Shown: one piece after another, positions 1 to 64,000 of the stretch
Layout of the letters: each line of letters begins with the position of its first letter
How positions within the stretch are numbered: position 1 is the first letter of the stretch
The notes under the pieces: model-generated
What the model was told of the DNA's origin: nothing
The model's input: the letters and a program-made list of their open reading frames with translations, nothing else
Databases searched by the model: none
Program-made: the position numbers and the translations under genes
DNA from: a virus
Taxonomy: Duplodnaviria > Caudoviricetes
Length of the DNA: 64,000 nt
Virus record (IMG/VR): IMGVR_UViG_3300033463_000010
Location: 32,001 to 96,000 of that record
Direction: 5' to 3' (one strand)

Positions 1-291
1 ATGAATGCTTACGCTAACAAACTGCTTGCAAGAGCCGAGGGTATTTGGCACAATCTAGGGCTGTCGCTCAATGGGAAGAACTCCCAGGAACACGACGGCT
101 ATACGTCCCTTGAATTGATTTTCCAGGATATTACCCCCGCCCAGGCTGAAATGCTTGTATCACAAATGAGCAAGGCTTTTAGGCGGGCGAATATCTATTG
201 GAAATCAGCAGAAATCGGGAAGAAGATTTGCGTTGAAATCCCGCCTATGGGTTCGGGGACCCCCGTTCCTATGAAACGCAGTTGCAGGTAG
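1..291 (+). CDS. Hypothetical protein, possibly 5'-truncated
   Basis: Open frame from base 1; no recognised motif. Confidence 0.5.
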   Translation: MNAYANKLLARAEGIWHNLGLSLNGKNSQEHDGYTSLELIFQDITPAQAEMLVSQMSKAFRRANIYWKSAEIGKKICVEIPPMGSGTPVPMKRSCR

Positions 292-312
292 TAACCACTT
301 TGTTTATATTTT

Positions 313-449
313 GGGAGCAGGACGGTTTGTAGCCATTCCGTCCTGTTACTTCCATAAGGGTGGAATAGCCCTACGTCGCTACTTTGGTAGCAGGCTCATT
401 GGCGTGGGGCGGGGCAGCGTAGTTCTCGGTTTTCTACGCTGCCTTTTTC
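313..449 (+). ncRNA. Candidate structured small RNA ending in an intrinsic terminator
   Basis: TATATT at 305-310; hairpins GCAGGACGG/CCGTCCTGT and GCCCTACGTC/GGCGTGGGGC; terminator GGCAGCGTAG/CTACGCTGCC-TTTTT. Confidence 0.3.
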
Positions 450-478
450 TTGACAGCCACCAGGTAATTTGTTATATT
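450..478 (+). promoter_or_regulatory. Repeated phage sigma70-type promoter
   Basis: TTGACA-17bp-TATATT with GGTAATTTGT spacer motif. Confidence 0.8.
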
Positions 479-504
479 TAAGGGACCTAAACAAGAGGTT
501 CAAA

Positions 505-1203
505 ATGCCCATTACGATTATCAGTGTTACCGAAAACCCGCTCCAACTCATAGGTGAGTCCGCAGGTATTTGTTGGAATGCACCCGTTGACGACCCGCAG
601 AAGAATATCCTTCGTGCGATTTCCTGCATTGAAGCGGACCACGGGCGTGTCCTGGAATATCCCGATATTACGATTGTGATTGACGGTAAGTCTGCCCGTG
701 CGTTCCGTGAACTCTATACGCACATTGGCGGTGGACCTACCCGCCTGCAATCGTCCACCCGATATGTTGACGAAAGCAACTTTAAGTATTATACGCCCCC
801 GTCCTGCCAAAAGGACGGTGTGCGTGAAGTTTACGAAAAGGGTATGAAGCAGGTTGCGGAATTTTACGGGGAGCTTATTGAACTAGGTGTTCCCCGTGAA
901 GACGCAGCTAACGCCCTGCCGTTGGGTATGGATTCAAAGGTGGTGTGGAAGATTAACCTGCGTTCCCTTGTGAACTTTATGAACAAGCGTCTTTGCAGCC
1001 GTGCCCTTTTGGAAATCCGTCAGTTCGCAAACGAACTTCGCACCCTGCTTATGAAGATTAACGTAGAATGGGAATGGATAGGCGAAAACCTTTTCGTGCC
1101 GTCTTGTGAACGCTACAAGTTCCTTAACAAGTCTATGTGCTTCTGCATTGAGAAGAAGGGTTGCGGTCGCCACAAGTATATCAAGGATTGCACTCTTGAC
1201 TGA
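505..1203 (+). CDS. thyX: FAD-dependent thymidylate synthase ThyX
   Basis: HGRVLEY, RELYTH, QSSTRY, REDAANALP, NLRSLVNF..KRL..RA..EIR motifs; ATG 505 follows GAGG; the RHR signature is divergent (THI). Confidence 0.88.
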   Translation: MPITIISVTENPLQLIGESAGICWNAPVDDPQKNILRAISCIEADHGRVLEYPDITIVIDGKSARAFRELYTHIGGGPTRLQSSTRYVDESNFKYYTPPSCQKDGVREVYEKGMKQVAEFYGELIELGVPREDAANALPLGMDSKVVWKINLRSLVNFMNKRLCSRALLEIRQFANELRTLLMKINVEWEWIGENLFVPSCERYKFLNKSMCFCIEKKGCGRHKYIKDCTLD

Positions 1204-1537
1204 AAAGATTGATTGGAAAGAAGTTCGGTCCCGTATCTTGGAAACTCCCGTGGTGGTTCCACCGAAGAAGCCGTCACGCAAGGTGGACTCCGAAAAGTCC
1301 AGGGAAAAGGGGAAGCGGTTCTATGACGCTCATAAGGACGACCCCGTTTTCAAGGAAAAGAAGTCCGTAAGCAATAAGGCTTATAAGGACGCACACAAGG
1401 ACGACCCCGAATACAAGGCGAATAAGTCCGAATATAACAAATTATACAAGTTGGCTCATAAGGACGACCCTGTTTTCAAGGCGAAAAGAGCCGAGGCGTG
1501 TAGGCGTTATAGGGCAAAAAAGCGTCTTGCAGCCTAA
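1196..1537 (+). CDS. Basic helical-repeat protein (three AHKDDP repeats)
   Basis: TTG start overlapping thyX stop, AAGGA upstream; 21-aa periodicity. Confidence 0.65.
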   Translation: MTEKIDWKEVRSRILETPVVVPPKKPSRKVDSEKSREKGKRFYDAHKDDPVFKEKKSVSNKAYKDAHKDDPEYKANKSEYNKLYKLAHKDDPVFKAKRAEACRRYRAKKRLAA

Positions 1538-1547
1538 TCAGCGATTT

Positions 1548-1574
1548 ACCCCGATACCACGTATCGGGGTTTTT
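1548..1574 (+). terminator. Intrinsic terminator
   Basis: ACCCCGATAC-cac-GTATCGGGGT-TTTT. Confidence 0.8.
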
Positions 1575-1609
1575 AATTATATTTAGGTTGAATAAGAGGA
1601 TATTGACTT

Positions 1610-2038
1610 ATGGCAAAGAGAATACCCGCAAAACAAGTAGTCCGTGCAGGGACAGAATCCGATTTGCGTGAGAAACTTATTGACCGTGAATTGGGCTTCT
1701 GTGATACGGAAAAATCCCTGTATATTATGCGTGACGGTATTTTGCACCCCCTGTCTAGGGTATTCACTGCGGTTTACGGTGTAACTACCCGTGTGCAAAT
1801 ACAGGAAGCTATAGACGCAGGGGCTTTGGTAGTTTTGCGAGGGTTGAGCATCTACGGTAACACTGTGGATGTTTATATGGTGCTATCGTCTGTGCAAAAA
1901 TCTACTTCGGGGTATGATACTTACACGTTTGGTTCCTCATTGGATATTCAAGGGGATAATGCTGTGTTTTATTGGGCTAAACTGACAGGCTCTAGTTGGT
2001 CTAACGGAGCTAGGACTGTGACGGGTAGTTCTGTATAA
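1610..2038 (+). CDS. Hypothetical, possible virion fibre/decoration protein
   Basis: GAGG RBS; RELGFCDTEKSLYI resembles N-terminal motifs of phage fibre proteins. Confidence 0.55.
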   Translation: MAKRIPAKQVVRAGTESDLREKLIDRELGFCDTEKSLYIMRDGILHPLSRVFTAVYGVTTRVQIQEAIDAGALVVLRGLSIYGNTVDVYMVLSSVQKSTSGYDTYTFGSSLDIQGDNAVFYWAKLTGSSWSNGARTVTGSSV

Positions 2039-2052
2039 GTTGAGGTAGGACT

Positions 2053-2826
2053 ATGCGTATAACGAAAGTAAATCAAAGAATTTCACGACTTGACGAACAG
2101 TTGAGCAAACTGCTCTATTTGAAAGAACACCCGAAGCGTCGTCTTCACGAATCCTTGTCCGATTGGGCAGACCGTGAAGTGCAAATTGCCTGTAAGGGTG
2201 CGGACGGCTATGGTGCAGGCTGCTATCAGTCGGCATTGAAAGCGTTCCGTTCTCTTATGGACGACGGGCATAGTGGATTTTCTATCGGCTGCACGAAAGC
2301 AATCTTGAACAGATTGATTGACGGCAAGCCCCTTACGCCTATCAATGACGTGGACGACGAATGGAATAGTGAATCCGATTTTTATGGGGAAGATGGGCAT
2401 TATCAGCACAAACGTGCGTCGTCTGTATTTAAGACGGTGAACCCCGACGGCTCCGTGGAATATAGCGACGTTGACAGAACCGTGTTGGTTGAAGTTGCCG
2501 ACGACGGCACAGAAACAACGTGGCATAGCGGGTTAGCGTCCAAACTTGTAAATGAAATTGTAGGACCGATAACGTTCCCGTATTACCCTAGTGCTAAACC
2601 CTACAAGGTTTATGCCCACCAATTTGATTCTGTGAATGCAGAAGTAGGTTGTTTTGATACGTCGCATATCTTGAAAATCGTGGACCCCGACGGAAACGAA
2701 ATTGATTGTGAACGTTTCTATGTTGAAAGTGGGGACAGGGGCTTCCAGGAAGTAGGACGTGAAGAATACGCTGCACGTGTTTTGTCATACAGAAATGCCC
2801 TCAAATCCCGTGTAGCAAATAAATAA
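2053..2826 (+). CDS. Phage hypothetical protein with N-terminal extension ending RRLHES
   Basis: 257-aa ORF with RBS; GHSGFS...KPLTPI core. Confidence 0.75.
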   Translation: MRITKVNQRISRLDEQLSKLLYLKEHPKRRLHESLSDWADREVQIACKGADGYGAGCYQSALKAFRSLMDDGHSGFSIGCTKAILNRLIDGKPLTPINDVDDEWNSESDFYGEDGHYQHKRASSVFKTVNPDGSVEYSDVDRTVLVEVADDGTETTWHSGLASKLVNEIVGPITFPYYPSAKPYKVYAHQFDSVNAEVGCFDTSHILKIVDPDGNEIDCERFYVESGDRGFQEVGREEYAARVLSYRNALKSRVANK

Positions 2827-2870
2827 TTTTACTTTGTTTGTGAATTTATTATATTGGCGAGGATAAAACT

Positions 2871-3131
2871 ATGGAGCAATTTGTGGAAATTCTAACAGGA
2901 TTATCTAGCATTATCGGTGTTCCCGCAACATTATGCCTTGCTTGGGCAGTTTTTGTGATAAAGGACCACGCCAAAAGAATTAAGCAACTTGAAGACGACC
3001 TAAAAGAAGCGGACAAGAACCGTGCAGGTGAATTGAACGCTATCTACGACCGCATTAACCAAATGGCTTCGGACGTTTCCTTTATCAAGGGTGCCTTGTC
3101 CGAACGCTACACAAAGGACGGTATGAAATGA
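2871..3131 (+). CDS. Holin-like membrane protein
   Basis: One N-terminal hydrophobic segment plus coiled coil; upstream of a cell-wall peptidase. Confidence 0.5.
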   Translation: MEQFVEILTGLSSIIGVPATLCLAWAVFVIKDHAKRIKQLEDDLKEADKNRAGELNAIYDRINQMASDVSFIKGALSERYTKDGMK

Positions 3132-3598
3132 ACGTCTATTCCATAACTATGAACAAGCCGTGTCTTGCTGTGACACCGTTAGGCGACAGGTATTACAAGT
3201 TATCCCAGGACACCGATATTATGGTCCATACCGATATTGGTTGCCTGGAAATGTCTATCAAGGCGGGGTTCGTCACGAATTTCCGCAGTGGTGGCAGATT
3301 TGTTGACGGGTTCGTTGACCAGGTGGGCGACGAAAAGAAATCGCTTATTTATCTAATCCACGATTTGTTCTATACCCCCTGTGACGATTGCAACGGGGAA
3401 CACCCCGTAACCCGTGAGTTCGCAGACGAATTTCTGCGTGACGGGCTTGAATGGGCAGGTATGGGTAAGTTCAAGCGTAATGTGGTTTATTACTCCGTCC
3501 GTGTGTTCGGGAAGAAGGCTTACGAAGAAGACGACCACTTGACCGACACTAACAGGGTCCTGTTCACATTCAAGTGGTCCGCAAAGGAAGCGGGGTAG
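3128..3598 (+). CDS. DUF1353-like protein
   Basis: GFVTN..S, IHDLFY, R..ADEF, YYSVRVFG pattern. Confidence 0.65.
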   Translation: MNVYSITMNKPCLAVTPLGDRYYKLSQDTDIMVHTDIGCLEMSIKAGFVTNFRSGGRFVDGFVDQVGDEKKSLIYLIHDLFYTPCDDCNGEHPVTREFADEFLRDGLEWAGMGKFKRNVVYYSVRVFGKKAYEEDDHLTDTNRVLFTFKWSAKEAG

Positions 3599-3602
3599 TT
3601 GT

Positions 3603-4016
3603 ATGACGCTCACTGAATACTTGAAGCACTTTATCGGTCGCCCGTATATTTGGTCGGGGGACGGAACGGGAAAGTCACAGAACGGCTTTGATTGCAGCGG
3701 ACTTGTCCTGGAGGGTCTTTGGGCTTTGGGGCTTTATACGGGTTCGGATGTGACCGCCCAGGGACTTTACAATTTTCTTACAAAGCAGGCTAATTGGCGG
3801 GAGGGCAACATAGACCACGCCAATGACTGCGATATTCTGTTCTTTGGTAAGTCCACCGAAAAGATTACCCACGTTGCAGTCGCTCTTGGGGACGGCTTAA
3901 TGCTTGAAGCGGGCGGTGGCGGGTCGTCCTGTAAGACCGCTGCTGCTTCTACGGGATTTGTCCGTGTAAGACCTATCCGCAAGGACGTGGTGGCTTGCGT
4001 CTATTTGAAAAAGTAG
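3603..4016 (+). CDS. NlpC/P60 cell-wall peptidase (endolysin candidate)
   Basis: GRPYIWSG, GFDCSGLV, DILFF, HVAVALG. Confidence 0.9.
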   Translation: MTLTEYLKHFIGRPYIWSGDGTGKSQNGFDCSGLVLEGLWALGLYTGSDVTAQGLYNFLTKQANWREGNIDHANDCDILFFGKSTEKITHVAVALGDGLMLEAGGGGSSCKTAAASTGFVRVRPIRKDVVACVYLKK

Positions 4017-4049
4017 CCATTGTGCTATATAAATAGGGAGGGACTATCT

Positions 4050-4382
4050 ATGGAATTGCTGTTTCAATTAACGTCCATCGGCTTGTCTGTGTGCCTGCTT
4101 CTATCCTGTGTGTATATGGTGAAGCAGGTCCGCAAGGCTATGGAGCAGTTCCAAAAGTTTGAGAAGTTGTTTAGGGCTTTGCGGGAAGCGAATACAAAGG
4201 CTCGCTTTATGGCAACGTCCGTAAAAGACAAGGTGACGTTCCTGGAAACTACCTTACAGGACTTGCAATCCCAAATAGATATTCTCTTACATACACCGAA
4301 TAACCCGCCTAAAACCGAGGTAAACAATGGCAACAACGACGTTAGTTCTTCTAATTCTGTTGATTCTGTCGGTAATCACTAA
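4050..4382 (+). CDS. Membrane-anchored coiled-coil protein (i-spanin-like)
   Basis: N-terminal TM helix then heptad repeats; lysis-cassette position; GGAGG RBS. Confidence 0.45.
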   Translation: MELLFQLTSIGLSVCLLLSCVYMVKQVRKAMEQFQKFEKLFRALREANTKARFMATSVKDKVTFLETTLQDLQSQIDILLHTPNNPPKTEVNNGNNDVSSSNSVDSVGNH

Positions 4383-4530
4383 CATTTTGCTTGCAATCCG
4401 TGTGGTTGTGCTGCGAAATTATTTACATTTATTTGAAGCGAAGATAGGCGAAATTGAATTGCGTCTGTCCCCTAAACACATTCAAAAGGAACTGAAAAAT
4501 GAACAAGAACAAAAAACTGTCCGCACTTGA
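4327..4530 (+). CDS. Small membrane protein
   Basis: CCGAGG RBS; strongly hydrophobic N-terminus. Confidence 0.55.
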   Translation: MATTTLVLLILLILSVITNILLAIRVVVLRNYLHLFEAKIGEIELRLSPKHIQKELKNEQEQKTVRT

Positions 4531-4885
4531 AGCCTTAATCAGCAAGCGTCGTTCCCGCCTGCAGGCTGCACAGAATAAGTCTGTGCAGAAGAAAGTGGAA
4601 CAGCCGAAAGTTGAAGCCCCCAAGGTAGAACAGCCCAAGGTTGAAGAAGTCGCTGAAACCCCGACTGCTCCGATTGTTGAAGAAGTCGCTGAAACCCCGA
4701 CCGCTCCGATTGTTGAAGAAGTCGCTGAAACCCCGACCGCTCCGATTGTTGAAGAAGTCGCTGAAACCCCGACCGCAGAACCGCAGGACGAAGCACCGAC
4801 CGCAGAAGAACCTGTTGAGGTCGTGGAAGCCGAAGTCAAGCCGAAGCGTCGCAACCGCAAGAATCGTGAGGTTGAAAATGGCTAA
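4499..4885 (+). CDS. Low-complexity protein with VEEVAETPTAPI repeats
   Basis: Basic termini, acidic Pro-rich repeat core. Confidence 0.7.
   Translation: MNKNKKLSALEALISKRRSRLQAAQNKSVQKKVEQPKVEAPKVEQPKVEEVAETPTAPIVEEVAETPTAPIVEEVAETPTAPIVEEVAETPTAEPQDEAPTAEEPVEVVEAEVKPKRRNRKNREVENG
4640..4776 (+). repeat. 36-bp coding tandem repeat, about 3.8 copies
   Basis: Unit GTTGAAGAAGTCGCTGAAACCCCGACYGCTCCGATT, no spacers. Confidence 0.95.
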
Positions 4886-5012
4886 ACAGAAAGTTGACGA
4901 AGTAATCGTCAAGGTCCCGCAGGGGACCAAAACCGTGAAGATTGAATTTGGGAATGCCCCGTCTAACGAAAACGTTGGCGGTAAGGGTTCCCGAAAGAAA
5001 ATCTGCGATTAA
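4878..5012 (+). CDS. Small hypothetical protein (44 aa)
   Basis: GAGG RBS then MAKQKVDEVIVKVP. Confidence 0.6.
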   Translation: MAKQKVDEVIVKVPQGTKTVKIEFGNAPSNENVGGKGSRKKICD

Positions 5013-5030
5013 CCGATAAACCGACACCCT

Positions 5031-5930
5031 ATGGATATTCTAATACCGTTCGTTGAATCTAACGACGACGCTTGGCTTGACGTATTCCTAAAAGCCAAGA
5101 ATTTGCACCCGAAGAACGAAAAGGCACGACAGATTTTCTTTGTGCCGTTTCGTCGTCGTTATTCTAGTCACGGGTTGTTTAAGTATTGGTGGCGAGCCTT
5201 GGAACAGAACTACAAGTCCTTGGGCAAAGTCCACTTGCTGCTTATGCAGCCGTCGCAGTTCCCGTCTTTCTTGAACAAGGACGACCCCCGAATTGTGGTT
5301 CACTATCATAATGAGTTCATTCCCGAAAAGCACCGCCCGTGCTTTAATAGTGCAACTATTGAGTTGTGTGCTATCAAGGAATTGGATTTGAAGGGCAATT
5401 TCATATTGGCAAATGACGATATGTATGCCAACGCTCCTGTGGACGATACCTGCTTTGAGCAGGACGGCAAGCCGTTAATGTTCATTGAGGGTCGTGACGC
5501 TTATGGGGCGTTCAATCAGTTCCGAAAGACGCTTACCAACGGGCATAAGTTGGTTATGGACCATTACTGCAAGCCCCTGCCTTATTACCATTGGCACCAT
5601 TTGTTCCAGGTCTATAACGCTGAATTTTGCAAGTCGTTCTTGAATGACGAATGGGAGCGTATTTCAAAGGGATTGGGTAAGTGGCGACGGGACCACGACT
5701 ATAACCATATGCTGCTAATGATGGCACAGAACATTAGCGGTATGGCGGTCCACAGCGACAAGTTCCCGCATATCGGTTATTTTGAAATGCCTACGTTCTC
5801 GCCCCAGGTTTATGCGGAAGCCGACACCCGCCAGGTTGTCTGCTTTAATGACACTACGGGCAAGAATGACAAGACCACCCGTGAGTATTTGGCAAGAAAA
5901 TATCCGAACAAGAGTTCTTTTGAAGTTTGA
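5031..5930 (+). CDS. Stealth-family sugar-phosphate transferase
   Basis: CR1-like MDILIPFVESNDDAW; CR2-like FNSATIE and FILANDDMY; CR4-like VCFND. Confidence 0.8.
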   Translation: MDILIPFVESNDDAWLDVFLKAKNLHPKNEKARQIFFVPFRRRYSSHGLFKYWWRALEQNYKSLGKVHLLLMQPSQFPSFLNKDDPRIVVHYHNEFIPEKHRPCFNSATIELCAIKELDLKGNFILANDDMYANAPVDDTCFEQDGKPLMFIEGRDAYGAFNQFRKTLTNGHKLVMDHYCKPLPYYHWHHLFQVYNAEFCKSFLNDEWERISKGLGKWRRDHDYNHMLLMMAQNISGMAVHSDKFPHIGYFEMPTFSPQVYAEADTRQVVCFNDTTGKNDKTTREYLARKYPNKSSFEV

Positions 5931-5960
5931 CGCTCCCTAGAATTATATATATTTAGGGAT

Positions 5961-6302
5961 ATGGATTTTAACCACGATTATGACGGCACTAACGAATTGC
6001 TCGTTGTGGGCAGTCGTGAACGCTTGCAGGCTTGCAAGTGCGTGATTTTGGCGTTTGGGGATTTGGGTTATACGGACCCGCCCCTGCCCGATTTGAGTGA
6101 AGCTATCGGTGACTTTACGGATTACGACGGGCAGACCGCTGTAAAGAATAAAATCCGTGAAATCCTAATCCGCTCGCAGGTAGTCCGTGACGACGAAATC
6201 CTGGGCATTGATATAATTTCACAGGTTGGCGACGAAAGGTTCACCGTGGACTTGCAACTAACGTTCGGTAATGAAACTTTTGACGTAAACGGGATAGTGT
6301 AG
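5961..6302 (+). CDS. Baseplate gp25/W-like protein
   Basis: Size and position at the start of the baseplate operon; weak motif match. Confidence 0.45.
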   Translation: MDFNHDYDGTNELLVVGSRERLQACKCVILAFGDLGYTDPPLPDLSEAIGDFTDYDGQTAVKNKIREILIRSQVVRDDEILGIDIISQVGDERFTVDLQLTFGNETFDVNGIV

Positions 6303-6312
6303 AGGTTAAAGT

Positions 6313-8316
6313 ATGGCTCAACAGTTCTATGACCATTTTGCATTAGCGAACCTGTCCATACAGGAACGCTTGGGGCGTTCCGCAGCCACGCTTAATAAGG
6401 ACTCCGCAGTATTTGGGCAGCAGACCCGTTCGTTCTTGCAGATGCTTATGTATGGGCTTGACGCTATCACAGCCCGTTCCGCTTCGCACCTGCTCAATAT
6501 GGACGTGCTGTATAGCAACGACGCTTACTTGCTGAAACTTGCGGAAGGCATTCTGCTTAACAGCGTTGAGTCTATCACTCCCCCGAAGATTAACGCTGCA
6601 ACTCCGTTCCGCTTTTGGTCGGAACGCTCTTACACCCGTTGGAGTTCGCTAGGGACGATTTCGCTGAAAGACGGGACGAAGACGAACCTTATTGTGTTCA
6701 AGATTGACGCAACAGGTCACGTAGAAGGCTCCGACCTGGGGACTGAATACGAAGCCCTTTACTGTGCGGGCGACTACGTGCAGCAGACTATTGACAGCGG
6801 TTTTGACGGTTACACTCCTGGTATTTTTGCACCCGTGCTTATTCCCGAAACCTACAAGTCCGTATGGTCGGAGTCCGTTGAAGTTAAGTTGGAAATGGAT
6901 AGCGACGAAGACCCTATTTATCCGAAACTTGCCTGGTCCCTGGACGAACTTTTGTCTATGCCGAACGCAGACGACGCAGCCTTGATTCAGCATACCGCCC
7001 GTGGTATGACGCTGACCCTGGGTGACGGGGAAATCTTTGGCAAGGCTTATAACGGTGGCAGCGGTAAGGCTCATATTAAGCAGGTCATTGTGACCTACGT
7101 TAAGTGTGAAAGCCTTGCCCCTGTGGACCATTCTTCCATAAAGTTCAATTCGGACATTACGGAAATGTTCCTTAAAGGTGAAAGCACTCCGTTGCTTTCG
7201 CCTATGAACACGGGTGACACCCCGACTTCTTTGCGTTCCCGTGCCATAGCGGAATTTTTCGCTGCAAGCAAGATTACGGACGAACGTGACCTTGTGACCG
7301 AGGTTAGTAAGATACCGTTCGTGAAGTCCTGCTATGGACGCAGGGAGTATAATTGGTCTTCCTGGGTTACGGTATCTATGCTGTTAAAGGGCTATAACGA
7401 TTCTAAATACGGTCGTAACACAAAAGAACGACTGTTCTTTAACCGTTATAAGTATAGCAACTACCGTCGTTACAATCCTGGTGAAATGGTAGTCTATGGG
7501 ACGAACCTTTATGTTTGCTCCGACCCGAACCACAGGGGTGTTCCGTCGGCAAAGAACGGTTGGGCGTTCTATATGTCCTTGACGGACGGCAACAAACTTT
7601 CGCAGATTTACCAACGCTATTACCCGTCGTCCTGTGTGTATGACAATGCCACAATCGTGCTTTCGGGTCTAGTGTTGAAGAACCGCAGGTATTGGAGCGA
7701 AAACGGTATTTACTACCAGGGTGACGTTGTTTATCATTCAAAGACGAAGCAGCTTTGGCTTGCGTTGCGTGACGGTGGGCAGACTGTTGAACCTGGTAGC
7801 GAAGACGACGTGTCGCTGTATAGCGAAAACAGATTTTGGGCTACCCGTGAAGAAGCCGTTGAACTTGACGACGACAGTTCTACGGAGCAGGTCTATAACC
7901 TGTCTTACAAGTTTGACGACTACGAACAACTGACACAGGCTATCTTTGAATCCGAAATCAAGGGTTATTTCAACATAGCGGGCAAGTTGGGATTTACGTC
8001 TGTTGTGGTTGAACCGCTTGGGCAGGTTGGCGTAAGCGTTGACATTCAATACACCGCCCCTTATACGATGCAGCAGCAGGTCCGAAAGGCTATTGAAGAC
8101 TATGTTTGCTATCACGTAGGTAAGACCCTGGAAGCCGATACGCTCAACTCTATGCTTACTGAAAATTTCAACTTGTCGTCCGTCTATGTGACGATTAAGT
8201 TGGACTCTGTGGATAACTCGCAGAACGGTATTGAGTTGGTCTTGCCGTCGGCTACCTATGTGCCACCTAGCCTGCTCAATGTATCACTTAAAGAATATCT
8301 TGGAACGAGGAAGTAA
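6313..8316 (+). CDS. Baseplate wedge protein (gp6/J-like) with inserted CBM5/12-like motifs
   Basis: LTLGDGEIFGK, SLRSRA...ITDERD pattern; YxxGxxVxY repeats. Confidence 0.6.
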   Translation: MAQQFYDHFALANLSIQERLGRSAATLNKDSAVFGQQTRSFLQMLMYGLDAITARSASHLLNMDVLYSNDAYLLKLAEGILLNSVESITPPKINAATPFRFWSERSYTRWSSLGTISLKDGTKTNLIVFKIDATGHVEGSDLGTEYEALYCAGDYVQQTIDSGFDGYTPGIFAPVLIPETYKSVWSESVEVKLEMDSDEDPIYPKLAWSLDELLSMPNADDAALIQHTARGMTLTLGDGEIFGKAYNGGSGKAHIKQVIVTYVKCESLAPVDHSSIKFNSDITEMFLKGESTPLLSPMNTGDTPTSLRSRAIAEFFAASKITDERDLVTEVSKIPFVKSCYGRREYNWSSWVTVSMLLKGYNDSKYGRNTKERLFFNRYKYSNYRRYNPGEMVVYGTNLYVCSDPNHRGVPSAKNGWAFYMSLTDGNKLSQIYQRYYPSSCVYDNATIVLSGLVLKNRRYWSENGIYYQGDVVYHSKTKQLWLALRDGGQTVEPGSEDDVSLYSENRFWATREEAVELDDDSSTEQVYNLSYKFDDYEQLTQAIFESEIKGYFNIAGKLGFTSVVVEPLGQVGVSVDIQYTAPYTMQQQVRKAIEDYVCYHVGKTLEADTLNSMLTENFNLSSVYVTIKLDSVDNSQNGIELVLPSATYVPPSLLNVSLKEYLGTRK

Positions 8317-8319
8317 CCT

Positions 8320-9087
8320 ATGGAACAAATGCCTGCTGCTATCGTTGATTTCGCTGCTGCTTTGAAGTTGCTTGGGCAGTCCCAAAGCGACGTTGCCGAA
8401 ATCGTAACAAAGTGGGACTTAATCTGTAATACCGACACGCCCCGCACTGTTGAAATTCAGTTGTCTAACGGGGTTCATAAGGTAGATAACCTCGCTAAAA
8501 TCCGCAACGATTTGATTAAGGGTTTGTCCCTTGATGAACCGAAAGTAAAGTCTGTGCAGTTTTCGGCATACCGTGTGAGCGGTAGAATTTCCGCTACGGA
8601 CCGCATATCTAATGCGTGGCACGAAGCAGAGGAAGACCCGTATGAACCGACACGGGTGGGTTGGGAAACTTCGGCACGTTTTGGCAATTCGGATATTGAA
8701 TCCGTGTGTATGCCTACTACGTCCAACATTACCGTGCGTATGAGTGCCTTACGCCCCGTTATCTTTGTCGGTTGGGCTACGGGGACGGACGGCAACCCGA
8801 TTACGACGTTTGACATTCACATAAAGTCTATGCAATCTGCGTGGTCTAGTTCCTTGTATAGCGAAAAGCAGTATTATACCAGGACTACGTTTGTGAATAC
8901 GAACCCTAACGGTGACGACGTTACGATTAGACTTTGGTATGACGATACTAACCCGAATGGCTATTTTACCCGTGTGCTGCCTGTTCGTAAGAGTTTCACT
9001 GTTCTTGTTTGGGCTGCTCTTGGGCAAAACCTGGTGAACATCTTTGAACTTAAAGAAGATATTGAGGGGGAACTGACTAATGGCTAG
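8320..9087 (+). CDS. Putative baseplate/fibre protein
   Basis: Operon context; beta-rich. Confidence 0.5.
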   Translation: MEQMPAAIVDFAAALKLLGQSQSDVAEIVTKWDLICNTDTPRTVEIQLSNGVHKVDNLAKIRNDLIKGLSLDEPKVKSVQFSAYRVSGRISATDRISNAWHEAEEDPYEPTRVGWETSARFGNSDIESVCMPTTSNITVRMSALRPVIFVGWATGTDGNPITTFDIHIKSMQSAWSSSLYSEKQYYTRTTFVNTNPNGDDVTIRLWYDDTNPNGYFTRVLPVRKSFTVLVWAALGQNLVNIFELKEDIEGELTNG

Positions 9088-10312
9088 TATTGCAGATAGC
9101 TCTACTTCTCTTGAAGCTATGAAGTCTGCCAACGACGACTTCGTTGAACTCATTTTGAAGTTGAAGTCCCTGCTTAATGGCAAGGAACCCGTCACGTTCA
9201 ATATGGGTAAATACAGTATAACCGTGCAGTCCGTCCTGGATTTGATTTCTAACTACAAGGACGGCAAGTTTGACGAACTGTATTTGGGCGGTCAAGGCGT
9301 TGGGAAGAAAGTCAAGTTGTCCGTTGACGCTAACGGTAATTTGTGCGTCACCGATACCGACGGCTACAAGGTTTCCGTATCGTGCAGCAAGATAATTTCT
9401 GCGACCATTCAGCAGTGCTACGCAAAGTATGTCACTGCAAAAGACGTGCGTATAAGTTCGCTTGAAGGCAGGACTTCTGTTAAGGGTGGTTCCGTCAAAT
9501 TCTCTAATATGTCTTTTGAGAATTTGAAAGTCAACAACCTGGAAGCACAGAAAGTCAAGACTAACGTTTTGAACGTTGAGTCTGCCCTTAACTGCGACGG
9601 CATTCTTCTTACGGGTGTTCGTAAGTTTGCTCCGCAGCTTGTTCGTAGAATGTTCTATCGTGACAACAGCCCGATAGACAATGCAGCGAACTCGGTAGTT
9701 ATTGAAAACAACGTGTGGAATATGAACGCAGGTGGCGGTAAACTTTCCCCGCTTGATTTTGGGTTCTCGGAGGCAGAAAACCCGACGCAGTTGCAGGCTA
9801 CTTCTGCGGTGCCCGACATTATTCAAATTTGTGGGAATAATAAGTTTAGTGATTTCACGACACGGAGTCAAGTTTTCTTTAAGACATACAAGCAAGCTAT
9901 GACCGTCCCTGGGAATGTTGCTGCGTATGTGTCTGCTCCGAACAGCGATAGCTACTATGATATAGCGTTTGAGGGCAGTAACTATTCGTTTGCTGCTTTA
10001 ATGGCATTCCCTACGGGTGGTTTTTCTTCTACGCTTACAGAAAAGGGTGCGTTATACCTTACGTCGTTCTCTGCCAACGATATTGGTAAGGAAATCTATT
10101 ATCAAACCTATGACCAGGATTGGTATATTTACAGGACGATGATTTTGGCGTATTCGTCTGCAACTGCAAAGATACCCGCTGTTGGTTTCGGTGCTTACAC
10201 GAAAATTCCTAAATACTCTTGTGTTCGGTTTATCGTGGGTTGCACGGACGAAACCAAAACCGAGGGTTCGTCTTCTTCAAGAACTGTAACTTACTCTTTG
10301 GATTTATCGTAG
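9080..10312 (+). CDS. Putative tail fibre/spike protein
   Basis: Operon context; beta-helix-like 5-residue periodic segment (ENLKVNNLEAQKVKTNVLNV). Confidence 0.5.
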   Translation: MASIADSSTSLEAMKSANDDFVELILKLKSLLNGKEPVTFNMGKYSITVQSVLDLISNYKDGKFDELYLGGQGVGKKVKLSVDANGNLCVTDTDGYKVSVSCSKIISATIQQCYAKYVTAKDVRISSLEGRTSVKGGSVKFSNMSFENLKVNNLEAQKVKTNVLNVESALNCDGILLTGVRKFAPQLVRRMFYRDNSPIDNAANSVVIENNVWNMNAGGGKLSPLDFGFSEAENPTQLQATSAVPDIIQICGNNKFSDFTTRSQVFFKTYKQAMTVPGNVAAYVSAPNSDSYYDIAFEGSNYSFAALMAFPTGGFSSTLTEKGALYLTSFSANDIGKEIYYQTYDQDWYIYRTMILAYSSATAKIPAVGFGAYTKIPKYSCVRFIVGCTDETKTEGSSSSRTVTYSLDLS

Positions 10313-10315
10313 CTT

Positions 10316-11698
10316 ATGTTGAACGCTCATACTGCCATACGGACTTTTAGGGAACTTCAATTTGACGTAAGGGCTTTCCTTTACGCCCTGTATGACATTT
10401 ATCCCGCAGAGGGTCACGAAGACAAGGGCGTTGTTGAAATCAAGTGGTCCGACGGCTCCGTTGACGTTGTTCCGACCTTTGAGTTTGTTCGGGGTATGTG
10501 CAACGCAACGTTCTTGAAAGTTATTGTTGGCGGGTTAGCAGAACTAATCCCCGAAATTACTACAATCCCTATCCAGGGCGGTAAGTATCAAAAGACTACG
10601 CTCAACCTGGACATTAAGGGTGCCCCGCTCAAGGCTAACTTCCCCGAAATCGGTGATACCGATACGGATTTGACGGTTGACGGTGGAACGATTGTAAAGC
10701 TAGTCGCAGACACCGTTGAACTTCCGTATGACGCAGTTATTTCAAAGGTGGAAGCTACCGAAGAACTTTATTCTACTAATGCCGACGCTACGTCCGCTGA
10801 AATCGGGCAGCTTTATCTTGAAAACGGCAGCATACTGACACGGGGCGACTCCCCGTATTCCTACCCGTTTACGCTTGACTTGTCAAAGGTTGCGTGGAAC
10901 CAGGCTTTGCAGTTGGGGACCAGGTTTAGAGGTTCGTATGACTTATCCTGCTACACGCAGACGCAATACAGCGGGAATGCCGTAGGGTTGTTTAAGGTTA
11001 CGGGTTATTTCCGCTACGATACCGTAGGCTATGCCGAATACGCAGGTCATTTCAAGCGTTATCACGCAGGTGTTATCGTTGAAATTCCTGTGTTCAAAAG
11101 CATATCCTATGGCGGTTCTGCAAGGGGTGGTAGTTACACTAACATAGAGTTTGAAACTTACCCTATGCCAAAGGTGAATTACCCCGATTATAGTATGACC
11201 GAGGAAATGCCCGTTTCGGAAATTCCGAACATAGTTATGCTCTATCCGTTCAAGGAAACACGAACAAAGGACCATTGGTATGGCACCTGTTATATGACGC
11301 TGCGTGAGCCTACCGAGGACGAACAGGATAGGATTGTGACTGTCCGCAACCCGACTTCAAAGACGCTTAAACTTTGCAACGCTTGGGCGTTTTCTGTTGC
11401 GAATAAAAGGCGTGAAACTGTAAGGGGCGGTTCTAATTGGATTAGCTCTGCTGTAAGAGCAGCCACGGATATTGCTATCGGGTTTAGTAGCCCATTCTTG
11501 GGTGCAGCCGTAGTAGGCGGTGCTTCTACGACTACACAGGACGATACGGTTTACGGCTCCGTTGAAGATTTGAACTATATTGAAATCCCCCCGTTTTCGG
11601 CAATAGATTTCCTGTTCCAATGGGAAATTAAGGGTGGACTTCTGTATGCGTATATGCTCCCAATGTTTATGCCGTTGACGGGCGACGGTAACGATTAA
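10316..11698 (+). CDS. Putative tail fibre/spike protein
   Basis: Operon context; architecture similar to the two preceding ORFs. Confidence 0.5.
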   Translation: MLNAHTAIRTFRELQFDVRAFLYALYDIYPAEGHEDKGVVEIKWSDGSVDVVPTFEFVRGMCNATFLKVIVGGLAELIPEITTIPIQGGKYQKTTLNLDIKGAPLKANFPEIGDTDTDLTVDGGTIVKLVADTVELPYDAVISKVEATEELYSTNADATSAEIGQLYLENGSILTRGDSPYSYPFTLDLSKVAWNQALQLGTRFRGSYDLSCYTQTQYSGNAVGLFKVTGYFRYDTVGYAEYAGHFKRYHAGVIVEIPVFKSISYGGSARGGSYTNIEFETYPMPKVNYPDYSMTEEMPVSEIPNIVMLYPFKETRTKDHWYGTCYMTLREPTEDEQDRIVTVRNPTSKTLKLCNAWAFSVANKRRETVRGGSNWISSAVRAATDIAIGFSSPFLGAAVVGGASTTTQDDTVYGSVEDLNYIEIPPFSAIDFLFQWEIKGGLLYAYMLPMFMPLTGDGND

Positions 11699-11703
11699 GG
11701 GGT

Positions 11704-14691
11704 TTGCTAATGAACGATTTCATTGATACAAGTTACAAGCGTTCCTACATTGTAGTGTCTGCGTCCGCAGACGGTGTTGTTCTGCGTCCTGTTGAAGACG
11801 AAACCTTGCTGTCCTATTGGCGTGAATTTTTGTCGGGTTACATTACTGACCCGCTGCCCGAAGACGTGACACCGATAATCACGCTCACGCAGTTGCCTAT
11901 TGAAGTTTTGAAAGTTGACGCTTATGTGGATTACGTCGTGGAATATCCCCGTGTGTCCGTGTCTTATGGCAGCTATTCCGTTGACGTATCGGATAGGGTT
12001 TCGGTGAATCACCCGAACCCCGAAACGCCTGGGTTGTATGCCCTGGACTTCACGATTTCAGTGAGTGGCGAAAAGACTACACCGATTTGGCGTTCCTGGG
12101 TTTCTATTGAGGAACCTCCGCTGCTCCGACATATTGTGACCCCGTGGAACCGCTCTAACAAGGCTCTTGCGGACTTGAACCGTCTTGTCATTGAGCCACA
12201 GTTTAACGAGGCTCTTTACGAAGCAGGTGTGCCCATTTACAACTTCCAACAGGCTAACGCTCCCGCAGCGGTCAGTCAGTTTGCTGCGTTGAAGTATAAG
12301 GATGCCCGTGCTATCGTGATTGACAACCGCCTGTTTATTTCGGGTCCACGTCTGCCTGTTGGAACCGAAGTGACCGTGAACGGTATGACCCGTATGTTGG
12401 GTGTTACACTTGTTTGCCCGCAGTTCTCTAACCAGGACGTTTACACAAAGGGCGACGTGGTTAGCTACTGTGGTTCGGACTACTACGCACTTGACGACGT
12501 TCCGACAAGAAAATACCCCGACCCGAACGACGAAACGAAGACTATAACGGGTAGCGTCTTGCCGACGGCTACTTTTTCCGAAGATGGGGTGGACCGCACG
12601 TATTGGCTGCGGGGTTGCTATTATTCCGTTGCTCCGATGTATTTGCCCGACGGTGAGTATGAACTAACGTCGCTTTGGGCGGTCCTGGACGTGAGCGGGT
12701 ATATGTTCAAAATGGACCTGCTCCGTGCGTTCCCCGTCCGTCACTATTGGGGTCATTACGACAGAAAGTATTTCCTGGATTACGCAGCGGGCGACCTGGT
12801 GTCGGTTGTTGACGACAACGTAATTACGCTCTATCAGCGTAACGAAACGTCCATAGCCGAAGACGGTATTGAAGAAGCCTACCGCCCTGGTCACTATTTG
12901 AACCCGCATTGGACGGAAGTGTATTCTGCGTCCAATAATTCTATGCTGCGGGACCCGATTATCAAGCCTTACACTAATTCCACGAATGCGGTAATTAGTA
13001 AGACGTGCCCCGCCCGTGAAGAAGCATTCCGTATTTATGCGAAGTTGGTTGACATTCCGTTCGCACTTGTGGACGCATTGGGTTCAAAATACAGCGTCCT
13101 GTTATGGGCGTTGCTTTACAGGACCCGTGAAACGTTCCCAGGCATTAAGGCTGCGATGAACGCTATCGGTATGGAATTATCCAACCTGCGTAGGGCTAGT
13201 CCGTCCGTTGTCTATTCGCAGTATAGCGAGGGCGGTATTCAGTCCGAAATCAAGGACGTTTATACCGAAATCGGAAAAGTCAAGGAAATCGCAAAGTCCG
13301 TAAAGGCTGACAAGGTTTGGACCGAGGGGCGTTCCTTGCTGTATAAGGACGACCCCGACGTTGACGTTCCGTGGATTAGGTATTCGCAGGAAGGCGAAGA
13401 CCCCGACACCGTTTGGATTTACAAGCGTAACAGCGGAACGTCGGACGCAGGTAGTTGGGAAAAGTTCTATTCGTTTGTCCATATCGGTAGCGATAGGGAT
13501 ATTTCGGAATATGACTACTCCGTGAACAACCGCTATTACAGGGCAGACGCAAGCCTGTTGGACCGTTTGGCAGAAGACGGTGTTATTGATATGGGCGACG
13601 GCTTGCAGTGGATTGACGACGACACCTTTGTGGGCTTGTCGCTCGCACTCACTACGCTGCTTTCCTACGAAATCCCGATTTACATTTATTTCCGTTTGAA
13701 GGTCCGTCTTGCGACCGTCGGTCACACCCGTCTGCGTGGGATTTCAAAGCCTGTGTTCTTGCAGGATTCCTGGGGCGGTCCTATCGGTCTTAAACTGTTC
13801 CCTGGCAAGTATTTTGATTTTGTAACTATGGAAGTCGTAGAATGCTATCCGACTGTGTTCTATGTCTATGCGGACGACCCCGAAGACAAGCCGTCAAGTG
13901 ATAGCCCCGACACGGATTGGACGAAGTGCGTTGAGTTCGTGGATATGGGCACCTACCGTTATTACCCGTTTGACAGGGCTGTTTACTTGCGTATAAAATA
14001 TACGGGTGACAACGCTTCGCTTATTTACAGGGTAGCCCGTGGCATTGACTACGACGATAGAGAAGAGGGCGTAACCCGTTTCAAGTGGTGTTGGACTTCC
14101 CGTTACACAATCGGCTGTCTAGGCAACTCCGAATCGCCAGGAACAGACGATTACAAGGTTCGTCCAGGCGACCACGGTTTTGACGGCTTTGAAGACGCTA
14201 CTCAAATGAACCCGACGGACAACGACCGCCACGGCTCCGATATTTACTTGTGCAAGGGTATCGCTGCAATTACGCTGCGTATCGCTACGGACAACTTGAA
14301 AGTTACCGCAGAAGCTATGCAGTGGCAGTATATTTTCAATGACCCCGAATGGACTATGGGTGATACGGAGGACGCTTTGCGGTTTGCGGGTTGGCACCCA
14401 CTTGACGGTGTGAAAATGATAGGCTGTTGGGTTGGTGACGTTGCGTCCTTTAAGAGTATGATTTACAGGGTTACGTCACCCGAAGTAAGCAATTTGGAAT
14501 GTCAGTGGGACACCGACGAACCTACCTTAAAAGTCCGTGGTGGCATTCCACGCTTCCTGTATCTGTGGGACCGCCAGGGGTTCATTAGGGGTATGCTTAT
14601 CGTCCCGTTCACGGACCGTTTGGTTGACAAGATAGACAATCCAGGCGAGGACGATTGGCAGTTCAAGTTTACGTTTGATGTAAGTGAATAG
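11704..14691 (+). CDS. Large baseplate wedge-type protein (gp7/I-like candidate)
   Basis: 995 aa; LYRTRETFPGIKAAM resembles the wedge motif; CBM5/12-like insertions. Confidence 0.5.
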   Translation: MLMNDFIDTSYKRSYIVVSASADGVVLRPVEDETLLSYWREFLSGYITDPLPEDVTPIITLTQLPIEVLKVDAYVDYVVEYPRVSVSYGSYSVDVSDRVSVNHPNPETPGLYALDFTISVSGEKTTPIWRSWVSIEEPPLLRHIVTPWNRSNKALADLNRLVIEPQFNEALYEAGVPIYNFQQANAPAAVSQFAALKYKDARAIVIDNRLFISGPRLPVGTEVTVNGMTRMLGVTLVCPQFSNQDVYTKGDVVSYCGSDYYALDDVPTRKYPDPNDETKTITGSVLPTATFSEDGVDRTYWLRGCYYSVAPMYLPDGEYELTSLWAVLDVSGYMFKMDLLRAFPVRHYWGHYDRKYFLDYAAGDLVSVVDDNVITLYQRNETSIAEDGIEEAYRPGHYLNPHWTEVYSASNNSMLRDPIIKPYTNSTNAVISKTCPAREEAFRIYAKLVDIPFALVDALGSKYSVLLWALLYRTRETFPGIKAAMNAIGMELSNLRRASPSVVYSQYSEGGIQSEIKDVYTEIGKVKEIAKSVKADKVWTEGRSLLYKDDPDVDVPWIRYSQEGEDPDTVWIYKRNSGTSDAGSWEKFYSFVHIGSDRDISEYDYSVNNRYYRADASLLDRLAEDGVIDMGDGLQWIDDDTFVGLSLALTTLLSYEIPIYIYFRLKVRLATVGHTRLRGISKPVFLQDSWGGPIGLKLFPGKYFDFVTMEVVECYPTVFYVYADDPEDKPSSDSPDTDWTKCVEFVDMGTYRYYPFDRAVYLRIKYTGDNASLIYRVARGIDYDDREEGVTRFKWCWTSRYTIGCLGNSESPGTDDYKVRPGDHGFDGFEDATQMNPTDNDRHGSDIYLCKGIAAITLRIATDNLKVTAEAMQWQYIFNDPEWTMGDTEDALRFAGWHPLDGVKMIGCWVGDVASFKSMIYRVTSPEVSNLECQWDTDEPTLKVRGGIPRFLYLWDRQGFIRGMLIVPFTDRLVDKIDNPGEDDWQFKFTFDVSE

Positions 14692-14708
14692 TAGTCCTTA
14701 AATAAAAG

Positions 14709-14850
14709 TTGCATTTATAACTAAATAAATGTATATTTAGTGTAAAGATTGTTAGAAAGTTACGGTTCTAATAATAGGAAGAATTTTTAAGAAAGCCTGC
14801 AAAGGCTTAATCCTGTCATTACCGTAACTAATGGCAGGATTTTTTGTTTT
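14709..14850 (+). promoter_or_regulatory. Promoter and structured leader of tnpB-1
   Basis: TTGCAT-17-TATATT; three hairpins, the last followed by a T-run. Confidence 0.6.
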
Positions 14851-16089
14851 ATGGTAATCACAAAAGGCATAGAGTTACGGTTAGACCCTACGAAGGCACA
14901 GAAGATATACTTCAATAAGTGTATCGGTTCCGAACGTGTAGCCTATAACGCTATGCTGAATACGAAGATTACATTGTATCGTAATTATGGTGTTAAGAAT
15001 TTTAGCCCTAATTGGAGTTCATTAAAGGACTTCTATCCGTGGATGAAGGACGTAGATAGTCGTTGCCTTAATTATGCTAAAATAGAAGTGGAAACGGCTT
15101 TTAAGAATTGGTTTAGGTCTTTGAAAAACGGAGGAAATGTAGGTTTTCCAAAATTCAAGAAAAAGGCACACGCAGGAAAGTATCATAACACTTCAATGCC
15201 TAGCACACCCGACAGATTGTTCAAGGGTAACAGGATATTCATACCTGTAATCAAGTGGGTTAAGTTTAGGGGCTATAAGAATTTAGACCTTAAACATATC
15301 AAGAAAATCCGCAACTTAACTATTAAGCGGACGAACACAAATAAGTATTTTGTGTCTGTATGCTGCGATGTAGAAGTTCAAGAATACGAACATACAGGTA
15401 GTTGCGTAGGACTTGACTTGGGTGTTAAGGATTTAATCATCACTTCAAGTGGTGAAAAGTTTGAAAACAAGCACTTATTGAAGAACTCCGAAAAGCGTAT
15501 AAAGCATTTACAAAGAATTTTATCTAAAAAGAAGAAAGGCAGCAAGAACCGTGAGAAAGCACGGCTTAAACTTGCTACCGCCTATGAGAAACTAGGCAAC
15601 AAGAGAAAAGATTACCTTCATAAACTGACAACGAAAATTGTTCGTGAGAACGACATAATCTGCATAGAGGACTTGAATGTTCGTGGTATGCTCAAAAACC
15701 ATAAACTAGCAAAGTCTATATCCGATTGTTCGTTCTCAATGATACGGTTTATGCTGTCATACAAGTGCGGTTGGTATGGACGAAAACTTGTCGTGATAGA
15801 CAGGTGGAGTCCGACTAGCAAGTGCTGTTCCTGTTGCGGACACGTTATCCCCGTTATTGGCTTGGGTGTGCGGGAGTGGGTCTGCCCTAAATGTGGTGTT
15901 TGCCACGATAGGGACGTAAACGCAGCAAAGAACATACTTGATGAAGGTTTAAGACTTTTAGATGTAGGGTGCGTTCCACCCGAATTTAAGCCTGGGGAGA
16001 ACCCGCCTATGGATGACCGTCTAGCGATAGACCTAAAAAGTAGTGGTTCTGCGAAGCAGGAATCCTGCACGGCATTAAAGTGCGGGTAG
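14851..16089 (+). CDS. tnpB: TnpB RNA-guided endonuclease, IS200/IS605 type (tnpB-1)
   Basis: LRLDPT N-terminus, GLDLG, IEDLNV, CSCCG/CPKCG zinc ribbon, DRDVNAAKNI; element ends in GGGTAGTTCAC at 16094. Confidence 0.93.
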   Translation: MVITKGIELRLDPTKAQKIYFNKCIGSERVAYNAMLNTKITLYRNYGVKNFSPNWSSLKDFYPWMKDVDSRCLNYAKIEVETAFKNWFRSLKNGGNVGFPKFKKKAHAGKYHNTSMPSTPDRLFKGNRIFIPVIKWVKFRGYKNLDLKHIKKIRNLTIKRTNTNKYFVSVCCDVEVQEYEHTGSCVGLDLGVKDLIITSSGEKFENKHLLKNSEKRIKHLQRILSKKKKGSKNREKARLKLATAYEKLGNKRKDYLHKLTTKIVRENDIICIEDLNVRGMLKNHKLAKSISDCSFSMIRFMLSYKCGWYGRKLVVIDRWSPTSKCCSCCGHVIPVIGLGVREWVCPKCGVCHDRDVNAAKNILDEGLRLLDVGCVPPEFKPGENPPMDDRLAIDLKSSGSAKQESCTALKCG

Positions 16090-16189
16090 TTCACGCAATA
16101 TACCAACAGGATTATATTTGTTAGTCGTAGTATAATATATTATATTTAGACTGTATGTTAAGGAACAAAGCCCTGGAGGAATTTTAGCT

Positions 16190-16996
16190 ATGGCGACCAA
16201 ATATGATATGCTCACTAACGAGGGTAGCCTTGCGTTAGCCCGTGCCGTTTCTACGGGAGCTAAACTTGTAATCCGTGGGGCGACGCTCTGTAATGTTTCT
16301 AGCGGTATGGCTTCGGTGGACGAAGTGGCTGCACTTAAATGGTCCGATATTTCGTCGTTTGCTCTTGAAGACGCAGACTTGCCCTGCACAAGCTACCTGC
16401 CGTGTATGTATGACAGCCAGGGTGCCGAAACGGGAAAGCCTATTGCTGCCCTGGATATTGAGTTTACGTTTATGCCGTCGGGTGACGTTGAATACAACGT
16501 TATAGCTGTTTTGGCAGACCTTTACTATATGTTCGCCCCGTTCGCAAAGAACGGCAACTACAAGACGGGTGACACCGTTTGGTATTTGGGCAACAACGAC
16601 GTGTATGAGTATTACCGCTGTATTGAATCCGTGGATAGCTCCGATTACCCGCAGAACGATACGACCCATTGGGAGTCGGTTACGGTTTACAACCAACTTG
16701 ACACGTCCGTGTATAACGGCAATCTGCAATACAAGACAATCAGCGACGAACCTATCTTGCTGTATGTTTCAAAGACGGCAGGCGTTGTCAATATCGGTCC
16801 CGAAATTGAAATTGACTACAAGGTTCGTTTGTATCTTGAAGGTGTCAAGAACGCTGCGGACGTTAAGGAATACGTTGTCTTTGATACGTTGGGTCCCGAA
16901 TTTATGGCTTCCACACAGATGGTGCTTTTGGCTGAATTTGCCGACGCTATGAAGCATATCCGTGACGTAGCCGTTGAACGGGCGGGGAGGTCCTAA
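16190..16996 (+). CDS. Putative baseplate/tail-fibre attachment protein
   Basis: LTNEG..ALA N-terminus typical of fibre-attachment proteins; YKTGDTVWY motif. Confidence 0.55.
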   Translation: MATKYDMLTNEGSLALARAVSTGAKLVIRGATLCNVSSGMASVDEVAALKWSDISSFALEDADLPCTSYLPCMYDSQGAETGKPIAALDIEFTFMPSGDVEYNVIAVLADLYYMFAPFAKNGNYKTGDTVWYLGNNDVYEYYRCIESVDSSDYPQNDTTHWESVTVYNQLDTSVYNGNLQYKTISDEPILLYVSKTAGVVNIGPEIEIDYKVRLYLEGVKNAADVKEYVVFDTLGPEFMASTQMVLLAEFADAMKHIRDVAVERAGRS

Positions 16997-17587
16997 ATGG
17001 CTGTTAGTCTGCGTGACGTTCTTGACGAAGAACTTAACATTGAAACCGAAGAACTCATTACGGACGAAGTTATCCTTCGTATGTATCGTAAGGCGGTTCA
17101 TTGGTATCGTAAATACCGTCTGTTCCCCCGCACGAACACCTACAACTATTCCATTGAAAGCAGTGACTACGTTCCCGACATTCTTATGGACCAGGTTGTT
17201 ACCGTTGACGGTAAGACGGGTAAGTTGTCGGAGTTCGTTGAAACCAGGACCAGGGTGTTTAACGGGACGGGGACAATTATTGTCACTATCGCCTTGAATG
17301 CGAATAACGCTTATTTGGCGGGTCTTCCCGAAGAATTGGAAAACCTGTTCGTGTCGCACTGCAAGGTCGTGATAGGTCAACGCTTGAAGTTCTCTAAATA
17401 CCCGTCGCAGCCGATTGAGTTGGACGGTCCAGGTATGTTTGCCGAGGGGACTGAGGGCGTTGAGTATTGGAAGAACTTTATTATGATTAACCGTGACTGC
17501 GACCCCGAAAACATTACGGACTTGCGTAACGAAGCCTACACGGGCATTCCAAAGCCGTATTTCTATTCGGGCAGACGGGTTTGGTAA
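16997..17587 (+). CDS. Neck/head-completion protein (T4 gp13-like)
   Basis: CKVVIGQRLKF...IELDG..MFAEG matches the gp13 C-terminal pattern. Confidence 0.6.
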   Translation: MAVSLRDVLDEELNIETEELITDEVILRMYRKAVHWYRKYRLFPRTNTYNYSIESSDYVPDILMDQVVTVDGKTGKLSEFVETRTRVFNGTGTIIVTIALNANNAYLAGLPEELENLFVSHCKVVIGQRLKFSKYPSQPIELDGPGMFAEGTEGVEYWKNFIMINRDCDPENITDLRNEAYTGIPKPYFYSGRRVW

Positions 17588-17598
17588 AAGGGGATTTT

Positions 17599-19347
17599 AT
17601 GGCTAATGTCACTAGGGGCACACTGCTTGCCACTTTAAAGGAATTGAGAAAACATAAACGACCGAAGACTTCAACGGCTGCTGTGTCTGTGCAGGCTATT
17701 TGCCCGAAGCAGGTGGTTACGGCTGACAGAAACGCTGAATTGAAGGCATCCATTGAAAGACGTAGGGCTGTTTTGAATGGGGGGTTGAACAAACCCTTTT
17801 ATGTTTTATCCATTGACGATATTTCATTACTGAATAGGTTGGTCACTTTACACGATTACAGAACTCCATATAACGGTGAACAGTATGGGGAATTGTTCAT
17901 TCATTGGTTTTATCGTAATAGGTCAAGGGATTGCTTGTCTAGGTGCGAAATTTTCCATTTGAATATGTTGCAGTATTTCAATGCGGTGGACAAGGTGAAA
18001 GTAATCCACGTTCGTTGTGCGTCTATGCTCCCTATGACGGGTGCTATGCAGAAGGCTGTTGAAATTTTGTCTTGTGGCAGGGCTACGGTTGATTTTAAGA
18101 TTGTCCAACAGAAGTCATCGTGGGAGTATGATACTTTCAAGGAATGTGTGGAGTATGCTTCTAATTCGGGGGCATTCGTGTATTATACTCATTTTAAGGG
18201 GGTTTCCCGAATAGGGGACGATACATTAGGTATGGACCGTAAATATGTGCAAGATAGCACCGATTTGGATGTTTTGTATTGGTGCTACTTGCTGTATATG
18301 GGTCTTTTTGGTAATAAGGTTACAGCAAATGCAGTAGGACCTATACGAACAAACAATCACAGATTATTAAAAGTATATTCCGATAATGATTGGACCCGAA
18401 ATATCAAAGATAATCAAGACTTTTTTTATAGGGGTAGTTTTCAAGGTTTTTCGGGAATAGCCTTAAACGAAAACTTAAAAGAATTAGGGGTTTCTTTGGA
18501 AAAAACATTACCCGTGGGGACACATACAGTTGAGTTGTGGTTAAGTGCTGTTTTTAAAGAGAAAGAAATATACTCCATACCTTTTACAAGCCTTTCTATG
18601 AATACCCCTGGTTATCACGAATATGCAAAGAACGTATTTCCGTTGCATAAGAATTTGTTTAAGGCTGCTTATACTGTGGTAGATAAATTAGTATTGTCTA
18701 GGATTGTGGTATCTATGACATCTTGGAAAGCACGTATAGGTAATGTATATGCAGTTATCCAAAGTCTATTGAATCAATGCCGTGTCCCTAATTCTATTGA
18801 GTTAAATTTGGCTATTGTGGAATTTCCTAATAAAGAAAAAGACTTACCCATAGACTTACAAAATCTTGTGAATGATTCCAATTTAGTTCATATAAATTGG
18901 GTTAAAAAAGATACTAATGTGTTTAAGAAAATAATACCTACTTTACAGAAGTATATTGGCGAAGATTACATTATGTTATCTGTGGACGACGATATTATTT
19001 ATGATTCGGCATATATCACACAAATGCTTTGTTTATTGGGTAGTGCTGATGTGGCTTGTGCCGATATAGGGTATGTAGGCTTTAAGTCTATATGCCGTTC
19101 AAGTGTGTTTGGTCCCGATTTTTGGGAATTACTGACAAATGACGTGGTTAATTGTAGAGTGGATGATGCCTATATTTCGGAATACCTTAATCGTAAAAAA
19201 GCGGTATGCGTATATGAGCCTCGCAAGGAAATACTTTCATTGCTGCACGATTATAACCCTGTATCGCCTAATAGTTCTTTTTTGGAAGGGTATTCAGCAG
19301 AAAAACTTAAAAAGGCTCATTTGGCTGTTATGGAAGCCTTAAAGTAA
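17599..19347 (+). CDS. Two-domain glycosyltransferase
   Basis: N-domain YYTHFKGVS; C-domain IVVSMTSWKARI, KKIIPTL, SVDDDIIY (GT-A DxD). Confidence 0.75.
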   Translation: MANVTRGTLLATLKELRKHKRPKTSTAAVSVQAICPKQVVTADRNAELKASIERRRAVLNGGLNKPFYVLSIDDISLLNRLVTLHDYRTPYNGEQYGELFIHWFYRNRSRDCLSRCEIFHLNMLQYFNAVDKVKVIHVRCASMLPMTGAMQKAVEILSCGRATVDFKIVQQKSSWEYDTFKECVEYASNSGAFVYYTHFKGVSRIGDDTLGMDRKYVQDSTDLDVLYWCYLLYMGLFGNKVTANAVGPIRTNNHRLLKVYSDNDWTRNIKDNQDFFYRGSFQGFSGIALNENLKELGVSLEKTLPVGTHTVELWLSAVFKEKEIYSIPFTSLSMNTPGYHEYAKNVFPLHKNLFKAAYTVVDKLVLSRIVVSMTSWKARIGNVYAVIQSLLNQCRVPNSIELNLAIVEFPNKEKDLPIDLQNLVNDSNLVHINWVKKDTNVFKKIIPTLQKYIGEDYIMLSVDDDIIYDSAYITQMLCLLGSADVACADIGYVGFKSICRSSVFGPDFWELLTNDVVNCRVDDAYISEYLNRKKAVCVYEPRKEILSLLHDYNPVSPNSSFLEGYSAEKLKKAHLAVMEALK

Positions 19348-19366
19348 TAGATTTTTTAATAGGGGC

Positions 19367-19396
19367 TTGACCCCCTGTTGGGTATTTTGTTATATT
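19367..19396 (+). promoter_or_regulatory. Repeated phage promoter (variant)
   Basis: TTGACC-18-TATATT with GGTATTTTGT. Confidence 0.6.
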
Positions 19397-19415
19397 AACT
19401 CCGCAGGAGTTATTT

Positions 19416-19736
19416 ATGATTACGTCTATCCCCGAAAAAGAATTACCTCAAAACAATTCAGCAGTGTCCCGTTTGATGGATATAAACAAAACACATTTTA
19501 ATAACGCAGGTGTTTATTACTATCAAGTGAAGACGGTTTTTAGTGGTAGGACATTACCCGAACATTTCATATACGAATTGTATGCCCCGTATAAGCATAC
19601 AAACGGTAATGGGGATATTGTTACCGATTGGTTTATTTTTGGTTCGGATGATTCCGATGAAGACATAGCCTCGGAACTTAAAGCGTATCACGAACATATT
19701 ACTATGGCGTGTGTTAGCCAAAAGTTTAATAATTGA
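19416..19736 (+). CDS. Hypothetical protein
   Basis: AGGAG RBS, promoter upstream, low GC. Confidence 0.65.
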   Translation: MITSIPEKELPQNNSAVSRLMDINKTHFNNAGVYYYQVKTVFSGRTLPEHFIYELYAPYKHTNGNGDIVTDWFIFGSDDSDEDIASELKAYHEHITMACVSQKFNN

Positions 19737-19749
19737 TAGTTACGGGTTG

Positions 19750-20805
19750 TCAGTCCCAAACTCTAACCCCATTAACAAGTTTCCAATGCCTGCCTAGTTT
19801 TAAGCCCCGCATTTTCGCTTTAGATTCTTCGGACATTTTACGACCTTTTAGGGCTTCACTAATTTTTCGTCTATGTTCTTCGGAAAATTTTAGGGTTCCG
19901 TTTCTTTTTTTTGTTTCAAGCATTTTATTTGTTACACTAGGGTCCCGTTTACGTCCTGTTAGTGCTTTTGATAATTTGTCACGTTGTTGTTTTGATATTA
20001 CACGACCTTTAGCACTCTCACTTAATTTCTTTTTATGTTCGTCGGAAAATTTTCTGCCTTTTAATACTTGCGACAGATGCAATTTTTGTTCTGCGGTTAA
20101 TGGTTTACGGGGTCCACTATGTTTTCCTTTTTGGGACTCACTCATTTTCTTTCGGGTTTCTTCTGTTACAGTTGTCCCTAGTTTATTAAGTCTGTTGCTT
20201 ATTCTTATGCGTTCCCGACCTTCATCTGTTAAGTAATCGGGATGCCCTTTACGGATAGCTGACAGGTTTGTTTTTTGTTCTGCTGACCATTTATGTCCCT
20301 TGTGGGCTTCACCATTCTTACGCCTAGATTCTTCGCTAACAGAATGACCTTTTAGTGTGTTTGATATACGTTGGCGTTGTTCTAGGCTTACAGGCTTTCC
20401 TTTGCGGATTTTGGAGGAATACTCGTTTGCTAGTATGACTGCGTTTTGATATTCTAGGGCTAGGTCATCTATGGTTTCTTGTGTTATTTCTTTTATGTCT
20501 TGTTTTGTGGTATCTATCATATACTTAAAAGCAAGAGCCATTTTGTATTTGTATGGACTTTTTGCAAGTATGTAGTAGTAATAATGGATAATTAGGTGTT
20601 GTGCAAACGGAAGGCTTATTATGTTATCGGGTTCGTTATCCACAGGCTCATTTAGCATACGGCTAAATGATTTTGGGAATTTGTGATGATAGGCACGGTT
20701 GCGAACACGCTTTTTAGGGTATTTATCATATTGGGCAAAGATTTCTAAAACTTTTTGCCATTCGGGTTTATCCGTGTAGAATACTTGTGTGTAATCGTGA
20801 GTCAT
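19750..20805 (-). CDS. Free-standing HNH homing endonuclease with NUMOD3 repeats
   Basis: HHKFPKS...NEPDNIISL...H...H, then many (S/T)EExRxK(I/M)SxxxKG repeats; antisense, low GC. Confidence 0.88.
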   Translation of the reverse strand: MTHDYTQVFYTDKPEWQKVLEIFAQYDKYPKKRVRNRAYHHKFPKSFSRMLNEPVDNEPDNIISLPFAQHLIIHYYYYILAKSPYKYKMALAFKYMIDTTKQDIKEITQETIDDLALEYQNAVILANEYSSKIRKGKPVSLEQRQRISNTLKGHSVSEESRRKNGEAHKGHKWSAEQKTNLSAIRKGHPDYLTDEGRERIRISNRLNKLGTTVTEETRKKMSESQKGKHSGPRKPLTAEQKLHLSQVLKGRKFSDEHKKKLSESAKGRVISKQQRDKLSKALTGRKRDPSVTNKMLETKKRNGTLKFSEEHRRKISEALKGRKMSEESKAKMRGLKLGRHWKLVNGVRVWD

Positions 20806-20906
20806 AGGTATTTCTAAATATAATAAAATTGCAGTGTTAGCGACATACTGACTTACTAATTATTAAAGTATTTCATAAAATTTTTCAAAAATTTTAACAA
20901 AACCTG

Positions 20907-20935
20907 TTGACAATAGGCAGGTAATTTGTTATATT
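20907..20935 (+). promoter_or_regulatory. Repeated phage promoter
   Basis: TTGACA-17-TATATT with CAGGTAATTTGT. Confidence 0.85.
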
Positions 20936-20979
20936 TATATCGTAAAGAGAAAACAATCACTTCAACCGAGGACAGCCCT

Positions 20980-21384
20980 ATGAAATACCTGTTAATCCTT
21001 GCAGCCCTTTTGTTCACCGCCTGTGCAGAAAACCCGTCCGCACCGTCCACATACGCCAGGGAATGCACCCACAGGTTTGAATCAGCGGAACCGCTCACAA
21101 TCCTGTCCGACTCCACCTACGCAATCGGCTCCCACGAATACGTCGCCCCGCCCGACACCCCTATGGGCAACTTCCTTTATACCCGTTCGGGATTTATGCG
21201 GAAGATTGAATCCTGCTACAATGACGGCTTGACCGTCCGTGGTGAAATGACAAGTGACGAAGTAGCCGAACACGTCCTTAACCTTTGTATTACACCCGAA
21301 GACGAAATGGCAGCGTTTATGGCGGGGTATGAACTCCCGAAGCCCATAAACGTGACTTACCTGGGTGCAGATTGCAGGGAATAA
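20980..21384 (+). CDS. Lipoprotein
   Basis: MKYLLILAALLFTA-C signal peptide II; ACCGAGGA RBS. Confidence 0.75.
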   Translation: MKYLLILAALLFTACAENPSAPSTYARECTHRFESAEPLTILSDSTYAIGSHEYVAPPDTPMGNFLYTRSGFMRKIESCYNDGLTVRGEMTSDEVAEHVLNLCITPEDEMAAFMAGYELPKPINVTYLGADCRE

Positions 21385-21421
21385 TGTATATTTAAGGTGT
21401 TAAACTTTAATCGGTTCTTGA

Positions 21422-21958
21422 ATGGCTTACAACTTTGACTTGGGAACAGCAGCGTTACGTCGGGCGTTAAGCCCAAGGACTTACACCTTGCGGTGTAAGA
21501 TTCTTGAAATTGGACCCTTCTACAAGGTCCAATGCACAATGAACGCCAAGGAAGAAGTCCACCTGGACTTTTGGGCGAAACCGCTGCTTTCCCTGTCATA
21601 CTCTTACGAAGTTGACGACGAAGTTATAGTTGAAGTCCGTTCCCTGTGCGAAGCCTATATCCTGGGTCTAGTCAAGGAACTAGCCGAAACGAACACCGCA
21701 GAAGAATTTTATTTCCGCTTCGGCAAGAATATCGCAAAGGGACGCAAGGACGGCACCACGTTTGAGTTCAAGGGTGGCGACGACGGGTTCCGTGTGGAAC
21801 ACTCGCCCGCAGGGACCACCGTTGAAACGAAGGGTGTTCTTTCGCTCACGGGCGATATGGTTATGATTGGCGACGGTATGGGTCTTGGGCTGAATTGTAA
21901 TACAGCCTGTCCGCTTATGGGTATGCACGTCCCGACGCAGCAGAAAACATTATTTTAG
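21422..21958 (+). CDS. Baseplate central spike (gp5/gpV-like)
   Basis: OB-fold-like N-terminus, beta repeats, C-terminal metal-tip-like CPLMGMH. Confidence 0.6.
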   Translation: MAYNFDLGTAALRRALSPRTYTLRCKILEIGPFYKVQCTMNAKEEVHLDFWAKPLLSLSYSYEVDDEVIVEVRSLCEAYILGLVKELAETNTAEEFYFRFGKNIAKGRKDGTTFEFKGGDDGFRVEHSPAGTTVETKGVLSLTGDMVMIGDGMGLGLNCNTACPLMGMHVPTQQKTLF

Positions 21959-21971
21959 CCAGGAGGAACTT

Positions 21972-22358
21972 ATGCAGATGAACATTAAGGTTCACGAAGC
22001 GTCCAACAAATACAAGTTTTCCTATGGGGAAGAAATAGGAATTAAGACTTTTACTTCTAATTCCGCTATGCCCCTAGTGTCTTATGACAAGCAGATGGCG
22101 AAGTTCCGTAATGGTATTGACAATGTTCGTGTTTATCCTAACGGAACGGGTGATGGGATTTCGGTGCAGATTTTTTGTAGTTCCGATGAAGCCAGGTTTG
22201 CTACGCCCGATATTACGTCTATGAATATCAAGTATGTGGGCGATAGTAATAACTATGCTCAAATGATTCAAACGGCACTTTGCTATGTCGCTGACATTCT
22301 TGACTATCGTAAGTCTATCGTAGAAACGCTCAAGGCTTCGGGTGTTATTAACGGTTAG
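21972..22358 (+). CDS. Leader-bearing protein (MNIKVHEA), putative internal head protein
   Basis: AGGAGG RBS; class I leader. Confidence 0.65.
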   Translation: MQMNIKVHEASNKYKFSYGEEIGIKTFTSNSAMPLVSYDKQMAKFRNGIDNVRVYPNGTGDGISVQIFCSSDEARFATPDITSMNIKYVGDSNNYAQMIQTALCYVADILDYRKSIVETLKASGVING

Positions 22359-22373
22359 TAGAGGTTCGTCCTT

Positions 22374-23150
22374 ATGATGCAGTCCATAGCCATACAAGCC
22401 TATTTCGCTCAAATGCGGAATTTCTTTACCAGGCAGGGCTTTGACGGTTCTATGAAAGTCTGCTATGGTTCGGACGCAGAGGGTCCGCAGCGTATTTTGG
22501 ACCAGGACCTAGCCGACAAGAAAATGGAACGCAAGTCCGAAACCAACCGTGAGAATGTCCGTGAAGCCCCGTATTCCTACCTGTTTTGGACCAGGGATTC
22601 CTTGAAGAACATTGTCCGTCGTTCCATACGCCTGCAAGACGGAGTGGCACCCGACGGGCGGTTGAAGTTCAAGAAGACCGTTTCGGCAGAATTTGGTATG
22701 GGTTGCGTCCTGGTGTCTAACAAAATGGAATTGATTGAGGATTTCGCAGAAGCGTTCGCAGCGGAATACCAAAACGTTCATAACGTCCCGATTAACTTGA
22801 AGTTCGCCTATGAAACCCGCACAAGCACAGCAGAGGGCGGTTATGATACGGCAGGCTTGAACGCAACGATTATCCAGGACCTTGGGACCGAGGAACCTAT
22901 TTCGTTCCGACAGGGTGACTTGTTTTCGTATAGTTGGAACGTCCGTTTCCTGTTGCAGTTCGTGAGCGAATTTGCCGATTGGAAGACAGCCCCGTTGCGT
23001 TCCGTTGTCGTTGACCTGTATAACAAGCGTGGCATTCCTCTCGCTTCTATGGATTTCAACGGACAGCCCGAATGGAAAGAATATGTCGCAAAGGACGGCA
23101 CAAAGGTAATCGTTCCCAAGGACGCTTACGTTGAAGTTGAGAAACCCTAG
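22374..23150 (+). CDS. Putative tail terminator/neck protein
   Basis: Size and structural-module context only. Confidence 0.4.
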   Translation: MMQSIAIQAYFAQMRNFFTRQGFDGSMKVCYGSDAEGPQRILDQDLADKKMERKSETNRENVREAPYSYLFWTRDSLKNIVRRSIRLQDGVAPDGRLKFKKTVSAEFGMGCVLVSNKMELIEDFAEAFAAEYQNVHNVPINLKFAYETRTSTAEGGYDTAGLNATIIQDLGTEEPISFRQGDLFSYSWNVRFLLQFVSEFADWKTAPLRSVVVDLYNKRGIPLASMDFNGQPEWKEYVAKDGTKVIVPKDAYVEVEKP

Positions 23151-23275
23151 TAGGTAATTTGTTATATACTATGGTTGTGCCCGAAGTAATGCTCATTTTG
23201 CGTGTTCCCCTGTTGCACGACGGGGGAATTTGTTGTTATTTTTAAGAACGTAAAAACTAAACCAGGAGTTTATTT

Positions 23276-23899
23276 ATGCAGTATGTCGTTGACGAATCCT
23301 TAACCAACTTCAAGTTTTGGAGTGGTGCTGCTGACAACGCCAAACTTTTAGAATACAGCGAATTGCAGGAATTGGATGATGTTCTTCCCGAATACTTTAA
23401 TACGGGCGACGGGAACCTCCCGACTGCAACTGAAATCAACGATATGTTTTGGTTTGATTTCGCCACTGTCTGCGAAGCCATCGGCTTGCAGTATGACGAA
23501 GAAAAGGGCGAAATTATCCGTGACAACGACGAAAGCCGTAAGAAGCGTTCCGAAGCCAACGGCAACGACAAGGTGGGTAAGCAGAACTTCACCTATGCAG
23601 AACTTGAAGATGCCTGGAACAAACTCAACGCCCGCATTCAGCGTGACCCGTTTGACAAGGACAATCCCCCGTCGGGTGGTTATGACATTCGCAACGGATA
23701 TGCCTGTGGCGAACGTGATTGGAACGATTGGCACATTGACTTTTCCCTTGACGCTGTTAAGAAAGCCCTTGAAGAAGTGGCTGAACCGATTAAGGAAGGC
23801 GACCTTGAAGTTTACTACAATGACAAGGACAATAATCAAGCCGATTCCGACAATCACGGTATCTTTATCATTGACGGCAAGATTGACACCATTTACTAA
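23276..23899 (+). CDS. Acidic two-domain protein with ESRKKRSE linker
   Basis: FWSGA...TEINDMFWFD domain, linker, second acidic domain. Confidence 0.7.
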   Translation: MQYVVDESLTNFKFWSGAADNAKLLEYSELQELDDVLPEYFNTGDGNLPTATEINDMFWFDFATVCEAIGLQYDEEKGEIIRDNDESRKKRSEANGNDKVGKQNFTYAELEDAWNKLNARIQRDPFDKDNPPSGGYDIRNGYACGERDWNDWHIDFSLDAVKKALEEVAEPIKEGDLEVYYNDKDNNQADSDNHGIFIIDGKIDTIY

Positions 23900-23919
23900 T
23901 TGCAAAGGGGTTCTTGGAT

Positions 23920-24933
23920 ATGGCTAATTGGTCTATCAGTTATACAGACGTTTTTGGTAAGAAGAAAGTTGAATCGTTCACTAGCCAGGGTGCTGCCCAG
24001 GCTCGCTATGAAGAACTCATTCCCCGCACTTACGGGGATTTGGGCGACCTTGTGAACGTGACCGCACCTATCCGTTCCGCTGTGAAAGTTTCGGAAGGTA
24101 TCTTTTACGGGTCTGCCGACAAGAAAGACCCGAACCGCTATGCCGACGGCAAGGAAGAATGGGACGATTTCAAGGACGTGGTTCGTAAGTTGCTTGCTGA
24201 ATTTGACGACCGTGCTGAAACAAAGTTCTTCAAGGTTGTCCCGATTGGTAATGACAACTACGAAATCTATTTCAAGGGCGACGGGGACAAGTTGTCCGAC
24301 CTGCTCTTTATGAGCATTTATCAAAGTGCGATGGGCGAGCCGACTTTTAACGTTATCAAGGGCGACGTTAGCGACGCTGTGTTTGACGACGCTTATGACA
24401 TTGTTGAGCCGTATATCGCAGACGTGTTCCGTATGGCTTATGACGACGGCAACACGGGTATTGTCCGCAAGTTCTATTCTAGCGATGACTTCCACAAGTC
24501 GTTGAAAGAAGATTGTGGGGGTGCGTCTGCTGCGTCGCTTGGAGCAGTCCCGACCGCCACCGTCCGTCCGTCTAACAAGCGTGAGTCTGTGACTTATGAT
24601 AAAGCGAAGACTATGGACGACTGCTATGCAGCGGTAAATTCTACCATTATGGATGACCCTGCTGTTACGTCGTTAGGTCTTTATGTTATTAAGGACGAAC
24701 ACGCTAGTCCGTCGTGTAGTGCGGTATGTATCTATGACTCCGCAGACAAGAACCCCAATAAAGACCCGATTCTTGGGTTTGAGTTCTATGACAACGGGAT
24801 ATACCACGTTGTTTGGTATGAAGACAATGAAGACATTTCCGAAGGTCCTATTAGCAAGTATGGTTCCGCTGCTAAACTTGTGGATTTCTATAAGAATGAT
24901 ATTGTGGAATACTTGCAGCGTTCTAAAAGTTAA
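23920..24933 (+). CDS. Acidic multi-domain protein, putative internal head protein
   Basis: KKKVES, KVSEG, KRES candidate boundaries; precedes the protease. Confidence 0.65.
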   Translation: MANWSISYTDVFGKKKVESFTSQGAAQARYEELIPRTYGDLGDLVNVTAPIRSAVKVSEGIFYGSADKKDPNRYADGKEEWDDFKDVVRKLLAEFDDRAETKFFKVVPIGNDNYEIYFKGDGDKLSDLLFMSIYQSAMGEPTFNVIKGDVSDAVFDDAYDIVEPYIADVFRMAYDDGNTGIVRKFYSSDDFHKSLKEDCGGASAASLGAVPTATVRPSNKRESVTYDKAKTMDDCYAAVNSTIMDDPAVTSLGLYVIKDEHASPSCSAVCIYDSADKNPNKDPILGFEFYDNGIYHVVWYEDNEDISEGPISKYGSAAKLVDFYKNDIVEYLQRSKS

Positions 24934-24960
24934 ACTAAAACCAACCGAGGCAAAAACACT

Positions 24961-26004
24961 ATGCAGATTGCAGAAGACTATATTCCGTTTAAGTGTGAGT
25001 TCATTGACGACATTTCCCGTGTTGACGAATCCGCACAATCCGAAGTTGCTAAAAGTGGTGGCACCATTCTCGCCATTGTCAAGGGTCAGCATTTCTGCCC
25101 TGGCAAGGTAAGCCGTAACCACCGCCTTTATACTCCCGAACTTTGGGAAGAAGCAGGTAAGGACGAAGACGTGCAGCGTAAGTTGACCAACGGACAAATG
25201 TTCGGTCGTATCGGTCACGAAGCCGAAATTACCGACGAAGATATTGCCGACGGCAAGTTTAGCCACATTACCCGCAACATTGATTGGAAGACGGGTATCG
25301 CTGAATCTGTTATCTACAATACGGATATGGGTAAGACGCTTTACACTATCCTTCGTGCGGGCACTACTATGTTTGTCAGTTCCCGTGCCGATGGCGACTA
25401 CGAAGGTAAGGACGAAGACGGCAACGATATTCTTGACCCGAAGACCTACAAACTTGAACGCTTTGACTTTGTGCAGGACCCTGGGTTCCTGGACGCAAAG
25501 CCGAAGATGATTTCCGAAAGCAAGCAGAATGAAAAGATTGAAGAAACCGTCAAGGAACGTGTCGCAGAATCCCTGCTTTCGCTTGCAAAGGAACTTGGGG
25601 CACCCGTTGAACTTGACGGCAGCACCTACGTCGTAGAAAGCCTGGAAAAGAACACTGTTGAAATGACAGATTGTGACAAGGGCACAGGCGACACTTACAA
25701 GTTTGAAGACTTTACCGAAGTGACCGAAGACATTAAGCAGTCTATCGTGAAGTTCGTTGAAGGCTTGCAGGAAGAAGTGAAGCAGTCCGCAGACACTATC
25801 CGTGACTTGAAATTCGCTAACAAGAATGGCTTGAACGAAGCCTACGTGACCGAACGTCGTCGTGCAGGTGCTACTTACGAAGCGATTGAACGTGAGCAGC
25901 CCGAAACGCAGACCTTTAAGGTCCTGGAAGCAAAGGCACCCGCCCGTGAAGCCGAAGACAACGACGGGTCCTTGATTGGTTATATTCTCGGCAGCAAACG
26001 TTAA
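24961..26004 (+). CDS. Prohead maturation protease (T4 gp21-like)
   Basis: RNHRLY, FGRIGHE, FSHI, TDMGK, VSSRADG, FDFVQDPGF..A.P motifs. Confidence 0.9.
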   Translation: MQIAEDYIPFKCEFIDDISRVDESAQSEVAKSGGTILAIVKGQHFCPGKVSRNHRLYTPELWEEAGKDEDVQRKLTNGQMFGRIGHEAEITDEDIADGKFSHITRNIDWKTGIAESVIYNTDMGKTLYTILRAGTTMFVSSRADGDYEGKDEDGNDILDPKTYKLERFDFVQDPGFLDAKPKMISESKQNEKIEETVKERVAESLLSLAKELGAPVELDGSTYVVESLEKNTVEMTDCDKGTGDTYKFEDFTEVTEDIKQSIVKFVEGLQEEVKQSADTIRDLKFANKNGLNEAYVTERRRAGATYEAIEREQPETQTFKVLEAKAPAREAEDNDGSLIGYILGSKR

Positions 26005-26016
26005 GGATGGCTCATT

Positions 26017-26337
26017 ATGGCTAAAATGAAAATCAAGGTTCACGAAAGCAGTAAAAACGAAGAAAAAAGTGTCGTAGATTTGCTTGCGGTTATGGACACT
26101 CCAAAGTATAAGCAGGACTTTGAAAAGATTAAGGCTGCTTACGATAACTTTGAAAAACTTGCAGACAGCCTGGGCTATCGTATTGCGGTGGACCCCGATG
26201 AAGAATATCAAGCCGTCCTGCTTCCCAAGAGTATCGTGAATGACGTGTATTTGGACCAACACGCCAACGCTAAATTTTTGGATGGGACAAAGCCGTTGTC
26301 TAGCATAGTCCCTGTCGTATTAACGTATCATAAGTAG
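26017..26337 (+). CDS. Leader-bearing protein (MKIKVHES)
   Basis: Class I leader. Confidence 0.7.
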   Translation: MAKMKIKVHESSKNEEKSVVDLLAVMDTPKYKQDFEKIKAAYDNFEKLADSLGYRIAVDPDEEYQAVLLPKSIVNDVYLDQHANAKFLDGTKPLSSIVPVVLTYHK

Positions 26338-26347
26338 AGGGCTGTCT

Positions 26348-26614
26348 ATGCCAAAGTTGAAGATTATGGTCCACGAAGCCAAGTCCGACCTTGAAAAGCA
26401 GATTACGAAAGAATGTGTCCGTCTTGGATTGGACCGCCTGGTTAATCGTGGCTATTCTTCACGGATAGTCCCGACTTACGGCAATTACATTGAAAAACAC
26501 AAGGATGAACCTGTTGAACAAATCGCAAAGTATATCTACGACACGGAACAGCGTGAGTGGTTCAAAATGCGTGGCGGTTTCAATATGTTCGGTCTTTTTG
26601 GCAACAGAGGTTAA
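26348..26614 (+). CDS. Leader-bearing protein (LKIMVHEA)
   Basis: Class I leader. Confidence 0.7.
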   Translation: MPKLKIMVHEAKSDLEKQITKECVRLGLDRLVNRGYSSRIVPTYGNYIEKHKDEPVEQIAKYIYDTEQREWFKMRGGFNMFGLFGNRG

Positions 26615-26619
26615 GCACT

Positions 26620-27237
26620 ATGGCACTCCGAATTAACATACACGAAAGCAAGAAGACAGAAGCCCAGGGTCTTGTGTTTCTGCCCGATGGCTTGAAATCC
26701 GACATTGAATACGAACTCCCGTCGCTTTACAGGGCTAACGGACTTGCTGTGTTCAAGGGTAAGGAAGAAGTTGAACCCGACGCAGCCTGGGACGTAGAAG
26801 ATATGTCCTGGGACGTTGACGAAGCCACCGTGTGCGACGATTACCTTATGGTCGCTTTCAAGGACAATCCTGGTGCCGAAAAGGTCAAGTCCATTATGGC
26901 TGACGAATACAAAAAGGCTGTTCTGCCCGAAGCCCTGGAACTTGTCGGCTACATTGACGTGGGTGCCCTGCGTGACGCTTACGCCAAGCAGATTGTGGAC
27001 GCTACAAAGGGCAAGGAATTTGAACTAGGCTACTACCTGGGCGATATTAACGATATGGGTGACGTTCCTGGTGGAATTGACAATGCCTATACCGAAGACG
27101 GGGAAGTTAGTTGTATGGTCGGTGCTTTCGGTTTCGTCGTTGCCGAGGCTGCTAACGGCAGCGAAATCAAGGACACGCAGTCCGCAGACGAAGCCTTGAA
27201 GTTGGTTGAAGAAATGTATAACAAATACAAGGCGTAG
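26620..27237 (+). CDS. Leader-bearing acidic protein (LRINIHESKKTE)
   Basis: GAGG RBS; class I leader. Confidence 0.7.
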   Translation: MALRINIHESKKTEAQGLVFLPDGLKSDIEYELPSLYRANGLAVFKGKEEVEPDAAWDVEDMSWDVDEATVCDDYLMVAFKDNPGAEKVKSIMADEYKKAVLPEALELVGYIDVGALRDAYAKQIVDATKGKEFELGYYLGDINDMGDVPGGIDNAYTEDGEVSCMVGAFGFVVAEAANGSEIKDTQSADEALKLVEEMYNKYKA

Positions 27238-27245
27238 GGCTGTCT

Positions 27246-27635
27246 ATGGGCTTGAAGATTAAAATGCAAGAAGCGTCCAGGAATGACGAAATCCTGGGCT
27301 TGCTTTCGGAAAAGGGTTTTACCGTGGACCAGGAAGCAAGCGATAGGGAGGACCGCCTGGTAGCCTATAAGCAATATAAGGCTCACGGCTACTGCGTCGG
27401 GGATGTTACGTTAGTTGTCAAGTATGACGCATACGTGAACCGCAGCCTGTTTATGAACGTGCTGTCTAATAGTTATGCTAACATTAGACTTAAACGTTCC
27501 GATAGTATCTTTGAAACGTCTATCGTGGATAATCGGGATATGGTTAATCTTGAAGAAGCCCGTCGCTGTATCGGTAATGCCGAACGTGCGGTAAATATGT
27601 ATATTTCAGCATTAGAAACAATTTACGAGGTATAA
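27246..27635 (+). CDS. Leader-bearing protein (LKIKMQEA)
   Basis: Class I leader variant. Confidence 0.7.
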   Translation: MGLKIKMQEASRNDEILGLLSEKGFTVDQEASDREDRLVAYKQYKAHGYCVGDVTLVVKYDAYVNRSLFMNVLSNSYANIRLKRSDSIFETSIVDNRDMVNLEEARRCIGNAERAVNMYISALETIYEV

Positions 27636-27637
27636 CT

Positions 27638-28675
27638 ATGTTTAACTGCTCTATGCAAAAGAAGAAAGAAAGCCTTGCCAAGCAAAATGAATACAAGCGT
27701 GGCGAACTTGATTTTAGGGGTGGCTTTGACTTTAACGGTAAGCCGAAGAAGTCCGTTATTTCCAAGATTAGCAAAGCCCTTGATAAAGCGGGCATTTCCG
27801 CAGTCGTGGACCCGTCGGGGGAACGCTTGGAAGTTCCCTTTGGCGATGATGCTGTGTATATGACGGCTATGAGCCAAAGTTATGGTTCTAGCAAGTGCAG
27901 TTATGTCAATGTTCGCCAAAAGAGCGACCGTAGCACTGACGTGGGTGTTTATAACGTTGGGGATGCCGTGAGTGTCGTGCAGGAAATTACACAGGGGCTA
28001 GACGCTCCCAATGAATCCAAGAAATCCGAATCCGCAGCAGGTCGTTCGTTCTATGACGAATTTATTGCCGAACGTGCCCGTGATATTCTTGAAGAATACG
28101 ACGTGAACGAAGCCCAGGGCGGTATGTGCGATTATTGGTATAACATTGGCGACGGTGTTGAAGATATGGAGCGTGACGACCGCAGTGGCTTTTTCTCTTA
28201 TAACGATGGTGGTGTTCAAAAGACTTGGATGACTACCCCGTTTATGCTTGCGGGCGGTGGCTACCTTGACCCGAAGACGAAACCCGAATATGACCGCCTC
28301 CGTAAGAACTGCGAAGACGACTATCGTGAAGAATGCGAAAAGAATGGGGTTGAGTGCGATTTCAGTTCCGAAGAATACTATGAATTTGAAGACACCTGGT
28401 CCCAGGAAGGTCTTGAAATTTTCGCTTATGCGGAAATTATGCTTTATAGCCGTAATTCCGACCGTGACGAATATACGCTTATTGCCCGTATCAGCCGTAG
28501 TTTTGACTATACCTACGGACGTAACCCGCAGGACGATTTGAACATTGAAATGGATTTGACTTCGGAACAATTCACGAAGGAAAACGCAGACAAGTTCTTC
28601 GCTGCTGTTGAAGAAGCATTCGCCAACTATTCGTTTGACGATGGCGACAAGGAAATTAACGTTAAGGCAGATTAA
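27638..28675 (+). CDS. Leader-bearing polyprotein-like protein (CSMQKKKESL; NESKKSES linker)
   Basis: Class II leader; very acidic second domain. Confidence 0.7.
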   Translation: MFNCSMQKKKESLAKQNEYKRGELDFRGGFDFNGKPKKSVISKISKALDKAGISAVVDPSGERLEVPFGDDAVYMTAMSQSYGSSKCSYVNVRQKSDRSTDVGVYNVGDAVSVVQEITQGLDAPNESKKSESAAGRSFYDEFIAERARDILEEYDVNEAQGGMCDYWYNIGDGVEDMERDDRSGFFSYNDGGVQKTWMTTPFMLAGGGYLDPKTKPEYDRLRKNCEDDYREECEKNGVECDFSSEEYYEFEDTWSQEGLEIFAYAEIMLYSRNSDRDEYTLIARISRSFDYTYGRNPQDDLNIEMDLTSEQFTKENADKFFAAVEEAFANYSFDDGDKEINVKAD

Positions 28676-28699
28676 GTCTGCAAAGGAAAAGGTAAATCT

Positions 28700-29473
28700 A
28701 TGGCATACAAATGCTCTATGCAGAAGAAAAAGGAAAGCCTTAACACGAAGGCTGAATCCGCTAACTCCAACTATTATTTCAGTATATGGACTGAAAATTA
28801 TCCCAAAAATGGCAAAGAACCCACACGTTATATTAACGTGTATGAGCCTTCGTCTTGTAAGGGTTGGTATGACGTTACAAAGGAATATGACGACGCTTAC
28901 GAAGAAGAAATGGAACTCCGTAATGGTAATGTAAATTACACCTATATCGCCAAGAAAGTTATTGATAAAATTATTTCGGGTGCCATTAAGCCTTGTGATG
29001 ACCCGTATGACACTATCCCTAACTTTTCTAGGTGGTTCAAGGAATATCCGTTTAACATAAGTGAACACACCCAGGATTTCCTGGACGGGAAGTATGGTTC
29101 TCGCAGCGAATCCAAGAAGCACACTTGTTCTATGCAGAAGAAAAAAGAAAGTCTTGCTGCGAAGAAGTCCAAGAAGTGCGAAGGCTTTATGGATGACCTG
29201 CCGTATGACGCACCCGTAGCCATTGAAACCCTGTGTTCCGAAATTATGAGCCACACCGAAGAATTTACCATTGAAGACGCAGCCGTGGCTGAAATGTGCG
29301 GTAAGTGGTATATTCGTGATTACGCAAATGGTTCTACCGCAGCACAGAACGAAGACGAATTTGTTGACGAAATCCTTGCAGGTCTTTCGGGCAGTCCTTT
29401 GGACGGCTCCCCGTTCGGTGCAGCCGAAGCCGAAGAATACGCCAGGAAGATTTACAACGAAGTCGTTGCTTAA
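28700..29473 (+). CDS. Leader-bearing protein with two CSMQKKKESL copies
   Basis: Class II motif at the N-terminus and internally. Confidence 0.7.
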   Translation: MAYKCSMQKKKESLNTKAESANSNYYFSIWTENYPKNGKEPTRYINVYEPSSCKGWYDVTKEYDDAYEEEMELRNGNVNYTYIAKKVIDKIISGAIKPCDDPYDTIPNFSRWFKEYPFNISEHTQDFLDGKYGSRSESKKHTCSMQKKKESLAAKKSKKCEGFMDDLPYDAPVAIETLCSEIMSHTEEFTIEDAAVAEMCGKWYIRDYANGSTAAQNEDEFVDEILAGLSGSPLDGSPFGAAEAEEYARKIYNEVVA

Positions 29474-29496
29474 AGAAATCCTACGACAAAATCATC

Positions 29497-29526
29497 AAGG
29501 TGCCCCGATTGTTCGGGGCACTTTTT
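29497..29526 (+). terminator. Intrinsic terminator
   Basis: GGTGCCCCGA-ttgt-TCGGGGCACT-TTTT. Confidence 0.85.
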
Positions 29527-29576
29527 GTATGCCCATTTTCTTTCGTATAAATTAAATATAATAGATTACCTAATTT

Positions 29577-29621
29577 ATATAACAAATTACCTACAACTTA
29601 TAACTAGGTAATTTGTTATAT
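29577..29621. repeat. Perfect 17-bp inverted repeat of the promoter motif with 11-bp spacer
   Basis: ATATAACAAATTACCTA-N11-TAGGTAATTTGTTATAT. Confidence 0.9.
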
Positions 29622-29822
29622 TTGACATTTTTTGACATTTTATTCAAAACTTTTTCAAAATCGCACAAAAATTTTATTATATTCTGTTGTCAAAGGGAGG
29701 GCAATTTCCCTGCCAATACTTGTCGGCAATTCTTATTACTGACAAATTCCCTTGTAGGAGGGTGGCTTTCGTAGAGCCATCTCTAACTAACAAAAAACAA
29801 CCCTATCAAGGAGAGCATTATT

Positions 29823-30320
29823 ATGCTTAAATTCCGCAAGAAACTCCGTGAAGAAGACAGCATCGTGGAAGTTGGCGACGTTAAGTTGGATGCCAAGGAA
29901 ACCGAAGTTGTTTTCGCTGACGAAGAAAAGGACATCCAGGTTGTCGTTTCCCCCGACCCCGAAAACGAAAACTCTGTGACCGTCGCAGTTCTTACTAACT
30001 CCAAGGAAGACGTGGAAGAAGAAGAAGTTCTTGGTTCTGCTTCCGTTGAAGGTAGTGAAGATAAAGGTGCTGAAGAATCCCGCAAGGCTGCTCGTCGTGA
30101 GGCATTCCGTAAGCGTCTTGAAGCCCGTCGTTCTGCAAAGAAGCAGACCGCACCCGCCCGCAACGAGGCTCGTGCCGAAGCGTTCCGCAAGCGACTTGAA
30201 GCCCGTCGTGCTGCAAAGAAAGCAGAAGCCAAAACTTCTACTTCCACTGCCGAAGCCCGTAAGAAGGCAATCGGTGAAGCACGTGCGAAGTTCCGTTCCA
30301 AAATTGGCAAGAAAGCCTAA
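29823..30320 (+). CDS. Prohead scaffold/core protein
   Basis: Immediately upstream of capsid; acidic N-half, basic helical repeat EAFRKRLEARR x2. Confidence 0.6.
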   Translation: MLKFRKKLREEDSIVEVGDVKLDAKETEVVFADEEKDIQVVVSPDPENENSVTVAVLTNSKEDVEEEEVLGSASVEGSEDKGAEESRKAARREAFRKRLEARRSAKKQTAPARNEARAEAFRKRLEARRAAKKAEAKTSTSTAEARKKAIGEARAKFRSKIGKKA

Positions 30321-30338
30321 CCCAAAGGAGAAGACATT

Positions 30339-31988
30339 ATGAAGACTTCCGTTGAAGAAATGTCTAATCAGAAATACAACCGCCTCGTAGAATCCTACGA
30401 AGCCCGCTATGGCAAGCAGTTTGAAGCCCTTGCCAAGTCCCCGTCGTTCAAGGGCACCTTGTCCAAGAACGCTATGTTCAACCTTGGTCAGCAGATGGAC
30501 AACTACAAGCGTTACGAAAGTTTCGTGAACGAAAATTCCTCGGCTTCTAGCCTTGGTGTGTTGCCCCGTGTTGCTCTTGACCTTATTTCTGCTACCTACG
30601 CACTTTCTATTGCTCCGCAGTTGGCAAGTGTGCAGACGCTTGAAGAATCCCAGGGTCTTATCTACTTCAAGAAGACCTTTACCCACGGCTATCCGCTGAC
30701 TGCCCAGGAAGGACTTCCGTCCCTGCCCGAAGACAGGTGGATGGGTGCCGACGGTAAGTTTGAAGGCGACAAGACTTTCGCAGGTGCCTGGAAGAAGTGG
30801 CTTGACACCCGTGGTCGTCCCGTTGCAGGTCCCGACACCGAACTGACTGCCGAACAACTCGCAGCCAAGAACTTTGACGCTATCACTTTCAACGCCCTCA
30901 AGGGTTGGCAGGCTTCCCCGACGCAGTATATGAGCGAACGTCAGTTTGCTATCGCTGCCGACGGTTCCGCTACCATTAAGTATGGCGTGGGCAACCTCCG
31001 TTGGAACACCCCGATTAACGTCCGTCTTGTTGACAAGAACGGCAACGTTGAAGACGTGGTTGGTGTTTGCGGTGGTCCTGGTCAGTTGCCGACTTTCTAT
31101 GGTAAGGTTTCCGTGACCGCTGCTGCTGTTGGTCCCGACCTTGTTCTTACCATTCCGACGGGCTACCAGGGTGGCGTGACTTATGACGTTGACTTTGAAA
31201 AGGCTCCCGACGTTCCTGCTATTGAATACGCTCTTGACAACAAGGTTGTCAGTGCCGAAATCATTGGCTTGAAGGAAATGATGGGCACGTTCAAGTCTTT
31301 CCAATTCAACAAGCGTTTTGGTAAGGCTGCGTCCGACGAAGTTCTTGCTGACCTTACGGGTCATATGGCTATGGCTGAATCCGAAAAGATTCTTGCTGCC
31401 TATGTCCGTTGTGCTAACAAGTGGAAGCCGATTACCTGGAATCTCAACAAGACCGCAGGTATCAGCGAATTTGAACACCGTCAGTCTTTCCTGTATGCTA
31501 TCCAGGCTGCTTCTGCTGCTATCGGTAGCCGTGCAGGTAAGGGTCACGCTAACAAGATTGTTGCGGGCTACGTCGCTTGTCAGTATATTGCGTCCCTCCC
31601 TGGTTTCCGTCTTGCTCCGCAGACCAACCTTGTGGGTCCGCACGTGTATGGCACTCTTGAAAACGAAGGTATCACGGTTATCCGTTCCAACACCATCGTT
31701 GCCCCGAACGAAGTTATCTGTGCTTACAGCAGCGATAACAGCCCGTTTGAAGCACCTGTTGTGTGTGCAACGTATATGCCTGTGTTCCTCACCGACACTA
31801 TGCCTGTTGCCGACAACCCGTTCCAAACGCAGCGAGCAATCGCTTCTTGGAAGGCTATTGAACCTGTGGTTGCCGAATTTGTGCAGCGTATCGTCATCAC
31901 AAATGATGCCGAAGCACCTGCCGACGTGAACGTGTTCCTTACTACCACCCCGAACGGTGGCAGCGGTAGCGGTTCTAGCAACGGCTAA
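30339..31988 (+). CDS. Major capsid protein (T4 gp23-like)
   Basis: LDLI..TY..SIA..LASVQTL...QGLIY; GHANKIVAG; GTL; V.ATYMPV pattern; strong codon bias. Confidence 0.9.
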   Translation: MKTSVEEMSNQKYNRLVESYEARYGKQFEALAKSPSFKGTLSKNAMFNLGQQMDNYKRYESFVNENSSASSLGVLPRVALDLISATYALSIAPQLASVQTLEESQGLIYFKKTFTHGYPLTAQEGLPSLPEDRWMGADGKFEGDKTFAGAWKKWLDTRGRPVAGPDTELTAEQLAAKNFDAITFNALKGWQASPTQYMSERQFAIAADGSATIKYGVGNLRWNTPINVRLVDKNGNVEDVVGVCGGPGQLPTFYGKVSVTAAAVGPDLVLTIPTGYQGGVTYDVDFEKAPDVPAIEYALDNKVVSAEIIGLKEMMGTFKSFQFNKRFGKAASDEVLADLTGHMAMAESEKILAAYVRCANKWKPITWNLNKTAGISEFEHRQSFLYAIQAASAAIGSRAGKGHANKIVAGYVACQYIASLPGFRLAPQTNLVGPHVYGTLENEGITVIRSNTIVAPNEVICAYSSDNSPFEAPVVCATYMPVFLTDTMPVADNPFQTQRAIASWKAIEPVVAEFVQRIVITNDAEAPADVNVFLTTTPNGGSGSGSSNG

Positions 31989-32010
31989 TTGCTTAACTCC
32001 CTGTTGAGTG

Positions 32011-32043
32011 AAGACACCCCTGCGTAAAGCGGGGGTGTTTTTT
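32011..32043 (+). terminator. Intrinsic terminator after the capsid gene
   Basis: GACACCCC.GC...GCGGGGGTGTT-TTTT. Confidence 0.8.
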
Positions 32044-32116
32044 ATAGGGTGGTTGTCCGAAGTTGAAAAAATTTTATTATTTTTATTGACGATAAACTTC
32101 AAATGGGGTAATGCTT

Positions 32117-32248
32117 ATGGCAGAAGAAACCACCGCACCCGATTCTTATTCTTACCTGGCTTACATTTTGGCTATGTATGCCGACGAAGAACAGCGTGAC
32201 GAAACCCTGTGGACGGGAAACTTCACAGGCGACGTGTTGCCGTATTAG
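32117..32248 (+). CDS. Small hypothetical protein (43 aa, not in the ORF track)
   Basis: MAEETTAPDSYSYLAYILAMYADEEQRDETLWTGNFTGDVLPY; typical codon usage. Confidence 0.5.
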   Translation: MAEETTAPDSYSYLAYILAMYADEEQRDETLWTGNFTGDVLPY

Positions 32249-32281
32249 CGTCTAACAATTTTCCAAACAAGGGACACCCGT

Positions 32282-33289
32282 ATGTCTAACAAGCATTTCA
32301 AGATAGTTGTTAAAGAAGCAAAGAAGAATGAAAGTAAGTCCGACGGTGAACGTGCCGTGGACGACTATGATACCCTTATTGACGGTCTAAAAGAATTGGG
32401 ATTTGAGCCGTCGTCCAATGTTCGTAACGGTAAGATTTATCCGTATAGAACAAGGTTCACTGCGACCAAAGACGGCATTAAGTATGGCTTTACTCTTAAT
32501 GAAGACCTCACAGGCGAATATCTTGAATCCATTGAAGTCGTTGGTGGAAGCATTTACACGGGCGACCCAAATGACAAGGACGCTAGGGTGTTTAAGTCCG
32601 TCGGTGAAGTCCTTGACGCTTTGAAGCAGGTTGACGGTAAGAAGTCCGAGGCTATGGATATGTCTAGGGCGAAGCAGATTGTAATGGGTGACACTCGCCA
32701 CAACCCTAAAACGGTTGCTGAGGAAATTGCGTGGTCTGCGTGGGTTGAAAGCGACGGGCACCCTAAAGCATTATTGCGTAAGGCTGCTAGGGATTACTAT
32801 AATAGCGGGCTATTGGCTTCTGCTGAAAGGGCACGTTATTTGTTGGACACCTATACAGACGAAATGCGTGAACTTTATAAGGAATTTACGTCGTCGGTTG
32901 AACCTGCTGAAGTTGCGTCCACAGGTGAAGTTATCCCGTGGAGTTCTTTTGAAGATATGTCTTCTAAAAATGAAGCTGACGCAGAAGCCTTTATTCAGTG
33001 GATTACTGAAAATGTTGCACGTAAGTTGGTTCGCTATGCTAGTGAGTCAATGAAGTCCGAAAGCCTTTCGCTCAAACAGAAAGAACTTAAAGATATGGCA
33101 CGTTATGGCGAAGCCGAAGACATTACTACCATATCCGACGCAGAAGCAAAGGAACTTCGCAAGAAGGGCGTTGAAACGGTGGGTGTTAGCCGTGGGACCT
33201 ACGGAATGAACGGTGCCTTGCTCCGTGACAAGGACGGCAATAAATACGTGATTACCGCCCGCAGCTCTAACCTGTTCTACTTTGTATAA
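32282..33289 (+). CDS. Leader-bearing three-domain polyprotein-like protein
   Basis: FKIVVKEAKKNES leader; KKSEA and SESMKSES linkers. Confidence 0.7.
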   Translation: MSNKHFKIVVKEAKKNESKSDGERAVDDYDTLIDGLKELGFEPSSNVRNGKIYPYRTRFTATKDGIKYGFTLNEDLTGEYLESIEVVGGSIYTGDPNDKDARVFKSVGEVLDALKQVDGKKSEAMDMSRAKQIVMGDTRHNPKTVAEEIAWSAWVESDGHPKALLRKAARDYYNSGLLASAERARYLLDTYTDEMRELYKEFTSSVEPAEVASTGEVIPWSSFEDMSSKNEADAEAFIQWITENVARKLVRYASESMKSESLSLKQKELKDMARYGEAEDITTISDAEAKELRKKGVETVGVSRGTYGMNGALLRDKDGNKYVITARSSNLFYFV

Positions 33290-33315
33290 AATTTTTTAAA
33301 TAAAGGAAAACTCTT

Positions 33316-34650
33316 ATGAATAAAACATTCACCTGCTCTATGCAGAAAAAGAAAGAAAGCTTTGCGAAGAAGTCCGAAGCAAAGACTTGCGAAGCCACGT
33401 TTAAGCAGGGCGTGGACGACTTTATCAGTTGTGCCCCGTCGGGTGGTTGGTCCGACTATTGGGCTATGCAGCAGGATTGGGAAGCGTTTAAGGACGGTCT
33501 TTGCCGTGACGGTGTGATTACACAGAAGCAGGCAGATTCTTGGAGTAACCCTTGTACCCCCGAAACTTTTGCTCGCTGGCAGAAGCGTAACGGCTTGGTT
33601 AGCCGTGGTTACGAATCCAAGAAGTCCGAAGACACCTATGACCGTCCTGTGACCTTGTATGCTTCTACTCGTTATGATGACGCAGAAGAAGCACAGAAGT
33701 TCCTTGATAGCATTAGCGGTGGTGAAGTAAAGGTGTCCAAGGAACGCAATGGTGATACCTTGTCTGTGAGCATTGAAGGTGACGATGATGCTATTGACAC
33801 ATTCCTTGCAGTCTATAAGGATAACTATGATACCCTTGAAAAAGATTGCGATGCAGATGTTAATGGTTGGACGGACCCCGTGGATTTGAAGTATTATACG
33901 GTACAGGGTCGTAAGGAACTCACAGGTGAATCCGAAAGCAAGCAGAACGAAAAGAGTAAGGCTGTCTGTGCTGTTTGTGGGGAACCTACAGATGACCCTG
34001 TTTTTGACTATGACCATACTTTCTGTAAGGATTGTTACGGTGACGGTGGGGACGTTTGGAAGGGTGATAAGGCGAATGCTAATGCTAAATTTGTTGTTGG
34101 GACAATGATTAGTCTTGACGGTGTTAAGCAATATATTCGGGAATTTAGACCTCGTACTTTCGTAGCTCAAAACGTAGACACAGGTAAGGAAGTTACTTTG
34201 CCCCGCTCTAGTCTTAATCGTGCTTTCGCTTTATATGACCCTAGAAAGTCGGATTACGACGACAGGGGTAATTTAAAAAACCGTGAATCAAATAAAAAAG
34301 GCGAATCCAAGAAGTCCGAAGGCATTGGCGACCGAATCAAGATGGGCATAGACTACAATATGTTTATGCGTATGTGTGGTTCCGCAGCCTACCTTGATGA
34401 CAATGAAGACTATTGGGATGCACTGTGGGAATACTACTCCGAAATGGGCGAAATTGAAGACGCTTGCGAGTTCTTTGACAACTTGTTCCAATACACCGCT
34501 TGGTGCGATGCAGACGAGGTGTACGATGAATACTTGGACGATAAGTTCAAGGACGAGTCCAAGAGCAAGGAAGAATGTATTGAGGCTGCTGTTGACGCAG
34601 GCGACCTTGACGTTTTCAAGACGGACAAGGGCTATCTTGTAATTCAGTAA
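33316..34650 (+). CDS. Leader-bearing four-module polyprotein-like protein
   Basis: CSMQKKKESF leader; YESKKSED, ESESKQNE, GESKKSEG linkers; CxxC..CxxC module. Confidence 0.75.
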   Translation: MNKTFTCSMQKKKESFAKKSEAKTCEATFKQGVDDFISCAPSGGWSDYWAMQQDWEAFKDGLCRDGVITQKQADSWSNPCTPETFARWQKRNGLVSRGYESKKSEDTYDRPVTLYASTRYDDAEEAQKFLDSISGGEVKVSKERNGDTLSVSIEGDDDAIDTFLAVYKDNYDTLEKDCDADVNGWTDPVDLKYYTVQGRKELTGESESKQNEKSKAVCAVCGEPTDDPVFDYDHTFCKDCYGDGGDVWKGDKANANAKFVVGTMISLDGVKQYIREFRPRTFVAQNVDTGKEVTLPRSSLNRAFALYDPRKSDYDDRGNLKNRESNKKGESKKSEGIGDRIKMGIDYNMFMRMCGSAAYLDDNEDYWDALWEYYSEMGEIEDACEFFDNLFQYTAWCDADEVYDEYLDDKFKDESKSKEECIEAAVDAGDLDVFKTDKGYLVIQ

Positions 34651-34667
34651 CAACCCGTGAAATGCAG

Positions 34668-34694
34668 AAGCACCCCTTAATTGGGGTGCTTTTT
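34668..34694 (+). terminator. Intrinsic terminator
   Basis: AAGCACCCC-ttaatt-GGGGTGCTT-TTT. Confidence 0.8.
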
Positions 34695-34766
34695 ACCTTA
34701 TTGATGTTTTTTAAATGCTTGAACCCGACATTGAACTATCCTCACACTAAAGATGTGTAGGATTCC

Positions 34767-35969
34767 CTAACTTACAGCAACATTCGTCGCTGATGGTTTC
34801 GGGCATTCTCGGTTTTGAAGCCGAGCATTGTTTAAGACTTCGGCAGGTCCCCCGCCTAGTGTCTTCTTAACTCCAAGATACAGAATGTTCCGTGCAGCGT
34901 TTACGTCCCTGTCGTGTTCGGCATTACATACAGGGCATACCCACCGCTTCACGCCTAGCACGACTTCGGGGTTTACGTTCCCGCACACATTACAAGTCTT
35001 GCTTGTATATTGTGCGGGGACTTTGACCAGGTTCGTCTTGTAGGACAGGTATTGCCGAAGCAACCCGAACCCCTGGTCACTGACAACTTTCCCGTGTTCT
35101 TCTTCGGATGACATCTTCTGTAAATTTATGTCTTCCACGAACACGTATTGGTATCTGTCAGCCAGGTCACGGCTTACCTTGTGCAGCCAATCCCTGCGTT
35201 GGTTGACTACCTTTTCGTGCAGCCGTGCAACTTTGGACTTGGCACGGTAATACCTCTTGGACTGCACGTCCTTGCCCTTTACGAACCTGCGGGATTGGAC
35301 CTGTTGGTATTTCTCCAACTGCCGTTCTTTCCTTGTCAAGAAGCGAGGGCACTTGACTTTCGTGCCGTCGCTCAAAGTGAGGAACGAATCGTCGGAGCAG
35401 TTCCAATCTATCCCGACCGCCTTTCCGTTCTGTATTTTAGTTTGTTCTTCTTTAAGTTCTACGCAAATCTTGACATACCATTTCCCGCTTGCAGACCGCT
35501 TGAACGTTATGTTCTTCCACTTGCCCTTGCAGAACTGCGATGATGCGTGGATAGGTATGTAGCCTAATTTTCGTGTGACGTATAAACCTTTTTTTGAAAG
35601 ATACGCTGAATTATTCTGTATGTGATACCGAAACGATACTTTTTCGTTTCGTTTACATTTATATGTCGGTTGGTGTGAAAATGTAGAAGGTTTGTTGCTT
35701 TTTAATGATTTGTAGAAATTAGAATACGCCCCACGTATATCCATCCAAGTTTGTGTTAGTGGTATGGTATCTATTTCTTTAACCCATTCAAGTGCTTCGG
35801 GTTTAAATTTTGTAAATGTCGGTTTGTAACCCTCTATAAGAATTTTGTGATTTTCGTTTTTATTTTTAACAATAATGTTGTAGTATAATCGGCATAGACC
35901 TAGTGTCTTGTTAAAAATAGACACTTGTTCTTTAGTAGGATAGATTCTATATTCGTATGCCTTAAACAT
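34767..35969 (-). CDS. tnpB: TnpB RNA-guided endonuclease, IS200/IS605 type (tnpB-2)
   Basis: KAYEYRIYPT, GIDWN, VEDINL, CNVCG/CPVC, DRDVNAARNI; end GATAGTTCAA at 34731; promoter TTGACG-17-TATATT at 36028-36000. Confidence 0.92.
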   Translation of the reverse strand: MFKAYEYRIYPTKEQVSIFNKTLGLCRLYYNIIVKNKNENHKILIEGYKPTFTKFKPEALEWVKEIDTIPLTQTWMDIRGAYSNFYKSLKSNKPSTFSHQPTYKCKRNEKVSFRYHIQNNSAYLSKKGLYVTRKLGYIPIHASSQFCKGKWKNITFKRSASGKWYVKICVELKEEQTKIQNGKAVGIDWNCSDDSFLTLSDGTKVKCPRFLTRKERQLEKYQQVQSRRFVKGKDVQSKRYYRAKSKVARLHEKVVNQRRDWLHKVSRDLADRYQYVFVEDINLQKMSSEEEHGKVVSDQGFGLLRQYLSYKTNLVKVPAQYTSKTCNVCGNVNPEVVLGVKRWVCPVCNAEHDRDVNAARNILYLGVKKTLGGGPAEVLNNARLQNRECPKPSATNVAVS

Positions 35970-36127
35970 AAATTTGATAGTATAGTATGTTCAGCTATAA
36001 ATATACAATCAAAATTTAAAAACGTCAAGGGTTTTATGGGTATGCTGTAATATATGGCTATTCTATACGGTATAAAGCTGTCAAAGCGTATTAAATTTAT
36101 TATATTGGTTGTAACTATGGTGGTTAT

Positions 36128-36847
36128 ATGCTGAAACCTGGTAATCAAAAAGTTTATTTCATAGAGAACGACGACTTGTCTAAACTCTATCCCGACGCAG
36201 AAGACGCACAGGACAAAGCCCTGGGCGTTCTTGAAGGCGAGCAGTCCTTTATTATCGTGGACGGTGAACAGCTCCCCATAGGCTACGATAGCGAAAAGGA
36301 TGCTATCCTGGTGGAAGACAGCAGCACTTCCGATAGCGTGATTAAAAAGGCTCGCAAGCTGCTTGACCTGTTCGTGAAGAATGAACTGTTCGGGACCCGT
36401 GAAATTGAAAATGAAAACGGGTTTATGCCCGACGACGATTACCCTATGTCCGTGAATGTCACGGACGGTAATTCGTATCGCACGGTTTCTTATTACCCGT
36501 CTATGCAGCAAATGGCGAATGCACAGGTCCATTTGTGGACGGGAAGCGGGTATAGCACCCACGTATTCTATGTGAACGTCCACAATGGCGACCGCAACCC
36601 CGAAGAAGCCCTGGAAACGGCTGTGGTCCTTGCCGAAAAGATTGACAAGTCCGTATTGTTAGACGTTGCCGAAACCGAACAGGCTATGGCAGACGACGGT
36701 CATTACGACAAGGATAGCGGTGAGGGCGACGCTGTTTTTGAAGAAACATACATTTACGTTGACGCTACAATGTTGGGGGCTTCGCAGCCTTACTACGTGT
36801 ATGCAGAAAATTTCGGAGTGCTGCCCAATAAGGGCGAACTCGCATAA
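36128..36847 (+). CDS. Acidic hypothetical protein
   Basis: 239-aa ORF, typical codon usage. Confidence 0.7.
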   Translation: MLKPGNQKVYFIENDDLSKLYPDAEDAQDKALGVLEGEQSFIIVDGEQLPIGYDSEKDAILVEDSSTSDSVIKKARKLLDLFVKNELFGTREIENENGFMPDDDYPMSVNVTDGNSYRTVSYYPSMQQMANAQVHLWTGSGYSTHVFYVNVHNGDRNPEEALETAVVLAEKIDKSVLLDVAETEQAMADDGHYDKDSGEGDAVFEETYIYVDATMLGASQPYYVYAENFGVLPNKGELA

Positions 36848-36861
36848 AAGAGAGGTAGGCT

Positions 36862-37677
36862 ATGTCTAAAATGAAAATCAAGGTCCACGAAAGAAATTCC
36901 GATAATGACCCGCAGCGTTTCTACGATAAATTGAACCCTGCTGAAAAGCGTCGTTTTGACGGGCTTGCCGACACGGTTGAAGCCCTGGTTGGTGTGTTTG
37001 ACGAAAACGGAAAATTGTCTAAACCGCAGCAAGACCAACTCAAGGAAGCCAGGGACACGATTTACGTGTTTGGCTATGCAGCCAGGGGCTATGTAAGTCT
37101 TGCCGACGAAGTTCTTGCCAACTATGGCGTGGAACCTTTGCTTGACCCGAACGAACCTGTCTTTGGCGAATCCAAAAAGAACGAAGACACCGACGACGCA
37201 GCCGAAGCACTCGCAAAGGAACTAGGGGTTTCTGTTGACAAGGTTTCGGATAGCTCCCAGGACTATGACTATTATGAACTCGATTACACGTATGACGTTG
37301 AATTGACGGACGGCACGACTGCTACTTACCTTGTGTATGATAATCAGCAGTCTGCTATTGACGCTGCTGCGGACGATTTGGGTGAACGTTTCCACGACGA
37401 CAGTAGCATACTTGGGGCAGCTATTGAATACTTCGGCTTCGGGACGCTTTCCGATTATTTGAACGGATATGACGACGAAATGGCTGACCTTGAAAGTCTT
37501 TGTGACGACGTGAGTTCCGAAGAATTTGCACGTATGTTGCAGCAGCGGGGCGGTTTGGATTACCGTGGGTTTGCTGAATACAACATAGGTGAACTTGGGG
37601 CTGCTTGGCACCTTTCCAATTATGACGGCAAAGAAGTTGAACTTGAAAACGGTATGCTCGCATATCGTGTAGATTAA
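36862..37677 (+). CDS. Leader-bearing two-domain protein (MKIKVHER; GESKKNED linker)
   Basis: Class I leader; very acidic C-domain ending HLSNYDGKE...YRVD. Confidence 0.72.
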   Translation: MSKMKIKVHERNSDNDPQRFYDKLNPAEKRRFDGLADTVEALVGVFDENGKLSKPQQDQLKEARDTIYVFGYAARGYVSLADEVLANYGVEPLLDPNEPVFGESKKNEDTDDAAEALAKELGVSVDKVSDSSQDYDYYELDYTYDVELTDGTTATYLVYDNQQSAIDAAADDLGERFHDDSSILGAAIEYFGFGTLSDYLNGYDDEMADLESLCDDVSSEEFARMLQQRGGLDYRGFAEYNIGELGAAWHLSNYDGKEVELENGMLAYRVD

Positions 37678-37689
37678 GGGAGTAAGTAT

Positions 37690-39195
37690 ATGTCTTTGAA
37701 AATCAAAACACATAAGTTTGAAAGCCGTGTAGCTCCCGCTGCACAGCGTCGTCCGTTTGGTCGTATGGCTGAATCCAAAAAGTCCGAAGCTACAAGTTTC
37801 GGTGCGGGAATGTCTAAACGCACGGACCTGTCCAAAATGCGTAATTTGGGTGAAGTCATAGACGTTCTTGAAGAACACAAAAAACTTATGGAAAATAAGG
37901 CAAAGGATTTGTCGCAAAGCAAGGAAGACTTGCAGGCTGCGATTAAGTCCCTTAACGAATTTTCCAAACACGTCCTGTTCTTGAAGCAGCAGTCCGTAAA
38001 GGGTATCAAGGACGCACTCACGTTCAACAAGTCCCCCGAAGTCAAGGCTGCTGCCGATATTGAAAAGCACTTGAAGAATGCTCTTAAAATCCTTTACTCC
38101 GATTATGAGAACATTCCCGACGTTACTCAACTGCTGACAGTTGTTGACAGTCGGTATGCTACCCGTGGTGACAAGGTTGTGACCGCCTGGGTTGACAATG
38201 CGACCCGTGCTATTGAAGTGGACGCAAAGACGATTAAGGACAGCATCGCTGCGGGCGATATGTCCGAAGACGACGTTGTGAAACTTGTGACGGTTACTTA
38301 TGCTACCCACGGTGTCAAGAACAAGGACACCGTTGAAAAGGTAACGCCTGTCCTTGAACGTATGAACGCCTTGCTTGCTTCGGCTCCGAAGATTGAAGAA
38401 GCGGTCATTGACCCGAAGGAATTTAAGGAACTCCGTGACCTTGTGGAACAGATTGTTAAGGAAGCGTCCGAACCGACGCTTACTGTCAAGACTGCTATCA
38501 CTACGCTTTCAAAGGGCGAACTCGCAACCGTCCCGTCCGAAGCGTTTGTGTCCGAGGGTCTGCTTGACAAACTCAAAGACCTTGTGGCTTCTCTCAAGGA
38601 CAAGATTTCGTCCCTGTGGAACTCGTTTACTTCCCTGTTCTTCAACCTGGAAGACGAAGCCCTTGAATCGGCTGAAACGTTTGCCGAAGTTGAAGAAGGC
38701 TTTGCCATTATGGGCATTGTCGTTGAATCCTACGTTGCAAAGAGTGTTCCGCTCGGCAAGCAGTTTGAAGTCCTTACGAAGTCCGTGCTTCACTGCTGCG
38801 ATAAACTTGTCAAGGACGCTTCCCTTGCGGGCGAATTTGACGACGAAGTGATTTACGCAGAAGAAGCCGTCAATAATGCCGTTGAGTCGTTCCAGGCTCT
38901 CGGTGAAGCCTGCAAGACTTTGAAGAACGCATTGTCGTATCACAAAAACGAAGACAATATGAACGTTATCGGTATTCTTGCGGACGCTATCACGCAGATT
39001 GTGAACGACGACAATGGCAGTGCCGATACGGAAGGTGGCGACGACTCCGAAGACGACGAAAATTCTGTAATCCGTGACGTTGAAAAGGAATATAGCCCCG
39101 CAGGTGGCGAGGGCGGTGAAGAAGGTCCCGAAGCGAACGGTGGCGAGAACGAAGCCCCGAACCCCGCTGAAATGGGCGAACCCGAAACGTTCTAG
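37690..39195 (+). CDS. Leader-bearing helical protein, putative prohead core/inner-body protein
   Basis: MSLKIKTHKFES, MAESKKSEA; coiled-coil rich. Confidence 0.65.
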   Translation: MSLKIKTHKFESRVAPAAQRRPFGRMAESKKSEATSFGAGMSKRTDLSKMRNLGEVIDVLEEHKKLMENKAKDLSQSKEDLQAAIKSLNEFSKHVLFLKQQSVKGIKDALTFNKSPEVKAAADIEKHLKNALKILYSDYENIPDVTQLLTVVDSRYATRGDKVVTAWVDNATRAIEVDAKTIKDSIAAGDMSEDDVVKLVTVTYATHGVKNKDTVEKVTPVLERMNALLASAPKIEEAVIDPKEFKELRDLVEQIVKEASEPTLTVKTAITTLSKGELATVPSEAFVSEGLLDKLKDLVASLKDKISSLWNSFTSLFFNLEDEALESAETFAEVEEGFAIMGIVVESYVAKSVPLGKQFEVLTKSVLHCCDKLVKDASLAGEFDDEVIYAEEAVNNAVESFQALGEACKTLKNALSYHKNEDNMNVIGILADAITQIVNDDNGSADTEGGDDSEDDENSVIRDVEKEYSPAGGEGGEEGPEANGGENEAPNPAEMGEPETF

Positions 39196-39312
39196 TCAAC
39201 GCCTGGTCCGCTGAAAAGTATAGTTGCCGAGGAATACTCGGCAACTTTCATTTTTGACGCTGCGTGACTATATTTCATATAGGACAACCACGGCATACAA
39301 AAAGGAAACTGT

Positions 39313-39477
39313 ATGACGCTAGACGAAAAAGTAAAAGAACTGTATGACACGCTGAAGCCGATATGCAAGGAAAAGAAATTGAACCTTGCGTGGGAAGTCC
39401 ATAAGGCGTTGAAGAAATTCCGCAGCGAACACCCCGACCTTGACGAACAGTGGTCCATTGAAGCCTTGAAGTGCTGA
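39313..39477 (+). CDS. Small hypothetical protein (54 aa, not in the ORF track)
   Basis: AAGGA RBS; MTLDEKVKELYDTLKPICKEKKLNLAWEVHKALKKFR... Confidence 0.65.
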   Translation: MTLDEKVKELYDTLKPICKEKKLNLAWEVHKALKKFRSEHPDLDEQWSIEALKC

Positions 39478-39498
39478 CCGTTTTTGACAGGCACTTTG

Positions 39499-39560
39499 TA
39501 GGTATTCTGTTATATTCATTAGGTAATTTGTTAGATTATTAGGTAATTTGTTATATTTAT
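39499..39560 (+). repeat. Three tandem copies of the TAGGTAATTTGTTA motif
   Basis: TAGGTATTCTGTTATATTCAT / TAGGTAATTTGTTAGATTAT / TAGGTAATTTGTTATATTTA, period 20-21 bp. Confidence 0.85.
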
Positions 39561-39669
39561 TTTGTATAAAATAAATCTTTCCCCATTAACTGAAATTCTG
39601 CGGTAATGCTCCGCAGAATTTTTATTATTTTTAGAATGTTGCAACAATAAAATTAGGAGTATTCCTCAA

Positions 39670-40833
39670 ATGAATTTTACCGAAAATGCAAAGACTAAAT
39701 TTTGGGCTGACCTTTCCGCAGGTGTAAAGTCCACGTTTGGACATTCTCTCGGTGAAGCGTTCCACATTGACCAATACAAAAGTGGTCGCTTCTCGTTTAC
39801 CGAATCCGTGACGGGCGGTCCTGGTGCTGTCACACGGCTTATGGACTCTTTAAAGGCTTCCTCGCCTGTCATTGAGTCGGTTCGTATGACACCGATTTCC
39901 AACGGCTACAACGCTACATACAACGTGTCGGTTGAATTTAACCCCGTCAAGGCTGAATCCGTTTACAGCGACGGCAAGGACAACGTTAAGACCTTTGAAA
40001 AGGACGGCAAGACCTACGTCGTCGGTAGCGACGGAAACGCTATTCCTGTTGACGACCCCGACAAGTTTATGGATAATGTAAACAAGACCACGGGTTCTAG
40101 TTACAAGAAAAAGTCCGAAGACGCAGACCAGGTGGATATGGACGGGTTCCCGATTGAACTTGACTCCGTTATCGCTCTCGCAAACGAAGCCCTTGACGGC
40201 ACGGGCGTTACTATCGCTAACGAAGGCGGTAAGCTGCTTGTCCGTGGTGCGTCCGAACTTGTGAAGCCGACCCAGGAATTTGTCCCCGAACCGTATTACG
40301 GTGCCGACTCTATTGACGGTGGCTACGACGAAGAAACGGGCGACCTGGCTCTTACCATTCCCGAATATCCGACGGAATACGAAATTGAACAGCTCCGTTC
40401 GTTCCTTATTTCTGCGGTCAACTGCATTATGGACCACGCCCTGTGCAAGACTGCCGATTGCTCCGACGACGATTGGTGCAACGCTATGGCAGAAGCAGAA
40501 CCGTGCGAAAGCTACGTTCACAAGTATGGCTACCTGGGCGAAGCATTTGTCGGTAATGACAAGAAACAGGTTGCTATCCTGGTGAAGTCGCTATTGCAGG
40601 AAAACCGCCTGGAAGACGCAAAGAAAGTCGCCACGAAGCATATGGGTGCTGAAATGGCAGAAGGCTTCACCCGCAAGTATGCACCCGAAAAGGTGGAAGA
40701 AAAACATCAAGCGGTCATTACAGACGAAATGGCTCTGCTTGACAGAATGCACGAATCCGCTATGAACCGTGCCCCCGAAAAGGTGGTGGAAATGGATTCC
40801 CTCGTCGCCAAAAATTTAACACAGGAGAAGTAA
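39670..40833 (+). CDS. Acidic protein with many xES sites, putative head core protein
   Basis: AGGAG RBS; FTES, VIES, KAES, KKSED, PCES, MHES; first gene of the sheath operon. Confidence 0.6.
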   Translation: MNFTENAKTKFWADLSAGVKSTFGHSLGEAFHIDQYKSGRFSFTESVTGGPGAVTRLMDSLKASSPVIESVRMTPISNGYNATYNVSVEFNPVKAESVYSDGKDNVKTFEKDGKTYVVGSDGNAIPVDDPDKFMDNVNKTTGSSYKKKSEDADQVDMDGFPIELDSVIALANEALDGTGVTIANEGGKLLVRGASELVKPTQEFVPEPYYGADSIDGGYDEETGDLALTIPEYPTEYEIEQLRSFLISAVNCIMDHALCKTADCSDDDWCNAMAEAEPCESYVHKYGYLGEAFVGNDKKQVAILVKSLLQENRLEDAKKVATKHMGAEMAEGFTRKYAPEKVEEKHQAVITDEMALLDRMHESAMNRAPEKVVEMDSLVAKNLTQEK

Positions 40834-40836
40834 ACT

Positions 40837-43125
40837 ATGCCGATAAATGATAGTGCAGGTGTAGGTGTTTACCTTATTGACAAGTCGCAGCGTTCTTCTG
40901 TCGCTATCGGTTTCCGTTCTGCGGGTGCCATTGAAGCAGACAGGGGACTTTGTAACACGCCAACCTTGATTTCTAGCGAAGACGACTACGTTAAGGCGTT
41001 TGGCACTCCGTCTATGGAGCGTCACGGTCTTGCTGCTATGGAAGCATATTTGCTTGCACAGCGTAAGGTCCCGCAGGTTCTCGTCCGTGCAAAGGACCCG
41101 ACAATGCTCCCGTCGGACACTCCGTTCGGGGCTATGAAGTTTACCGTGGAAGACGGCAAGTTGGTCGTGAACACGATGCTTCCCGCTATTGCGATTGCTT
41201 CCCCTGGTGAAGACAATGAAGCTATGCTCTATTTCAAGGGCGAAGGCGACTACTGTTCCAAAGAACGCAAGAACGTTGTCGTGCGTTTGAGCCAACCTGT
41301 CACGCAGTCTGCTTACGCAAAGGAAGGTCGTTCCGTCCGTGTGCAGTTGTTTGACTTCAACGGTTCCAACCATATTGACGAAGACGTTCCCGCAGAACTC
41401 GCATTCAACCCCGACGTTGCTAACTTGATTTCCGCTACGGGCGATTTCAAGTTGGACGGCTTCCTGGTTGGTTCCGCTGCGGGCAGCGACGCAGGTGCTT
41501 CGGGCGAACACCCCGTAAAGATTACCGCTTTCGTGAACGGTCGTGTTTATAATCTGCCCGACTTTGACTACTCGTCTTTGTTTGACGGCTCCGATTGGGG
41601 TATGTTTGATAAGTTCGCCCAGGCTGCGAAGGGTGCTACCTACGCAGACGGCAAGCCTGTCATTAAGCCGTCCAAAGAAGAAGCCCAGGGTTCCGACGAC
41701 TATTGGGACCTTTCCCTGCTTTACAGCCCTGGTGAAAACGGTGACGGTTCGGGTTCCGACGCTAACGAAAAGTATGGCGTGTATTACCTGTATTCGGGTA
41801 AGGACGGTGGACCGCAGGAACTCAACTGCTTTGGTCTTTCCATTTCGCTTACGGCTACCGTGGAACTCCCGATTGCCGAAGACCCGACTTCTACCCGTAA
41901 ACTCGCCCCTGGCTTCTACGGCTATCCGTGCGGTAGCGTGACGGTTGCGAAGAAGGGTGACGGTTACGTTGCGAAGTTCAACATTAGCACGAACCTTTAC
42001 CTCAAGAACCGCAGCACCTATATGTTTATGGGTGAACAGAATGAGTATTGGGCTTCCTACTACAAGACCTACTGCGTGAATGACTTCGTGGTGTCTATGT
42101 CTTACGACGACTTTGATTCCAACTACGTGTCTATGCAGATGGACGCTGTAATGGGCGGTTCCAAATACCTTGTTCCGAAGTCTAGCGAAATCTTTGGTGA
42201 CTATACCATTGATTACGAACACGACGACATTACGAACAAGCTGCACTACTTTGAGGGTATGATTAAGGCTAACACCATTCCTATGCAGAACAAGTCCTAC
42301 GCTTACTCGCAGGCACTTCAAGTTTTGCTTGGGGACAACCTTACCCGTTGGCGTTGCTTGGCTACTCCGAACTTGGGTGACGTTATGAACCCTGCGGATT
42401 ACATTTCCGCTATCACGGCTTCTAATGAAGCAACTCTCGGCTTGTCTAACATTGGTCGTGCTGCTGCTACGGACGTGTTCGGAAATCTTACGGGTCGCCA
42501 CGGCAACCGCTTTATTGCCGACTACTGTCAGTATGCTTACCGCACTCTTGCGGGAAAGCGGACCGCAGTCACTATGGCTTGCCTTGTCGCAGACTTGCTC
42601 AATAGCCATTACAACGAAGGTATTGAAGCACGTCCCCCGTTTGGCTACAACTATGGTCAAATTGCCTGCTTGTCCTTGTCGCAGCAGTTTAGCGGTCCCG
42701 AACGCAATATGCTTGCAAGACAGCTCAAGATTAACCCTGTTGTTGAAGACGGTGGTTACTACATTTGGGAAGAACGCACGTCGCAGCTTACCGACACGTC
42801 CTTGTCCGACGTTCATTGTATCATATCGTTTCTGTGGATGAAGTTCGCTATCTATGACGCTATGAAGTCTTTCGTGGCTGAATACAACGACCAATCTACT
42901 GTGAACCGTGGTCTTGCAGTTCTCGGTCAGTTGAACCAAAACTTCATTGACAAGAACTACATTGAAGAAGGCATTGTAAGTGCCGACAAGAACGTTATCG
43001 GTGACGAAGTGCTTCGCTTTGACTACGCAATCCGCTTCAAGGGCGTTGCCCGTTTCGTGGACGTTTATATCACCGCATACAGTCAAACGCAGACTTTGGC
43101 TGTGTCGCTCGCACAGGAGGCTTAA
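40837..43125 (+). CDS. Tail sheath protein
   Basis: GVYLIDKS, LISSEDDYVKAFGTP, RPPFGYNYG, ERNML...INPV, IWEERT, L.DVH, EYND..T. Confidence 0.9.
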   Translation: MPINDSAGVGVYLIDKSQRSSVAIGFRSAGAIEADRGLCNTPTLISSEDDYVKAFGTPSMERHGLAAMEAYLLAQRKVPQVLVRAKDPTMLPSDTPFGAMKFTVEDGKLVVNTMLPAIAIASPGEDNEAMLYFKGEGDYCSKERKNVVVRLSQPVTQSAYAKEGRSVRVQLFDFNGSNHIDEDVPAELAFNPDVANLISATGDFKLDGFLVGSAAGSDAGASGEHPVKITAFVNGRVYNLPDFDYSSLFDGSDWGMFDKFAQAAKGATYADGKPVIKPSKEEAQGSDDYWDLSLLYSPGENGDGSGSDANEKYGVYYLYSGKDGGPQELNCFGLSISLTATVELPIAEDPTSTRKLAPGFYGYPCGSVTVAKKGDGYVAKFNISTNLYLKNRSTYMFMGEQNEYWASYYKTYCVNDFVVSMSYDDFDSNYVSMQMDAVMGGSKYLVPKSSEIFGDYTIDYEHDDITNKLHYFEGMIKANTIPMQNKSYAYSQALQVLLGDNLTRWRCLATPNLGDVMNPADYISAITASNEATLGLSNIGRAAATDVFGNLTGRHGNRFIADYCQYAYRTLAGKRTAVTMACLVADLLNSHYNEGIEARPPFGYNYGQIACLSLSQQFSGPERNMLARQLKINPVVEDGGYYIWEERTSQLTDTSLSDVHCIISFLWMKFAIYDAMKSFVAEYNDQSTVNRGLAVLGQLNQNFIDKNYIEEGIVSADKNVIGDEVLRFDYAIRFKGVARFVDVYITAYSQTQTLAVSLAQEA

Positions 43126-43128
43126 TCT

Positions 43129-43731
43129 ATGCCACAGAATATCAAGATTAACGAACTGCTTGGCGATGACTTCAAAGAGTATAACTACGCAGTTACGTCT
43201 AATTGGCGTATTGACTTTTCGGGCAGTAATGAGTTCAAGAAACTGCTTGAAGGTGCCCCTGGTGACGACGGGCACCCTGCGGTGTTGAAGCAACTGTCTT
43301 TTGCGTGTCATTCGGATTTTCAGTTTGAAGCCGACGTTGAATACGCAGAAGCCGAAATCAAGGGCATTCACATTTCGCAGGCTGCTTGGCAGGACCGCTT
43401 CATTGACTCGCTGCCGATTGACGTGTATGAAAATATGGACCATAGGGTGTTCAAGGCTCTCGTCCAGGCTGCTAACAAGACTGCGGGCTACTTTAAGCAC
43501 CGTGATATTGCTGCGAAGACGGAATACACCTTTGACGGTATCACGCTTACCGCTTTGGGCAACACCGTTGACGGTTCCGAACCGTCTAACGCAATCGTGT
43601 ATCACTTGAAGGGTGTGCAGATTAAAAAGGTGCAGTCCCCGAACTACACCTCCGACGCTGCCGAAATCGGCTCCGTGCAACTTGAACTCAAGGCACACGG
43701 TTGGACGATTGGCGACGACGGCACGACCTAA
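43129..43731 (+). CDS. Tail tube protein
   Basis: 200 aa directly after sheath; YHLKGV...V.SPNY..DAAEI..V.LEL pattern. Confidence 0.75.
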   Translation: MPQNIKINELLGDDFKEYNYAVTSNWRIDFSGSNEFKKLLEGAPGDDGHPAVLKQLSFACHSDFQFEADVEYAEAEIKGIHISQAAWQDRFIDSLPIDVYENMDHRVFKALVQAANKTAGYFKHRDIAAKTEYTFDGITLTALGNTVDGSEPSNAIVYHLKGVQIKKVQSPNYTSDAAEIGSVQLELKAHGWTIGDDGTT

Positions 43732-43751
43732 TCGCCCCGTGTAATTGTTGC

Positions 43752-43788
43752 AAAATGCCCCGCTCATTTCGTATGGGTGGGGCATTTT
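43752..43788 (+). terminator. Intrinsic terminator
   Basis: AAAATGCCCCGCTCAT/ATGGGTGGGGCATTTT. Confidence 0.8.
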
Positions 43789-43815
43789 CTATGCAGAATA
43801 ATGTATATTTAGGCT

Positions 43816-45111
43816 ATGAAGACGTTGAAACTAGCCATAACGAATAACCCCGACCTGTCGGATGTTATAAGAGTGTATAGCAGTATGTTCCGTATGGCTT
43901 ACAATCGTCTTCAAGAGGGTTGTTCCGAGAATACTACGTGGCACAAAATTAAAGAAATTTTCGGTGTAAACTGTTGGCTTGCCTCGTCTGCTGCAAAGGA
44001 AGCACACGGGGTAGTTACGCTTAACAAGGGTAAGAAAGTCTTGTTTGGGGGTAAGTGGAACTTAAAGCAATACCTTAAAGGCTTGATTACCAAAGAGCAG
44101 TTTAAGCATAAGCGGTTGGTGCCCTTATGCAGTATAGGGGAAAAACAATATGCAGGGAACCGCCTGTTTGACTTTGACTTTAATAATCGGACTGTTGTGT
44201 TCAAGCCTGGTAACGGTGTCCGTAAGGAAATACAGTTCTGCCCCGTTAAGAAGAAACTAGCACAAGAGTTAGCCAAAGTTCAAGAGTTAGCCGAACAGAA
44301 GAAAATGCCCGTGACCGTGAAGTTCACGGACAAGCATTTATACCTTACTTACGACGAATCCTTGATTTATAACGAAGCATACAAGAACTTAAAGCACAAC
44401 CGTGTTTTGGGAATAGATATGAACCCCAATTATGTCGGGGTTTCCGTTATTGAGTTTGATAAGAACGACGAATTTAAAATACTGCACAAGGTAGTGTTTG
44501 ACCTAACCGCACTTACGAAGCCTAGCGGTAAGGCAAGCACGGATAAGAAATCCAAATACTTTACGAACAAGCTGAAGCACGAAACTATCGCTATTGCTCA
44601 CAAGATTAACAAGTTGGTGGACTATTGGAAGTGTAGTAAACTAGCCATTGAAGACCTGTCTATAAAACCGAAAGACCAAAATAAGGGCAGGACGTTTAAT
44701 CGCTTGTGTAATAACAGGTGGGAACGTCAACTGTTCGTGAACAAGCTGAAAATGTTGGCTAATATCCACAGGTATGAGCTAGTTGAAGTCAATCCTGCCT
44801 ATTCTTCAATCGTGGGCAACTTTGCATACGGTAGTCCCGATACTCCCGATATGGTTGCGTCCTCTATTGAAATAGCACGTAGGGCTTACAAGAAATTTGA
44901 GAAGGGATGGTTCTATCCCGGGTTTAACGTTGAACGAACAGACGAGCAATGGAAGCAAACGCTGTCGGGAGTGAAAACCTGGAAAGAACTGTTCCGAAAA
45001 GTCAAAGAAACGGGACTCAAATACCGTTTCCTGCTATCCGACTATGTTGGAAATGTAGTCTTGAGTATCTTCTATAGTAAACAGAAGTGGAAATTACTAC
45101 TTTTTAATTAA
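43816..45111 (+). CDS. TnpB-related RuvC nuclease lacking a zinc ribbon (tnpB-3)
   Basis: LGIDMNP, IEDLS, VNPAYSS, PDMVASSIEIARR; paralogue of 51882-53177. Confidence 0.82.
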   Translation: MKTLKLAITNNPDLSDVIRVYSSMFRMAYNRLQEGCSENTTWHKIKEIFGVNCWLASSAAKEAHGVVTLNKGKKVLFGGKWNLKQYLKGLITKEQFKHKRLVPLCSIGEKQYAGNRLFDFDFNNRTVVFKPGNGVRKEIQFCPVKKKLAQELAKVQELAEQKKMPVTVKFTDKHLYLTYDESLIYNEAYKNLKHNRVLGIDMNPNYVGVSVIEFDKNDEFKILHKVVFDLTALTKPSGKASTDKKSKYFTNKLKHETIAIAHKINKLVDYWKCSKLAIEDLSIKPKDQNKGRTFNRLCNNRWERQLFVNKLKMLANIHRYELVEVNPAYSSIVGNFAYGSPDTPDMVASSIEIARRAYKKFEKGWFYPGFNVERTDEQWKQTLSGVKTWKELFRKVKETGLKYRFLLSDYVGNVVLSIFYSKQKWKLLLFN

Positions 45112-45123
45112 AGGAGATATACT

Positions 45124-45546
45124 TTGGCATTTAACGTAAGAAACGGACTGTCAATCCAATCTGCGATTGATACGACATTTTTAGACACGGCACATTTTGA
45201 CGCAGAATGTGAGTTCCCCCGTGGTTTTGACGAACTGAATAAGTTGGCAATATCCACGGTTGGGGGTCTTCGCCCGTTCATTCTTGAAGACGGTCAGTTA
45301 AAGACCCAGGAATTTACCGTTGAAGCCTACGTGTCTAATAAACAAGATATGCTGCTGCGTTCGCTTTATACGGCAACCGCCCACCCAGGCTACATAGATT
45401 TACGGTTGCCCATAACGCTAATGTGGGGTCACGAAGACAACCCTATGCAGCTAAAATGCTATCTTGCTAAATATGAACCACCCGAATCGGTGTCCTACAA
45501 GGACGCTGAAATCCTGGACGTAAAACTTACGCTACGGGCAATTTAA
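45124..45546 (+). CDS. Tail tube-like/initiator protein candidate
   Basis: AAGGAG RBS, TTG start; tail operon context. Confidence 0.5.
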   Translation: MAFNVRNGLSIQSAIDTTFLDTAHFDAECEFPRGFDELNKLAISTVGGLRPFILEDGQLKTQEFTVEAYVSNKQDMLLRSLYTATAHPGYIDLRLPITLMWGHEDNPMQLKCYLAKYEPPESVSYKDAEILDVKLTLRAI

Positions 45547-45561
45547 CAACCGAGGTAACAA

Positions 45562-46308
45562 ATGCTAATTCCTGTAAACTCCCTGCCGTCCAACTTCAAG
45601 CCTTACAAATTCAAGTCTTTCAAAATGAAAGCTATGAGTTTGCAGCAGGCGATTGATTTGGGCAAGAACCCGTCTTTGAAAGACATTGTGAAACTCTTGC
45701 AGACGCTTGTGGGCGACGAAATTGACGCAAGCGTTCTCGTCCCTGTGGACGTTAAGTATCTTGTAGCTATGCTTGCGTTCCACGCATACCCGAAGCAGAA
45801 GTGGGACCTGGAACTTACTTGCCCGCACTGTAAGGAAAAACACAAGCGGGCTATCACTATGAGCGATTTCCCGCCTGTTCCTAGCCTTGCAGCGGACGAC
45901 CCCTATCCGCTCACCATTGACGACGGGAAGCACGTTTGGGAATTGGGCTATGCGTCCGTTGACGCTTGGGAAGAAATGGTTAGTAAGTTGGGTATCACAA
46001 AGGACACCGACCTGGACGATTTGGACCCTGCACAGTATATTGACATTGTGGCTCCGTATATCCTGTCTGTTGACGGCAAGAATGAACGGACCCGTGAAAC
46101 GCTTTTGGAAATTGACGACTTCGGCATTTTGAACCTTATGCTTGAAGCTATCAAAACCTACTTCCTGGATGACACGCAGGCTGAATTTGAATGCCCGAAG
46201 TGCAAGAAAAAGTATAGCGTGTCGTTGAGTGCGGTTGAGGTCACTCAATACACCCCGTTTCTTGACAAGACAGCGGTTAGCAAGTATAAGACTAATTTTA
46301 GGCTTTGA
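45562..46308 (+). CDS. Baseplate hub assembly/tail chaperone (T4 gp26-like)
   Basis: LPS, D.KYL, CPHC and CPKC pairs; upstream of tape measure. Confidence 0.7.
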   Translation: MLIPVNSLPSNFKPYKFKSFKMKAMSLQQAIDLGKNPSLKDIVKLLQTLVGDEIDASVLVPVDVKYLVAMLAFHAYPKQKWDLELTCPHCKEKHKRAITMSDFPPVPSLAADDPYPLTIDDGKHVWELGYASVDAWEEMVSKLGITKDTDLDDLDPAQYIDIVAPYILSVDGKNERTRETLLEIDDFGILNLMLEAIKTYFLDDTQAEFECPKCKKKYSVSLSAVEVTQYTPFLDKTAVSKYKTNFRL

Positions 46309-46420
46309 CCTTGATATGAGCAAGTCCGTAGCCGAAGTGGAAGACTACTTGCGGGCTAGGGAAGAAATGCTTGAAAAGGAAAAGAAGCAGGCGAAAGAAA
46401 AGAAACCTATGAGGCGGTAA
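46309..46420 (+). CDS. Short +1-frame extension of the chaperone, or a 34-aa ORF from ATG 46316
   Basis: DLDMSKSVAEVEDYLRAREEMLEKEKKQ... fills the gap to the tape measure gene. Confidence 0.55.
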
Positions 46421-46425
46421 CTGTT

Positions 46426-48411
46426 ATGGCGACCTTGTTTGAAAAAATGGTGGAGTTGAAAGAAAAGCGGGAAAGCCTTTCTAATCAAGGTGGACCGTTC
46501 GCTAAAACTTTGGATAAAACCATAGCGGGTATGAAGACAGTTGCTTCTGCCGTGGATAGGTTGCAGCTTGCCGTAAAGGACCAAATCGCTGCTAATGCCC
46601 TGGCAAAGAAGACAGGCGAAGCTACGGACGTTCAACAGTCTATCCGTGATTTCTTACAAAGGAAAATCGCAGAAGACGATATTGAACGGGAACGCCACAA
46701 GCGTATGATGGATATGGCTGAAAGCCTTGTCCCGAAAGTAAACGACGAACAACTGAAAGCGTTCCGCTTGCAGCAGTTGGTCGCCCGTGAGCATAAGAAG
46801 ACGCTTGAAGCTACCGTTGAAATTGAGAAGAAGAAATACGACCTGCAAAAGAAATCTGCCGAAGAAATGCAGAAGCGTCGTATCAAGGCGATAGAAGCGG
46901 AACGTGCCGAAGCTAATTTTGCCATTAAGGACAAATACGGGACGATTGAATCTGCTATCGCAGGTCTAGGTAATTCGGGCGGGGATTCTCTCGGCAAGTT
47001 CCTTGTGGCGGGTCTAGGTCGCTACGTCAAGGAACGTAAAGAAACCCCGATTGAGGAAGCTACCAAAGAAAAATACGACGCTCTTGTAAATCAGCAGAAC
47101 CGTATTGCCGAGGGCAAAAAGGCTTTGGCTGACAAGGAATTTGGCGTAAAGCAGGCAGACATTACCGAAGACTTCGCTATCCGTGCTGCAAAGCAGGGAA
47201 TAGCGGACCCTGGTTCCGCAGCCAGGTTGTATGCAGAACGGGCACAGAACGTCAAGGCTATCGCAGGTGAGGGCGAGAACCTTGAGAAACAGTTGATTTC
47301 GGGTAAGCCAAAGTTCAATGCCCCTGGAATTGAAAAGGCTGTGCGTGAAGTAGCCCAGGCTGTGAACAAGCCGAAGGAAGTATTGCCCGCAGAAGCCCCG
47401 ACGCTTACACGCAGGGGTATTGAAGCAAACGTGGAACAGGCTACGGCTCCGCAAGCCGAAGTCACGAAGCCCGCTCCGAAAGCCGAAGTGACGAAGCCTG
47501 CCGAACCTGCACCCAGGGTCGTTCCCGAAGAACGCCCCGAAATTGCGTCCACGCTTAAATCGGAAATCCCGAAGAAGGCTCCCGAAGCTAAACCTGCTCC
47601 GAAGAACGCCAGGTTCACGAAAGCCCCTAGACAAAGTTCACCGTTGCTTACTCCCGTCGTAAGGCGTAACGCAGCACCGCAGGCTACCGTGACTAATCCC
47701 GCTTCTACGGGTGTGTTCGGCAGCAAATCGGGTGCCGTGAACTTCAGCGGTATCGGCAAGTCGTTGGGCGGTATCGTTTCAAAGTTGGGGACTATCGCCA
47801 CGTCCGCTGTAAAGTTCCTGGGTCCCTGGGCGTTGGTAGCTAATGCCATTATGTCTTTTGACAGGCTTGTTCCCGTGGTGAGCGGGTTGGCAAGTTCTGT
47901 TATGGATATGACAAAGCTAATAATGCCCTTGATAGTGTCGTCCATAATTGAATCGGGGGCACAGATACTAGGTGGCATTAACGGCTTGATTGAGCTGTTT
48001 GACCACAGCCGTCTGTTTGGTCGTGGTTGGTATAAGGACAACGAAGTTCAATCTATGATTTCGGAAAAGTCCGCAGCGGTTGAAAAAGAAAAGGAAATGC
48101 AGCGTAAGACCAGGCGTGAAGTCACGAACGGTCCAGGCTTCATAGATACTACGTCCGCAAATACCCGTGGGGTCCGTGCTACCGTTATCCGCAGGGAAAC
48201 CGCTCTCACGTCCCCGACCGAAGCTAACGCTATTATGGAACAGTCCAGGGCTGCACAGGCACCCGCACAGCCCGATTACCAGGTTGCCGATTGGCGTAAT
48301 CAGCGTGAACAGAACGAAGCCTTGCGTGACGCTGTTAGGGAGTCTGCAAAGAACCCTGGCACTACTCCGATTATGGTTGCTAACCCTGCTATGGCTCCGT
48401 GGTTTGCCTAA
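46426..48411 (+). CDS. Tape measure/baseplate hub protein
   Basis: Long helical Ala/Lys/Glu-rich region, hydrophobic Gly-rich segment; canonical position. Confidence 0.7.
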   Translation: MATLFEKMVELKEKRESLSNQGGPFAKTLDKTIAGMKTVASAVDRLQLAVKDQIAANALAKKTGEATDVQQSIRDFLQRKIAEDDIERERHKRMMDMAESLVPKVNDEQLKAFRLQQLVAREHKKTLEATVEIEKKKYDLQKKSAEEMQKRRIKAIEAERAEANFAIKDKYGTIESAIAGLGNSGGDSLGKFLVAGLGRYVKERKETPIEEATKEKYDALVNQQNRIAEGKKALADKEFGVKQADITEDFAIRAAKQGIADPGSAARLYAERAQNVKAIAGEGENLEKQLISGKPKFNAPGIEKAVREVAQAVNKPKEVLPAEAPTLTRRGIEANVEQATAPQAEVTKPAPKAEVTKPAEPAPRVVPEERPEIASTLKSEIPKKAPEAKPAPKNARFTKAPRQSSPLLTPVVRRNAAPQATVTNPASTGVFGSKSGAVNFSGIGKSLGGIVSKLGTIATSAVKFLGPWALVANAIMSFDRLVPVVSGLASSVMDMTKLIMPLIVSSIIESGAQILGGINGLIELFDHSRLFGRGWYKDNEVQSMISEKSAAVEKEKEMQRKTRREVTNGPGFIDTTSANTRGVRATVIRRETALTSPTEANAIMEQSRAAQAPAQPDYQVADWRNQREQNEALRDAVRESAKNPGTTPIMVANPAMAPWFA

Positions 48412-48423
48412 TGAGGTTGTGTA

Positions 48424-49347
48424 ATGGAACAGACTATTGAATCACAGGAATTTCGTAGGCTCGCCCGTGCGAACTGCTATCGCTACGGGTGCCTCTATAT
48501 TTACTCCGACAAGTATGTTTCACTTGACGAACACAACTTCCCGAACTACCAATGCAGGGAAGGCACGGGTTCTATTGAGAAGTTTCTTACCTTGATACAA
48601 AGCCTGGGTGCGAACGCAGGCGGTAACGACCCGAAAAGCAAGCTATCAAAACCGCTGCCAGGTGTTCAATGGCAGGGCGACAGGTTGGAGCTGTCTATCA
48701 GCCTTGACGGTGTAATGTATTTCACGGACTACCGTGACTATACCACGGTTAAGAAAAACCTGCGTTCCGAAATGTTGGCACAGGGTTGGAAGCAGTTTAC
48801 TTCTAGCAGCCAACTCTTGAATATGAGTTTGGCTTCCTACAAGCCCGCCCGTGGTGGCGACGACGCTCTTTACAACGACGACCCTATGGACGCTGCGGGA
48901 ATGGCTATGATGACTTCGGCTATGCAGCACACGTCCGCACAGGCACAGATTACCGTTGGCTATGCCACAGGCAACAAAGAAATGTATGCCGAGGGCAAGG
49001 CACGTTCGGGGGCTTCTATGTCGGGTCAGTCCGCAGGCGTTCCCGTTATCGGTGGGGCTATCGGCATTGGTGCGAATATGCAGGCGGGTTTGGAAGCTAT
49101 GGGTTCCAATATGAACAGCGGTGTGGCGGGCAAGTGGATGACCGCAGGGCACCCCGTAGAACTTATTATTGAGGGGCAGGTCGCCCGTCAAAGCGTGAAC
49201 GGGGTCCTCACGTCCGCAAAGTTCACGGAAAAGGATTACGTGGTGGACGACACGTCGGGCGGTAATGTCTATCCTACCGCTATGGACGTGAGCATTACCA
49301 TTACGAATATGTATGGCTCTTTGTATAACACTTCTTCTAGCGGGTAA
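48424..49347 (+). CDS. Baseplate/tail-tube initiator candidate
   Basis: Post-tape-measure position; GVLTS...YPTAMDVSITI C-terminus. Confidence 0.5.
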   Translation: MEQTIESQEFRRLARANCYRYGCLYIYSDKYVSLDEHNFPNYQCREGTGSIEKFLTLIQSLGANAGGNDPKSKLSKPLPGVQWQGDRLELSISLDGVMYFTDYRDYTTVKKNLRSEMLAQGWKQFTSSSQLLNMSLASYKPARGGDDALYNDDPMDAAGMAMMTSAMQHTSAQAQITVGYATGNKEMYAEGKARSGASMSGQSAGVPVIGGAIGIGANMQAGLEAMGSNMNSGVAGKWMTAGHPVELIIEGQVARQSVNGVLTSAKFTEKDYVVDDTSGGNVYPTAMDVSITITNMYGSLYNTSSSG

Positions 49348-49350
49348 TGT

Positions 49351-49617
49351 ATGGCAGACTCTAAAACGATTGAACGGTTCCTGGATAACAACAGCGGAAT
49401 GAACCCGCAGTGCGTTATGGGTTACGTCGTGGTGGCTGACTTGAAGACACGCTACCGTCCCGACAAGTTGTTCCCCAGGGACCAATACTTAAAATGGGAT
49501 ATGATTTACAACGGTATAGACACCCCGCACCGTTTGGCTAGGGGTGCTGCCGTTGCACCTGTTGACAGGACGTGGCTTGCCACGGAATTGAACGAACAAA
49601 AGGATTTCAAGATATAA
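49351..49617 (+). CDS. LysM-like small baseplate protein (gp53/X-like)
   Basis: YRPDKL...YNGIDTP..L..G. Confidence 0.55.
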   Translation: MADSKTIERFLDNNSGMNPQCVMGYVVVADLKTRYRPDKLFPRDQYLKWDMIYNGIDTPHRLARGAAVAPVDRTWLATELNEQKDFKI

Positions 49618-50420
49618 TGATTGGTTGCGACCTCGGAAACATTGACGAAGTTATAGTCCGCAGGGCTTTGTCGGGCTACACCTTTGCGGAATTTGCCGTC
49701 CCTATGGCTTCTTACTCCGATTCACCGAAGTTCACGCTTACGATTGACGACGTGAAAAAGGAATACAAGGTGGCGGGCAGCGAAGTGTATATGCACGTTG
49801 GCGAGAAGACCCAGGTCAAGATTTCTGCCCTGCTAGGTTCCCAGGAAAAGTGGATGCAGTCTTCGCCTATGTCCGTTGAAAGTGCCGAAGCTGCCGAAAT
49901 TCTAAAAGGTCTAGGTATTGCCGACGGACCTAAAATCCCGATTACGTTCTTGAACCTGTTTTTGAATAACGGGCAGTTGGCTATCCTGCTTGCGAATATG
50001 TCCCCGAAATTTGCTTTCGTGGACTTTGAAAAGGAAAAGGTAGTTTACTATTCCGACCTGTATAAGCAGAAGCCCGTCCAGGTCCAGGTCCCGTTCCGTC
50101 GCCTTTACGGGCGTTCCCCGATTGCGGGGTTTATCGGTTGGGAAGAATCGGTCACGGGTTCCTATCCCGACGACGCACAGACTATTCTGCCGTTCGGACA
50201 GTTCACGAATACGGACCAGGCTGTTATGAGTAACGTGGTGAACAACTGCAACGAAATCGCAAAGCTGTTTAGCGATATGCAGATTTTCACATACTCGCAG
50301 CTTTTGGAAATCGGGTCCACGGTCGTTAGTTCCTTGACTTACGACAAGAAAGTAATCGTTGCGTCCGAAGAACACTACGACAAGAACAGCAACGTTTCGG
50401 CAGTCTATTACTGTATGTAA
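49617..50420 (+). CDS. Baseplate hub protein candidate
   Basis: ATG overlapping the previous stop; position in the tail operon. Confidence 0.45.
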   Translation: MIGCDLGNIDEVIVRRALSGYTFAEFAVPMASYSDSPKFTLTIDDVKKEYKVAGSEVYMHVGEKTQVKISALLGSQEKWMQSSPMSVESAEAAEILKGLGIADGPKIPITFLNLFLNNGQLAILLANMSPKFAFVDFEKEKVVYYSDLYKQKPVQVQVPFRRLYGRSPIAGFIGWEESVTGSYPDDAQTILPFGQFTNTDQAVMSNVVNNCNEIAKLFSDMQIFTYSQLLEIGSTVVSSLTYDKKVIVASEEHYDKNSNVSAVYYCM

Positions 50421-50453
50421 TAAAAATATAACATTTATTTTTGAGAATACCTG

Positions 50454-50482
50454 TTGACGTATAGTAGGTAATTTGTTATATT
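50454..50482 (+). promoter_or_regulatory. Repeated phage promoter
   Basis: TTGACG-17-TATATT with TAGGTAATTTGT. Confidence 0.85.
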
Positions 50483-50515
50483 ATGGTTTTGGATAACCAA
50501 CCGAGGAAAATCATT

Positions 50516-50830
50516 ATGGCAAAATACACTACATTCTCTTTTACCGTGGACGACCTGTTTAACGGTTTGAACAACTCCGACAACTTCACGTCCGTCCAGG
50601 TTCGGACCAGGGATTACAGCGACGGGTATAACCGCATTATGGCTGCTGCAAAGGCACAGTTCGCAGAGGGGACTACGCTTCGCTATGACGTGACGGAAGG
50701 CTGCGTTGATGATTCCAGGTTCGTAATGGACGGTTCCCGTTATACGGTCGTGCAGAGCAAGGACTTTTTCAAACGCCCGCTTCCTGCTACCCTTGAAGAA
50801 TACCGAAACGCAGACAAGAACGACGGCTAG
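50516..50830 (+). CDS. Hypothetical early protein
   Basis: ACCGAGGA RBS after promoter. Confidence 0.7.
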   Translation: MAKYTTFSFTVDDLFNGLNNSDNFTSVQVRTRDYSDGYNRIMAAAKAQFAEGTTLRYDVTEGCVDDSRFVMDGSRYTVVQSKDFFKRPLPATLEEYRNADKNDG

Positions 50831-50977
50831 TAATGGCTTAATCACAGTCTGCACAGTTTATTCACAGTTGTTAATATACTATATTTGAAATAGGGTGCCC
50901 CAAATGTTCTATTGGGTTTAACGTGTTACCTCTTGTTAATGGGGCACCCCAAAATTTTTTACTAGGAGTGACCGCCT

Positions 50978-51718
50978 ATGTCTTTGAAGATACGACTTCA
51001 CGAATCAAGCGTGACCCGCATTATGTCACACTTGAAGAACTACGACTGCGGGACCATTACTGCGTTCCGTGGAACCTGTGCAAACGCTACGGACAACACC
51101 CTGGATTCCGTCAAGGAATACGAGGGTAAGTCTATCCCGCTTTCTGTAAAGAAGCAGTGGAACCGTGACTTGAAAGCAGCCCTGCTCAAGTTGGGCTACG
51201 GTGTGACCGCTATCAAGGGTCGCTACCGTGAAGACGGTTGGGACACCGCTTCGGACGAAGAATCGTTCTTTGTCGTGAACCTTACCGACGACCCCGACTT
51301 TATCAAGAATATGGCTCGCCTGGGCGAAGCCTACAACCAGGACAGTATCTTGATTAAGGAAAAGGGCAGTGACAACGCCTACCTGTTGGGAACCAACACT
51401 AGCGAGGGTGACTTTGACCCCGCCCTGGGCGAAACGCAGGACATTGGTAAGCTGCACGTAAATATCCCGTTGGACTACCTGGGTGCTTCGTCCGTTATCG
51501 GTAACAAGGCATTCATTTTCAAGGGTGACGACGAAAGCAAGAACGAAGCCAACGGCAATCCGTTTTCGCTTGACACGTTCTTTGCTTACGGCAATTACAG
51601 CAAGAGCGGTATTGCCCAACGTGCGAAGCCCGTGTTGGAAGCCCTGGGTCTGCCGACAAGTCGTCCGATAGCTGCATACAAGCAGGCGTTGGAAAATGCG
51701 GTTTCTTTTAATAAGTAA
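50978..51718 (+). CDS. Putative SAM lyase (T3 SAMase-like) with class I leader
   Basis: LKIRLHES leader; ITAFR, GRYRE, EE, ARL, QDSIL in the order recalled for T3 SAMase. Confidence 0.6.
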   Translation: MSLKIRLHESSVTRIMSHLKNYDCGTITAFRGTCANATDNTLDSVKEYEGKSIPLSVKKQWNRDLKAALLKLGYGVTAIKGRYREDGWDTASDEESFFVVNLTDDPDFIKNMARLGEAYNQDSILIKEKGSDNAYLLGTNTSEGDFDPALGETQDIGKLHVNIPLDYLGASSVIGNKAFIFKGDDESKNEANGNPFSLDTFFAYGNYSKSGIAQRAKPVLEALGLPTSRPIAAYKQALENAVSFNK

Positions 51719-51881
51719 CGCATAGTATTATTAGATTTAATAAGCACCCCATAGACAGGAGCTTTTTATTGACGGAACATATTATTTTAATAGCAGCACT
51801 GCGTTAATTTAAGTTGCCACAGATACACACATAGAAAGCATTTTAGTGGGAACGCTTCCTTTGAAATATAGACGTAAGCAT

Positions 51882-53177
51882 TTATGCAAAAAGGTAACGT
51901 TCCCATTTTTGCGAATGATTGCGTTTACTCAAGACTGCATTTCCGATATAGTCGGATAGCAGGAATCTATATTTCAGTTTAGACTCTTTAATTTTAAGGA
52001 ATAGACTCTTCCAGGTTTTCACTCCCGACAGCGTTTGCTTCCATTGCTCGTCTGTTCGTTCAACGTTAAACTTTGGATAGAACCATCCCTTTTCAAACTT
52101 CTTGTATGCCCTACGTGCTATTTCAATGCTCGCTGCCACCATATCGGGAGTTGTAGGGCTACCGTATGCAAAATTCCCAACGATTGAAGAATAGGCAGGA
52201 TTTACTTCAACTAACTCATACTTGTGTATTCCTGCGAGCATCTTCAACTTGTTTATGAATAACTGTTTTTCCCACTTGTTGTTGCATAAACGATTGAATG
52301 TCTTGCCTTTCTTTTGGTCTTTGGGCTTAATACTTAAATCTTCTACTGCAAGTTTACTGCACTTCCAATAATCTACAAGTCTGTTAATCTTGTGGGCTAT
52401 GGCTAGGGTTTCGTGCTTCAACTTATTCGTATAGTATTTAGACTTTGTATCGGTGCTTGCCATACCACTAGGTTTTGTAAGACGTGAGAGGTCATATACT
52501 TCCTTGTGAAGCACTCTAAATTCGTCGTGGTTGTCAAACTCAATAACAGATACACCTATGTAGTTAGGGTTCATATCTATGCCCAAGACACGATTGTGCT
52601 TCAATCCCTTGTAGGCTTCGTTGTAAATCAAGGATTCATCGTAGGTAAGGAACAGGTGCTTGTCCGTGAACTTCACGGTTACGGGCATCTTCTTTTGGTC
52701 TGTAAGTTCTTGAACTTTTGCTAGTTCGTCGGCTAACTTCTTTTTTACAGGACAGAATTGTATTTCTTTATGGATGCTGCTAGAGGGCTTATACTCTATG
52801 CGGTTGTGGGTTAAATCAAAGTTTATGAGTCTGTTGCCCTTATGGTTTTTGCACCCTACGCTGCAAACAGGGTTCATTCGGTTATAAGTGTATTGTTCCC
52901 TGGTTATGTGCTTTGTTAAGTATTGTTTAAGATTATGTATTCCCCCAAAAACGATATGCCTGCTTTTTACGGAATCAAATAAGTTGTGTGCTTCTTTTGT
53001 TGCTGAAAGTATTATCCAACAGTTCACTTGGAAATGCTTTGATACCCGTGCATATACTTCTGTTTCGGGCATTCCGTCTTGAAAGCGATTAAACGCCATA
53101 CGAACCGCACTGCTAAATACACGCATATCATTTAGCACGTCGGGTCTGTTTATTATTTTTAGTTTTACCGTTCTCAC
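51882..53177 (-). CDS. TnpB-related RuvC nuclease lacking a zinc ribbon (tnpB-4)
   Basis: LGIDMNP, VEDLS, VNPAYSS, PDMVAASIEIARR; C-terminal two thirds highly similar to tnpB-3. Confidence 0.82.
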   Translation of the reverse strand: MRTVKLKIINRPDVLNDMRVFSSAVRMAFNRFQDGMPETEVYARVSKHFQVNCWIILSATKEAHNLFDSVKSRHIVFGGIHNLKQYLTKHITREQYTYNRMNPVCSVGCKNHKGNRLINFDLTHNRIEYKPSSSIHKEIQFCPVKKKLADELAKVQELTDQKKMPVTVKFTDKHLFLTYDESLIYNEAYKGLKHNRVLGIDMNPNYIGVSVIEFDNHDEFRVLHKEVYDLSRLTKPSGMASTDTKSKYYTNKLKHETLAIAHKINRLVDYWKCSKLAVEDLSIKPKDQKKGKTFNRLCNNKWEKQLFINKLKMLAGIHKYELVEVNPAYSSIVGNFAYGSPTTPDMVAASIEIARRAYKKFEKGWFYPKFNVERTDEQWKQTLSGVKTWKSLFLKIKESKLKYRFLLSDYIGNAVLSKRNHSQKWERYLFA

Positions 53178-53296
53178 ATCTTAAATATACATTATTCTAT
53201 AACATACAGTATGAGTTATCTTGATAATTTTTTTATTTTTGACGGCATCCTGCTATATATGTAGTAGGTTATTATTTCTATGATAGAGGTCCTAAT

Positions 53297-53689
53297 ATGT
53301 CAAAAAACCACGGGTCAAAAGTGACACCCATATCGGCAAAACTTTTCTATGAAAAAGCAATAGCCGACAAAGCCAAGAATTATGCCGAGTTGTTTAGGGA
53401 GGCGTTTCCTACCGAATCTTCTTTGCTTATTGCCCTTGACAATGCCGCGAGGTTCCTGTCAACGTCCTATTTGGCTTTGAACGGCAACGTGACCGCAGAT
53501 TACTTCTGCCTGCACAGCCCGCTTGCGAACTATCCCGACCAACTGCTTTCCTTGATGGTCCTGTTCGTGGACTGCGGTGTGTTTGTCCCGACGGACGAAA
53601 ACCACTTGACGTTCTCACTTGCCTGTGCGAACACCTGGAAGTTCGTAGGTTTTCAAGCGGACGCACCGCAGGGGGAAGTCAGTAAGTGA
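53297..53689 (+). CDS. Hypothetical protein
   Basis: GAGG RBS. Confidence 0.65.
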   Translation: MSKNHGSKVTPISAKLFYEKAIADKAKNYAELFREAFPTESSLLIALDNAARFLSTSYLALNGNVTADYFCLHSPLANYPDQLLSLMVLFVDCGVFVPTDENHLTFSLACANTWKFVGFQADAPQGEVSK

Positions 53690-53862
53690 GCCGTCATAAG
53701 AAATACCCTGTAAGCACTCACGAAGATTCCGATATGGTGACAGTCCCGAAATGGGAATATGACACCCTGCGTGAAATCGCCAAACTTCACACAGACCTGT
53801 TGGAGCGGGTCCGTGTAAAGCTGCCCACGGTCTATACCGATTTCAAGAAAGCCCACGGGTAG
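53686..53862 (+). CDS. Small hypothetical protein (58 aa, not in the ORF track)
   Basis: GTGA overlap; MSRHKKYPVSTHEDSDMVTVPKWEYDTLRE... Confidence 0.6.
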   Translation: MSRHKKYPVSTHEDSDMVTVPKWEYDTLREIAKLHTDLLERVRVKLPTVYTDFKKAHG

Positions 53863-53888
53863 CCGTCAAAAAAAAATCAAAAAATTTA

Positions 53889-53927
53889 AAAATACCTGTT
53901 GACAAGCAGCAGGTATTTTGTTATATT
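53889..53927 (+). promoter_or_regulatory. Repeated promoter with perfect palindrome around -35
   Basis: AAAATACCTG-TTGACAAGCAG-CAGGTATTTT-GT-TATATT. Confidence 0.9.
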
Positions 53928-53971
53928 TACAGTGTAAAGAGAAAGACAACCACCCACACCGAGGTTCCAAA

Positions 53972-54589
53972 ATGGCGATTAAGTTCTACGACGGCACTGA
54001 AAAGTATAACGGCTGCGTCCTGTATTTGGGCGAAACCAACTATATTGACTCCACCTACTTCTATGCCTTCGTCTATGACAAGGACCAGGACACCTTTATC
54101 AAGGTGGATTACGACTCCGACGCTTTCGCAGGTGGCGGTTCTGCCGAAGTGGACGCTACCCAGGAAGTCATTGACCTTTACAGGGCACGTTCCCAGGCTG
54201 CTATCGCAAAGCTGAATTACGAAACAGCCTGCAAGCTGCACCAATACCGCCTGGACTTCTGCCACTACGCAGGCGTTACTTTCAGCGAAGCCAACCGCCT
54301 GTTCAATTCCTGCGGTAAGACCACCGACACTATCGTGATTATCGGTAAGCTGCTCCACACGAAGACTTTCAAGAGCGACTTTAGAAAGAAAATGGCAGAA
54401 CAGGTCCGTGCGTGGCTCCACGAAGACACCCCGAAGTTCAAGACCCCGCTTTCTATCAATCAGTTGCAGTGCTGCAAAAGCCCCGTCTTCAAGGGCGACA
54501 GCATTTACAAGGCACCCTGGAACAAGGGCGAATACGTTACGCACCTGGATAACGTGGAACGCTTCTTCAAGGGCTACCGCTCCGTCTAA
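53972..54589 (+). CDS. Hypothetical early protein
   Basis: CCGAGG RBS after promoter. Confidence 0.75.
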   Translation: MAIKFYDGTEKYNGCVLYLGETNYIDSTYFYAFVYDKDQDTFIKVDYDSDAFAGGGSAEVDATQEVIDLYRARSQAAIAKLNYETACKLHQYRLDFCHYAGVTFSEANRLFNSCGKTTDTIVIIGKLLHTKTFKSDFRKKMAEQVRAWLHEDTPKFKTPLSINQLQCCKSPVFKGDSIYKAPWNKGEYVTHLDNVERFFKGYRSV

Positions 54590-54596
54590 CTTTTTT

Positions 54597-54636
54597 CAAA
54601 TTACCTGTTGACAACACGCAGGTAATTTGTTATATT
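54597..54636 (+). promoter_or_regulatory. Repeated promoter with perfect palindrome around -35
   Basis: CAAATTACCTG-TTGACAACACG-CAGGTAATTTG-T-TATATT. Confidence 0.9.
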
Positions 54637-54677
54637 CTATGCAGAAACCACGACAACCATTTACCGAGGATAGCACC

Positions 54678-55790
54678 TTGTCAAAGCATAAGAACAAGCC
54701 GAAGAAAATCAATAAGCCCGTTGAAGAGGCGGTGAACCCTATCGTGTTCAACTGCAACGCCCTTTCCGACAAGTTCCTGGAAGACTGCTATTCATCGGCA
54801 GTGGCTAATATCGGTGATAGCACCGACGGTATGCGTGAATGGTGGGAAGACAATATGATGCGTCCTATCCGTGACACGAAATCTGCCACACGCCTGCGTC
54901 GCCTTAAAGTCCTGCCGTTCACCGTCCACGCCTACGAAGAACGCCTGGGTGTCAAGGTGGATATGAACCCGCCCGTAAAGGGCTATCAGCGTTACGTGAG
55001 TAACGGGGGCATTAACGAATTTCTGTGCAACGCCTACATTAAGCCTAGCCCGACCTGCAAGGTCCGCAAGGTGTCCGAACGTGCTATGAAGTTCCTGCTT
55101 TCCCTGGGTGCCCCTGCCGACGAACTGCGTAAGGAATACCGTGAATATCTTTACAACACGGCAGCACAGCAGCCTACTGAATTTGTTTCGGACTGCATAA
55201 ACGGGAAGTTCTATGAGGAACTTTTGGAACTCCCGATTAACGGTCACACAGACTATATCTACCTGGTAGCTTCTACGGAAATGTGCCATATCCTGCACCG
55301 TCGTGACCCGAAGGTGGGCGAGAACGAATACTTCAACATTCCGCTGCACCCGTCCGTCCGTGACAGTGCCTTGCGTGGTGCCACGTTTGAATACGACGAA
55401 CAGTATGATAATTGGTCCACGGGTAACGTGTTTGATGTTGAAGCCCTGCTTACGAACCTGTGGATTGCTGAATCGCTCCGCACCTGCGAAATCTGTTCGG
55501 AACCCGACTACTCCCGCCACGCTTCGGACCGCCCTGTTATCCTGGCGGGTAAGAAGCCGTTGAAGCATTCCCAGGCTTACCGCTATATCCACATTACAGA
55601 CGAAACCTGGAAGAAGTATGAAAGTGCTTCGCAGTGCGTCCGTGAACAAAAGAACTTCAACGTGGCTAGTTGGTATGTTCGGGCACATTACGCCCGTATG
55701 CACGGCAAGACCGTTCTTGTCAAGGCACACTACGCATACCGTCGCAAGGGCGTAGTCACAGAAAATAACGCAGTGGACTATATCGTTTAG
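54678..55790 (+). CDS. Hypothetical protein with C-terminal VRAHY..GK.V.VK motif
   Basis: TTG start after ACCGAGGA. Confidence 0.7.
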   Translation: MSKHKNKPKKINKPVEEAVNPIVFNCNALSDKFLEDCYSSAVANIGDSTDGMREWWEDNMMRPIRDTKSATRLRRLKVLPFTVHAYEERLGVKVDMNPPVKGYQRYVSNGGINEFLCNAYIKPSPTCKVRKVSERAMKFLLSLGAPADELRKEYREYLYNTAAQQPTEFVSDCINGKFYEELLELPINGHTDYIYLVASTEMCHILHRRDPKVGENEYFNIPLHPSVRDSALRGATFEYDEQYDNWSTGNVFDVEALLTNLWIAESLRTCEICSEPDYSRHASDRPVILAGKKPLKHSQAYRYIHITDETWKKYESASQCVREQKNFNVASWYVRAHYARMHGKTVLVKAHYAYRRKGVVTENNAVDYIV

Positions 55791-55810
55791 GTTTTTAATC
55801 CGAGGTATCT

Positions 55811-56110
55811 ATGAAAGACAACCGCTTTATGGTGGCACACAGTATGCTGACCAATACTATCTACGCAGGGACCACGAACAAGGACGGGACCCTGTGGGTG
55901 TCAAAGTCCGAAGTTACACAGCAGGCGATTGAAGCCGTGCGTGACTATTGTGTGCAGGACCTAACCGACACTTATTACAGGGAAACAAAAGGTAATCCCG
56001 ATTACCCGAAGCCTACAACGAAGTCCTACGAATGGAAGCGTAAGGACGGGGCTATCGTTACTTTGAGCGTATCGGTAAAGTTCCCTAACAAAGAAAACAA
56101 AGCCGAATAA
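55811..56110 (+). CDS. Phage hypothetical protein
   Basis: CCGAGG RBS; S.LTNTIYAG motif. Confidence 0.7.
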   Translation: MKDNRFMVAHSMLTNTIYAGTTNKDGTLWVSKSEVTQQAIEAVRDYCVQDLTDTYYRETKGNPDYPKPTTKSYEWKRKDGAIVTLSVSVKFPNKENKAE

Positions 56111-56124
56111 CCTGGAGGACCCCT

Positions 56125-56574
56125 ATGGACATTCAGCAACTTCAAGAAATCCAAAAGTCTTACCGCAGCAAGAAAGTATTAGGCGAGCAGGCACAGAAGA
56201 CCCTTGACGCTTGCAAGCGTGGAATGACCGACGATGCCTACGCATTCAGCGAGGGCTTGACGAAATACCTTAACGAAAACTTCAAGCGTAAGTGGATTAG
56301 GTGGAAAAACCCGCTTAACCCCGAAACGGAATTTTTCAAGTTCGCTATCTGCTTTGAGCAAAGCGGGCGTAACGTGTCCGTTCTGTGTTCGCAGGAATTG
56401 GACGTGTCCTACAAGGGCGACGTTCCCAGGGTAAAGCATTTCCGTTATTCGGAATGCTTCCCGATGACTATGGACTGCAAGGACTGTTCCCTTACGGATT
56501 TCAGCACGGAACCCGTGGACGAAAAAAAGATTAACGCATTCATTAAACTTGCAAAGCAAGTTTCGGAGGAATAA
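56125..56574 (+). CDS. Hypothetical protein
   Basis: GGAGG RBS. Confidence 0.7.
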   Translation: MDIQQLQEIQKSYRSKKVLGEQAQKTLDACKRGMTDDAYAFSEGLTKYLNENFKRKWIRWKNPLNPETEFFKFAICFEQSGRNVSVLCSQELDVSYKGDVPRVKHFRYSECFPMTMDCKDCSLTDFSTEPVDEKKINAFIKLAKQVSEE

Positions 56575-56576
56575 TT

Positions 56577-57272
56577 ATGAGCAAGTTCAACGATATTGCA
56601 AACAAGCTCCCGAAGACCTACACGTTCGGTCGTGACAAGTGGTTTACTGTGACGGACGTTTTGAATCTTGTCACTGAATTGCAGAACGCCCACGAAGAAG
56701 AAATCCAGGAAATCCAGGCAGCACACAAGCACACGCTTGACCGCATTAACTATGAACGCCTGGAACAGTCAAAGACCCTGGTTACGATTGCGGAATGCTC
56801 CCGCTCCGTCCTGGATAGCCTGGTGAACTTCGTTGACCCCCGTCGTGAAATCCAGGAACTCTTGAAGAAGCATAGCGTCACGGAAGCCGAAAGCGTGAAG
56901 CGTCTTGCTGCGAGCGGTGCCCTTGACGGGGTGTTCACCCGTGACGAACTTCAGCGTATCTATGCAGAATGCGACGGTATCGCCCAGGAAAACAGGGGGG
57001 ATTGTATGAGCGGGCAGCGGACCAAAGTTGACGACGTTCTTGACGTAGTTGCCCGTTACAATGAACTGTGCGTCACGTTGCAGAAAGTGATTTACGACCG
57101 TGACGCTATGTCCGTTGACTGCCCCGCAATTTCCCAGGTAATCCCGAACGTGAACCCCTACGAACCGTCACAGAACACGTTGACCCTGGGTTACTTTCCG
57201 CACCGTGGTTCACGCACGGAACGCTTTGTCACTATCCACCGTGACGAATTAGAAAAACTTTTCAACCACTAA
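56577..57272 (+). CDS. Hypothetical coiled-coil protein
   Basis: GGAG RBS, operon packing. Confidence 0.7.
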   Translation: MSKFNDIANKLPKTYTFGRDKWFTVTDVLNLVTELQNAHEEEIQEIQAAHKHTLDRINYERLEQSKTLVTIAECSRSVLDSLVNFVDPRREIQELLKKHSVTEAESVKRLAASGALDGVFTRDELQRIYAECDGIAQENRGDCMSGQRTKVDDVLDVVARYNELCVTLQKVIYDRDAMSVDCPAISQVIPNVNPYEPSQNTLTLGYFPHRGSRTERFVTIHRDELEKLFNH

Positions 57273-57289
57273 CCAAAGAGGAATGCACA

Positions 57290-57625
57290 ATGAAACCCGA
57301 AATCATTATTGTAGATGGCACCGACTTCACGTCGGGAACCAATCGCTTCTATGGAATCCAGGCTACCGTGAGGAAGTTCCTGTTCTTTAAGAAGAAAGTT
57401 ATTGCCTTGAACCCGTTCTGCTACAACACCCCGAAGAAAGCACTTGCAGCAGTTATGGAGCGTTTGACCCACGAAGAACGCAATAAGGCAACTTACTAGG
57501 CGTTCATACAGACCGTTGAAGTTTACGGGTGGTGCAACGGGAAGCCCCTCGCAAAGTATGGCGAGCCGTCCTGGTGGAAAAAGTGGGACTTCACCACGCT
57601 TGCAGAAAAAGCAAAGAATTGGTAA
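57290..57625 (+). pseudogene. 111-codon gene interrupted by an in-frame TAG at 57497-57499
   Basis: The frame stays open with coding-like codons for 41 residues after the TAG. Confidence 0.5.
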
Positions 57626-57642
57626 AATTTTTAAGTTACCTA

Positions 57643-57671
57643 TTGACAGCTACCTGGTAATTTGTTATATT
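57643..57671 (+). promoter_or_regulatory. Repeated phage promoter
   Basis: TTGACA-17-TATATT with GGTAATTTGT. Confidence 0.85.
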
Positions 57672-57702
57672 CATAACGGACCAAACCACAACCGAGGATA
57701 TT

Positions 57703-58185
57703 ATGAACGTAAAACTGTTCAAGAAAATCTGCGAAGAAGAAGGCTTTATTTTCCACGGTGCCATTGTCGGCATTGTGGAATACTCCGTAGCGAACCCCGT
57801 GTTCCCACAGTCCCTTATGAAAGCTGTGGAACTTTCGTGTGAATATGACGACGACGGGGAGCCTACCGACGAACCCTGCATTGACATTTTCATTTCGGAT
57901 GCGTTCTTCCCGTTCTGCAAGGGCTTCAATCGCCACGTCCACTTAAAGGGTCACTACTGCACCGAAGCAAACTTGCGGGACCACTTGAAGCGTGTCCAGG
58001 AAGCCTACAAGCAAATCAAGGAAAACCTCAAGGTGCAGACTACCTTGACCGTGGACCAATTCTGCGATATGCTCCGTGACACGGACGTTAGCATTCACAT
58101 TGACAGTCGTAAGGCTATGACGAAGACGAAGATTACGCTTGACAAGCCTGTTGCAGAATTTTTGAAGGGGTTTAAGAACAAATGA
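57703..58185 (+). CDS. Hypothetical early protein
   Basis: ACCGAGGA RBS. Confidence 0.7.
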   Translation: MNVKLFKKICEEEGFIFHGAIVGIVEYSVANPVFPQSLMKAVELSCEYDDDGEPTDEPCIDIFISDAFFPFCKGFNRHVHLKGHYCTEANLRDHLKRVQEAYKQIKENLKVQTTLTVDQFCDMLRDTDVSIHIDSRKAMTKTKITLDKPVAEFLKGFKNK

Positions 58186-58227
58186 CTTTCAGCAAAGACG
58201 TTGAACTTGCTCTAAAAGGAGGCTCCA

Positions 58228-58662
58228 ATGCTTGACACCGAATACGAAGACAAGCCGATTAAGACAGCCGAAGATTGGATAGAATACATTAAGCGTTACA
58301 AGCAGCGTAACGGCAGCAAGCTACCCGTAGCTATTGCCGTCCCGACAAAAGATTTCCTGGCTCTTGTGAACGACTTCAAGCAGGTGTGCGACTCCAATAA
58401 TAGCCGTCGTGCAAAAATCGCTCCCCTTGAAAGCAAGCTGTATCACGACGTATGGAATTTTGCCGTGTGCAAGGCGAAGCGTTGTGTGAAGTCCGAGGGC
58501 TGTCGCTGCTATTGCAGGCTCCGCTATTCCTGTAAGCACAGCGAATGGGCTTACCGCAGGGGTAACGTTCCGACGGAAGATTTCTTTGAAAAGTTTAAGG
58601 GACCGACAAATCACCACGGGGACTATTGGACCCGCAGACAGGAGGAACCCGCCAATGACTAA
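58228..58662 (+). CDS. Hypothetical Cys-containing protein
   Basis: AGGAGG RBS. Confidence 0.65.
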   Translation: MLDTEYEDKPIKTAEDWIEYIKRYKQRNGSKLPVAIAVPTKDFLALVNDFKQVCDSNNSRRAKIAPLESKLYHDVWNFAVCKAKRCVKSEGCRCYCRLRYSCKHSEWAYRRGNVPTEDFFEKFKGPTNHHGDYWTRRQEEPAND

Positions 58663-58840
58663 AGACGAACCGTTAAAGTTCTTTAAGCCCGCTAACGGTG
58701 TTGCGACTATCCGCATTATCGGGGATTTGGTTAAGGATTGCCCGATGTATAACTTTTGGAAATCCGACGACCACGGGTGCCTTGACCGCAAGCAGAAACT
58801 TGCGAATGCCGAACCCGTTGAATGCGAAGTCTTGGAATAG
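58655..58840 (+). CDS. Small hypothetical protein
   Basis: AGGAGG RBS, overlap with previous gene. Confidence 0.6.
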   Translation: MTKDEPLKFFKPANGVATIRIIGDLVKDCPMYNFWKSDDHGCLDRKQKLANAEPVECEVLE

Positions 58841-58850
58841 GTGGCTGACT

Positions 58851-59033
58851 ATGCAGGCTGAATATAACTTGAAGCTGACCTGGGACGAAATAAATTGGCT
58901 GCGAAACGTGGTCCGTGAGAAGCGTGATTTCTACAAGAATGCGTCCCACATAAACTACAAGGTTGAAACGGAACGCTCAAAGTCCGTTTCGGCTAAAATT
59001 GAAAATACAATGTATCCGTGTTTCGGGGATTAG
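58851..59033 (+). CDS. Small hypothetical protein
   Basis: MQAEYNLKLTWDE; operon packing. Confidence 0.55.
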   Translation: MQAEYNLKLTWDEINWLRNVVREKRDFYKNASHINYKVETERSKSVSAKIENTMYPCFGD

Positions 59034-59036
59034 TCT

Positions 59037-59285
59037 ATGGAAAAGAATTTTAGGACATTTGGTTGGGAGTCCCGTTGGGACGACAAGTGCTTTGAATATC
59101 TCAAGGACGCTAACGTGTCGTTCCATAAGTGGTGGCAGGATGAATTTGAGGAACCCGCAGAACCGCAGGAACGCCAGGAACCGCAGACCGCCAGGGAAAA
59201 GTTGGAACAGGCAGAAGTAGCCGAATACGAAGTCCTGGACGATTCGTCTATGGGCTGCTCTGCATTACTTTGTTTTGGGAACTAA
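59037..59285 (+). CDS. Small hypothetical protein
   Basis: Operon packing. Confidence 0.6.
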   Translation: MEKNFRTFGWESRWDDKCFEYLKDANVSFHKWWQDEFEEPAEPQERQEPQTAREKLEQAEVAEYEVLDDSSMGCSALLCFGN

Positions 59286-59288
59286 TTT

Positions 59289-59909
59289 ATGAACAGACCG
59301 ATTTACAAGAACGACGCTTCGGGTTCCTACGAAGTCACGAACATTCTGTTTTACTCGCCCGAAAAGTATTCAGTTTGGAACCTCGCTAACCTGGCTAACT
59401 ACATATACGACCTGCATTTTTCTCACGGGTGCGTTGGCGGGTATTGCCGTTTTACGTTCTACAACGCTACTGACTTTATCCTGGACGAACTGTATCTAGG
59501 CAAGACGGCAGTTATGCAGGTTGTCTTGTCTAACGGTAAGGTTGACGAATACAACTTGTCGCTGCACCACAATCGCACGTATAGGACTACCGACGGTAAG
59601 CTATCCTTTACTGCTTTGGAATGCAGCTATTCGCCAAAGGACCCGAAGACGAAATCCGCTATGCCGAAAGTCCCTACCGTCCTGCTTTCCGCAGACGATT
59701 GCAGCAGGACGTATAAGATCCTGGAAGACATTACCGTTCCTGTGGACGCAGAAAAGGCTATGCAGCCCGTTACAAAGAAGTTGTCAACGTTGGATTTCGC
59801 TATGGCGTATGCGAAGTCTGCACTGCAAGCCTATACGTGGGCAAAGGTTGAAGTCGCCCCGATTGACGAACCGCTTTTCAAATACGCTGTAACGATTTCT
59901 AAAAAGTGA
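59289..59909 (+). CDS. Hypothetical protein
   Basis: Operon packing. Confidence 0.65.
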   Translation: MNRPIYKNDASGSYEVTNILFYSPEKYSVWNLANLANYIYDLHFSHGCVGGYCRFTFYNATDFILDELYLGKTAVMQVVLSNGKVDEYNLSLHHNRTYRTTDGKLSFTALECSYSPKDPKTKSAMPKVPTVLLSADDCSRTYKILEDITVPVDAEKAMQPVTKKLSTLDFAMAYAKSALQAYTWAKVEVAPIDEPLFKYAVTISKK

Positions 59910-59916
59910 GGACTGT

Positions 59917-60180
59917 ATGGCATTCCCGAAAGGATATGGATTTTACGGCTCTTGTGCGTTTTGTCCCTGTAACAAGGAATGCGACCAGGGTAGGCACTGC
60001 AAGATTTTTACGAAAGCCAATCCCGACAAGTTAAACAAGCCTCGAACTCTGCATTATGTTTTAAGGACCGACAAGGAAAACTACACGGTTACGGACTTGC
60101 TTTTGCGGGGCGTGGTGTGGACCCTGCGTTTTGCTATCGGTGCCTTGATTGCTTACTTTATTTACGATAGAACAAAGTAA
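59917..60180 (+). CDS. Small Cys-rich protein with C-terminal TM helix
   Basis: CAFCPC..ECD...C; hydrophobic C-terminus. Confidence 0.6.
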   Translation: MAFPKGYGFYGSCAFCPCNKECDQGRHCKIFTKANPDKLNKPRTLHYVLRTDKENYTVTDLLLRGVVWTLRFAIGALIAYFIYDRTK

Positions 60181-60189
60181 AGGATTTTT

Positions 60190-60963
60190 ATGGACGAACT
60201 TGAAAAAGAAACTGAAGGTATGGGGGCGAAGAACGTCCCCGAAGTAGGGAAAGTTTACCACGTATTTGACGACGGCAAGATTACGCTTATGCGTCATTTC
60301 CTGGTGAAGTGCAAGGAAGTAATCCCGTTTAAGAAACTTTCAACGGACCCGAACTACAAGAAACTCTACGAAAGTTGGCAGGAAACCGTAAAGGAAATTG
60401 ATTGGGTATTCAGCCCCGAAACCGATTACGTCGCCTGGTGTGAACTGTTTGACGAAGACACGAACGAAGTCGTCCCGAACGAAGAACCGCTTTATTACGC
60501 ACGGACAAAGTATTGGGAGTGGTTCGGCTTCGGGACTATGCTTGACGACGGCAGGGTGAAACTGTTGGAAGCCCACGCCAGGACCTTGCAGGACACCGTG
60601 AACAGCCTGCAAGCAGACCTGGAACAAGCCCGCATTTTTATCAAGGCTTTGGACGTTAAGAAGTTGGTTGCGGAACGTGACAGCCTATCCAGGCAGAATG
60701 AAGAACTAATCGCAGAAGTTGAAGACTACAAAGAGAAGTATTGCAAGTGGCACAACTTTACGCAGGATATTTGCACAGTGTTCGGGGACTCAACCTACAC
60801 CTACGTGGCTATGGAGGGTTGGTTGAAGAAAATGTGCGATGCCGACGTTTTGGACCGCTACCTGGCTTTGGCTGACGACGTATGCAAACGTCTGCTGAAA
60901 GTCAAGCCCCACGAATGGGAAGACCCCGTTTGCAAAAAGAGCAAGAGCCTGTGTAGCTTTTGA
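60190..60963 (+). CDS. Hypothetical protein, apparent two-part fusion
   Basis: PEVGKVYHVFDDGK domain followed abruptly by a coiled coil. Confidence 0.65.
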   Translation: MDELEKETEGMGAKNVPEVGKVYHVFDDGKITLMRHFLVKCKEVIPFKKLSTDPNYKKLYESWQETVKEIDWVFSPETDYVAWCELFDEDTNEVVPNEEPLYYARTKYWEWFGFGTMLDDGRVKLLEAHARTLQDTVNSLQADLEQARIFIKALDVKKLVAERDSLSRQNEELIAEVEDYKEKYCKWHNFTQDICTVFGDSTYTYVAMEGWLKKMCDADVLDRYLALADDVCKRLLKVKPHEWEDPVCKKSKSLCSF

Positions 60964-60982
60964 CGAAAAATAAACTATATTT

Positions 60983-61116
60983 GTAGTCAAGTGTTTAAGC
61001 CTGCGGGTGACTTCGCTAGTGTAGGCACCCTTGTCCACCTGCCTAGCGGACATACCCCGTATAGCACACTACCTTACGCAACGCCCCTGCGGACTAACAC
61101 ACCGCAGGGGTATTTT
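60983..61116 (+). ncRNA. Candidate structured small RNA with terminator
   Basis: TATATT upstream; CGCTAG/CTAGCG stem; terminator CCCCTGCGG/CCGCAGGGG-TATTTT. Confidence 0.3.
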
Positions 61117-61136
61117 AATTATTTTACAATTTGCTA

Positions 61137-61165
61137 TTGACAACTATCGGGTAATTTGTTATATT
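61137..61165 (+). promoter_or_regulatory. Repeated phage promoter
   Basis: TTGACA-17-TATATT with GGTAATTTGT. Confidence 0.85.
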
Positions 61166-61199
61166 TGGGGTAGAAACCACTTAAACCGAGGATAGCTGA

Positions 61200-61394
61200 A
61201 TGAACCCACACGAACACGCCTTTGAATTTTGCCTGTATATCCAACAGTGCGGACGTGCCGTCCCTGCACGTTTCTTTACAGTAAAGGGCGAAGACTCCGA
61301 AGACGCTGCTATCACTGCCGAAGAAAAGGGGCAGCGTATCTGTAAGCGTAACAAGTGGAACTACGGGGGCGTGGAATGCTGTGGTTTGGCGTAG
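61200..61394 (+). CDS. Small early protein
   Basis: ACCGAGGA RBS. Confidence 0.65.
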   Translation: MNPHEHAFEFCLYIQQCGRAVPARFFTVKGEDSEDAAITAEEKGQRICKRNKWNYGGVECCGLA

Positions 61395-61457
61395 TCGCCA
61401 GGTAACGCACCCGCTGAAAATAATCTATATTCCGATAAACAACAAAATGGAGTTTTT

Positions 61458-61592
61458 ATGCAGAAGTGTTCTATGCAGAAGAAGATTGAAAGCCTTCGCA
61501 AGAAAAGCGAAACGGTTGATGACGAAGGGCTGACCTTTTCGTATGATGGCGTGAACGTTATGGTCCACGAAGGTCATTACACCCGTAAGTAG
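61458..61592 (+). CDS. 44-aa ORF carrying a class II leader (not in the ORF track)
   Basis: GGAG RBS; MQKCSMQKKIESLRKKSETVDDEG... Confidence 0.6.
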   Translation: MQKCSMQKKIESLRKKSETVDDEGLTFSYDGVNVMVHEGHYTRK

Positions 61593-61609
61593 TTGCAGTG
61601 GGCACGGCT

Positions 61610-62167
61610 ATGAGTTACTTTTCAAAAGATGCCTACGACCGCAAGCGGGAATACGCTTACAGAACGTCTGCCGACGGTGTTGAGCGGATTGCGTCCTACA
61701 TTGTAGCCAATACGATGCAGCCCGACGACCCCGACGCAGAACAGCGTATGGACGAACTTGTGGAAGAATTGCAGCCCATCGCAGAACTGTCGCATAAGCG
61801 TCACGAAATCCATTCCACGAACCCGCAGCACTTCGCCAACGACATATCGTTGCTTACCGAGGTGGGCAATGAATACTCCGACGGGTGCTTGATTGATACC
61901 GTGGAAGAACTCAACCGCAAATACTCCCTGGTTCCCGAAGGCATTCCCTACATAGGGGATGTTCTTGTTTCTCCCGAATCGGACACCACCGAAGAAATCC
62001 TGGATTACTACGGCAAGGAACCTACGGGCGACGAAGATGCCGACCGCAACACTGCCGTGGACCTGGTTGTTGAGGATTGGTCCAACGTCATAAACACCTG
62101 GAGTTCTGCCGTCCGTGCGTGGTTCGGGAAACTGAATCGGAAGGTCGGCTCCGACTTCCCCGACTAA
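61610..62167 (+). CDS. Acidic hypothetical protein
   Basis: MSYFSKDAYDRKREYA; followed by a terminator at about 62191-62216. Confidence 0.7.
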   Translation: MSYFSKDAYDRKREYAYRTSADGVERIASYIVANTMQPDDPDAEQRMDELVEELQPIAELSHKRHEIHSTNPQHFANDISLLTEVGNEYSDGCLIDTVEELNRKYSLVPEGIPYIGDVLVSPESDTTEEILDYYGKEPTGDEDADRNTAVDLVVEDWSNVINTWSSAVRAWFGKLNRKVGSDFPD

Positions 62168-62233
62168 TCAGCCGAATCCTGCGAACTTTAAGCCCCGACC
62201 GCCCGTCGGGGTTTTTGTTATACAAAAATTTTT

Positions 62234-62273
62234 CAAATTACCTATTGACAACTATTAGGTAATTTGTTATATT
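62234..62273 (+). promoter_or_regulatory. Repeated promoter with perfect palindrome around -35
   Basis: CAAATTACCTA-TTGACAACTAT-TAGGTAATTTG-T-TATATT. Confidence 0.9.
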
Positions 62274-62309
62274 TACCACAGAACCACATAAAACCGAGGA
62301 TAGTTTCCT

Positions 62310-62657
62310 ATGTGCAAGTATTGTGAGAAGTCCACGGACTTCATTGTTGACCCGTCCTACTACGACGACCTTGAAGACAATCCGTCTATCACTCCCGAAG
62401 ACAGGCAGAAGATTACGGGCTGCTACCCGCTCATAAAGGACGGGGACCCTGGACCGCTGTTCAATCCTCCGCTAGGGACAATGCTCCGTCGTATGGGCAG
62501 CAGCGACGAAGACGGCAGACCCCTGGAAGAAAAGGACCGTGTTGTTTGGCTAGACGGTAACAAACTCTATGCAGAAACTAGCCGTCGTGAGTATGGCGAA
62601 CGCTGCGTTGAAATCAAGTTTTGCCCTATGTGTGGCAAGGAACTCAAAAAGGAATGA
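62310..62657 (+). CDS. Small zinc-binding protein
   Basis: CKYC...IKFCPMCGKEL. Confidence 0.75.
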   Translation: MCKYCEKSTDFIVDPSYYDDLEDNPSITPEDRQKITGCYPLIKDGDPGPLFNPPLGTMLRRMGSSDEDGRPLEEKDRVVWLDGNKLYAETSRREYGERCVEIKFCPMCGKELKKE

Positions 62658-62660
62658 CCT

Positions 62661-62921
62661 ATGACCGATAAATTTCAAAGAGTATCTACACTTAAAGAAG
62701 CGAAAGCCCTGGGTTGCTTAATTCAAAGATTCTACCTGGACCGCAAGCCCGACAAGAAGGGTCGTCTGCGTTACGTGTATCACTTCTGCACTGAAAAAGG
62801 AACACTCCTGGGAATATCAAAAATCGTCACGCAGAAAGCCTCGTCCCTTATTTGGCGTAACGACCGTGCATACTATCTAGGGACCGACGGGAAGCTGCAC
62901 GGGATTGTCCGTAGCCGTTAA
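62661..62921 (+). CDS. Small basic hypothetical protein
   Basis: Operon packing. Confidence 0.6.
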   Translation: MTDKFQRVSTLKEAKALGCLIQRFYLDRKPDKKGRLRYVYHFCTEKGTLLGISKIVTQKASSLIWRNDRAYYLGTDGKLHGIVRSR

Positions 62922-63408
62922 AACCAGGTTCTTTCCGCAGCCCCTTATATTCACGCCTATTCACAAGGTTACTATGAAACTCACTACAAAGAAATTCTCA
63001 AAGGAAACGATTAAGAAATACACCGTCCAAAGCAAGTTACCGCTGTCAAGCCTACAGACTTTGGATTGGAACCCGAACCTTAACAAGACGCAGCGTAAGG
63101 CTGTCGTGAAAGAAGTCAAGCGTTTGTTGGCAGGCTCCGTCGTGTATTTTAGCGAAGCCCTGCTCCCCGACAAGACCACAGGCGTTGCCTACCTTACGCC
63201 CTTTAACGTATTTTGGCAGGGTAACAGCCTGTGCGTTTCGGGTGAGTTTATCTTTATCCATAAGGACAAAGCTGTGCTGTCCGTATTCAAGACCTGCGAA
63301 ACTAACTATGTCATTCCCGAAATCGTGGTCCACACGGTTACTTACCAGGACTTCACCGATATGCTAGGGAAGCGTTACAAGCAACTCACACCGAAGGCAA
63401 AGTTCTAA
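62905..63408 (+). CDS. Hypothetical protein, start uncertain
   Basis: Open frame; alternative ATG at 62974. Confidence 0.6.
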   Translation: MSVAVKTRFFPQPLIFTPIHKVTMKLTTKKFSKETIKKYTVQSKLPLSSLQTLDWNPNLNKTQRKAVVKEVKRLLAGSVVYFSEALLPDKTTGVAYLTPFNVFWQGNSLCVSGEFIFIHKDKAVLSVFKTCETNYVIPEIVVHTVTYQDFTDMLGKRYKQLTPKAKF

Positions 63409-63854
63409 TGGCTAAACGCACCTGGACCGACGAAGAAATCGCCCTGCTAGCACAGCACAAGGTCCCGCAGGGACGTTCCCTTAACGCTGCCCGCATTAAG
63501 GCGTGGGAGCTGCATATACCGTTCCGTCCGAACGACCCAAACGCAGAACCCACGGTCCCGCCACGGAACCCGATACAGGTCCCGACCTGGACCGACGACG
63601 ACCTGTCTATGCTTCAAGAAAAGGTGCTGCCCCCGAACCGAACATTGAGTGCTGCATACAGCAAGGCTAACCGTATGCACGTCCCGTTCAACCGAATCCG
63701 AAAGCAGAAGACCCCGCAGAAAGAAAAGGTGGCACTGCTCAAGGAACAGATAGTCCAGGAACTTAAAACCGAACACAGCATACGTTCAACCGCCCACAAG
63801 TTCGGATTGGCGTTCACGGCTGTCCGTAACATAGCCCAGGAACTTAAATCTTAA
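63408..63854 (+). CDS. Putative DNA-binding protein (two Myb-like WTxE/D repeats plus HTH)
   Basis: WTDEEIALL, WTDDDLSML, SIRSTAHKFGLAFTAVRNI. Confidence 0.65.
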   Translation: MAKRTWTDEEIALLAQHKVPQGRSLNAARIKAWELHIPFRPNDPNAEPTVPPRNPIQVPTWTDDDLSMLQEKVLPPNRTLSAAYSKANRMHVPFNRIRKQKTPQKEKVALLKEQIVQELKTEHSIRSTAHKFGLAFTAVRNIAQELKS

Positions 63855-64000
63855 AGGAACCTATCAATGCAATACACAGAAACAATCTCTATCCCGTGGC
63901 ACACCTTTGCGGACGAAAAGCCCCGTTCCAACAAGGATATTGTAGTTAAGCCTTACGGGGCTAATACGTTCTTTGCACCCAAAGACATTATTCACGCAGA

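What the first reader, a model, noticed from the sequence alone, without database searches (positions are those of the whole stretch)
21972..51718. Family of unrelated proteins sharing a KIxVHE(S/A) N-terminal tag: candidate capsid-loading address
Seen: otherwise unrelated ORFs start with the same short basic/hydrophobic leader ending in Glu: 21972 MQMNIKVHEA, 26017 MAKMKIKVHES, 26348 MPKLKIMVHEA, 26620 MALRINIHES, 27246 MGLKIKMQEA, 32282 MSNKHFKIVVKEA, 36862 MSKMKIKVHER, 37690 MSLKIKTHKFES, 50978 MSLKIRLHES, and possibly 2053 (...KRRLHES). Most flank the gp21-like protease and gp23-like capsid genes. Established: T4 internal proteins IPI-III carry a 10-aa capsid targeting sequence that gp21 removes by cleaving after Glu; they are injected with the DNA, and IPI* inhibits GmrSD. 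Inference: this is a different targeting signal that loads a much larger, interchangeable cargo set into the head for delivery before any phage transcription.
Basis: partly seen in the sequence, partly recalled or inferred. Interest (0 to 1): 0.92.

Follow-up and report, generated by a model that had tools for sequence, protein, structure and literature searches.

The report
Shared capsid-loading leader on phage proteins
An uncultured 213-kb rumen phage starts about twenty unrelated proteins, including a SAM-destroying anti-restriction enzyme, with one short tag that most likely works like phage T4's "load into the head, then clip off" signal; no experiment has tested this.

Summary
All ten listed N-termini are as described.

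- **Census.** A matrix built from eight window leaders finds 19 sites in the 213-kb genome, against about 1 expected. The new sites sit almost only at ORF starts, and many lie in a second island at the contig ends.
- **Cargo.** The cargo proteins are mutually unrelated. Third codon positions vary freely, so selection acts on the peptide.
- **Other motifs.** A second leader (CSMQKK[KI]ES) and an internal linker (E-S-K-K-x-E) recur in the same proteins.
- **Leader and linker are interchangeable.** In related phages the same domain follows the leader in one genome and a linker in another.
- **Protease.** It is a T4 gp21 homologue with an invariant E-S after its catalytic domain.
- **Turnover.** Relatives keep the leader and change the cargo.
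- **SAM-lyase cargo.** It has a 62%-identical homologue without the leader. A distant homologue carries another phage lineage's own shared leader.

Best reading: this is a lineage-specific analogue of T4's capsid-targeting sequence with polyprotein cargo, a new variant of a known kind. Cleavage, packaging and injection are all inferred. This scan has noted similar leader systems in many other uncultured T4-like phages.

The parts
21972..22358 (+). Type A leader gene (MQMNIKVHE|A), 128 aa, cargo of unknown family
   Evidence: no Pfam or PHROG family
24961..26004 (+). Prohead protease, T4 gp21 homologue. Invariant H86 and S140/S141. Invariant E186-S187 (PKMISE|SKQNE|K) just after the catalytic domain, followed by a long C-terminal extension with further x-E-S/A sites
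   Evidence: PHROG 207, E 3.6e-22. Pfam S77 scores 21.9 bits, below the 27-bit cut-off. Clade profile against T4 gp21 (5jbl), E 1.9e-4. Alignment A2
26017..26337 (+). Type A leader gene (MAKMKIKVHE|SSKNEE), 106 aa. A different cargo occupies this slot in relatives
26348..26614 (+). Type A leader gene (MPKLKIMVHE|A), 88 aa
26620..27237 (+). Type A leader gene (MALRINIHE|SKKTE|A), 205 aa, conserved across the clade. I5, E9 and E14 are invariant in 25 orthologues of 53-89% identity
27246..27635 (+). Type A leader gene (MGLKIKMQE|A), 129 aa
27638..28675 (+). Type B leader polyprotein (MFNCSMQKKKE|S ... NESKKSE|SAAG). Its C-terminal domain stands directly behind a type A leader in the relative G001
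28700..29473 (+). Type B leader polyprotein with a second, internal copy of CSMQKKKES
29823..30320 (+). Scaffold-like, highly charged protein just upstream of the capsid gene. Its N-terminus resembles the leader (MLKFRKKLREE; MGIKVLKE in a distant clade)
   Evidence: Inference from position and composition
30339..31988 (+). Major capsid protein, gp23 family. Clade-conserved candidate maturation site QTL[E/D]E|S at about residue 103
   Evidence: Pfam Gp23, E 2.7e-10
32282..33289 (+). Type A leader polyprotein (MSNKHFKIVVKE|AKKNE|S) of three modules. The first module occurs inside other polyproteins right after KKxE junctions. The last 80 aa form a widespread C-terminal domain
33316..34650 (+). 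Type B leader polyprotein with three ES(K/Q)xE linkers
36862..37677 (+). Type A leader protein (MSKMKIKVHE|R) with an internal GESKKNE|D linker
37690..39195 (+). Type A variant leader (MSLKIKTHKFE|S ... AESKKSE|A), 501 aa, helical with an acidic tail. Possibly a core protein
23276..23899 (+). Two-module protein with a DESRKKRSE|A junction. Its C-terminal module stands behind the leader MSNMKITLHE|S in relative G001
50978..51718 (+). Type A leader (MSLKIRLHE|S) on a SAM-lyase-family enzyme. The leader is disordered in the model and the first helix starts at residue 11
   Evidence: Pfam PF23780 scores 46.8 bits, above the 28-bit cut-off. Model. Foldseek top hits are T3 SAM lyase 7ock and 8bb1
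2053..2826 (+). Tad3-family (ThsB inhibitor) protein with a lineage-specific 44-aa presequence ending KRRLHE|S, exactly where homology to other Tad3 proteins begins. A possible long-leader member
   Evidence: Pfam Tad3, E 1.5e-29, match from residue 34

Best explanation
The KIxVHE(S/A) leader is this phage lineage's counterpart of the T4 capsid-targeting sequence.

**Proposed mechanism**
- It is a 9-12-residue N-terminal propeptide that brings a protein into the assembling prohead core.
- The gp21-type prohead protease then cuts it off after the Glu.
- The same protease cuts E-S-K-K-x-E linkers and the second leader, CSMQKK[KI]E|S. One address can therefore load a polyprotein that is split into separate modules inside the head.
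- The freed modules probably stay in the capsid and enter the host with the DNA. They include a SAM lyase and perhaps a Tad3-like Thoeris inhibitor.

**Shown here**
- The motif and its restriction to N-termini and domain boundaries.
- Selection at the peptide level.
- The equivalence of leader and linker.
- Cargo turnover between relatives.
- Homology of the protease to gp21, and its conserved E-S site.

**Inferred**
- Binding to the core, cleavage, retention in the capsid and injection.
For: 1. **Non-random placement.** The motif is far from chance and almost always sits at ORF starts. The degenerate DNA pattern gives 9 forward, 0 reverse and 0 control hits in relative G001, and 4/0/0 in G004.
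2. **Peptide-level selection.** Third codon positions are near maximal entropy while positions 1 and 2 are fixed. Leu uses 6 codons and Arg uses 4.
3. **Unrelated cargo.** The cargo proteins show no mutual similarity.
4. **Same domain, different preceding element.** Residues ~150-345 of w27638 follow NESKKSE|SAAG in the window, MSKMKIRVHE|SSGSAG in G001 and MSSLNIYAQESKKNE|AESVS in L003. Residues 98-207 of w23276 follow DESRKKRSE|A in the window and MSNMKITLHE|S in G001. The first module of w32282 sits after KKSE, KQSE or SKTE inside seven other polyproteins.
5. **Protease.** It is homologous to T4 gp21. E186-S187 is invariant after the catalytic domain and aligns with ITE-S of gp21. The capsid protein has a conserved L-[E/D]-E|S.
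6. **T4 comparison.** IPII and IPIII read from the T4 record start MKTYQEFIAE|A. The length, the Glu at P1 and the small residue at P1' are the same. The T4 tag is known to direct packaging and to be the only thing the internal proteins share (PMC3012670, PMC12373910).
7. **Conservation with cargo turnover.** Leader variants persist in clades whose protease is only 46-62% identical, while the cargo sets differ.
8. **SAM lyase.** A 62%-identical homologue starts MNE|SS with its own ribosome-binding site and no leader. A distant homologue carries another phage's shared leader, MKLLLENWREYLxE, which three neighbouring genes also carry.
9. **Polyproteins start with an address.** Nine of twelve linker-bearing proteins begin with a type A or type B leader.
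Against: - There are no virion proteomic data, and the phage is uncultured.
- Most cargo is acidic, with pI 4-6, unlike the basic T4 internal proteins.
- The SAM lyase and g117039 lie downstream of promoter elements that carry a -35 box, the type seen before non-structural genes. The elements before the head and tail operons lack it. Both proteins may therefore be made early. The early and late labels are my inference.
- The window protease scores 21.9 bits against Pfam S77, below the 27-bit cut-off.
- The Glu-Ser at the end of the SAM-lyase leader belongs to a family-wide conserved ESSLSR. In that protein it need not be a cleavage site.
- Residues before the Glu differ between leader (V/I/L-H-E) and linkers (K-S-E, K-N-E), so a single protease specificity is assumed, not shown.
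Confidence: 0.62

Rival explanations
1. The motifs are protease sites only. The bearers are prohead core or scaffold proteins that are cut into pieces and expelled during maturation, like T4 gp22, gp67 and gp68. They are not cargo delivered to the host, and the leader carries no address function.
For: Several bearers have many sites, are acidic and lie in the head module. The scaffold-like protein has a leader-like N-terminus. w37690 looks like a helical core protein.
Against: The KIxVH part is conserved well beyond what the linkers need for cutting, and the linkers have different upstream residues. The modules between linkers are folded domains that also exist as separate leader-bearing genes. 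One bearer is a single-domain enzyme with the SAM lyase fold. Cargo turns over quickly between relatives, as accessory genes do.
Confidence: 0.17
2. The leader is the recognition tag of some other machine, for example a modifying enzyme as in RiPP-like systems, an export route, or an intracellular compartment. It is unrelated to the head.
For: An earlier follow-up in this scan reached that conclusion for a shared phage tag linked to a radical-SAM enzyme (e1-127136). At least eight leader genes lie outside the head module.
Against: The genome has no radical-SAM domain, and the control search was positive in 14 of 14 genomes. The leader ends in the same Glu-Ser/Ala that is invariant in the protease itself, and it is interchangeable with the linkers found in head-module proteins. 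It is too short and too charged to be a secretion signal.
Confidence: 0.08
3. The conserved element acts at the nucleic-acid level: a translation-initiation region, a binding site for a repressor or small RNA, or a recombination cassette. The peptide would then be incidental.
For: CAC-GAA is invariant at the DNA level in 14 of 16 leaders, and CAC is used more than its 62% genome share. A-rich codons (AAA, ATA) are enriched.
Against: Third positions elsewhere in the leader are close to random, and synonymous families are mixed. GAA is already the genome's preferred Glu codon at 89%. The motif also works at internal domain boundaries. Leader variants in distant clades keep the residue pattern, not the bases.
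Confidence: 0.04

Closest known systems
T4 / T-even capsid targeting sequence and internal proteins IPI-III (Mullaney & Black 1996; Repoila et al. 1994; reviewed in PMC3012670 and PMC12373910)
   Same: A roughly 10-residue N-terminal leader is the only thing shared by otherwise unrelated proteins. The leader ends in Glu followed by a small residue. The phage has gp21-type protease and gp23-type capsid genes. The cargo loci are polymorphic between relatives. At least one cargo has an anti-restriction role.
   Different: The leader sequence is unrelated: basic KIKVHE against acidic and aromatic MKTYQEFIAE. There are about 20 or more bearers rather than 3. There is a second leader class. Polyproteins are joined by E-S-K-K-x-E. 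The cargo is mostly acidic. It includes an enzyme (SAM lyase) rather than only small binding inhibitors. The phage is far from T4, with capsid identity of 30% or less to any cultured phage.
Processed head and ejection proteins of giant phages phiKZ, 201phi2-1 and SPN3US (PMC5694885, PMC10052503)
   Same: A jumbo genome. A gp21-like protease that cuts after Glu and trims its own C-terminus. Many internal head proteins that are processed. Paralogues with identical short N-termini have been noted (SPN3US gp53 and gp54).
   Different: Those phages use an A/S/G-x-E motif and mostly long propeptides of more than 100 aa. No single short leader shared by many unrelated proteins has been described there. 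Here the leaders are short and uniform.
Polyvalent proteins of phages and conjugative elements (Iyer et al. 2017, PMC5512222)
   Same: Multi-module polypeptides encoded among virion genes, predicted to be packaged and injected, with free shuffling of modules.
   Different: The polyproteins here have no recognised peptidase or MuF domain of their own. Processing is assigned to the prohead protease acting at short linkers. None of their modules matched a Pfam family.
T3 SAM lyase (gp0.3; PDB 7ock, 8bb1)
   Same: The protein at 50978-51718 matches the Pfam family above its cut-off, and its model has the same fold.
   Different: It is 246 aa against about 150 aa, with extra N- and C-terminal elements and the leader. 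The T3 enzyme is an early gene product made after entry, which I state from my own knowledge. A limited literature search found no report of a packaged SAM lyase.

Membership tests
T4-type capsid targeting sequence / internal protein system | Short N-terminal leader shared by otherwise unrelated proteins | tested here: met
T4-type capsid targeting sequence / internal protein system | Leader ends in Glu followed by a small residue, as at gp21 cleavage sites | tested here: met
   Every clear leader ends E-S, E-A or E-R. T4 IPII and IPIII read ...IAE|A
T4-type capsid targeting sequence / internal protein system | Genome encodes a gp21-family protease and a gp23-family capsid protein | tested here: met
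T4-type capsid targeting sequence / internal protein system | Leader sequence homologous to MKTYQEFIAE | tested here: not met
   No residue pattern is shared apart from the terminal Glu and an aliphatic residue two places before it
T4-type capsid targeting sequence / internal protein system | Cargo genes polymorphic between related phages | tested here: met
T4-type capsid targeting sequence / internal protein system | Leader necessary and sufficient for encapsidation, and removed in the prohead | not testable with these tools
   Needs virion proteomics or fusion experiments
T4-type capsid targeting sequence / internal protein system | Cargo injected with the DNA | not testable with these tools
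   No experimental data. The phage is uncultured
Peptidase S77 (T4 gp21) for 24961-26004 | Match to the family profile | tested here: inconclusive
   Pfam scores 21.9 bits, below the 27-bit cut-off. The loose genome search found nothing. However, PHROG 207 gives E 3.6e-22, homologues of 55-73% identity carry precomputed PF03420 hits, and the clade profile has T4 gp21 (5jbl) as its best PDB hit at E 1.9e-4
Peptidase S77 (T4 gp21) for 24961-26004 | Conserved His and Ser in the catalytic domain | tested here: met
   H86 and S140/S141 are invariant in 28 sequences, and the SSR motif aligns with ASR of the gp21 crystal sequence. Which residues are catalytic is taken from my own knowledge of gp21
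Giant-phage (phiKZ / SPN3US) processed head proteins | Cleavage motif A/S/G-x-E and long propeptides | tested here: not met
   The leaders here are 9-12 aa long with V/I/L-H-E, and the linkers have K-x-E. Compared with PMC5694885
Polyvalent proteins (Iyer et al. 2017) | Several disparate modules in one polypeptide in a virion-gene context, with shuffling | tested here: met
Polyvalent proteins (Iyer et al. 2017) | Signature domains (MuF, MPTase, LPD domains) | tested here: not met
   No Pfam family for any module
SAM lyase family (PF23780) for 50978-51718 | Profile match above the curated cut-off, and the fold | tested here: met
   46.8 bits against a cut-off of 28. Foldseek probability 1.00 to T3 SAM lyase
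SAM lyase family (PF23780) for 50978-51718 | Catalytic residues and SAM cleavage activity | not tested
   No residue-level comparison with the solved enzymes was made

The most novel reading that the evidence does not exclude
A whole lineage of rumen jumbo phages uses two short, exchangeable address peptides and a five-residue cut-linker to pre-load roughly a tenth of its genes' products into the head. The load includes enzymatic and stoichiometric anti-defence proteins: a SAM lyase and a ThsB inhibitor. Restriction, BREX and Thoeris would then be disarmed on DNA entry, before any phage gene is transcribed. The two address classes would send cargo to different places or release times.
Probability: 0.3. 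Interest if true: 0.75.

Novelty: new variant of a known kind. Interest (0 to 1): 0.58.

Why it matters
If the reading holds, the T4 packing trick is a general, re-invented strategy of large phages with gp21-type proteases, not a peculiarity of T-even phages.

- **Finding injected proteins from sequence.** The leader would identify injected proteins, many of them candidate anti-defence factors, in phages that cannot be grown.
- **Pre-loaded enzymes.** It would show that enzymes such as a SAM lyase can be loaded in advance. That changes the timing assumed for counter-defence.
- **A natural toolkit.** The leader and linker grammar would be a natural means of loading chosen proteins into capsids.

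Tried and rejected
- **Complex prediction.** The protease catalytic domain and the leader-bearing SAM lyase gave no verdict (score 0.00, controls not run). This is not evidence either way.
- **Megablast of the head block against cultured phages.** No match.
- **phmmer of single proteins against PDB.** Nothing for the SAM lyase or the protease. Only the protease clade profile reached T4 gp21.
- **Family searches on the cargo.** PHROGs, Pfam and PADLOC gave no credible family apart from the SAM lyase, Tad3 and an Lcl_C domain.
- **C-terminal 80-aa domain of 32282-33289.** The model is confident (pLDDT 90), but neither PDB nor BFVD gave an informative fold match.
- **Collection scan.** The narrower pattern found only five contigs, all of this clade.
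- **Paralogue remnants.** Rejected, because the cargo proteins share nothing beyond the motifs.
- **Tag for a radical-SAM enzyme.** Set aside, because the genome has no such domain.
- **Conserved ESSLSR as a universal cleavage site in the SAM-lyase family.** Left open. One homologue lies in a replication module with no shared leader nearby.

Full report
**Setting.** The window is bases 32001-96000 of a single 213,231-bp virus record that CheckV rates 97% complete. Earlier notes of this scan call it an uncultured rumen phage. It has no close cultured relative. Megablast of the head block finds nothing. Its capsid protein is at most 30% identical to any capsid in the phage collection.

Within the finding's range, three genes frame the head module:
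- The protein at 24961-26004 matches PHROG 207, head maturation protease (E 3.6e-22), and weakly matches Pfam Peptidase_S77 (21.9 bits, below the 27-bit cut-off).
- The protein at 30339-31988 matches Pfam Gp23.
- The protein at 40837-43125 is a tail sheath.

- A simple regex for the leader core hits ten times in the six-frame translation of the whole genome, nine of them directly after a start codon.
- A position matrix built from eight window leaders gives 19 hits of 14 bits or more, against 1.15 expected after shuffling residues.
- Eleven of those hits were not used for training. Eight are N-termini of ORFs of 90 aa or more, one is an internal domain boundary, and two look like chance.
- With variants, about 18 genes start with the leader. 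Many lie in a second island at genome 207-213 kb that continues across the contig ends to about 3.6 kb.
- After removing the first 16 residues, 27 motif-bearing proteins show one pairwise BLAST hit, a 24-aa motif stretch. They are unrelated to each other.

**Selection acts on the peptide.** Across 16 leaders, codon positions 1 and 2 are nearly fixed. Third positions have 1.4-1.8 bits of entropy. Leu is written with six codons, Arg with four and Ser with three. Only CAC-GAA is constant, and GAA is already the genome's preferred Glu codon at 89%. This argues against an RNA- or DNA-level element.

**Two more motifs belong to the same system.**
- CSMQKK[K/I]ES[L/F] occurs six times, mostly at N-termini: 27638, 28700, 33316 and a short ORF at 61458. 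It also occurs internally.
- E-[S/A]-[K/S]-[K/N/Q]-x-E occurs 15 times, always on the coding strand inside real ORFs. One copy is in the protease itself, and three are in a 673-aa protein at the far end of the genome.
- Nine of twelve linker-bearing proteins start with one of the two leaders.

**Leader and linker are interchangeable.** Four IMG/VR contigs carry proteases 84-87% identical to the window's. One of them is a 99%-complete 215,686-bp genome, G001.
- The C-terminal domain of the 27638 protein follows NESKKSE|SAAG in the window, MSKMKIRVHE|SSGSAG in G001, MSSLNIYAQESKKNE|AESVS in L003 and QEESKKNE|ADSVS in L001.
- The C-terminal module of the 23276 protein follows DESRKKRSE|A in the window and MSNMKITLHE|S in G001.
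- An exhaustive profile search shows that the first module of the 32282 protein occurs inside seven larger metagenomic proteins. In each case it sits a few residues after KKSE, KQSE, SKTE or KKDE.

The leader and the linker therefore mark the same kind of boundary, the start of an independent module.

**Link to the protease.**
- In 28 proteases of 31-94% identity to the window protein, H86 and S140/S141 are invariant. So is E186-S187, directly after the catalytic domain (PKMISE|SK). YVVE|S and GLNE|A are nearly invariant further on.
- A profile of this clade has T4 gp21 (PDB 5jbl) as its best PDB hit (E 1.9e-4). The invariant E-S aligns with ITE-S of gp21.
- C-terminal self-trimming after Glu is documented for the phiKZ and SPN3US enzymes (PMC5694885).
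- The capsid protein has a clade-conserved QTL[E/D]E|S near residue 103.
- In 25 orthologues of the 26620 protein (53-89% identity), I5, E9 and E14 are invariant. These are the Ile of the leader and both Glu of HE|SKKTE|A.

**Conservation of the tag, turnover of the cargo.**
- The degenerate DNA pattern of the leader gives 9 forward, 0 reverse and 0 control hits in G001, and 4/0/0 in a second complete relative.
- G001's leader genes only partly overlap the window genome's set. Several have no homologue in it, and the slots next to the protease hold different cargo in each relative.
- Clades whose protease is only 46-62% identical keep recognisable variants: MIIKVHE, MxMKI[K/R]V[R/N]E and MLRIKLIE.
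- A plain-base version of the pattern occurs in only five IMG/VR contigs, all of this clade.

**Cargo.**
- The 50978 protein passes the Pfam SAM-lyase cut-off. Its model has a disordered leader (residues 1-10) before the first helix, and its best structural matches are T3 SAM lyase.
- A 62%-identical homologue in another context starts MNE|SS with its own ribosome-binding site and no leader.
- A distant homologue in an unrelated contig starts MKLLLENWREFINE|SS. Three of its neighbours start with the same MKLLLENWREYLxE. The same enzyme family has therefore been given two different lineage-specific shared leaders.
- The Glu-Ser is also part of a family-wide ESSLSR. One homologue sits in a replication module with no shared leader nearby. 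Packaging of the whole family is not implied.
- The 2053 protein is a Tad3-family ThsB inhibitor (PMC13728456). Its lineage-specific 44-residue presequence ends KRRLHE|S exactly where homology to other Tad3 proteins starts.
- One cargo outside the window has an Lcl_C domain. The rest match nothing.

**Comparison with what is known.** T4 IPII and IPIII, read from the T4 record, begin MKTYQEFIAE|A. The length and the Glu followed by a small residue are the same as here. The sequence is different.

The literature states that T-even internal proteins share only this tag, that it directs packaging, and that Ip1-3 are injected inhibitors of GmrSD enzymes (PMC3012670, PMC12373910). Giant phages such as SPN3US process head proteins at A-x-E, but with long propeptides. 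Polyvalent proteins are a published concept for multi-module injected proteins (PMC5512222).

The present system combines these ideas with its own grammar. I class it as a new variant of a known kind. This scan has already noted similar shared leaders in many other uncultured T4-like phages.

**Cautions.**
- Nothing shows cleavage, packaging or injection.
- The cargo is mostly acidic.
- A promoter element, GGTA[A/T]TTTGTTATAT, occurs 27 times. Copies before the head and tail operons lack a -35 box. The copies upstream of the SAM lyase and of g117039 have one. That hints at early expression, though the timing labels are my inference.
- Some bearers are probably core or scaffold proteins, for example the 501-aa helical protein at 37690.
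- The complex prediction gave no verdict.

Noticed in passing
window 33029-33286 (C-terminal 86 aa of the 32282-33289 protein): A module of about 80 aa that sits at the extreme C-terminus of more than 250 metagenomic proteins of 70-1316 aa and also occurs as a stand-alone protein of about 70 aa. The model is confident (pLDDT 90), but PDB and BFVD gave no informative fold match and Pfam has no family for it. It may be a conserved anchor or effector end of these polyproteins.
   Followed up: partly
window 50978-51718 and loci L022-L024, L045: Long-form SAM-lyase-like proteins of many large myoviruses (Lak, Campylobacter CP220, Alishewanella, Microcystis) have N-terminal presequences of variable length that all end at a conserved x-E|SSLSR. 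In L045 the presequence is a leader shared with three neighbouring genes.
   Followed up: partly
window 14851-16089 (+) and 34767-35969 (-): Two TnpB genes (OrfB_IS605 with a Cas12f-like TNB domain) lie inside the structural region. The second sits between cargo polyprotein genes.
   Followed up: partly
window 43816-45111 (+) and 51882-53177 (-): Two paralogous 431-aa ORFs with similar N-termini (MKTLKLAITNNPDLSD / MRTVKLKIINRPDVLND) and no Pfam family. They may be another mobile element. One lies next to the SAM lyase gene.
   Followed up: no
whole genome; in the window at 463, 19381, 20920, 23153, 29591/29607, 39522/39542, 50467, 53912, 54621, 57656, 61150, 62258: The promoter-like element GGTA[A/T]TTTGTTATAT occurs 27 times in two classes. 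One class has a TTGACA -35 box 17 bp upstream. The other lacks it and stands before the head and tail operons. At 29591/29607 two copies face each other.
   Followed up: partly
window 61458-61592: A short 44-aa ORF starts MQKCSMQKKIESLRKKS, the type B leader. It may be a remnant or a very small cargo.
   Followed up: no
genome 208212-208790 (outside the window; locus L009 8213-8791): A 192-aa ORF has an internal in-frame M-TRKLTIKVHES at about residue 100. In relative G001 the downstream domain is a separate leader-bearing gene. This is either a fused polyprotein or an internal start.
   Followed up: partly
genome 23403-23783 (locus L006 5404-5784) and L029 431-964, L042 9528-9995: A leader-bearing cargo with an Lcl_C / Fibrobacter-succinogenes-major domain is conserved in distant clades. 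The domain and the 47% G+C hint at a Fibrobacter-like rumen host. This is speculation.
   Followed up: no
window 3603-4016, 5031-5930, 19750-20805 (-): An NlpC/P60 peptidase, a Stealth CR2 domain protein and a NUMOD3 homing-endonuclease-like gene.
   Followed up: no

Follow-up and report, generated by a model that had tools for sequence, protein, structure and literature searches.

Phage prohead proteases that cut after Glu follow known rules, namely L/I-x-E in T4, S/A-x-E in phiKZ, and A-x-E in SPN3US, where Ser is preferred at P1'. In the gp21 system of T4, the internal proteins IPI-III and Alt are mutually unrelated head cargo, each with a short leader that ends in Glu before a small residue. 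In the jumbo myophages phiKZ, 201phi2-1 and SPN3US (gp175, gp245), cleavage after Glu affects many head proteins, often at multiple sites in each, and gp245 of SPN3US removes its own C-terminal propeptide. Where there are multiple cuts, they mostly break up long N-terminal propeptides that are subsequently removed, and the sites obey a loose three-residue rule. Among other dsDNA viruses, African swine fever virus makes the internal virion polyproteins pp220 and pp62, which a viral protease processes at a short consensus site during maturation; this virus infects eukaryotes, its cysteine protease is of an unrelated kind and recognises Gly-Gly-X, the products are structural components of the core shell, and we know of no homology between its system and that of the phage described here. 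Polyvalent proteins carry many unrelated domains per polypeptide in mosaic combinations and are delivered with the DNA, and their proteolytic release has been proposed (Iyer et al. 2017, PMC5512222).

In the phage analysed in this study and in its relatives, small unrelated modules are strung into long proteins by one conserved eight-residue linker, and this linker is probably the place where the head-maturation protease cuts the modules apart in the capsid. We regard the system as a probable variation on protease-processed phage head cargo. Whereas T4 cargo consists of one leader and one protein, up to four modules in the window and five to seven in relatives follow a single leader; they are joined by a near-invariant hexapeptide, with a candidate site K-K-(S/N)-E in place of L/I-x-E. 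Unlike the phiKZ-type fragments, the pieces are domain-sized, occur also as stand-alone proteins, are shuffled between phages, and meet at a fixed junction of 6-8 residues. Like polyvalent proteins, in which two to fifteen unrelated domains share one polypeptide, the long proteins found here have mosaic architectures. However, polyvalent proteins contain an embedded zincin-like metallopeptidase (MPTase) and recognisable conflict domains, whereas a Pfam search of 14 polyproteins returned no family above the curated cut-off and neither a peptidase nor a known conflict domain; moreover, the protease proposed here would act in trans at a defined linker.

The window, that is, the whole stretch of 64,000 nt analysed here, is part of the 213,231-bp IMG/VR genome of an uncultured myophage with a T4-like head module. 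A megablast search found no match to the region among GenBank phages, and the nearest capsid proteins of cultured phages have only about 30% identity. As in T4, the gp21-family protease gene (24961-26004) lies upstream of a presumed scaffold gene of 165 aa and of the gp23-like capsid gene (30339-31988), an order kept in six relatives, although the 165-aa ORF was matched by no family. The features concerned are listed below; ORFs are named in the text by their first nucleotide.

23276-23899, + strand: ORF of 207 aa with two modules; junction ESRKKRSE at aa 86-93, nt 23531-23554
24961-26004, + strand: predicted prohead (head-maturation) serine protease, T4 gp21-like, 347 aa
25516-25533, + strand: ESKQNE within the protease (aa 186-191), candidate self-cleavage site at the edge of the S77 match
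26620-27237, + strand: tagged cargo protein; tag MALRINIHE-SKKTE, with ESKKTE at nt 26644-26661
27638-28675, + strand: ORF of 345 aa with two modules and a CSMQKKKES tag; ESKKSE at aa 126-131, nt 28013-28030
28700-29473, + strand: ORF of 257 aa with two modules; junction SESKK at nt 29108-29119
29823-30320, + strand: presumed scaffold, 165-aa ORF, by position only
30339-31988, + strand: gp23-like major capsid protein; PF07068 Gp23, E 2.7e-10
32282-33289, + strand: ORF of 335 aa with three modules and the tag FKIVVKEAKKNE; KKSE at nt 32639-32650 and ESMKSE at nt 33044-33061
33316-34650, + strand: ORF of 444 aa with four modules and a CSMQKKKES...KKSE tag; linkers at nt 33613-33630, 33934-33951 and 34303-34320
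36862-37677, + strand: tagged ORF of 271 aa (MSKMKIKVHE...); ESKKNE at nt 37168-37185
37690-39195, + strand: tagged ORF of 501 aa; ESKKSE at nt 37771-37788
39670-40833, + strand: conserved 387-aa protein, a doubtful member; KKKSE at nt 40108-40119
50978-51718, + strand: tagged (MSLKIRLHES) S-adenosylmethionine lyase; PF23780, E 3.6e-12, aa 60-158

The motif E-S-K-(K/Q)-(S/N)-E is confined to the + strand coding frames of head-region genes. When the window is translated in all six frames, ESKK[SN]E is found five times and the wider pattern ES[KRM][KQ][KR]?[SN]E eight times, in all cases in real + strand ORFs, and neither pattern is present in the other frames. The initial annotation had noticed that near-identical linkers recur in the protein and in the DNA, and both observations were borne out: in a crude set of 280 ORFs of the genome, the strict motif was found 11 times against 0.03 in shuffles, and the 18-mer GAATCCAAGAAGTCCGAA has seven matches at three or fewer mismatches, all on the + strand, against 0.05 expected. 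In the same ORF set, K[KQ][SN]E[AGSD] was found 11 times against 0.79 in shuffles, with all matches inside candidate cargo ORFs. The logo of 151 distinct instances reads [SDNG]-E-S-K-K, then Ser more often than Asn, then E-[AGS], with a small residue after each of the two Glu. At its core, the motif consists of K-K-(S/N)-E with a small residue after it, and the predicted cut is therefore most likely after the second Glu. Hydrophobic residues are back at background by two positions upstream of the first Glu and two positions downstream of the last, so the exposed segment must be short, a point that speaks against cleavage. The literature search for the motif strings returned no paper.

The position of the linkers relative to homology provides evidence for modules. 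Compared with four related phages and 133 metagenomic proteins, homology blocks begin and end at linkers. The initial annotation, which listed the linkers by the starts of their ORFs and not by motif position, had placed them at apparent domain boundaries; this holds for the junction in ORF 23276 and for the linkers of ORFs 27638, 28700, 32282 (both), 33316 (all three) and 37690, which end homology blocks, and is doubtful for ORF 39670, whose relatives align over the full length with KKKEE or KKK-EN at the position of KKKSED. For example, aa 98-207 of ORF 23276 are 66% identical to a stand-alone, tag-led protein of 130 aa in the relative G001, and aa 129-345 of ORF 27638 match stand-alone tag-led proteins of G001 (223 aa) and G004 (231 aa). 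In ORF 28700, an internal CSMQKKKES tag (nt 29129-29152) lies behind the SESKK junction, and aa 137-254 match the last module of a 468-aa protein of G001. Residues 244/262-335 of ORF 32282 match the terminal module of proteins of 1265 aa and 650 aa. In ORF 37690, ESKKSE divides a leader of 27 aa from the conserved body, and the relatives G002 and G003 have about 105 additional aa between the tag and linker and this body. No informative relative was found for ORF 36862.

ORF 33316 has 133 homologues with matches confined to modules, and every module is found elsewhere, alone or in other combinations, in agreement with the earlier expectation that each segment should have stand-alone homologues. 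The homologues reach 1296 aa with 5-7 junctions, and their modules are recombined between phages; the spacing between linkers peaks at 80-120 aa (median 102 aa), and only 4% of the spacings are below 40 aa. AlphaFold2 with the alignment A2, a checked subset drawn from 145 module fragments, gave separate domains with pLDDT 70-87, flanking unstructured linkers with pLDDT below 50 at aa 94-107, 193-214 and 301-348, as had been predicted from the sequence. Since A2 has almost no depth over module 3, the fold of this module and the region of the third linker are less certain; the single-sequence model (pLDDT 42) was too poor for use alone. Foldseek found nothing in the PDB at E <= 0.001 for the ORF 33316 model, and nine large proteins with module 1 at the C-terminus matched no Pfam family. 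As in viral polyproteins, one ORF thus holds several predicted independent folding units with one short motif at each junction. The initial polyprotein reading is supported as far as it concerns independent modules joined by linkers, but its designation of the modules as effectors is unsupported, since no polyprotein module matches a Pfam family.

Concerning the N-terminal tags, a pattern search of the genome found 18 tagged ORFs, 14 of the KIxVHE(S/A/R) type and four with SMQKK(K/I)ES, one of which has the tag only internally. Both tag types, KIxVHE... and CSMQKKKES..., end in K-K-(S/N)-E, and the linker is identical to the C-terminal half of the N-terminal tag (KIKVHE-SKK(S/N)E). Examples of tags ending in the linker are LRINIHESKKTE and MKIKVRESKKNE, and the tag of ORF 26620 ends in the same way. 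As with T4 cargo, proteins that are otherwise unrelated begin here with a common short leader, whose final Glu precedes a small residue. In one case, a module that begins with the N-terminal tag here is preceded by an internal linker in a relative: aa 11-187 of ORF 32282 match aa 322-491 of the protein G001_107318, and the tag end KEAKKNE aligns with the internal linker KESKKSE. In more distant relatives, K-x-(S/N)-E before A or S closes the N-terminal propeptides, and such a propeptide is also present on the presumed scaffold, an expected substrate of the protease. That the internal linkers are fused whole N-terminal tags was rejected for the KIxVHE class, which has an internal copy in one of 133 proteins; in the CSMQKKKES class, the whole tag does occur internally.

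The protease consists of a catalytic domain at approximately aa 16-188 and a C-terminal extension of 155 aa. It matches phrog_207, head maturation protease, at E 3.6e-22, and PF03420 Peptidase_S77 over aa 16-188 at E 1.4e-4 (21.9 bits, below the gathering score of 27); 13 of its 73 homologues have a precomputed PF03420 match, and phmmer found no relative among PDB sequences. H86, S140 and S141, the candidate catalytic residues, are conserved at 99-100% in 74 aligned sequences. The initial annotation had placed the motif just after the catalytic domain; ESKQNE lies at the C-terminal end of the S77 match, and [IV]-[ST]-E-S at this site is about 96% conserved (E 97%, S 95%) in the 74 sequences, with identities down to 45%. 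Relatives with 45-55% protease identity keep V-S-E-S and have no KK(S/N)E part, so that both Glu remain candidates for the cut. Considering that the linker equals the tag end, that tag and linker replace each other in one module, and that the site in the protease is conserved, we infer a stronger link to the protease than the initial annotation had drawn.

Our main reading, to which we assign a probability of about two in three, is that the phage's own gp21-like prohead protease recognises and cleaves the linkers, which connect modules of about 100 aa, each folding independently, to form cargo polyproteins. From the sequences we infer targeting, cleavage, retention and ejection as follows. The short N-terminal tag (KIxVHE... 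or CSMQKKKES...) would bring the whole precursor into the assembling prohead, in the manner of the T4 capsid-targeting sequence. After shell assembly, the protease would cut behind Glu at each K-K-(S/N)-E that precedes a small residue, and possibly also behind the first Glu, in x-E-S. These cuts would remove the tag and separate the modules, which would remain in the head until they are delivered with the DNA, and the protease would shed its C-terminal extension by a cut at the motif that it carries itself. The major capsid protein lacks the hexapeptide; therefore, if it is processed, the protease must accept additional sites.

The motif might instead be a repeated avidity signal that binds the scaffold core or the shell interior, the proteins being uncleaved multidomain polyvalent head or ejection proteins. 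Such packaged, uncut proteins are known, e.g. the N4 virion RNA polymerase; the motif is common to the N-terminal tags, which in T4 both target and are cleaved, and it is carried by the protease, which also needs core targeting. However, the internal copies are devoid of the hydrophobic KIxVH part and keep only the Glu-terminated end, the two invariant Glu, each with a small residue behind it, resemble Glu-specific protease sites, and mini-leaders such as MKKSE-A are very short for binding, so that we regard this explanation as rather unlikely. That the linkers are cut before packaging or after injection, by a protease of the host or a different one of the phage, appears improbable, as the prohead protease also contains the motif, at a domain boundary that is conserved, the motif also ends the leaders of head-module proteins, and no second peptidase domain was found in the polyproteins. 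In favor of another protease, the proposed site has K at P3 and S at P2, deviating from the gp21- and gp175-type rules and fitting neither the hydrophobic P3 of T4 nor the small P3 of phiKZ, and the tie of this protease to the linker sites is drawn from sequence.

The DNA itself offers a further explanation, to which we give little credence: the motif could be mainly a recombination scar, an 18-nt microhomology for cassette exchange between tagged genes, whose translation is of no biochemical consequence. The places where modules break off between phages are those of the motif, the second Ser is encoded by TCC in 19 of 20 cases (36% for other Ser of the same ORFs), and contigs of related IMG/VR phages each contain several exact copies of the 18-mer. 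In contrast, the first Ser is encoded by both TCC and AGC, and since no single mutation converts one codon into the other, this indicates selection on the protein sequence; Lys is encoded by AAA or AAG, and E, S, K and E are invariant despite the codon variation, which again points to the peptide. Likewise, orthologous protease sites differ in DNA and keep E-S-K-x-x-E. A role of the motif as a signal in the DNA, for instance as promoter or binding site, was rejected, because all copies are in the same frame on the coding strand with synonymous variation. Recombination at the motif can coexist with cleavage, and we tentatively consider, as a possibility of limited likelihood, that the linker has both roles: a protease site that frees modules and an 18-nt microhomology by which modules are swapped, gained or split between genes and phages, giving a cassette system in which a large pool of injected proteins, each of about 100 aa and probably aimed at host defence, would be rapidly reshuffled behind one packaging tag.

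If cleavage by the prohead protease is true, a clade of jumbo phages packs a large and fast-changing set of small proteins as a few head polyproteins, an economy that differs from both the one-gene-one-cargo rule of T4 and the propeptide shredding of the phiKZ type. In that case, the candidate protease site, K-K-(S/N)-E with a small residue behind it, would be sharply defined, and the head cargo of uncultured phages could be predicted from nothing but their sequences. Some hundred new domain families would become candidates for early-acting, injected functions, and the arrangement would suggest a design rule by which several foreign proteins could be loaded into a capsid behind one tag.

The only activity recognised in the candidate cargo is that of the tagged S-adenosylmethionine lyase, ORF 50978, which has no homologue in G001-G004 and carries a candidate site ESKNE (nt 51533-51547) downstream of the enzyme domain. 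In the whole genome, the loose pattern (the full motif, ESKK or KKSE) has 19 matches in 12 ORFs, among them a second cluster at genome positions 1595-3616 and 207691-212435.

The repeated linkers E-S-K-(K/Q)-(S/N)-E of the candidate cargo ORFs (named here by start position), which the initial annotation had described as recurring and near-identical, were confirmed, lying only in + strand coding frames and far above the shuffled expectation. The 18-mer GAATCCAAGAAGTCCGAA has 7 matches with ≤3 mismatches, on the + strand only (expected 0.05), and six-frame translation of the window gave five instances of ESKK[SN]E and eight of a wider pattern, all within real + strand ORFs from 25516 to 37771 and zero in other frames. 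When residues were shuffled in a crude set of 280 ORFs, the strict motif stood at 11 observed versus 0.03, and the core alone, K[KQ][SN]E[AGSD], at 11 versus 0.79, all within candidate cargo ORFs. Genome-wide, a loose pattern matched 19 times in 12 ORFs, with a second motif cluster at the record ends, where a 673-aa ORF has four sites. Two instances listed earlier, KKKSED (ORF 39670) and DESKNEA (ORF 50978), proved weak members.

The window covers bases 32001-96000 of an IMG/VR virus record (213,231 bp, G+C 47.7%, estimated completeness 97%), and its + strand encodes a T4-like module of head and tail genes. No near relative was found among GenBank phages, and capsid proteins of cultured phages reach about 30% identity at best. 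The features concerned are as follows.

24961-26004, + strand: head-maturation protease, gp21-like (PF03420, E 1.4e-4, under the curated cut-off; phrog_207, E 3.6e-22)
165-aa ORF, + strand: presumed scaffold, by our own assignment
30339-31988, + strand: gp23-like major capsid protein (PF07068, E 2.7e-10)
40837-43125, + strand: presumed tail sheath, a 762-aa ORF, by size and position only
50978-51718: tagged S-adenosylmethionine lyase with an MSLKIRLHES leader (PF23780, E 3.6e-12), the one enzyme recognised

A logo built on 151 distinct instances gives the consensus [SDNG]-E-S-K-K-[S>N]-E-[AGS], with hydrophobic residues at 0-6% inside the motif and the background level regained two positions beyond it. 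In relatives at 68-70% protease identity, polyproteins of 919 and 991 aa lie right behind the capsid gene and contain 6-7 junctions, which are in many cases shortened to KKSE plus a small residue, and the GKKSEA of ORF 32282 is kept as PKKSEA in the related phage G001, with similarity dropping off past that point. Both observations point to a motif core of K-K-(S/N)-E with a small residue after it. Some large polyproteins (P0031, P0035, P0047 and L066:18152-20911) have just M-K-K-S-E ahead of the first module (MKKSEANIEDL..., or VKKSEVNIEDL... with a GTG start), which would be a five-residue leader consisting of the linker core alone.

Comparison with four relatives (protease identity 84-87%) revealed the same motif but different gene architectures, and BLASTP homology blocks start and stop at linkers. 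In G001 and G004, the second module of ORF 27638 (aa 129-345) forms a tag-led protein of its own, and G001 likewise has the C-terminal module of ORF 23276 as a separate tagged protein. In G001, moreover, the counterpart of aa 11-187 of ORF 32282 is flanked by two linkers within a 591-aa protein, and modules 3 and 4 of ORF 33316 are split between two proteins, one of 1265 aa and one of 489 aa. When ORF 33316 was used as query in an exhaustive profile search, 133 cluster representatives were returned; 133 of the 149 matched stretches were confined to one module, with starts clustering at aa 20-30, 95-110 and 310-345 and ends at aa 85-95, 205-215 and 430-444. These homologues hold 140 linker motifs at a median spacing of 102 aa (<40 aa in only 4%). 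Judged from these comparisons, the linkers set apart independent modules.

Stand-alone homologues and linkers predicted to be disordered, both anticipated in the initial annotation, were found for ORF 33316: all four modules have far shorter homologues (72, 119, 195 and 103 aa), and AlphaFold2, run with the placement-checked alignment A2, gave pLDDT <50 and no secondary structure at the three linkers (aa 94-107, 193-214 and 301-348). Predicted domains reached pLDDT 70-87 at aa 26-93 and 108-192 and 50-87 at aa 349-444; the third module, with almost no depth in A2, is the weak part of the model. The pTM of 0.29 indicates that the domains probably have no fixed mutual arrangement.

A genome-wide search for leader-type patterns flagged 18 ORFs: 14 with an N-terminal leader of KIxVHE(S/A/R) type, whose full form is KIKV(H/R)E-SKK(S/N)E, and four with an SMQKK(K/I)ES tag terminating in ...AKKSE or ...AKQNE, one of the four internal only. 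The linker equals the Glu-terminated leader end minus the hydrophobic part of the leader. When ORF 32282 is aligned with its G001 homologue, the leader end KEAKKNE of the former falls opposite the internal linker KESKKSE of the latter; therefore, one and the same module follows a tag in one phage and a linker in the other. The protease itself carries ESKQNE at aa 186-191, bordering its S77 match (aa 16-188); an alignment of 74 sequences, the most distant at 45% identity, shows about 96% conservation of [IV]-[ST]-E-S at this site and 99-100% conservation of H86, S140 and S141. These three features, namely the leader ends, the KEAKKNE/KESKKSE alignment and the protease ESKQNE, connect the linker with both the tags and the protease. 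The second leader class, (C)SMQKKKES(L/F)AK(K/Q)(S/N)E (window 27638-27700, 28700-28760, 29126-29152 and 33316-33380), unlike KIxVHE, also occurs internally (ORF 28700 aa 144; genome ORF 212449 aa 141; G001 proteins aa 136, 161, 278 and 357); these copies resemble fusions of entire tagged genes, or else another type of junction.

The best explanation, to which we assign a probability of roughly two in three, is that these are cargo polyproteins processed by the protease. Of the polyprotein reading proposed earlier, the motif and the independent modules were borne out, and the label 'effector' is a guess: no Pfam family was found in the modules, and a Foldseek search gave nothing significant. 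Should the tag indeed direct proteins into the head, the S-adenosylmethionine lyase would count as an anti-restriction enzyme delivered together with the DNA. As the putative cut site, the second Glu is favoured by the tag ends, by the MKKSE-A mini-leaders and by the junctions reduced to KKSE, whereas the protease's own site, with its deep conservation, favours the first; both may be cut. T4 gp21 cleaves after Glu and strips 10-residue capsid-targeting sequences off internal proteins (PMC9026906, PMC5694885). The phiKZ gp175 site is S/A-x-E. For SPN3US gp245 it is A-x-E with a preference for Ser at P1', and this enzyme also trims off its own C-terminal propeptide of 64 residues; multiple cuts in these phages chiefly fragment long propeptides, later cleared (PMC10052503). 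The closest concept is that of polyvalent proteins, with embedded metallopeptidases and recognisable conflict domains (PMC5512222); neither was found here. A literature search found no paper containing the motif strings.

Linker codons, counted in genomes G000-G004 (e.g. window 33613-33630 and 34303-34320), indicate that selection probably acts on the peptide, since synonymous codons vary (first Ser TCC 28, AGC 12; Lys AAA as well as AAG) with E, S, K and E invariant. The second Ser is TCC in 19/20 instances versus 36% for other Ser of the same ORFs (p ~5e-8, with instances partly non-independent), a nucleotide conservation exceeding the peptide requirement. This bias and the exact 18-mer, found in several copies on a contig in related IMG/VR phages, would fit linkers that spread by copying or that act as microhomology for module exchange, besides the peptide role.

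At 45-55% protease identity, the head modules of relatives are compact and free of internal linkers, yet they still carry N-terminal leaders, including one on the presumed scaffold, that end in K-x-(S/N)-E with A or S next. The polyprotein layout therefore appears to have been elaborated within a single clade. In distant relatives, a core assembly protein seems to be marked by this type of site. Leader ends on the presumed scaffold there are GKKNE-A, GRKSE-S or FRKNE-E (L062:11088-11540, L063:11116-11616, L064:11242-11703).

Neighbouring genes were also noted. QueC-like and GTP cyclohydrolase I genes adjoin the head module in the distant relatives L062 (722-2419, 9230-9919) and L063 (9007-9696), which suggests 7-deazaguanine modification of their DNA. 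In the relative L065 (62% protease identity; region 12059-18647), tail-fibre-like genes (Phage_fiber_2) lie directly behind the protease region, with a reverse-transcriptase gene (weak RVT_1 match) on the opposite strand; together they may form a diversity-generating retroelement. In the window, a 431-aa ORF (43816-45111), downstream of the presumed sheath past a 200-aa ORF and ahead of the next tail-module ORFs, is suspected, judging by its sequence, to encode a TnpB/IS605 OrfB-like protein, and OrfB_IS605/Cas12f1-like_TNB genes adjoin the capsid gene of the relative L066.

Follow-up and report, generated by a model that had tools for sequence, protein, structure and literature searches.

Peptide leaders and domain junctions of the CSMQKK type in uncultured large phages: a probable signal for head loading and proteolytic cleavage of unrelated cargo proteins

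The window (the whole 64,000-nt stretch of DNA that was analysed) belongs to the 213,231-bp record of an uncultured phage, designated G000, and contains a head module in which several genes carry a common peptide, CSMQKKKES(L/F), close to their start codons. This peptide is the core of one of two leader classes in these phages and is referred to here as the class-2 leader or, wherever it stands, as the module. The annotated features, with the evidence for each, are as follows.

24961..26004, plus strand: head maturation protease, T4 gp21-like (phrog_207, E 3.6e-22; Pfam Peptidase_S77, E 1.4e-4)
27638..27691, plus strand: class-2 leader of gene 27638, MFN followed by CSMQKKKESLAKQNE (motif)
27692..28012, plus strand: cargo cassette X, residues 19-125 of gene 27638 (nucleotide identity with L074)
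28013..28030, plus strand: ESKKSE junction between cargo X and cargo Y (motif and homology switch)
28031..28675, plus strand: cargo Y, 214 aa, acidic, pI 4.1 (orthologues in relatives)
28700..28756, plus strand: class-2 leader of gene 28700, MAYK followed by CSMQKKKESLNTKAE (motif)
29108..29182, plus strand: internal junction module between cargo Z and cargo W of gene 28700, ESKKHT followed by CSMQKKKESLAAKKSKKCE (motif)
29823..30320, plus strand: scaffold-like protein (lies between cargo and capsid genes, conserved in relatives)
30339..31988, plus strand: major capsid protein, gp23-like (Pfam Gp23, E 2.7e-10; phrog_138)
33316..33378, plus strand: class-2 leader of gene 33316, MNKTFT followed by CSMQKKKESFAKKSE (motif)
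33379..34650, plus strand: four-part cargo polyprotein of gene 33316 (parts found separately in relatives)
61458..61592, plus strand: leader-only 44-aa ORF, MQK followed by CSMQKKIESLRKKSE and 26 further residues (motif)

The sequence-only reading had reported a recurrent CSMQKKKES(L/F), and the five copies were recovered at its sites, all of them on the plus strand and in frame, against a chance expectation of 0. The corresponding DNA pattern gave four exact matches and one with two mismatches in the window, and none in 100 shuffles. The copies are placed as follows.

27647, plus strand: residue 4 of ORF 27638-28675
28712, plus strand: residue 5 of ORF 28700-29473
29126, plus strand: residue 143 of ORF 28700-29473
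33334, plus strand: residue 7 of ORF 33316-34650
61467, plus strand: residue 4 of the 44-aa ORF 61458-61592, reading CSMQKKIESL

Two further copies outside the window bring the genome-wide number to seven; the sixth is internal (G000:212866, residue 140) and the seventh, CSMQKAME in G000:117049-117957(-), is degenerate. The tagged genes start at their first ATG, which is preceded by a Shine-Dalgarno-like sequence; the N-terminal leader occupies residues 4-21 of three window genes and one mini-ORF. The ATG within CSMQ was ruled out as the real start, a ribosome site being present at the upstream ATG and absent at the internal one.

The scaffold gene is immediately preceded by two tagged genes, a further one comes after the capsid gene, and the densest cluster of tags falls between the protease and capsid genes. 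The capsid protein matched Pfam Gp23 at 40.6 bits, over the cutoff of 24.4, while the protease matched Peptidase_S77 at 21.9 bits, under the curated cutoff of 27, and phmmer against PDB sequences returned no relative of it. The intervening protein, whose N-terminal half is acidic and which carries EAFRKRLEARR(S/A)AKK in two repeats, had no family match in Pfam or PHROGs and is called scaffold-like from its position and composition. A sister motif of the module, the junction ESKKxE, is a short, Glu-ended basic motif that marks domain borders within head-module proteins and is also present in the protease. Sites of the form ES[KR]KxE numbered 9, 14 and 15 in three genomes against 0.16 expected, with an enrichment of about 55-fold for ESKKxE, and almost all of them lie in tagged or head-module proteins. 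Within the protease, a junction-like ISESKQNE marks the end of the catalytic domain (25519-25533); in the G001 and G003 orthologues, ESKKKE stands at residue 187, which matches the position at which the SPN3US and phiKZ proteases cleave themselves (PMC5694885).

Comparison with relatives resolved the tagged genes into exchangeable parts. For gene 27638, a block of 94% identity common to its leader and L074 starts at 27643, and cargo X matches L074 5456-5836 at 94% nucleotide identity, against 74-78% for the neighbouring genes. Within the X/Y junction, the L074 homology stops at 28023 and gives way to L073 and L075 homology from 28027; in P0009-P0011, cargo X is flanked by two class-2 modules. 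What precedes cargo Y varies among its orthologues (a leader of either class, or just the ESKKxE junction), the leader type has switched at least two times on the cargo Y tree, and conservation in the alignments starts directly after the last Glu irrespective of the leader. This sharing of one cargo domain among class 1, class 2 and the junction gives no support to the earlier proposal that the classes confer different head locations, stoichiometries or ejection orders. An AF2 model of cargo Y reached a pLDDT of 88.9; Foldseek searches of PDB and BFVD with it gave nothing at E <= 0.001, and a wide VIA structure search gave no clear relative, its top Z of 6.8 being within the range called common.

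In gene 28700 the homology to L073 stops at 28741, the end of the leader core, and the internal module separates two domains that are distributed differently elsewhere. G003 encodes cargo W, the C-terminal domain, as a gene of its own (38014-38382; 122 aa, tagged at the N-terminus), and in G001 it stands behind an internal tag; in a second case, a copy that is internal in G000 is N-terminal in G001. The internal copy had been taken for a fusion of two formerly separate tagged genes, and this distribution matches fusion or fission. The single-sequence model of gene 28700 was poor (pLDDT 51), and its unstructured rendering of both modules carries no weight here. Gene 33316 has a 96.6% block in common with L075 up to 33378, and the cargo beyond that point is different. 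Its four parts, separated by ESKKSE (33613-33630), SKQNE (33937-33951) and ESKKSE (34303-34320), each occur in a different protein of G001, G003 or L075, and homology breakpoints fall at 33618 and 34302. Altogether, nine of nine DNA homology breakpoints in cargo genes lay no more than 4 nt from a tag or junction; the background share of coding positions this close is 9.5%, and the motif list was partly fixed after the data had been seen. Related phages have swapped cargo exactly at the module, with nucleotide-precise breakpoints, as expected from the suggestion that it acts as a handle for cargo switching.

A census by profile search, covering 103 proteins (one per 50%-identity cluster) and 129 distinct copies, gave the 15-residue consensus CSMQKK(K/I)ES(L/F)-x-KK-x-E, in which C-S-M, K-K, E and S are near-invariant (C in 127 of 129 copies; S, M, K and E each in 129 of 129). 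Ser and Ala occur as natural variants at the Cys position, so Cys is not strictly essential. The second basic-x-Glu is present in 120 of the 129 copies, which end in this Glu with a basic residue, not L or I, at P3; its spacing is exactly 7 residues in 90 of these 120, and the residue that follows is A, S, G or D in 91. Placement of the 114 strict-motif copies was N-terminal in 61, beginning 2-8 residues past the start codon, internal in 51 and C-terminal in two. The internal copies are stereotyped as (S/K)E(A/S)KK(H/P)T-CSMQKKKESLAKKxE, and E(S/A)(K/R) or KK precedes internal class-2 modules in 46 of 60 cases. Most cargo is acidic. Among 20 tagged or cargo proteins, none matched a Pfam or PHROGs family above threshold, gene 33316 giving only weak matches to a zinc-ribbon stretch and two PHROGs of unknown function. 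These observations suggest that the module typifies head-internal cargo of a clade of ~215-kb uncultured phages with T4-type head morphogenesis, an assignment that we regard as reasonably likely. The nearest cultured phages share only ~30% capsid-protein identity, and GenBank phages gave no match to 8 kb of DNA from the region.

The capsid targeting sequence (CTS) of T4 reads MKTYQEFIAE; direct comparison revealed no similarity of the module to this sequence, which makes the module, as judged from sequence, an analogue and not a homologue. The CTS was described on IPI-III and Alt, internal proteins of T4 (Mullaney and Black 1996, cited in PMC5694885); it is a 10-20-residue leader of unrelated internal proteins, and T4-type proteases cleave after Glu (PMC5694885, PMC3012670, PMC12373910). 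The module is likewise a short leader common to otherwise unrelated, fast-evolving small proteins whose genes vary between close relatives, its phage encodes a protease of gp21 type, a scaffold core and a capsid protein of gp23 type, and the leader's final residue is Glu, after which proteases of this kind cleave. Unlike the CTS, it is fixed at 15 residues with two Glu 7 apart and has KK-x-E in place of L/I-x-E; two leader classes coexist, and the module is an internal polyprotein junction as often as an N-terminal leader. Cargo here is mostly acidic, whereas T4 internal proteins are basic. The giant phages phiKZ, 201phi2-1 and SPN3US also have large genomes, many head-internal proteins and a homologous protease that cuts after Glu at multiple propeptide sites (PMC5694885, PMC10052503); a motif resembling a cut site marks the C-terminal end of their protease domain. 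Their propeptides, by contrast, are long (~80-130 residues) and have no common short module, and no standard inter-domain junction or cassette exchange is described for them in these two papers. Mosaic boundaries of close relatives on a short conserved sequence beside variable genes recall the PeSL, mobile regulatory cassettes that mediate modular shuffling in T4-type genomes (PMC2839356, PMC4122927). The PeSL, however, are non-coding (a promoter and stem-loop between genes), while the module is coding, conserved as peptide and located inside reading frames, so that domains, not genes, are exchanged.

Taken together, we consider it probable that the module combines a T4-CTS-like loading leader with a protease cut module that also splits polyproteins. 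A second addressing signal, as first proposed, fits the context; capsid loading, cleavage and injection into the host are what we infer from it. In the proposed sequence of events, the basic module, N-terminal or interdomain, would recruit the precursor to the assembling scaffold core, as the CTS does in T4. The activated gp21-like protease would then cleave after the module Glu residues (...KK(K/I)E|S and ...KK-x-E|A/S/G/D), removing the module as short basic peptides and releasing each mostly acidic cargo domain, so that several virion proteins could come from one gene. The same short conserved coding stretch would serve as the exchange point of cargo cassettes between phages. The presumed cut motif, basic-basic-x-Glu, is unlike the L/I-x-E of T4 and the S/A/G-x-E of giant phages, so cleavage at the module Glu residues is an extrapolation. 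Complex prediction with protease residues 1-200 and a tagged N-terminus scored 0.00 against a mark of 0.32, a result that counts neither for nor against the proposal.

Conservation of the DNA had also been claimed, and its pattern does recur, strongly non-randomly, over ~26-45 nt. Were a nucleic-acid function primary (a recombination site, a ribosome-binding-like or other translational element, or a small-RNA target) and the peptide incidental, the purine-rich composition, the Shine-Dalgarno-like AAGGAA of some copies and the coincidence of mosaic breakpoints with the module would be explained. However, AAGGA is missing from several copies, every copy lies in frame and in sense orientation within an ORF, and selection against broken domains would also put breakpoints at domain borders. 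Third positions are free: among 27 copies the Cys codon is TGC in 13 and TGT in 13, and the Ser after Glu draws on both codon families (AGY in 16, TCN in 10). As the differences within the peptide-coding stretch are synonymous and the DNA outside it does not align, the DNA conservation is imposed by the peptide; the codon usage thus argues that the motif is a peptide-level signal and that a DNA cassette is the wrong description, and a primarily nucleic-acid function is very improbable. Retention of TCT for the first Ser in 22 of the 27 copies indicates descent from one ancestral sequence, as would hold for ordinary paralogues with chance-conserved N-termini and no signal function. Yet the 13 cargo segments of G000 showed no pairwise BLASTP similarity (best E-value 0.21), in agreement with the earlier remark that the downstream domains are unrelated; the census counted at least 53 BLASTP-unrelated cargo families directly behind the module, which is retained while its surroundings all change. 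Simple paralogy is scarcely credible as an explanation.

A function as protease-cleavable spacer of the ESKKxE flavour, with no addressing and with loading through class-1 leaders, cargo domains or polyprotein context, is doubtful but deserves serious consideration. It would account for the many stereotyped internal copies, for the construction of the module from KK-x-E units as in the junction, and for the interchange of class 1 and class 2 on cargo Y. Some head-module polyproteins, moreover, have an N-terminal leader of neither class, so an N-terminal address is not obligatory. Against this, a copy within 2-8 residues of the start codon has nothing to separate, and a cut site there would be pointless unless the leader acts first; the near-invariance of C-S-M goes far beyond the three-residue specificity of T4-type proteases, and both leader classes are present together in every complete genome examined. 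A destination other than the capsid (the membrane, a secretion route or an intracellular phage compartment) could be invoked for tagged genes that are remote from the head module (in the window, 61458; 105221, 187316 and 202073 in G001). The 44-aa ORF in particular stands behind a near-consensus sigma-70-type promoter (61137-61165), a poor fit with a late head protein. The module nevertheless has no hydrophobic stretch or lipobox and so does not qualify as a signal peptide, it occurs together with the ESKKxE junction, itself found in the head protease, and it is densest between the protease and capsid genes; T4 internal protein and Alt genes are scattered too (PMC12373910). Such a destination is highly unlikely.

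If the module is indeed a loading leader and cut module, its 15-residue string would be a search key for capsid-carried, probably injected proteins of an uncultured large-phage clade, and the unrelated families behind it, which lack a Pfam match and, in the one case modelled, a clear structural relative, would be natural places to look for counter-defence factors that act early. The exchange of cassettes at the level of domains, at a coding junction, goes a step past the gene-level shuffling known in T4-type phages, and the module offers a second, compact leader with which the packaging of foreign proteins in phage heads could be attempted. A more elaborate plug-and-play system is conceivable, though we think it unlikely. 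Its two leader classes would have distinct packaging fates (copy number, head position, ejection order) and leader DNA would be the preferred crossover; capsid-delivered, probably anti-defence domains would be exchanged within and between genes, leaving leader-only mini-ORFs as empty sockets of turnover.

Upstream of the tagged genes, TATATTT was the only candidate found for a shared late promoter, and it was dropped because it also lies upstream of many unrelated genes. Around the 44-aa ORF and its counterpart in G003, Rfam scans made with an intron-cut exon in mind returned nothing meaningful. Leader-only ORFs of 29-50 aa recur in the census.

In the window, three genes tagged with the CSMQKK(K/I)ES(L/F)-type peptide (class 2) share a T4-type head module with genes carrying a KIxVHE(S/A) leader (class 1):

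24961–26004, gp21-like maturation protease (phrog_207, E = 3.6e-22; Pfam Peptidase_S77 at only 21.9 bits, under its cutoff)
four small class-1 genes
27638 and 28700, class-2 genes
29823–30320, scaffold-like gene
30339–31988, gp23-like capsid gene (Pfam Gp23, E = 2.7e-10)
32282, class-1 gene, and 33316, class-2 gene

The best reading is that the tag would be a second loading and processing module, resembling the capsid targeting sequence (CTS) of T4 internal proteins, and also a junction for the exchange of cargo cassettes. By analogy with T4 (PMC3012670, PMC12373910) and giant phages (PMC5694885), cargo would be loaded into the capsid, cleaved and injected. The 213,231-bp record has a CheckV completeness of 97%, and its nearest cultured phages are the Rhizobium RHph_TM30 group, with a capsid-protein identity of ~30%. 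The scaffold-like protein carries two copies of a basic helix, EAFRKRLEARR(S/A)AKK (30079–30220), behind an acidic, strand-prone N-terminal half; in the complete relatives G001 and G003 a third helix of this type lies near the N-terminus. Immediately after gene 33316, within the head module, lies a TnpB of the IS605 family (34767–35969, minus strand; OrfB_IS605 E = 1.2e-20, Cas12f1-like TNB, HTH_OrfB_IS605), and L075, a contig of a close relative, has a TnpB-type gene at a different place.

The motif was found everywhere that the sequence-only reading had placed it, and its DNA pattern gave four exact matches and one near match versus none in 100 shuffles. The ribosome site belongs to the first ATG of each tagged gene, and the motif therefore starts at residue 4–7. 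Further copies in the whole record are a sixth at 212866 and a seventh, degenerate, in 117049–117957 (minus strand). The 13 cargo segments of the record, behind or between tags, are mutually unrelated (BLASTP; best E-value 0.21). The sixth tagged gene (212449–213231) runs past the record end and resumes at its start (85–549) with 98% identity over 57 residues. The record is therefore either circularly permuted or redundant at its ends.

When a profile built from 15 tagged N-termini (A3) was run against 1.84 billion cluster representatives, 103 proteins passed E <= 0.001, and these carry 129 distinct copies. Among 114 strict-motif copies, 61 are N-terminal, 51 internal and 2 C-terminal. Positions 1 to 10 are occupied by C (127/129), S (129/129), M (129/129), Q (102/129), K (129/129), K (126/129), K or I (80 and 49 of 129), E (129/129), S (123/129) and L or F (124/129). 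A second basic-x-Glu follows the first Glu in 120/129 copies, at exactly 7 residues in 90, so that the unit is a fixed 15-mer with two Glu residues as its bounds; in 91 of the 120, the second Glu is followed by A, S, G or D. Because Ser or Ala replaces the Cys in rare natural copies, essential thiol-dependent chemistry at this residue is unlikely. Splitting the census proteins at tags and ESKKxE-type junctions gave 180 segments in 66 BLASTP families, 53 of them with at least one member immediately behind a class-2 tag; among the cargo proteins scanned, no Pfam match reached its curated cutoff.

Codons were compared in 27 non-redundant copies from the record, two complete relatives (G001, IMGVR_UViG_3300028914_000054, 215,686 bp; G003, IMGVR_UViG_3300031998_000006, 215,310 bp) and several fragments. 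Cys is encoded by TGC in 13 copies and by TGT in another 13, Lys switches between AAA and AAG, Leu is CTT, CTC or CTG, and the Ser that follows Glu has an AGY codon in 16 copies and a TCN codon in 10. The retention of one Ser across two codon families indicates that selection acts on the protein. The DNA flanking the tag gave no alignment between copies. The proposed reuse of the tag as a nucleotide cassette was therefore not borne out: the DNA likeness is a by-product of a low-degeneracy peptide whose codons vary synonymously.

Cargo switching at the tag, which the sequence-only reading had set as a check in relatives, was seen in several comparisons. Gene 27638 encodes cargo X (27692–28012) and cargo Y (28031–28675), separated by an ESKKSE junction. 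Among homologous proteins, cargo Y directly follows a class-2 leader in P0001 (96% identical), P0002, P0003 and P0014 and a class-1 leader in P0005–P0008; in P0004, P0012, P0013 and the window, a different first domain and a junction precede it. Its tree requires at least two leader-class switches. Cassette X sits between two class-2 tags in polyproteins P0009–P0011, and the window shares with their contig exactly the block 27643–28023, at 94% nucleotide identity versus only 74–78% in adjoining genes. L075 derives from a near-identical phage (protease and capsid regions 94–97% identical to the window), in which the leader of gene 33316, MNKTFTCSMQKKKES-AKKSE, precedes different cargo, while the first domain of 33316 occurs in another polyprotein after another class-2 tag. 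All nine cargo-gene breakpoints (27643, 28023, 28027, 28741, 32649, 33052, 33378, 33618 and 34302) lie <=4 nt from a tag or junction, as do only 9.5% of coding positions (nominal P ~6e-10, the motif list being partly set post hoc).

The tag forms the left edge of a shared block in one comparison and the right edge in another, the outcome expected of crossover within the shared sequence. Breakpoints that survive at linkers would likewise result from selection against broken domains. Alongside this exchange at the class-2 tag, two small class-1 genes of the window (26348–26614 and 27246–27635) are missing from L075, so class-1 cargo, too, turns over among close relatives.

The internal copy in gene 28700 had been taken for a fusion of two tagged genes, and relatives support this. 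Its C-terminal domain is a standalone 122-aa gene with an N-terminal tag in G003 and lies behind an internal tag in G001; the copy at 212866 is internal in the record and N-terminal in G001 (160528), and this copy and that at 50084 in G003 retain a ribosome-site-like string and an ATG just upstream. Internal copies share the form (S/K)E(A/S)KK(H/P)T-CSMQKKKESLAKKxE, and they are so frequent and uniform that polyproteins must be a regular state rather than an accident.

Sites of the sister motif ES[KR]KxE number 9, 14 and 15 in the three genomes versus 0.16 expected from composition, nearly all of them within head-module polyproteins or proteins that bear a leader of either class. The proteases of G001 and G003 carry one at residue 187, the end of the catalytic domain; T4-type proteases cleave after Glu, and the SPN3US and phiKZ enzymes cut off their own C-terminus at a site of this kind (PMC5694885). 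In the cargo Y alignment, conservation begins directly past the last Glu, whichever the leader:

form 1, CSMQKKIESFKKNE, then SAAGR
form 2, KMKIRVHEHKKQE, then SAAGR
form 3, ESKKSE, then SAAGR

Such a pattern would follow from maturation cleavage at that Glu.

No support was found for the suggestion that the two classes confer different fates; they are interchangeable on cargo Y, which argues that either would do, for this cargo at least. Both classes persist stably side by side in every genome, so a difference between them may still exist. Nine of the 13 cargo segments (27692–29473 and 33379–34650) are strongly acidic (pI 4.05–4.86, seven of these 4.05–4.45), in contrast with the Lys-rich flanking tags, and are reminiscent of DNA-mimic anti-restriction proteins.

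Leader-only ORFs (29–50 aa, a tag with almost no cargo) recur in the census and in several relatives (window 61458–61592; G003:C1:89288–89377; P0039, P0052, P0053, P0071, P0090, P0095, P0103, P0106), and may be remnants of cassette turnover. The window's 44-aa example, a tag and little more, lies downstream of a near-consensus sigma-70-type promoter; promoters of this type show no excess in the head module. At 61085–61165 a strong hairpin and U-tract precede this promoter (TTGACA, 17-nt spacer, TATATT; 11/12, with TG), and downstream of it come a 64-aa ORF (61200–61394) and the 44-aa ORF, arranged as a mini-operon. The 44-aa ORF resembles P0095 and carries a class-1-like VMVHEG close to its end.
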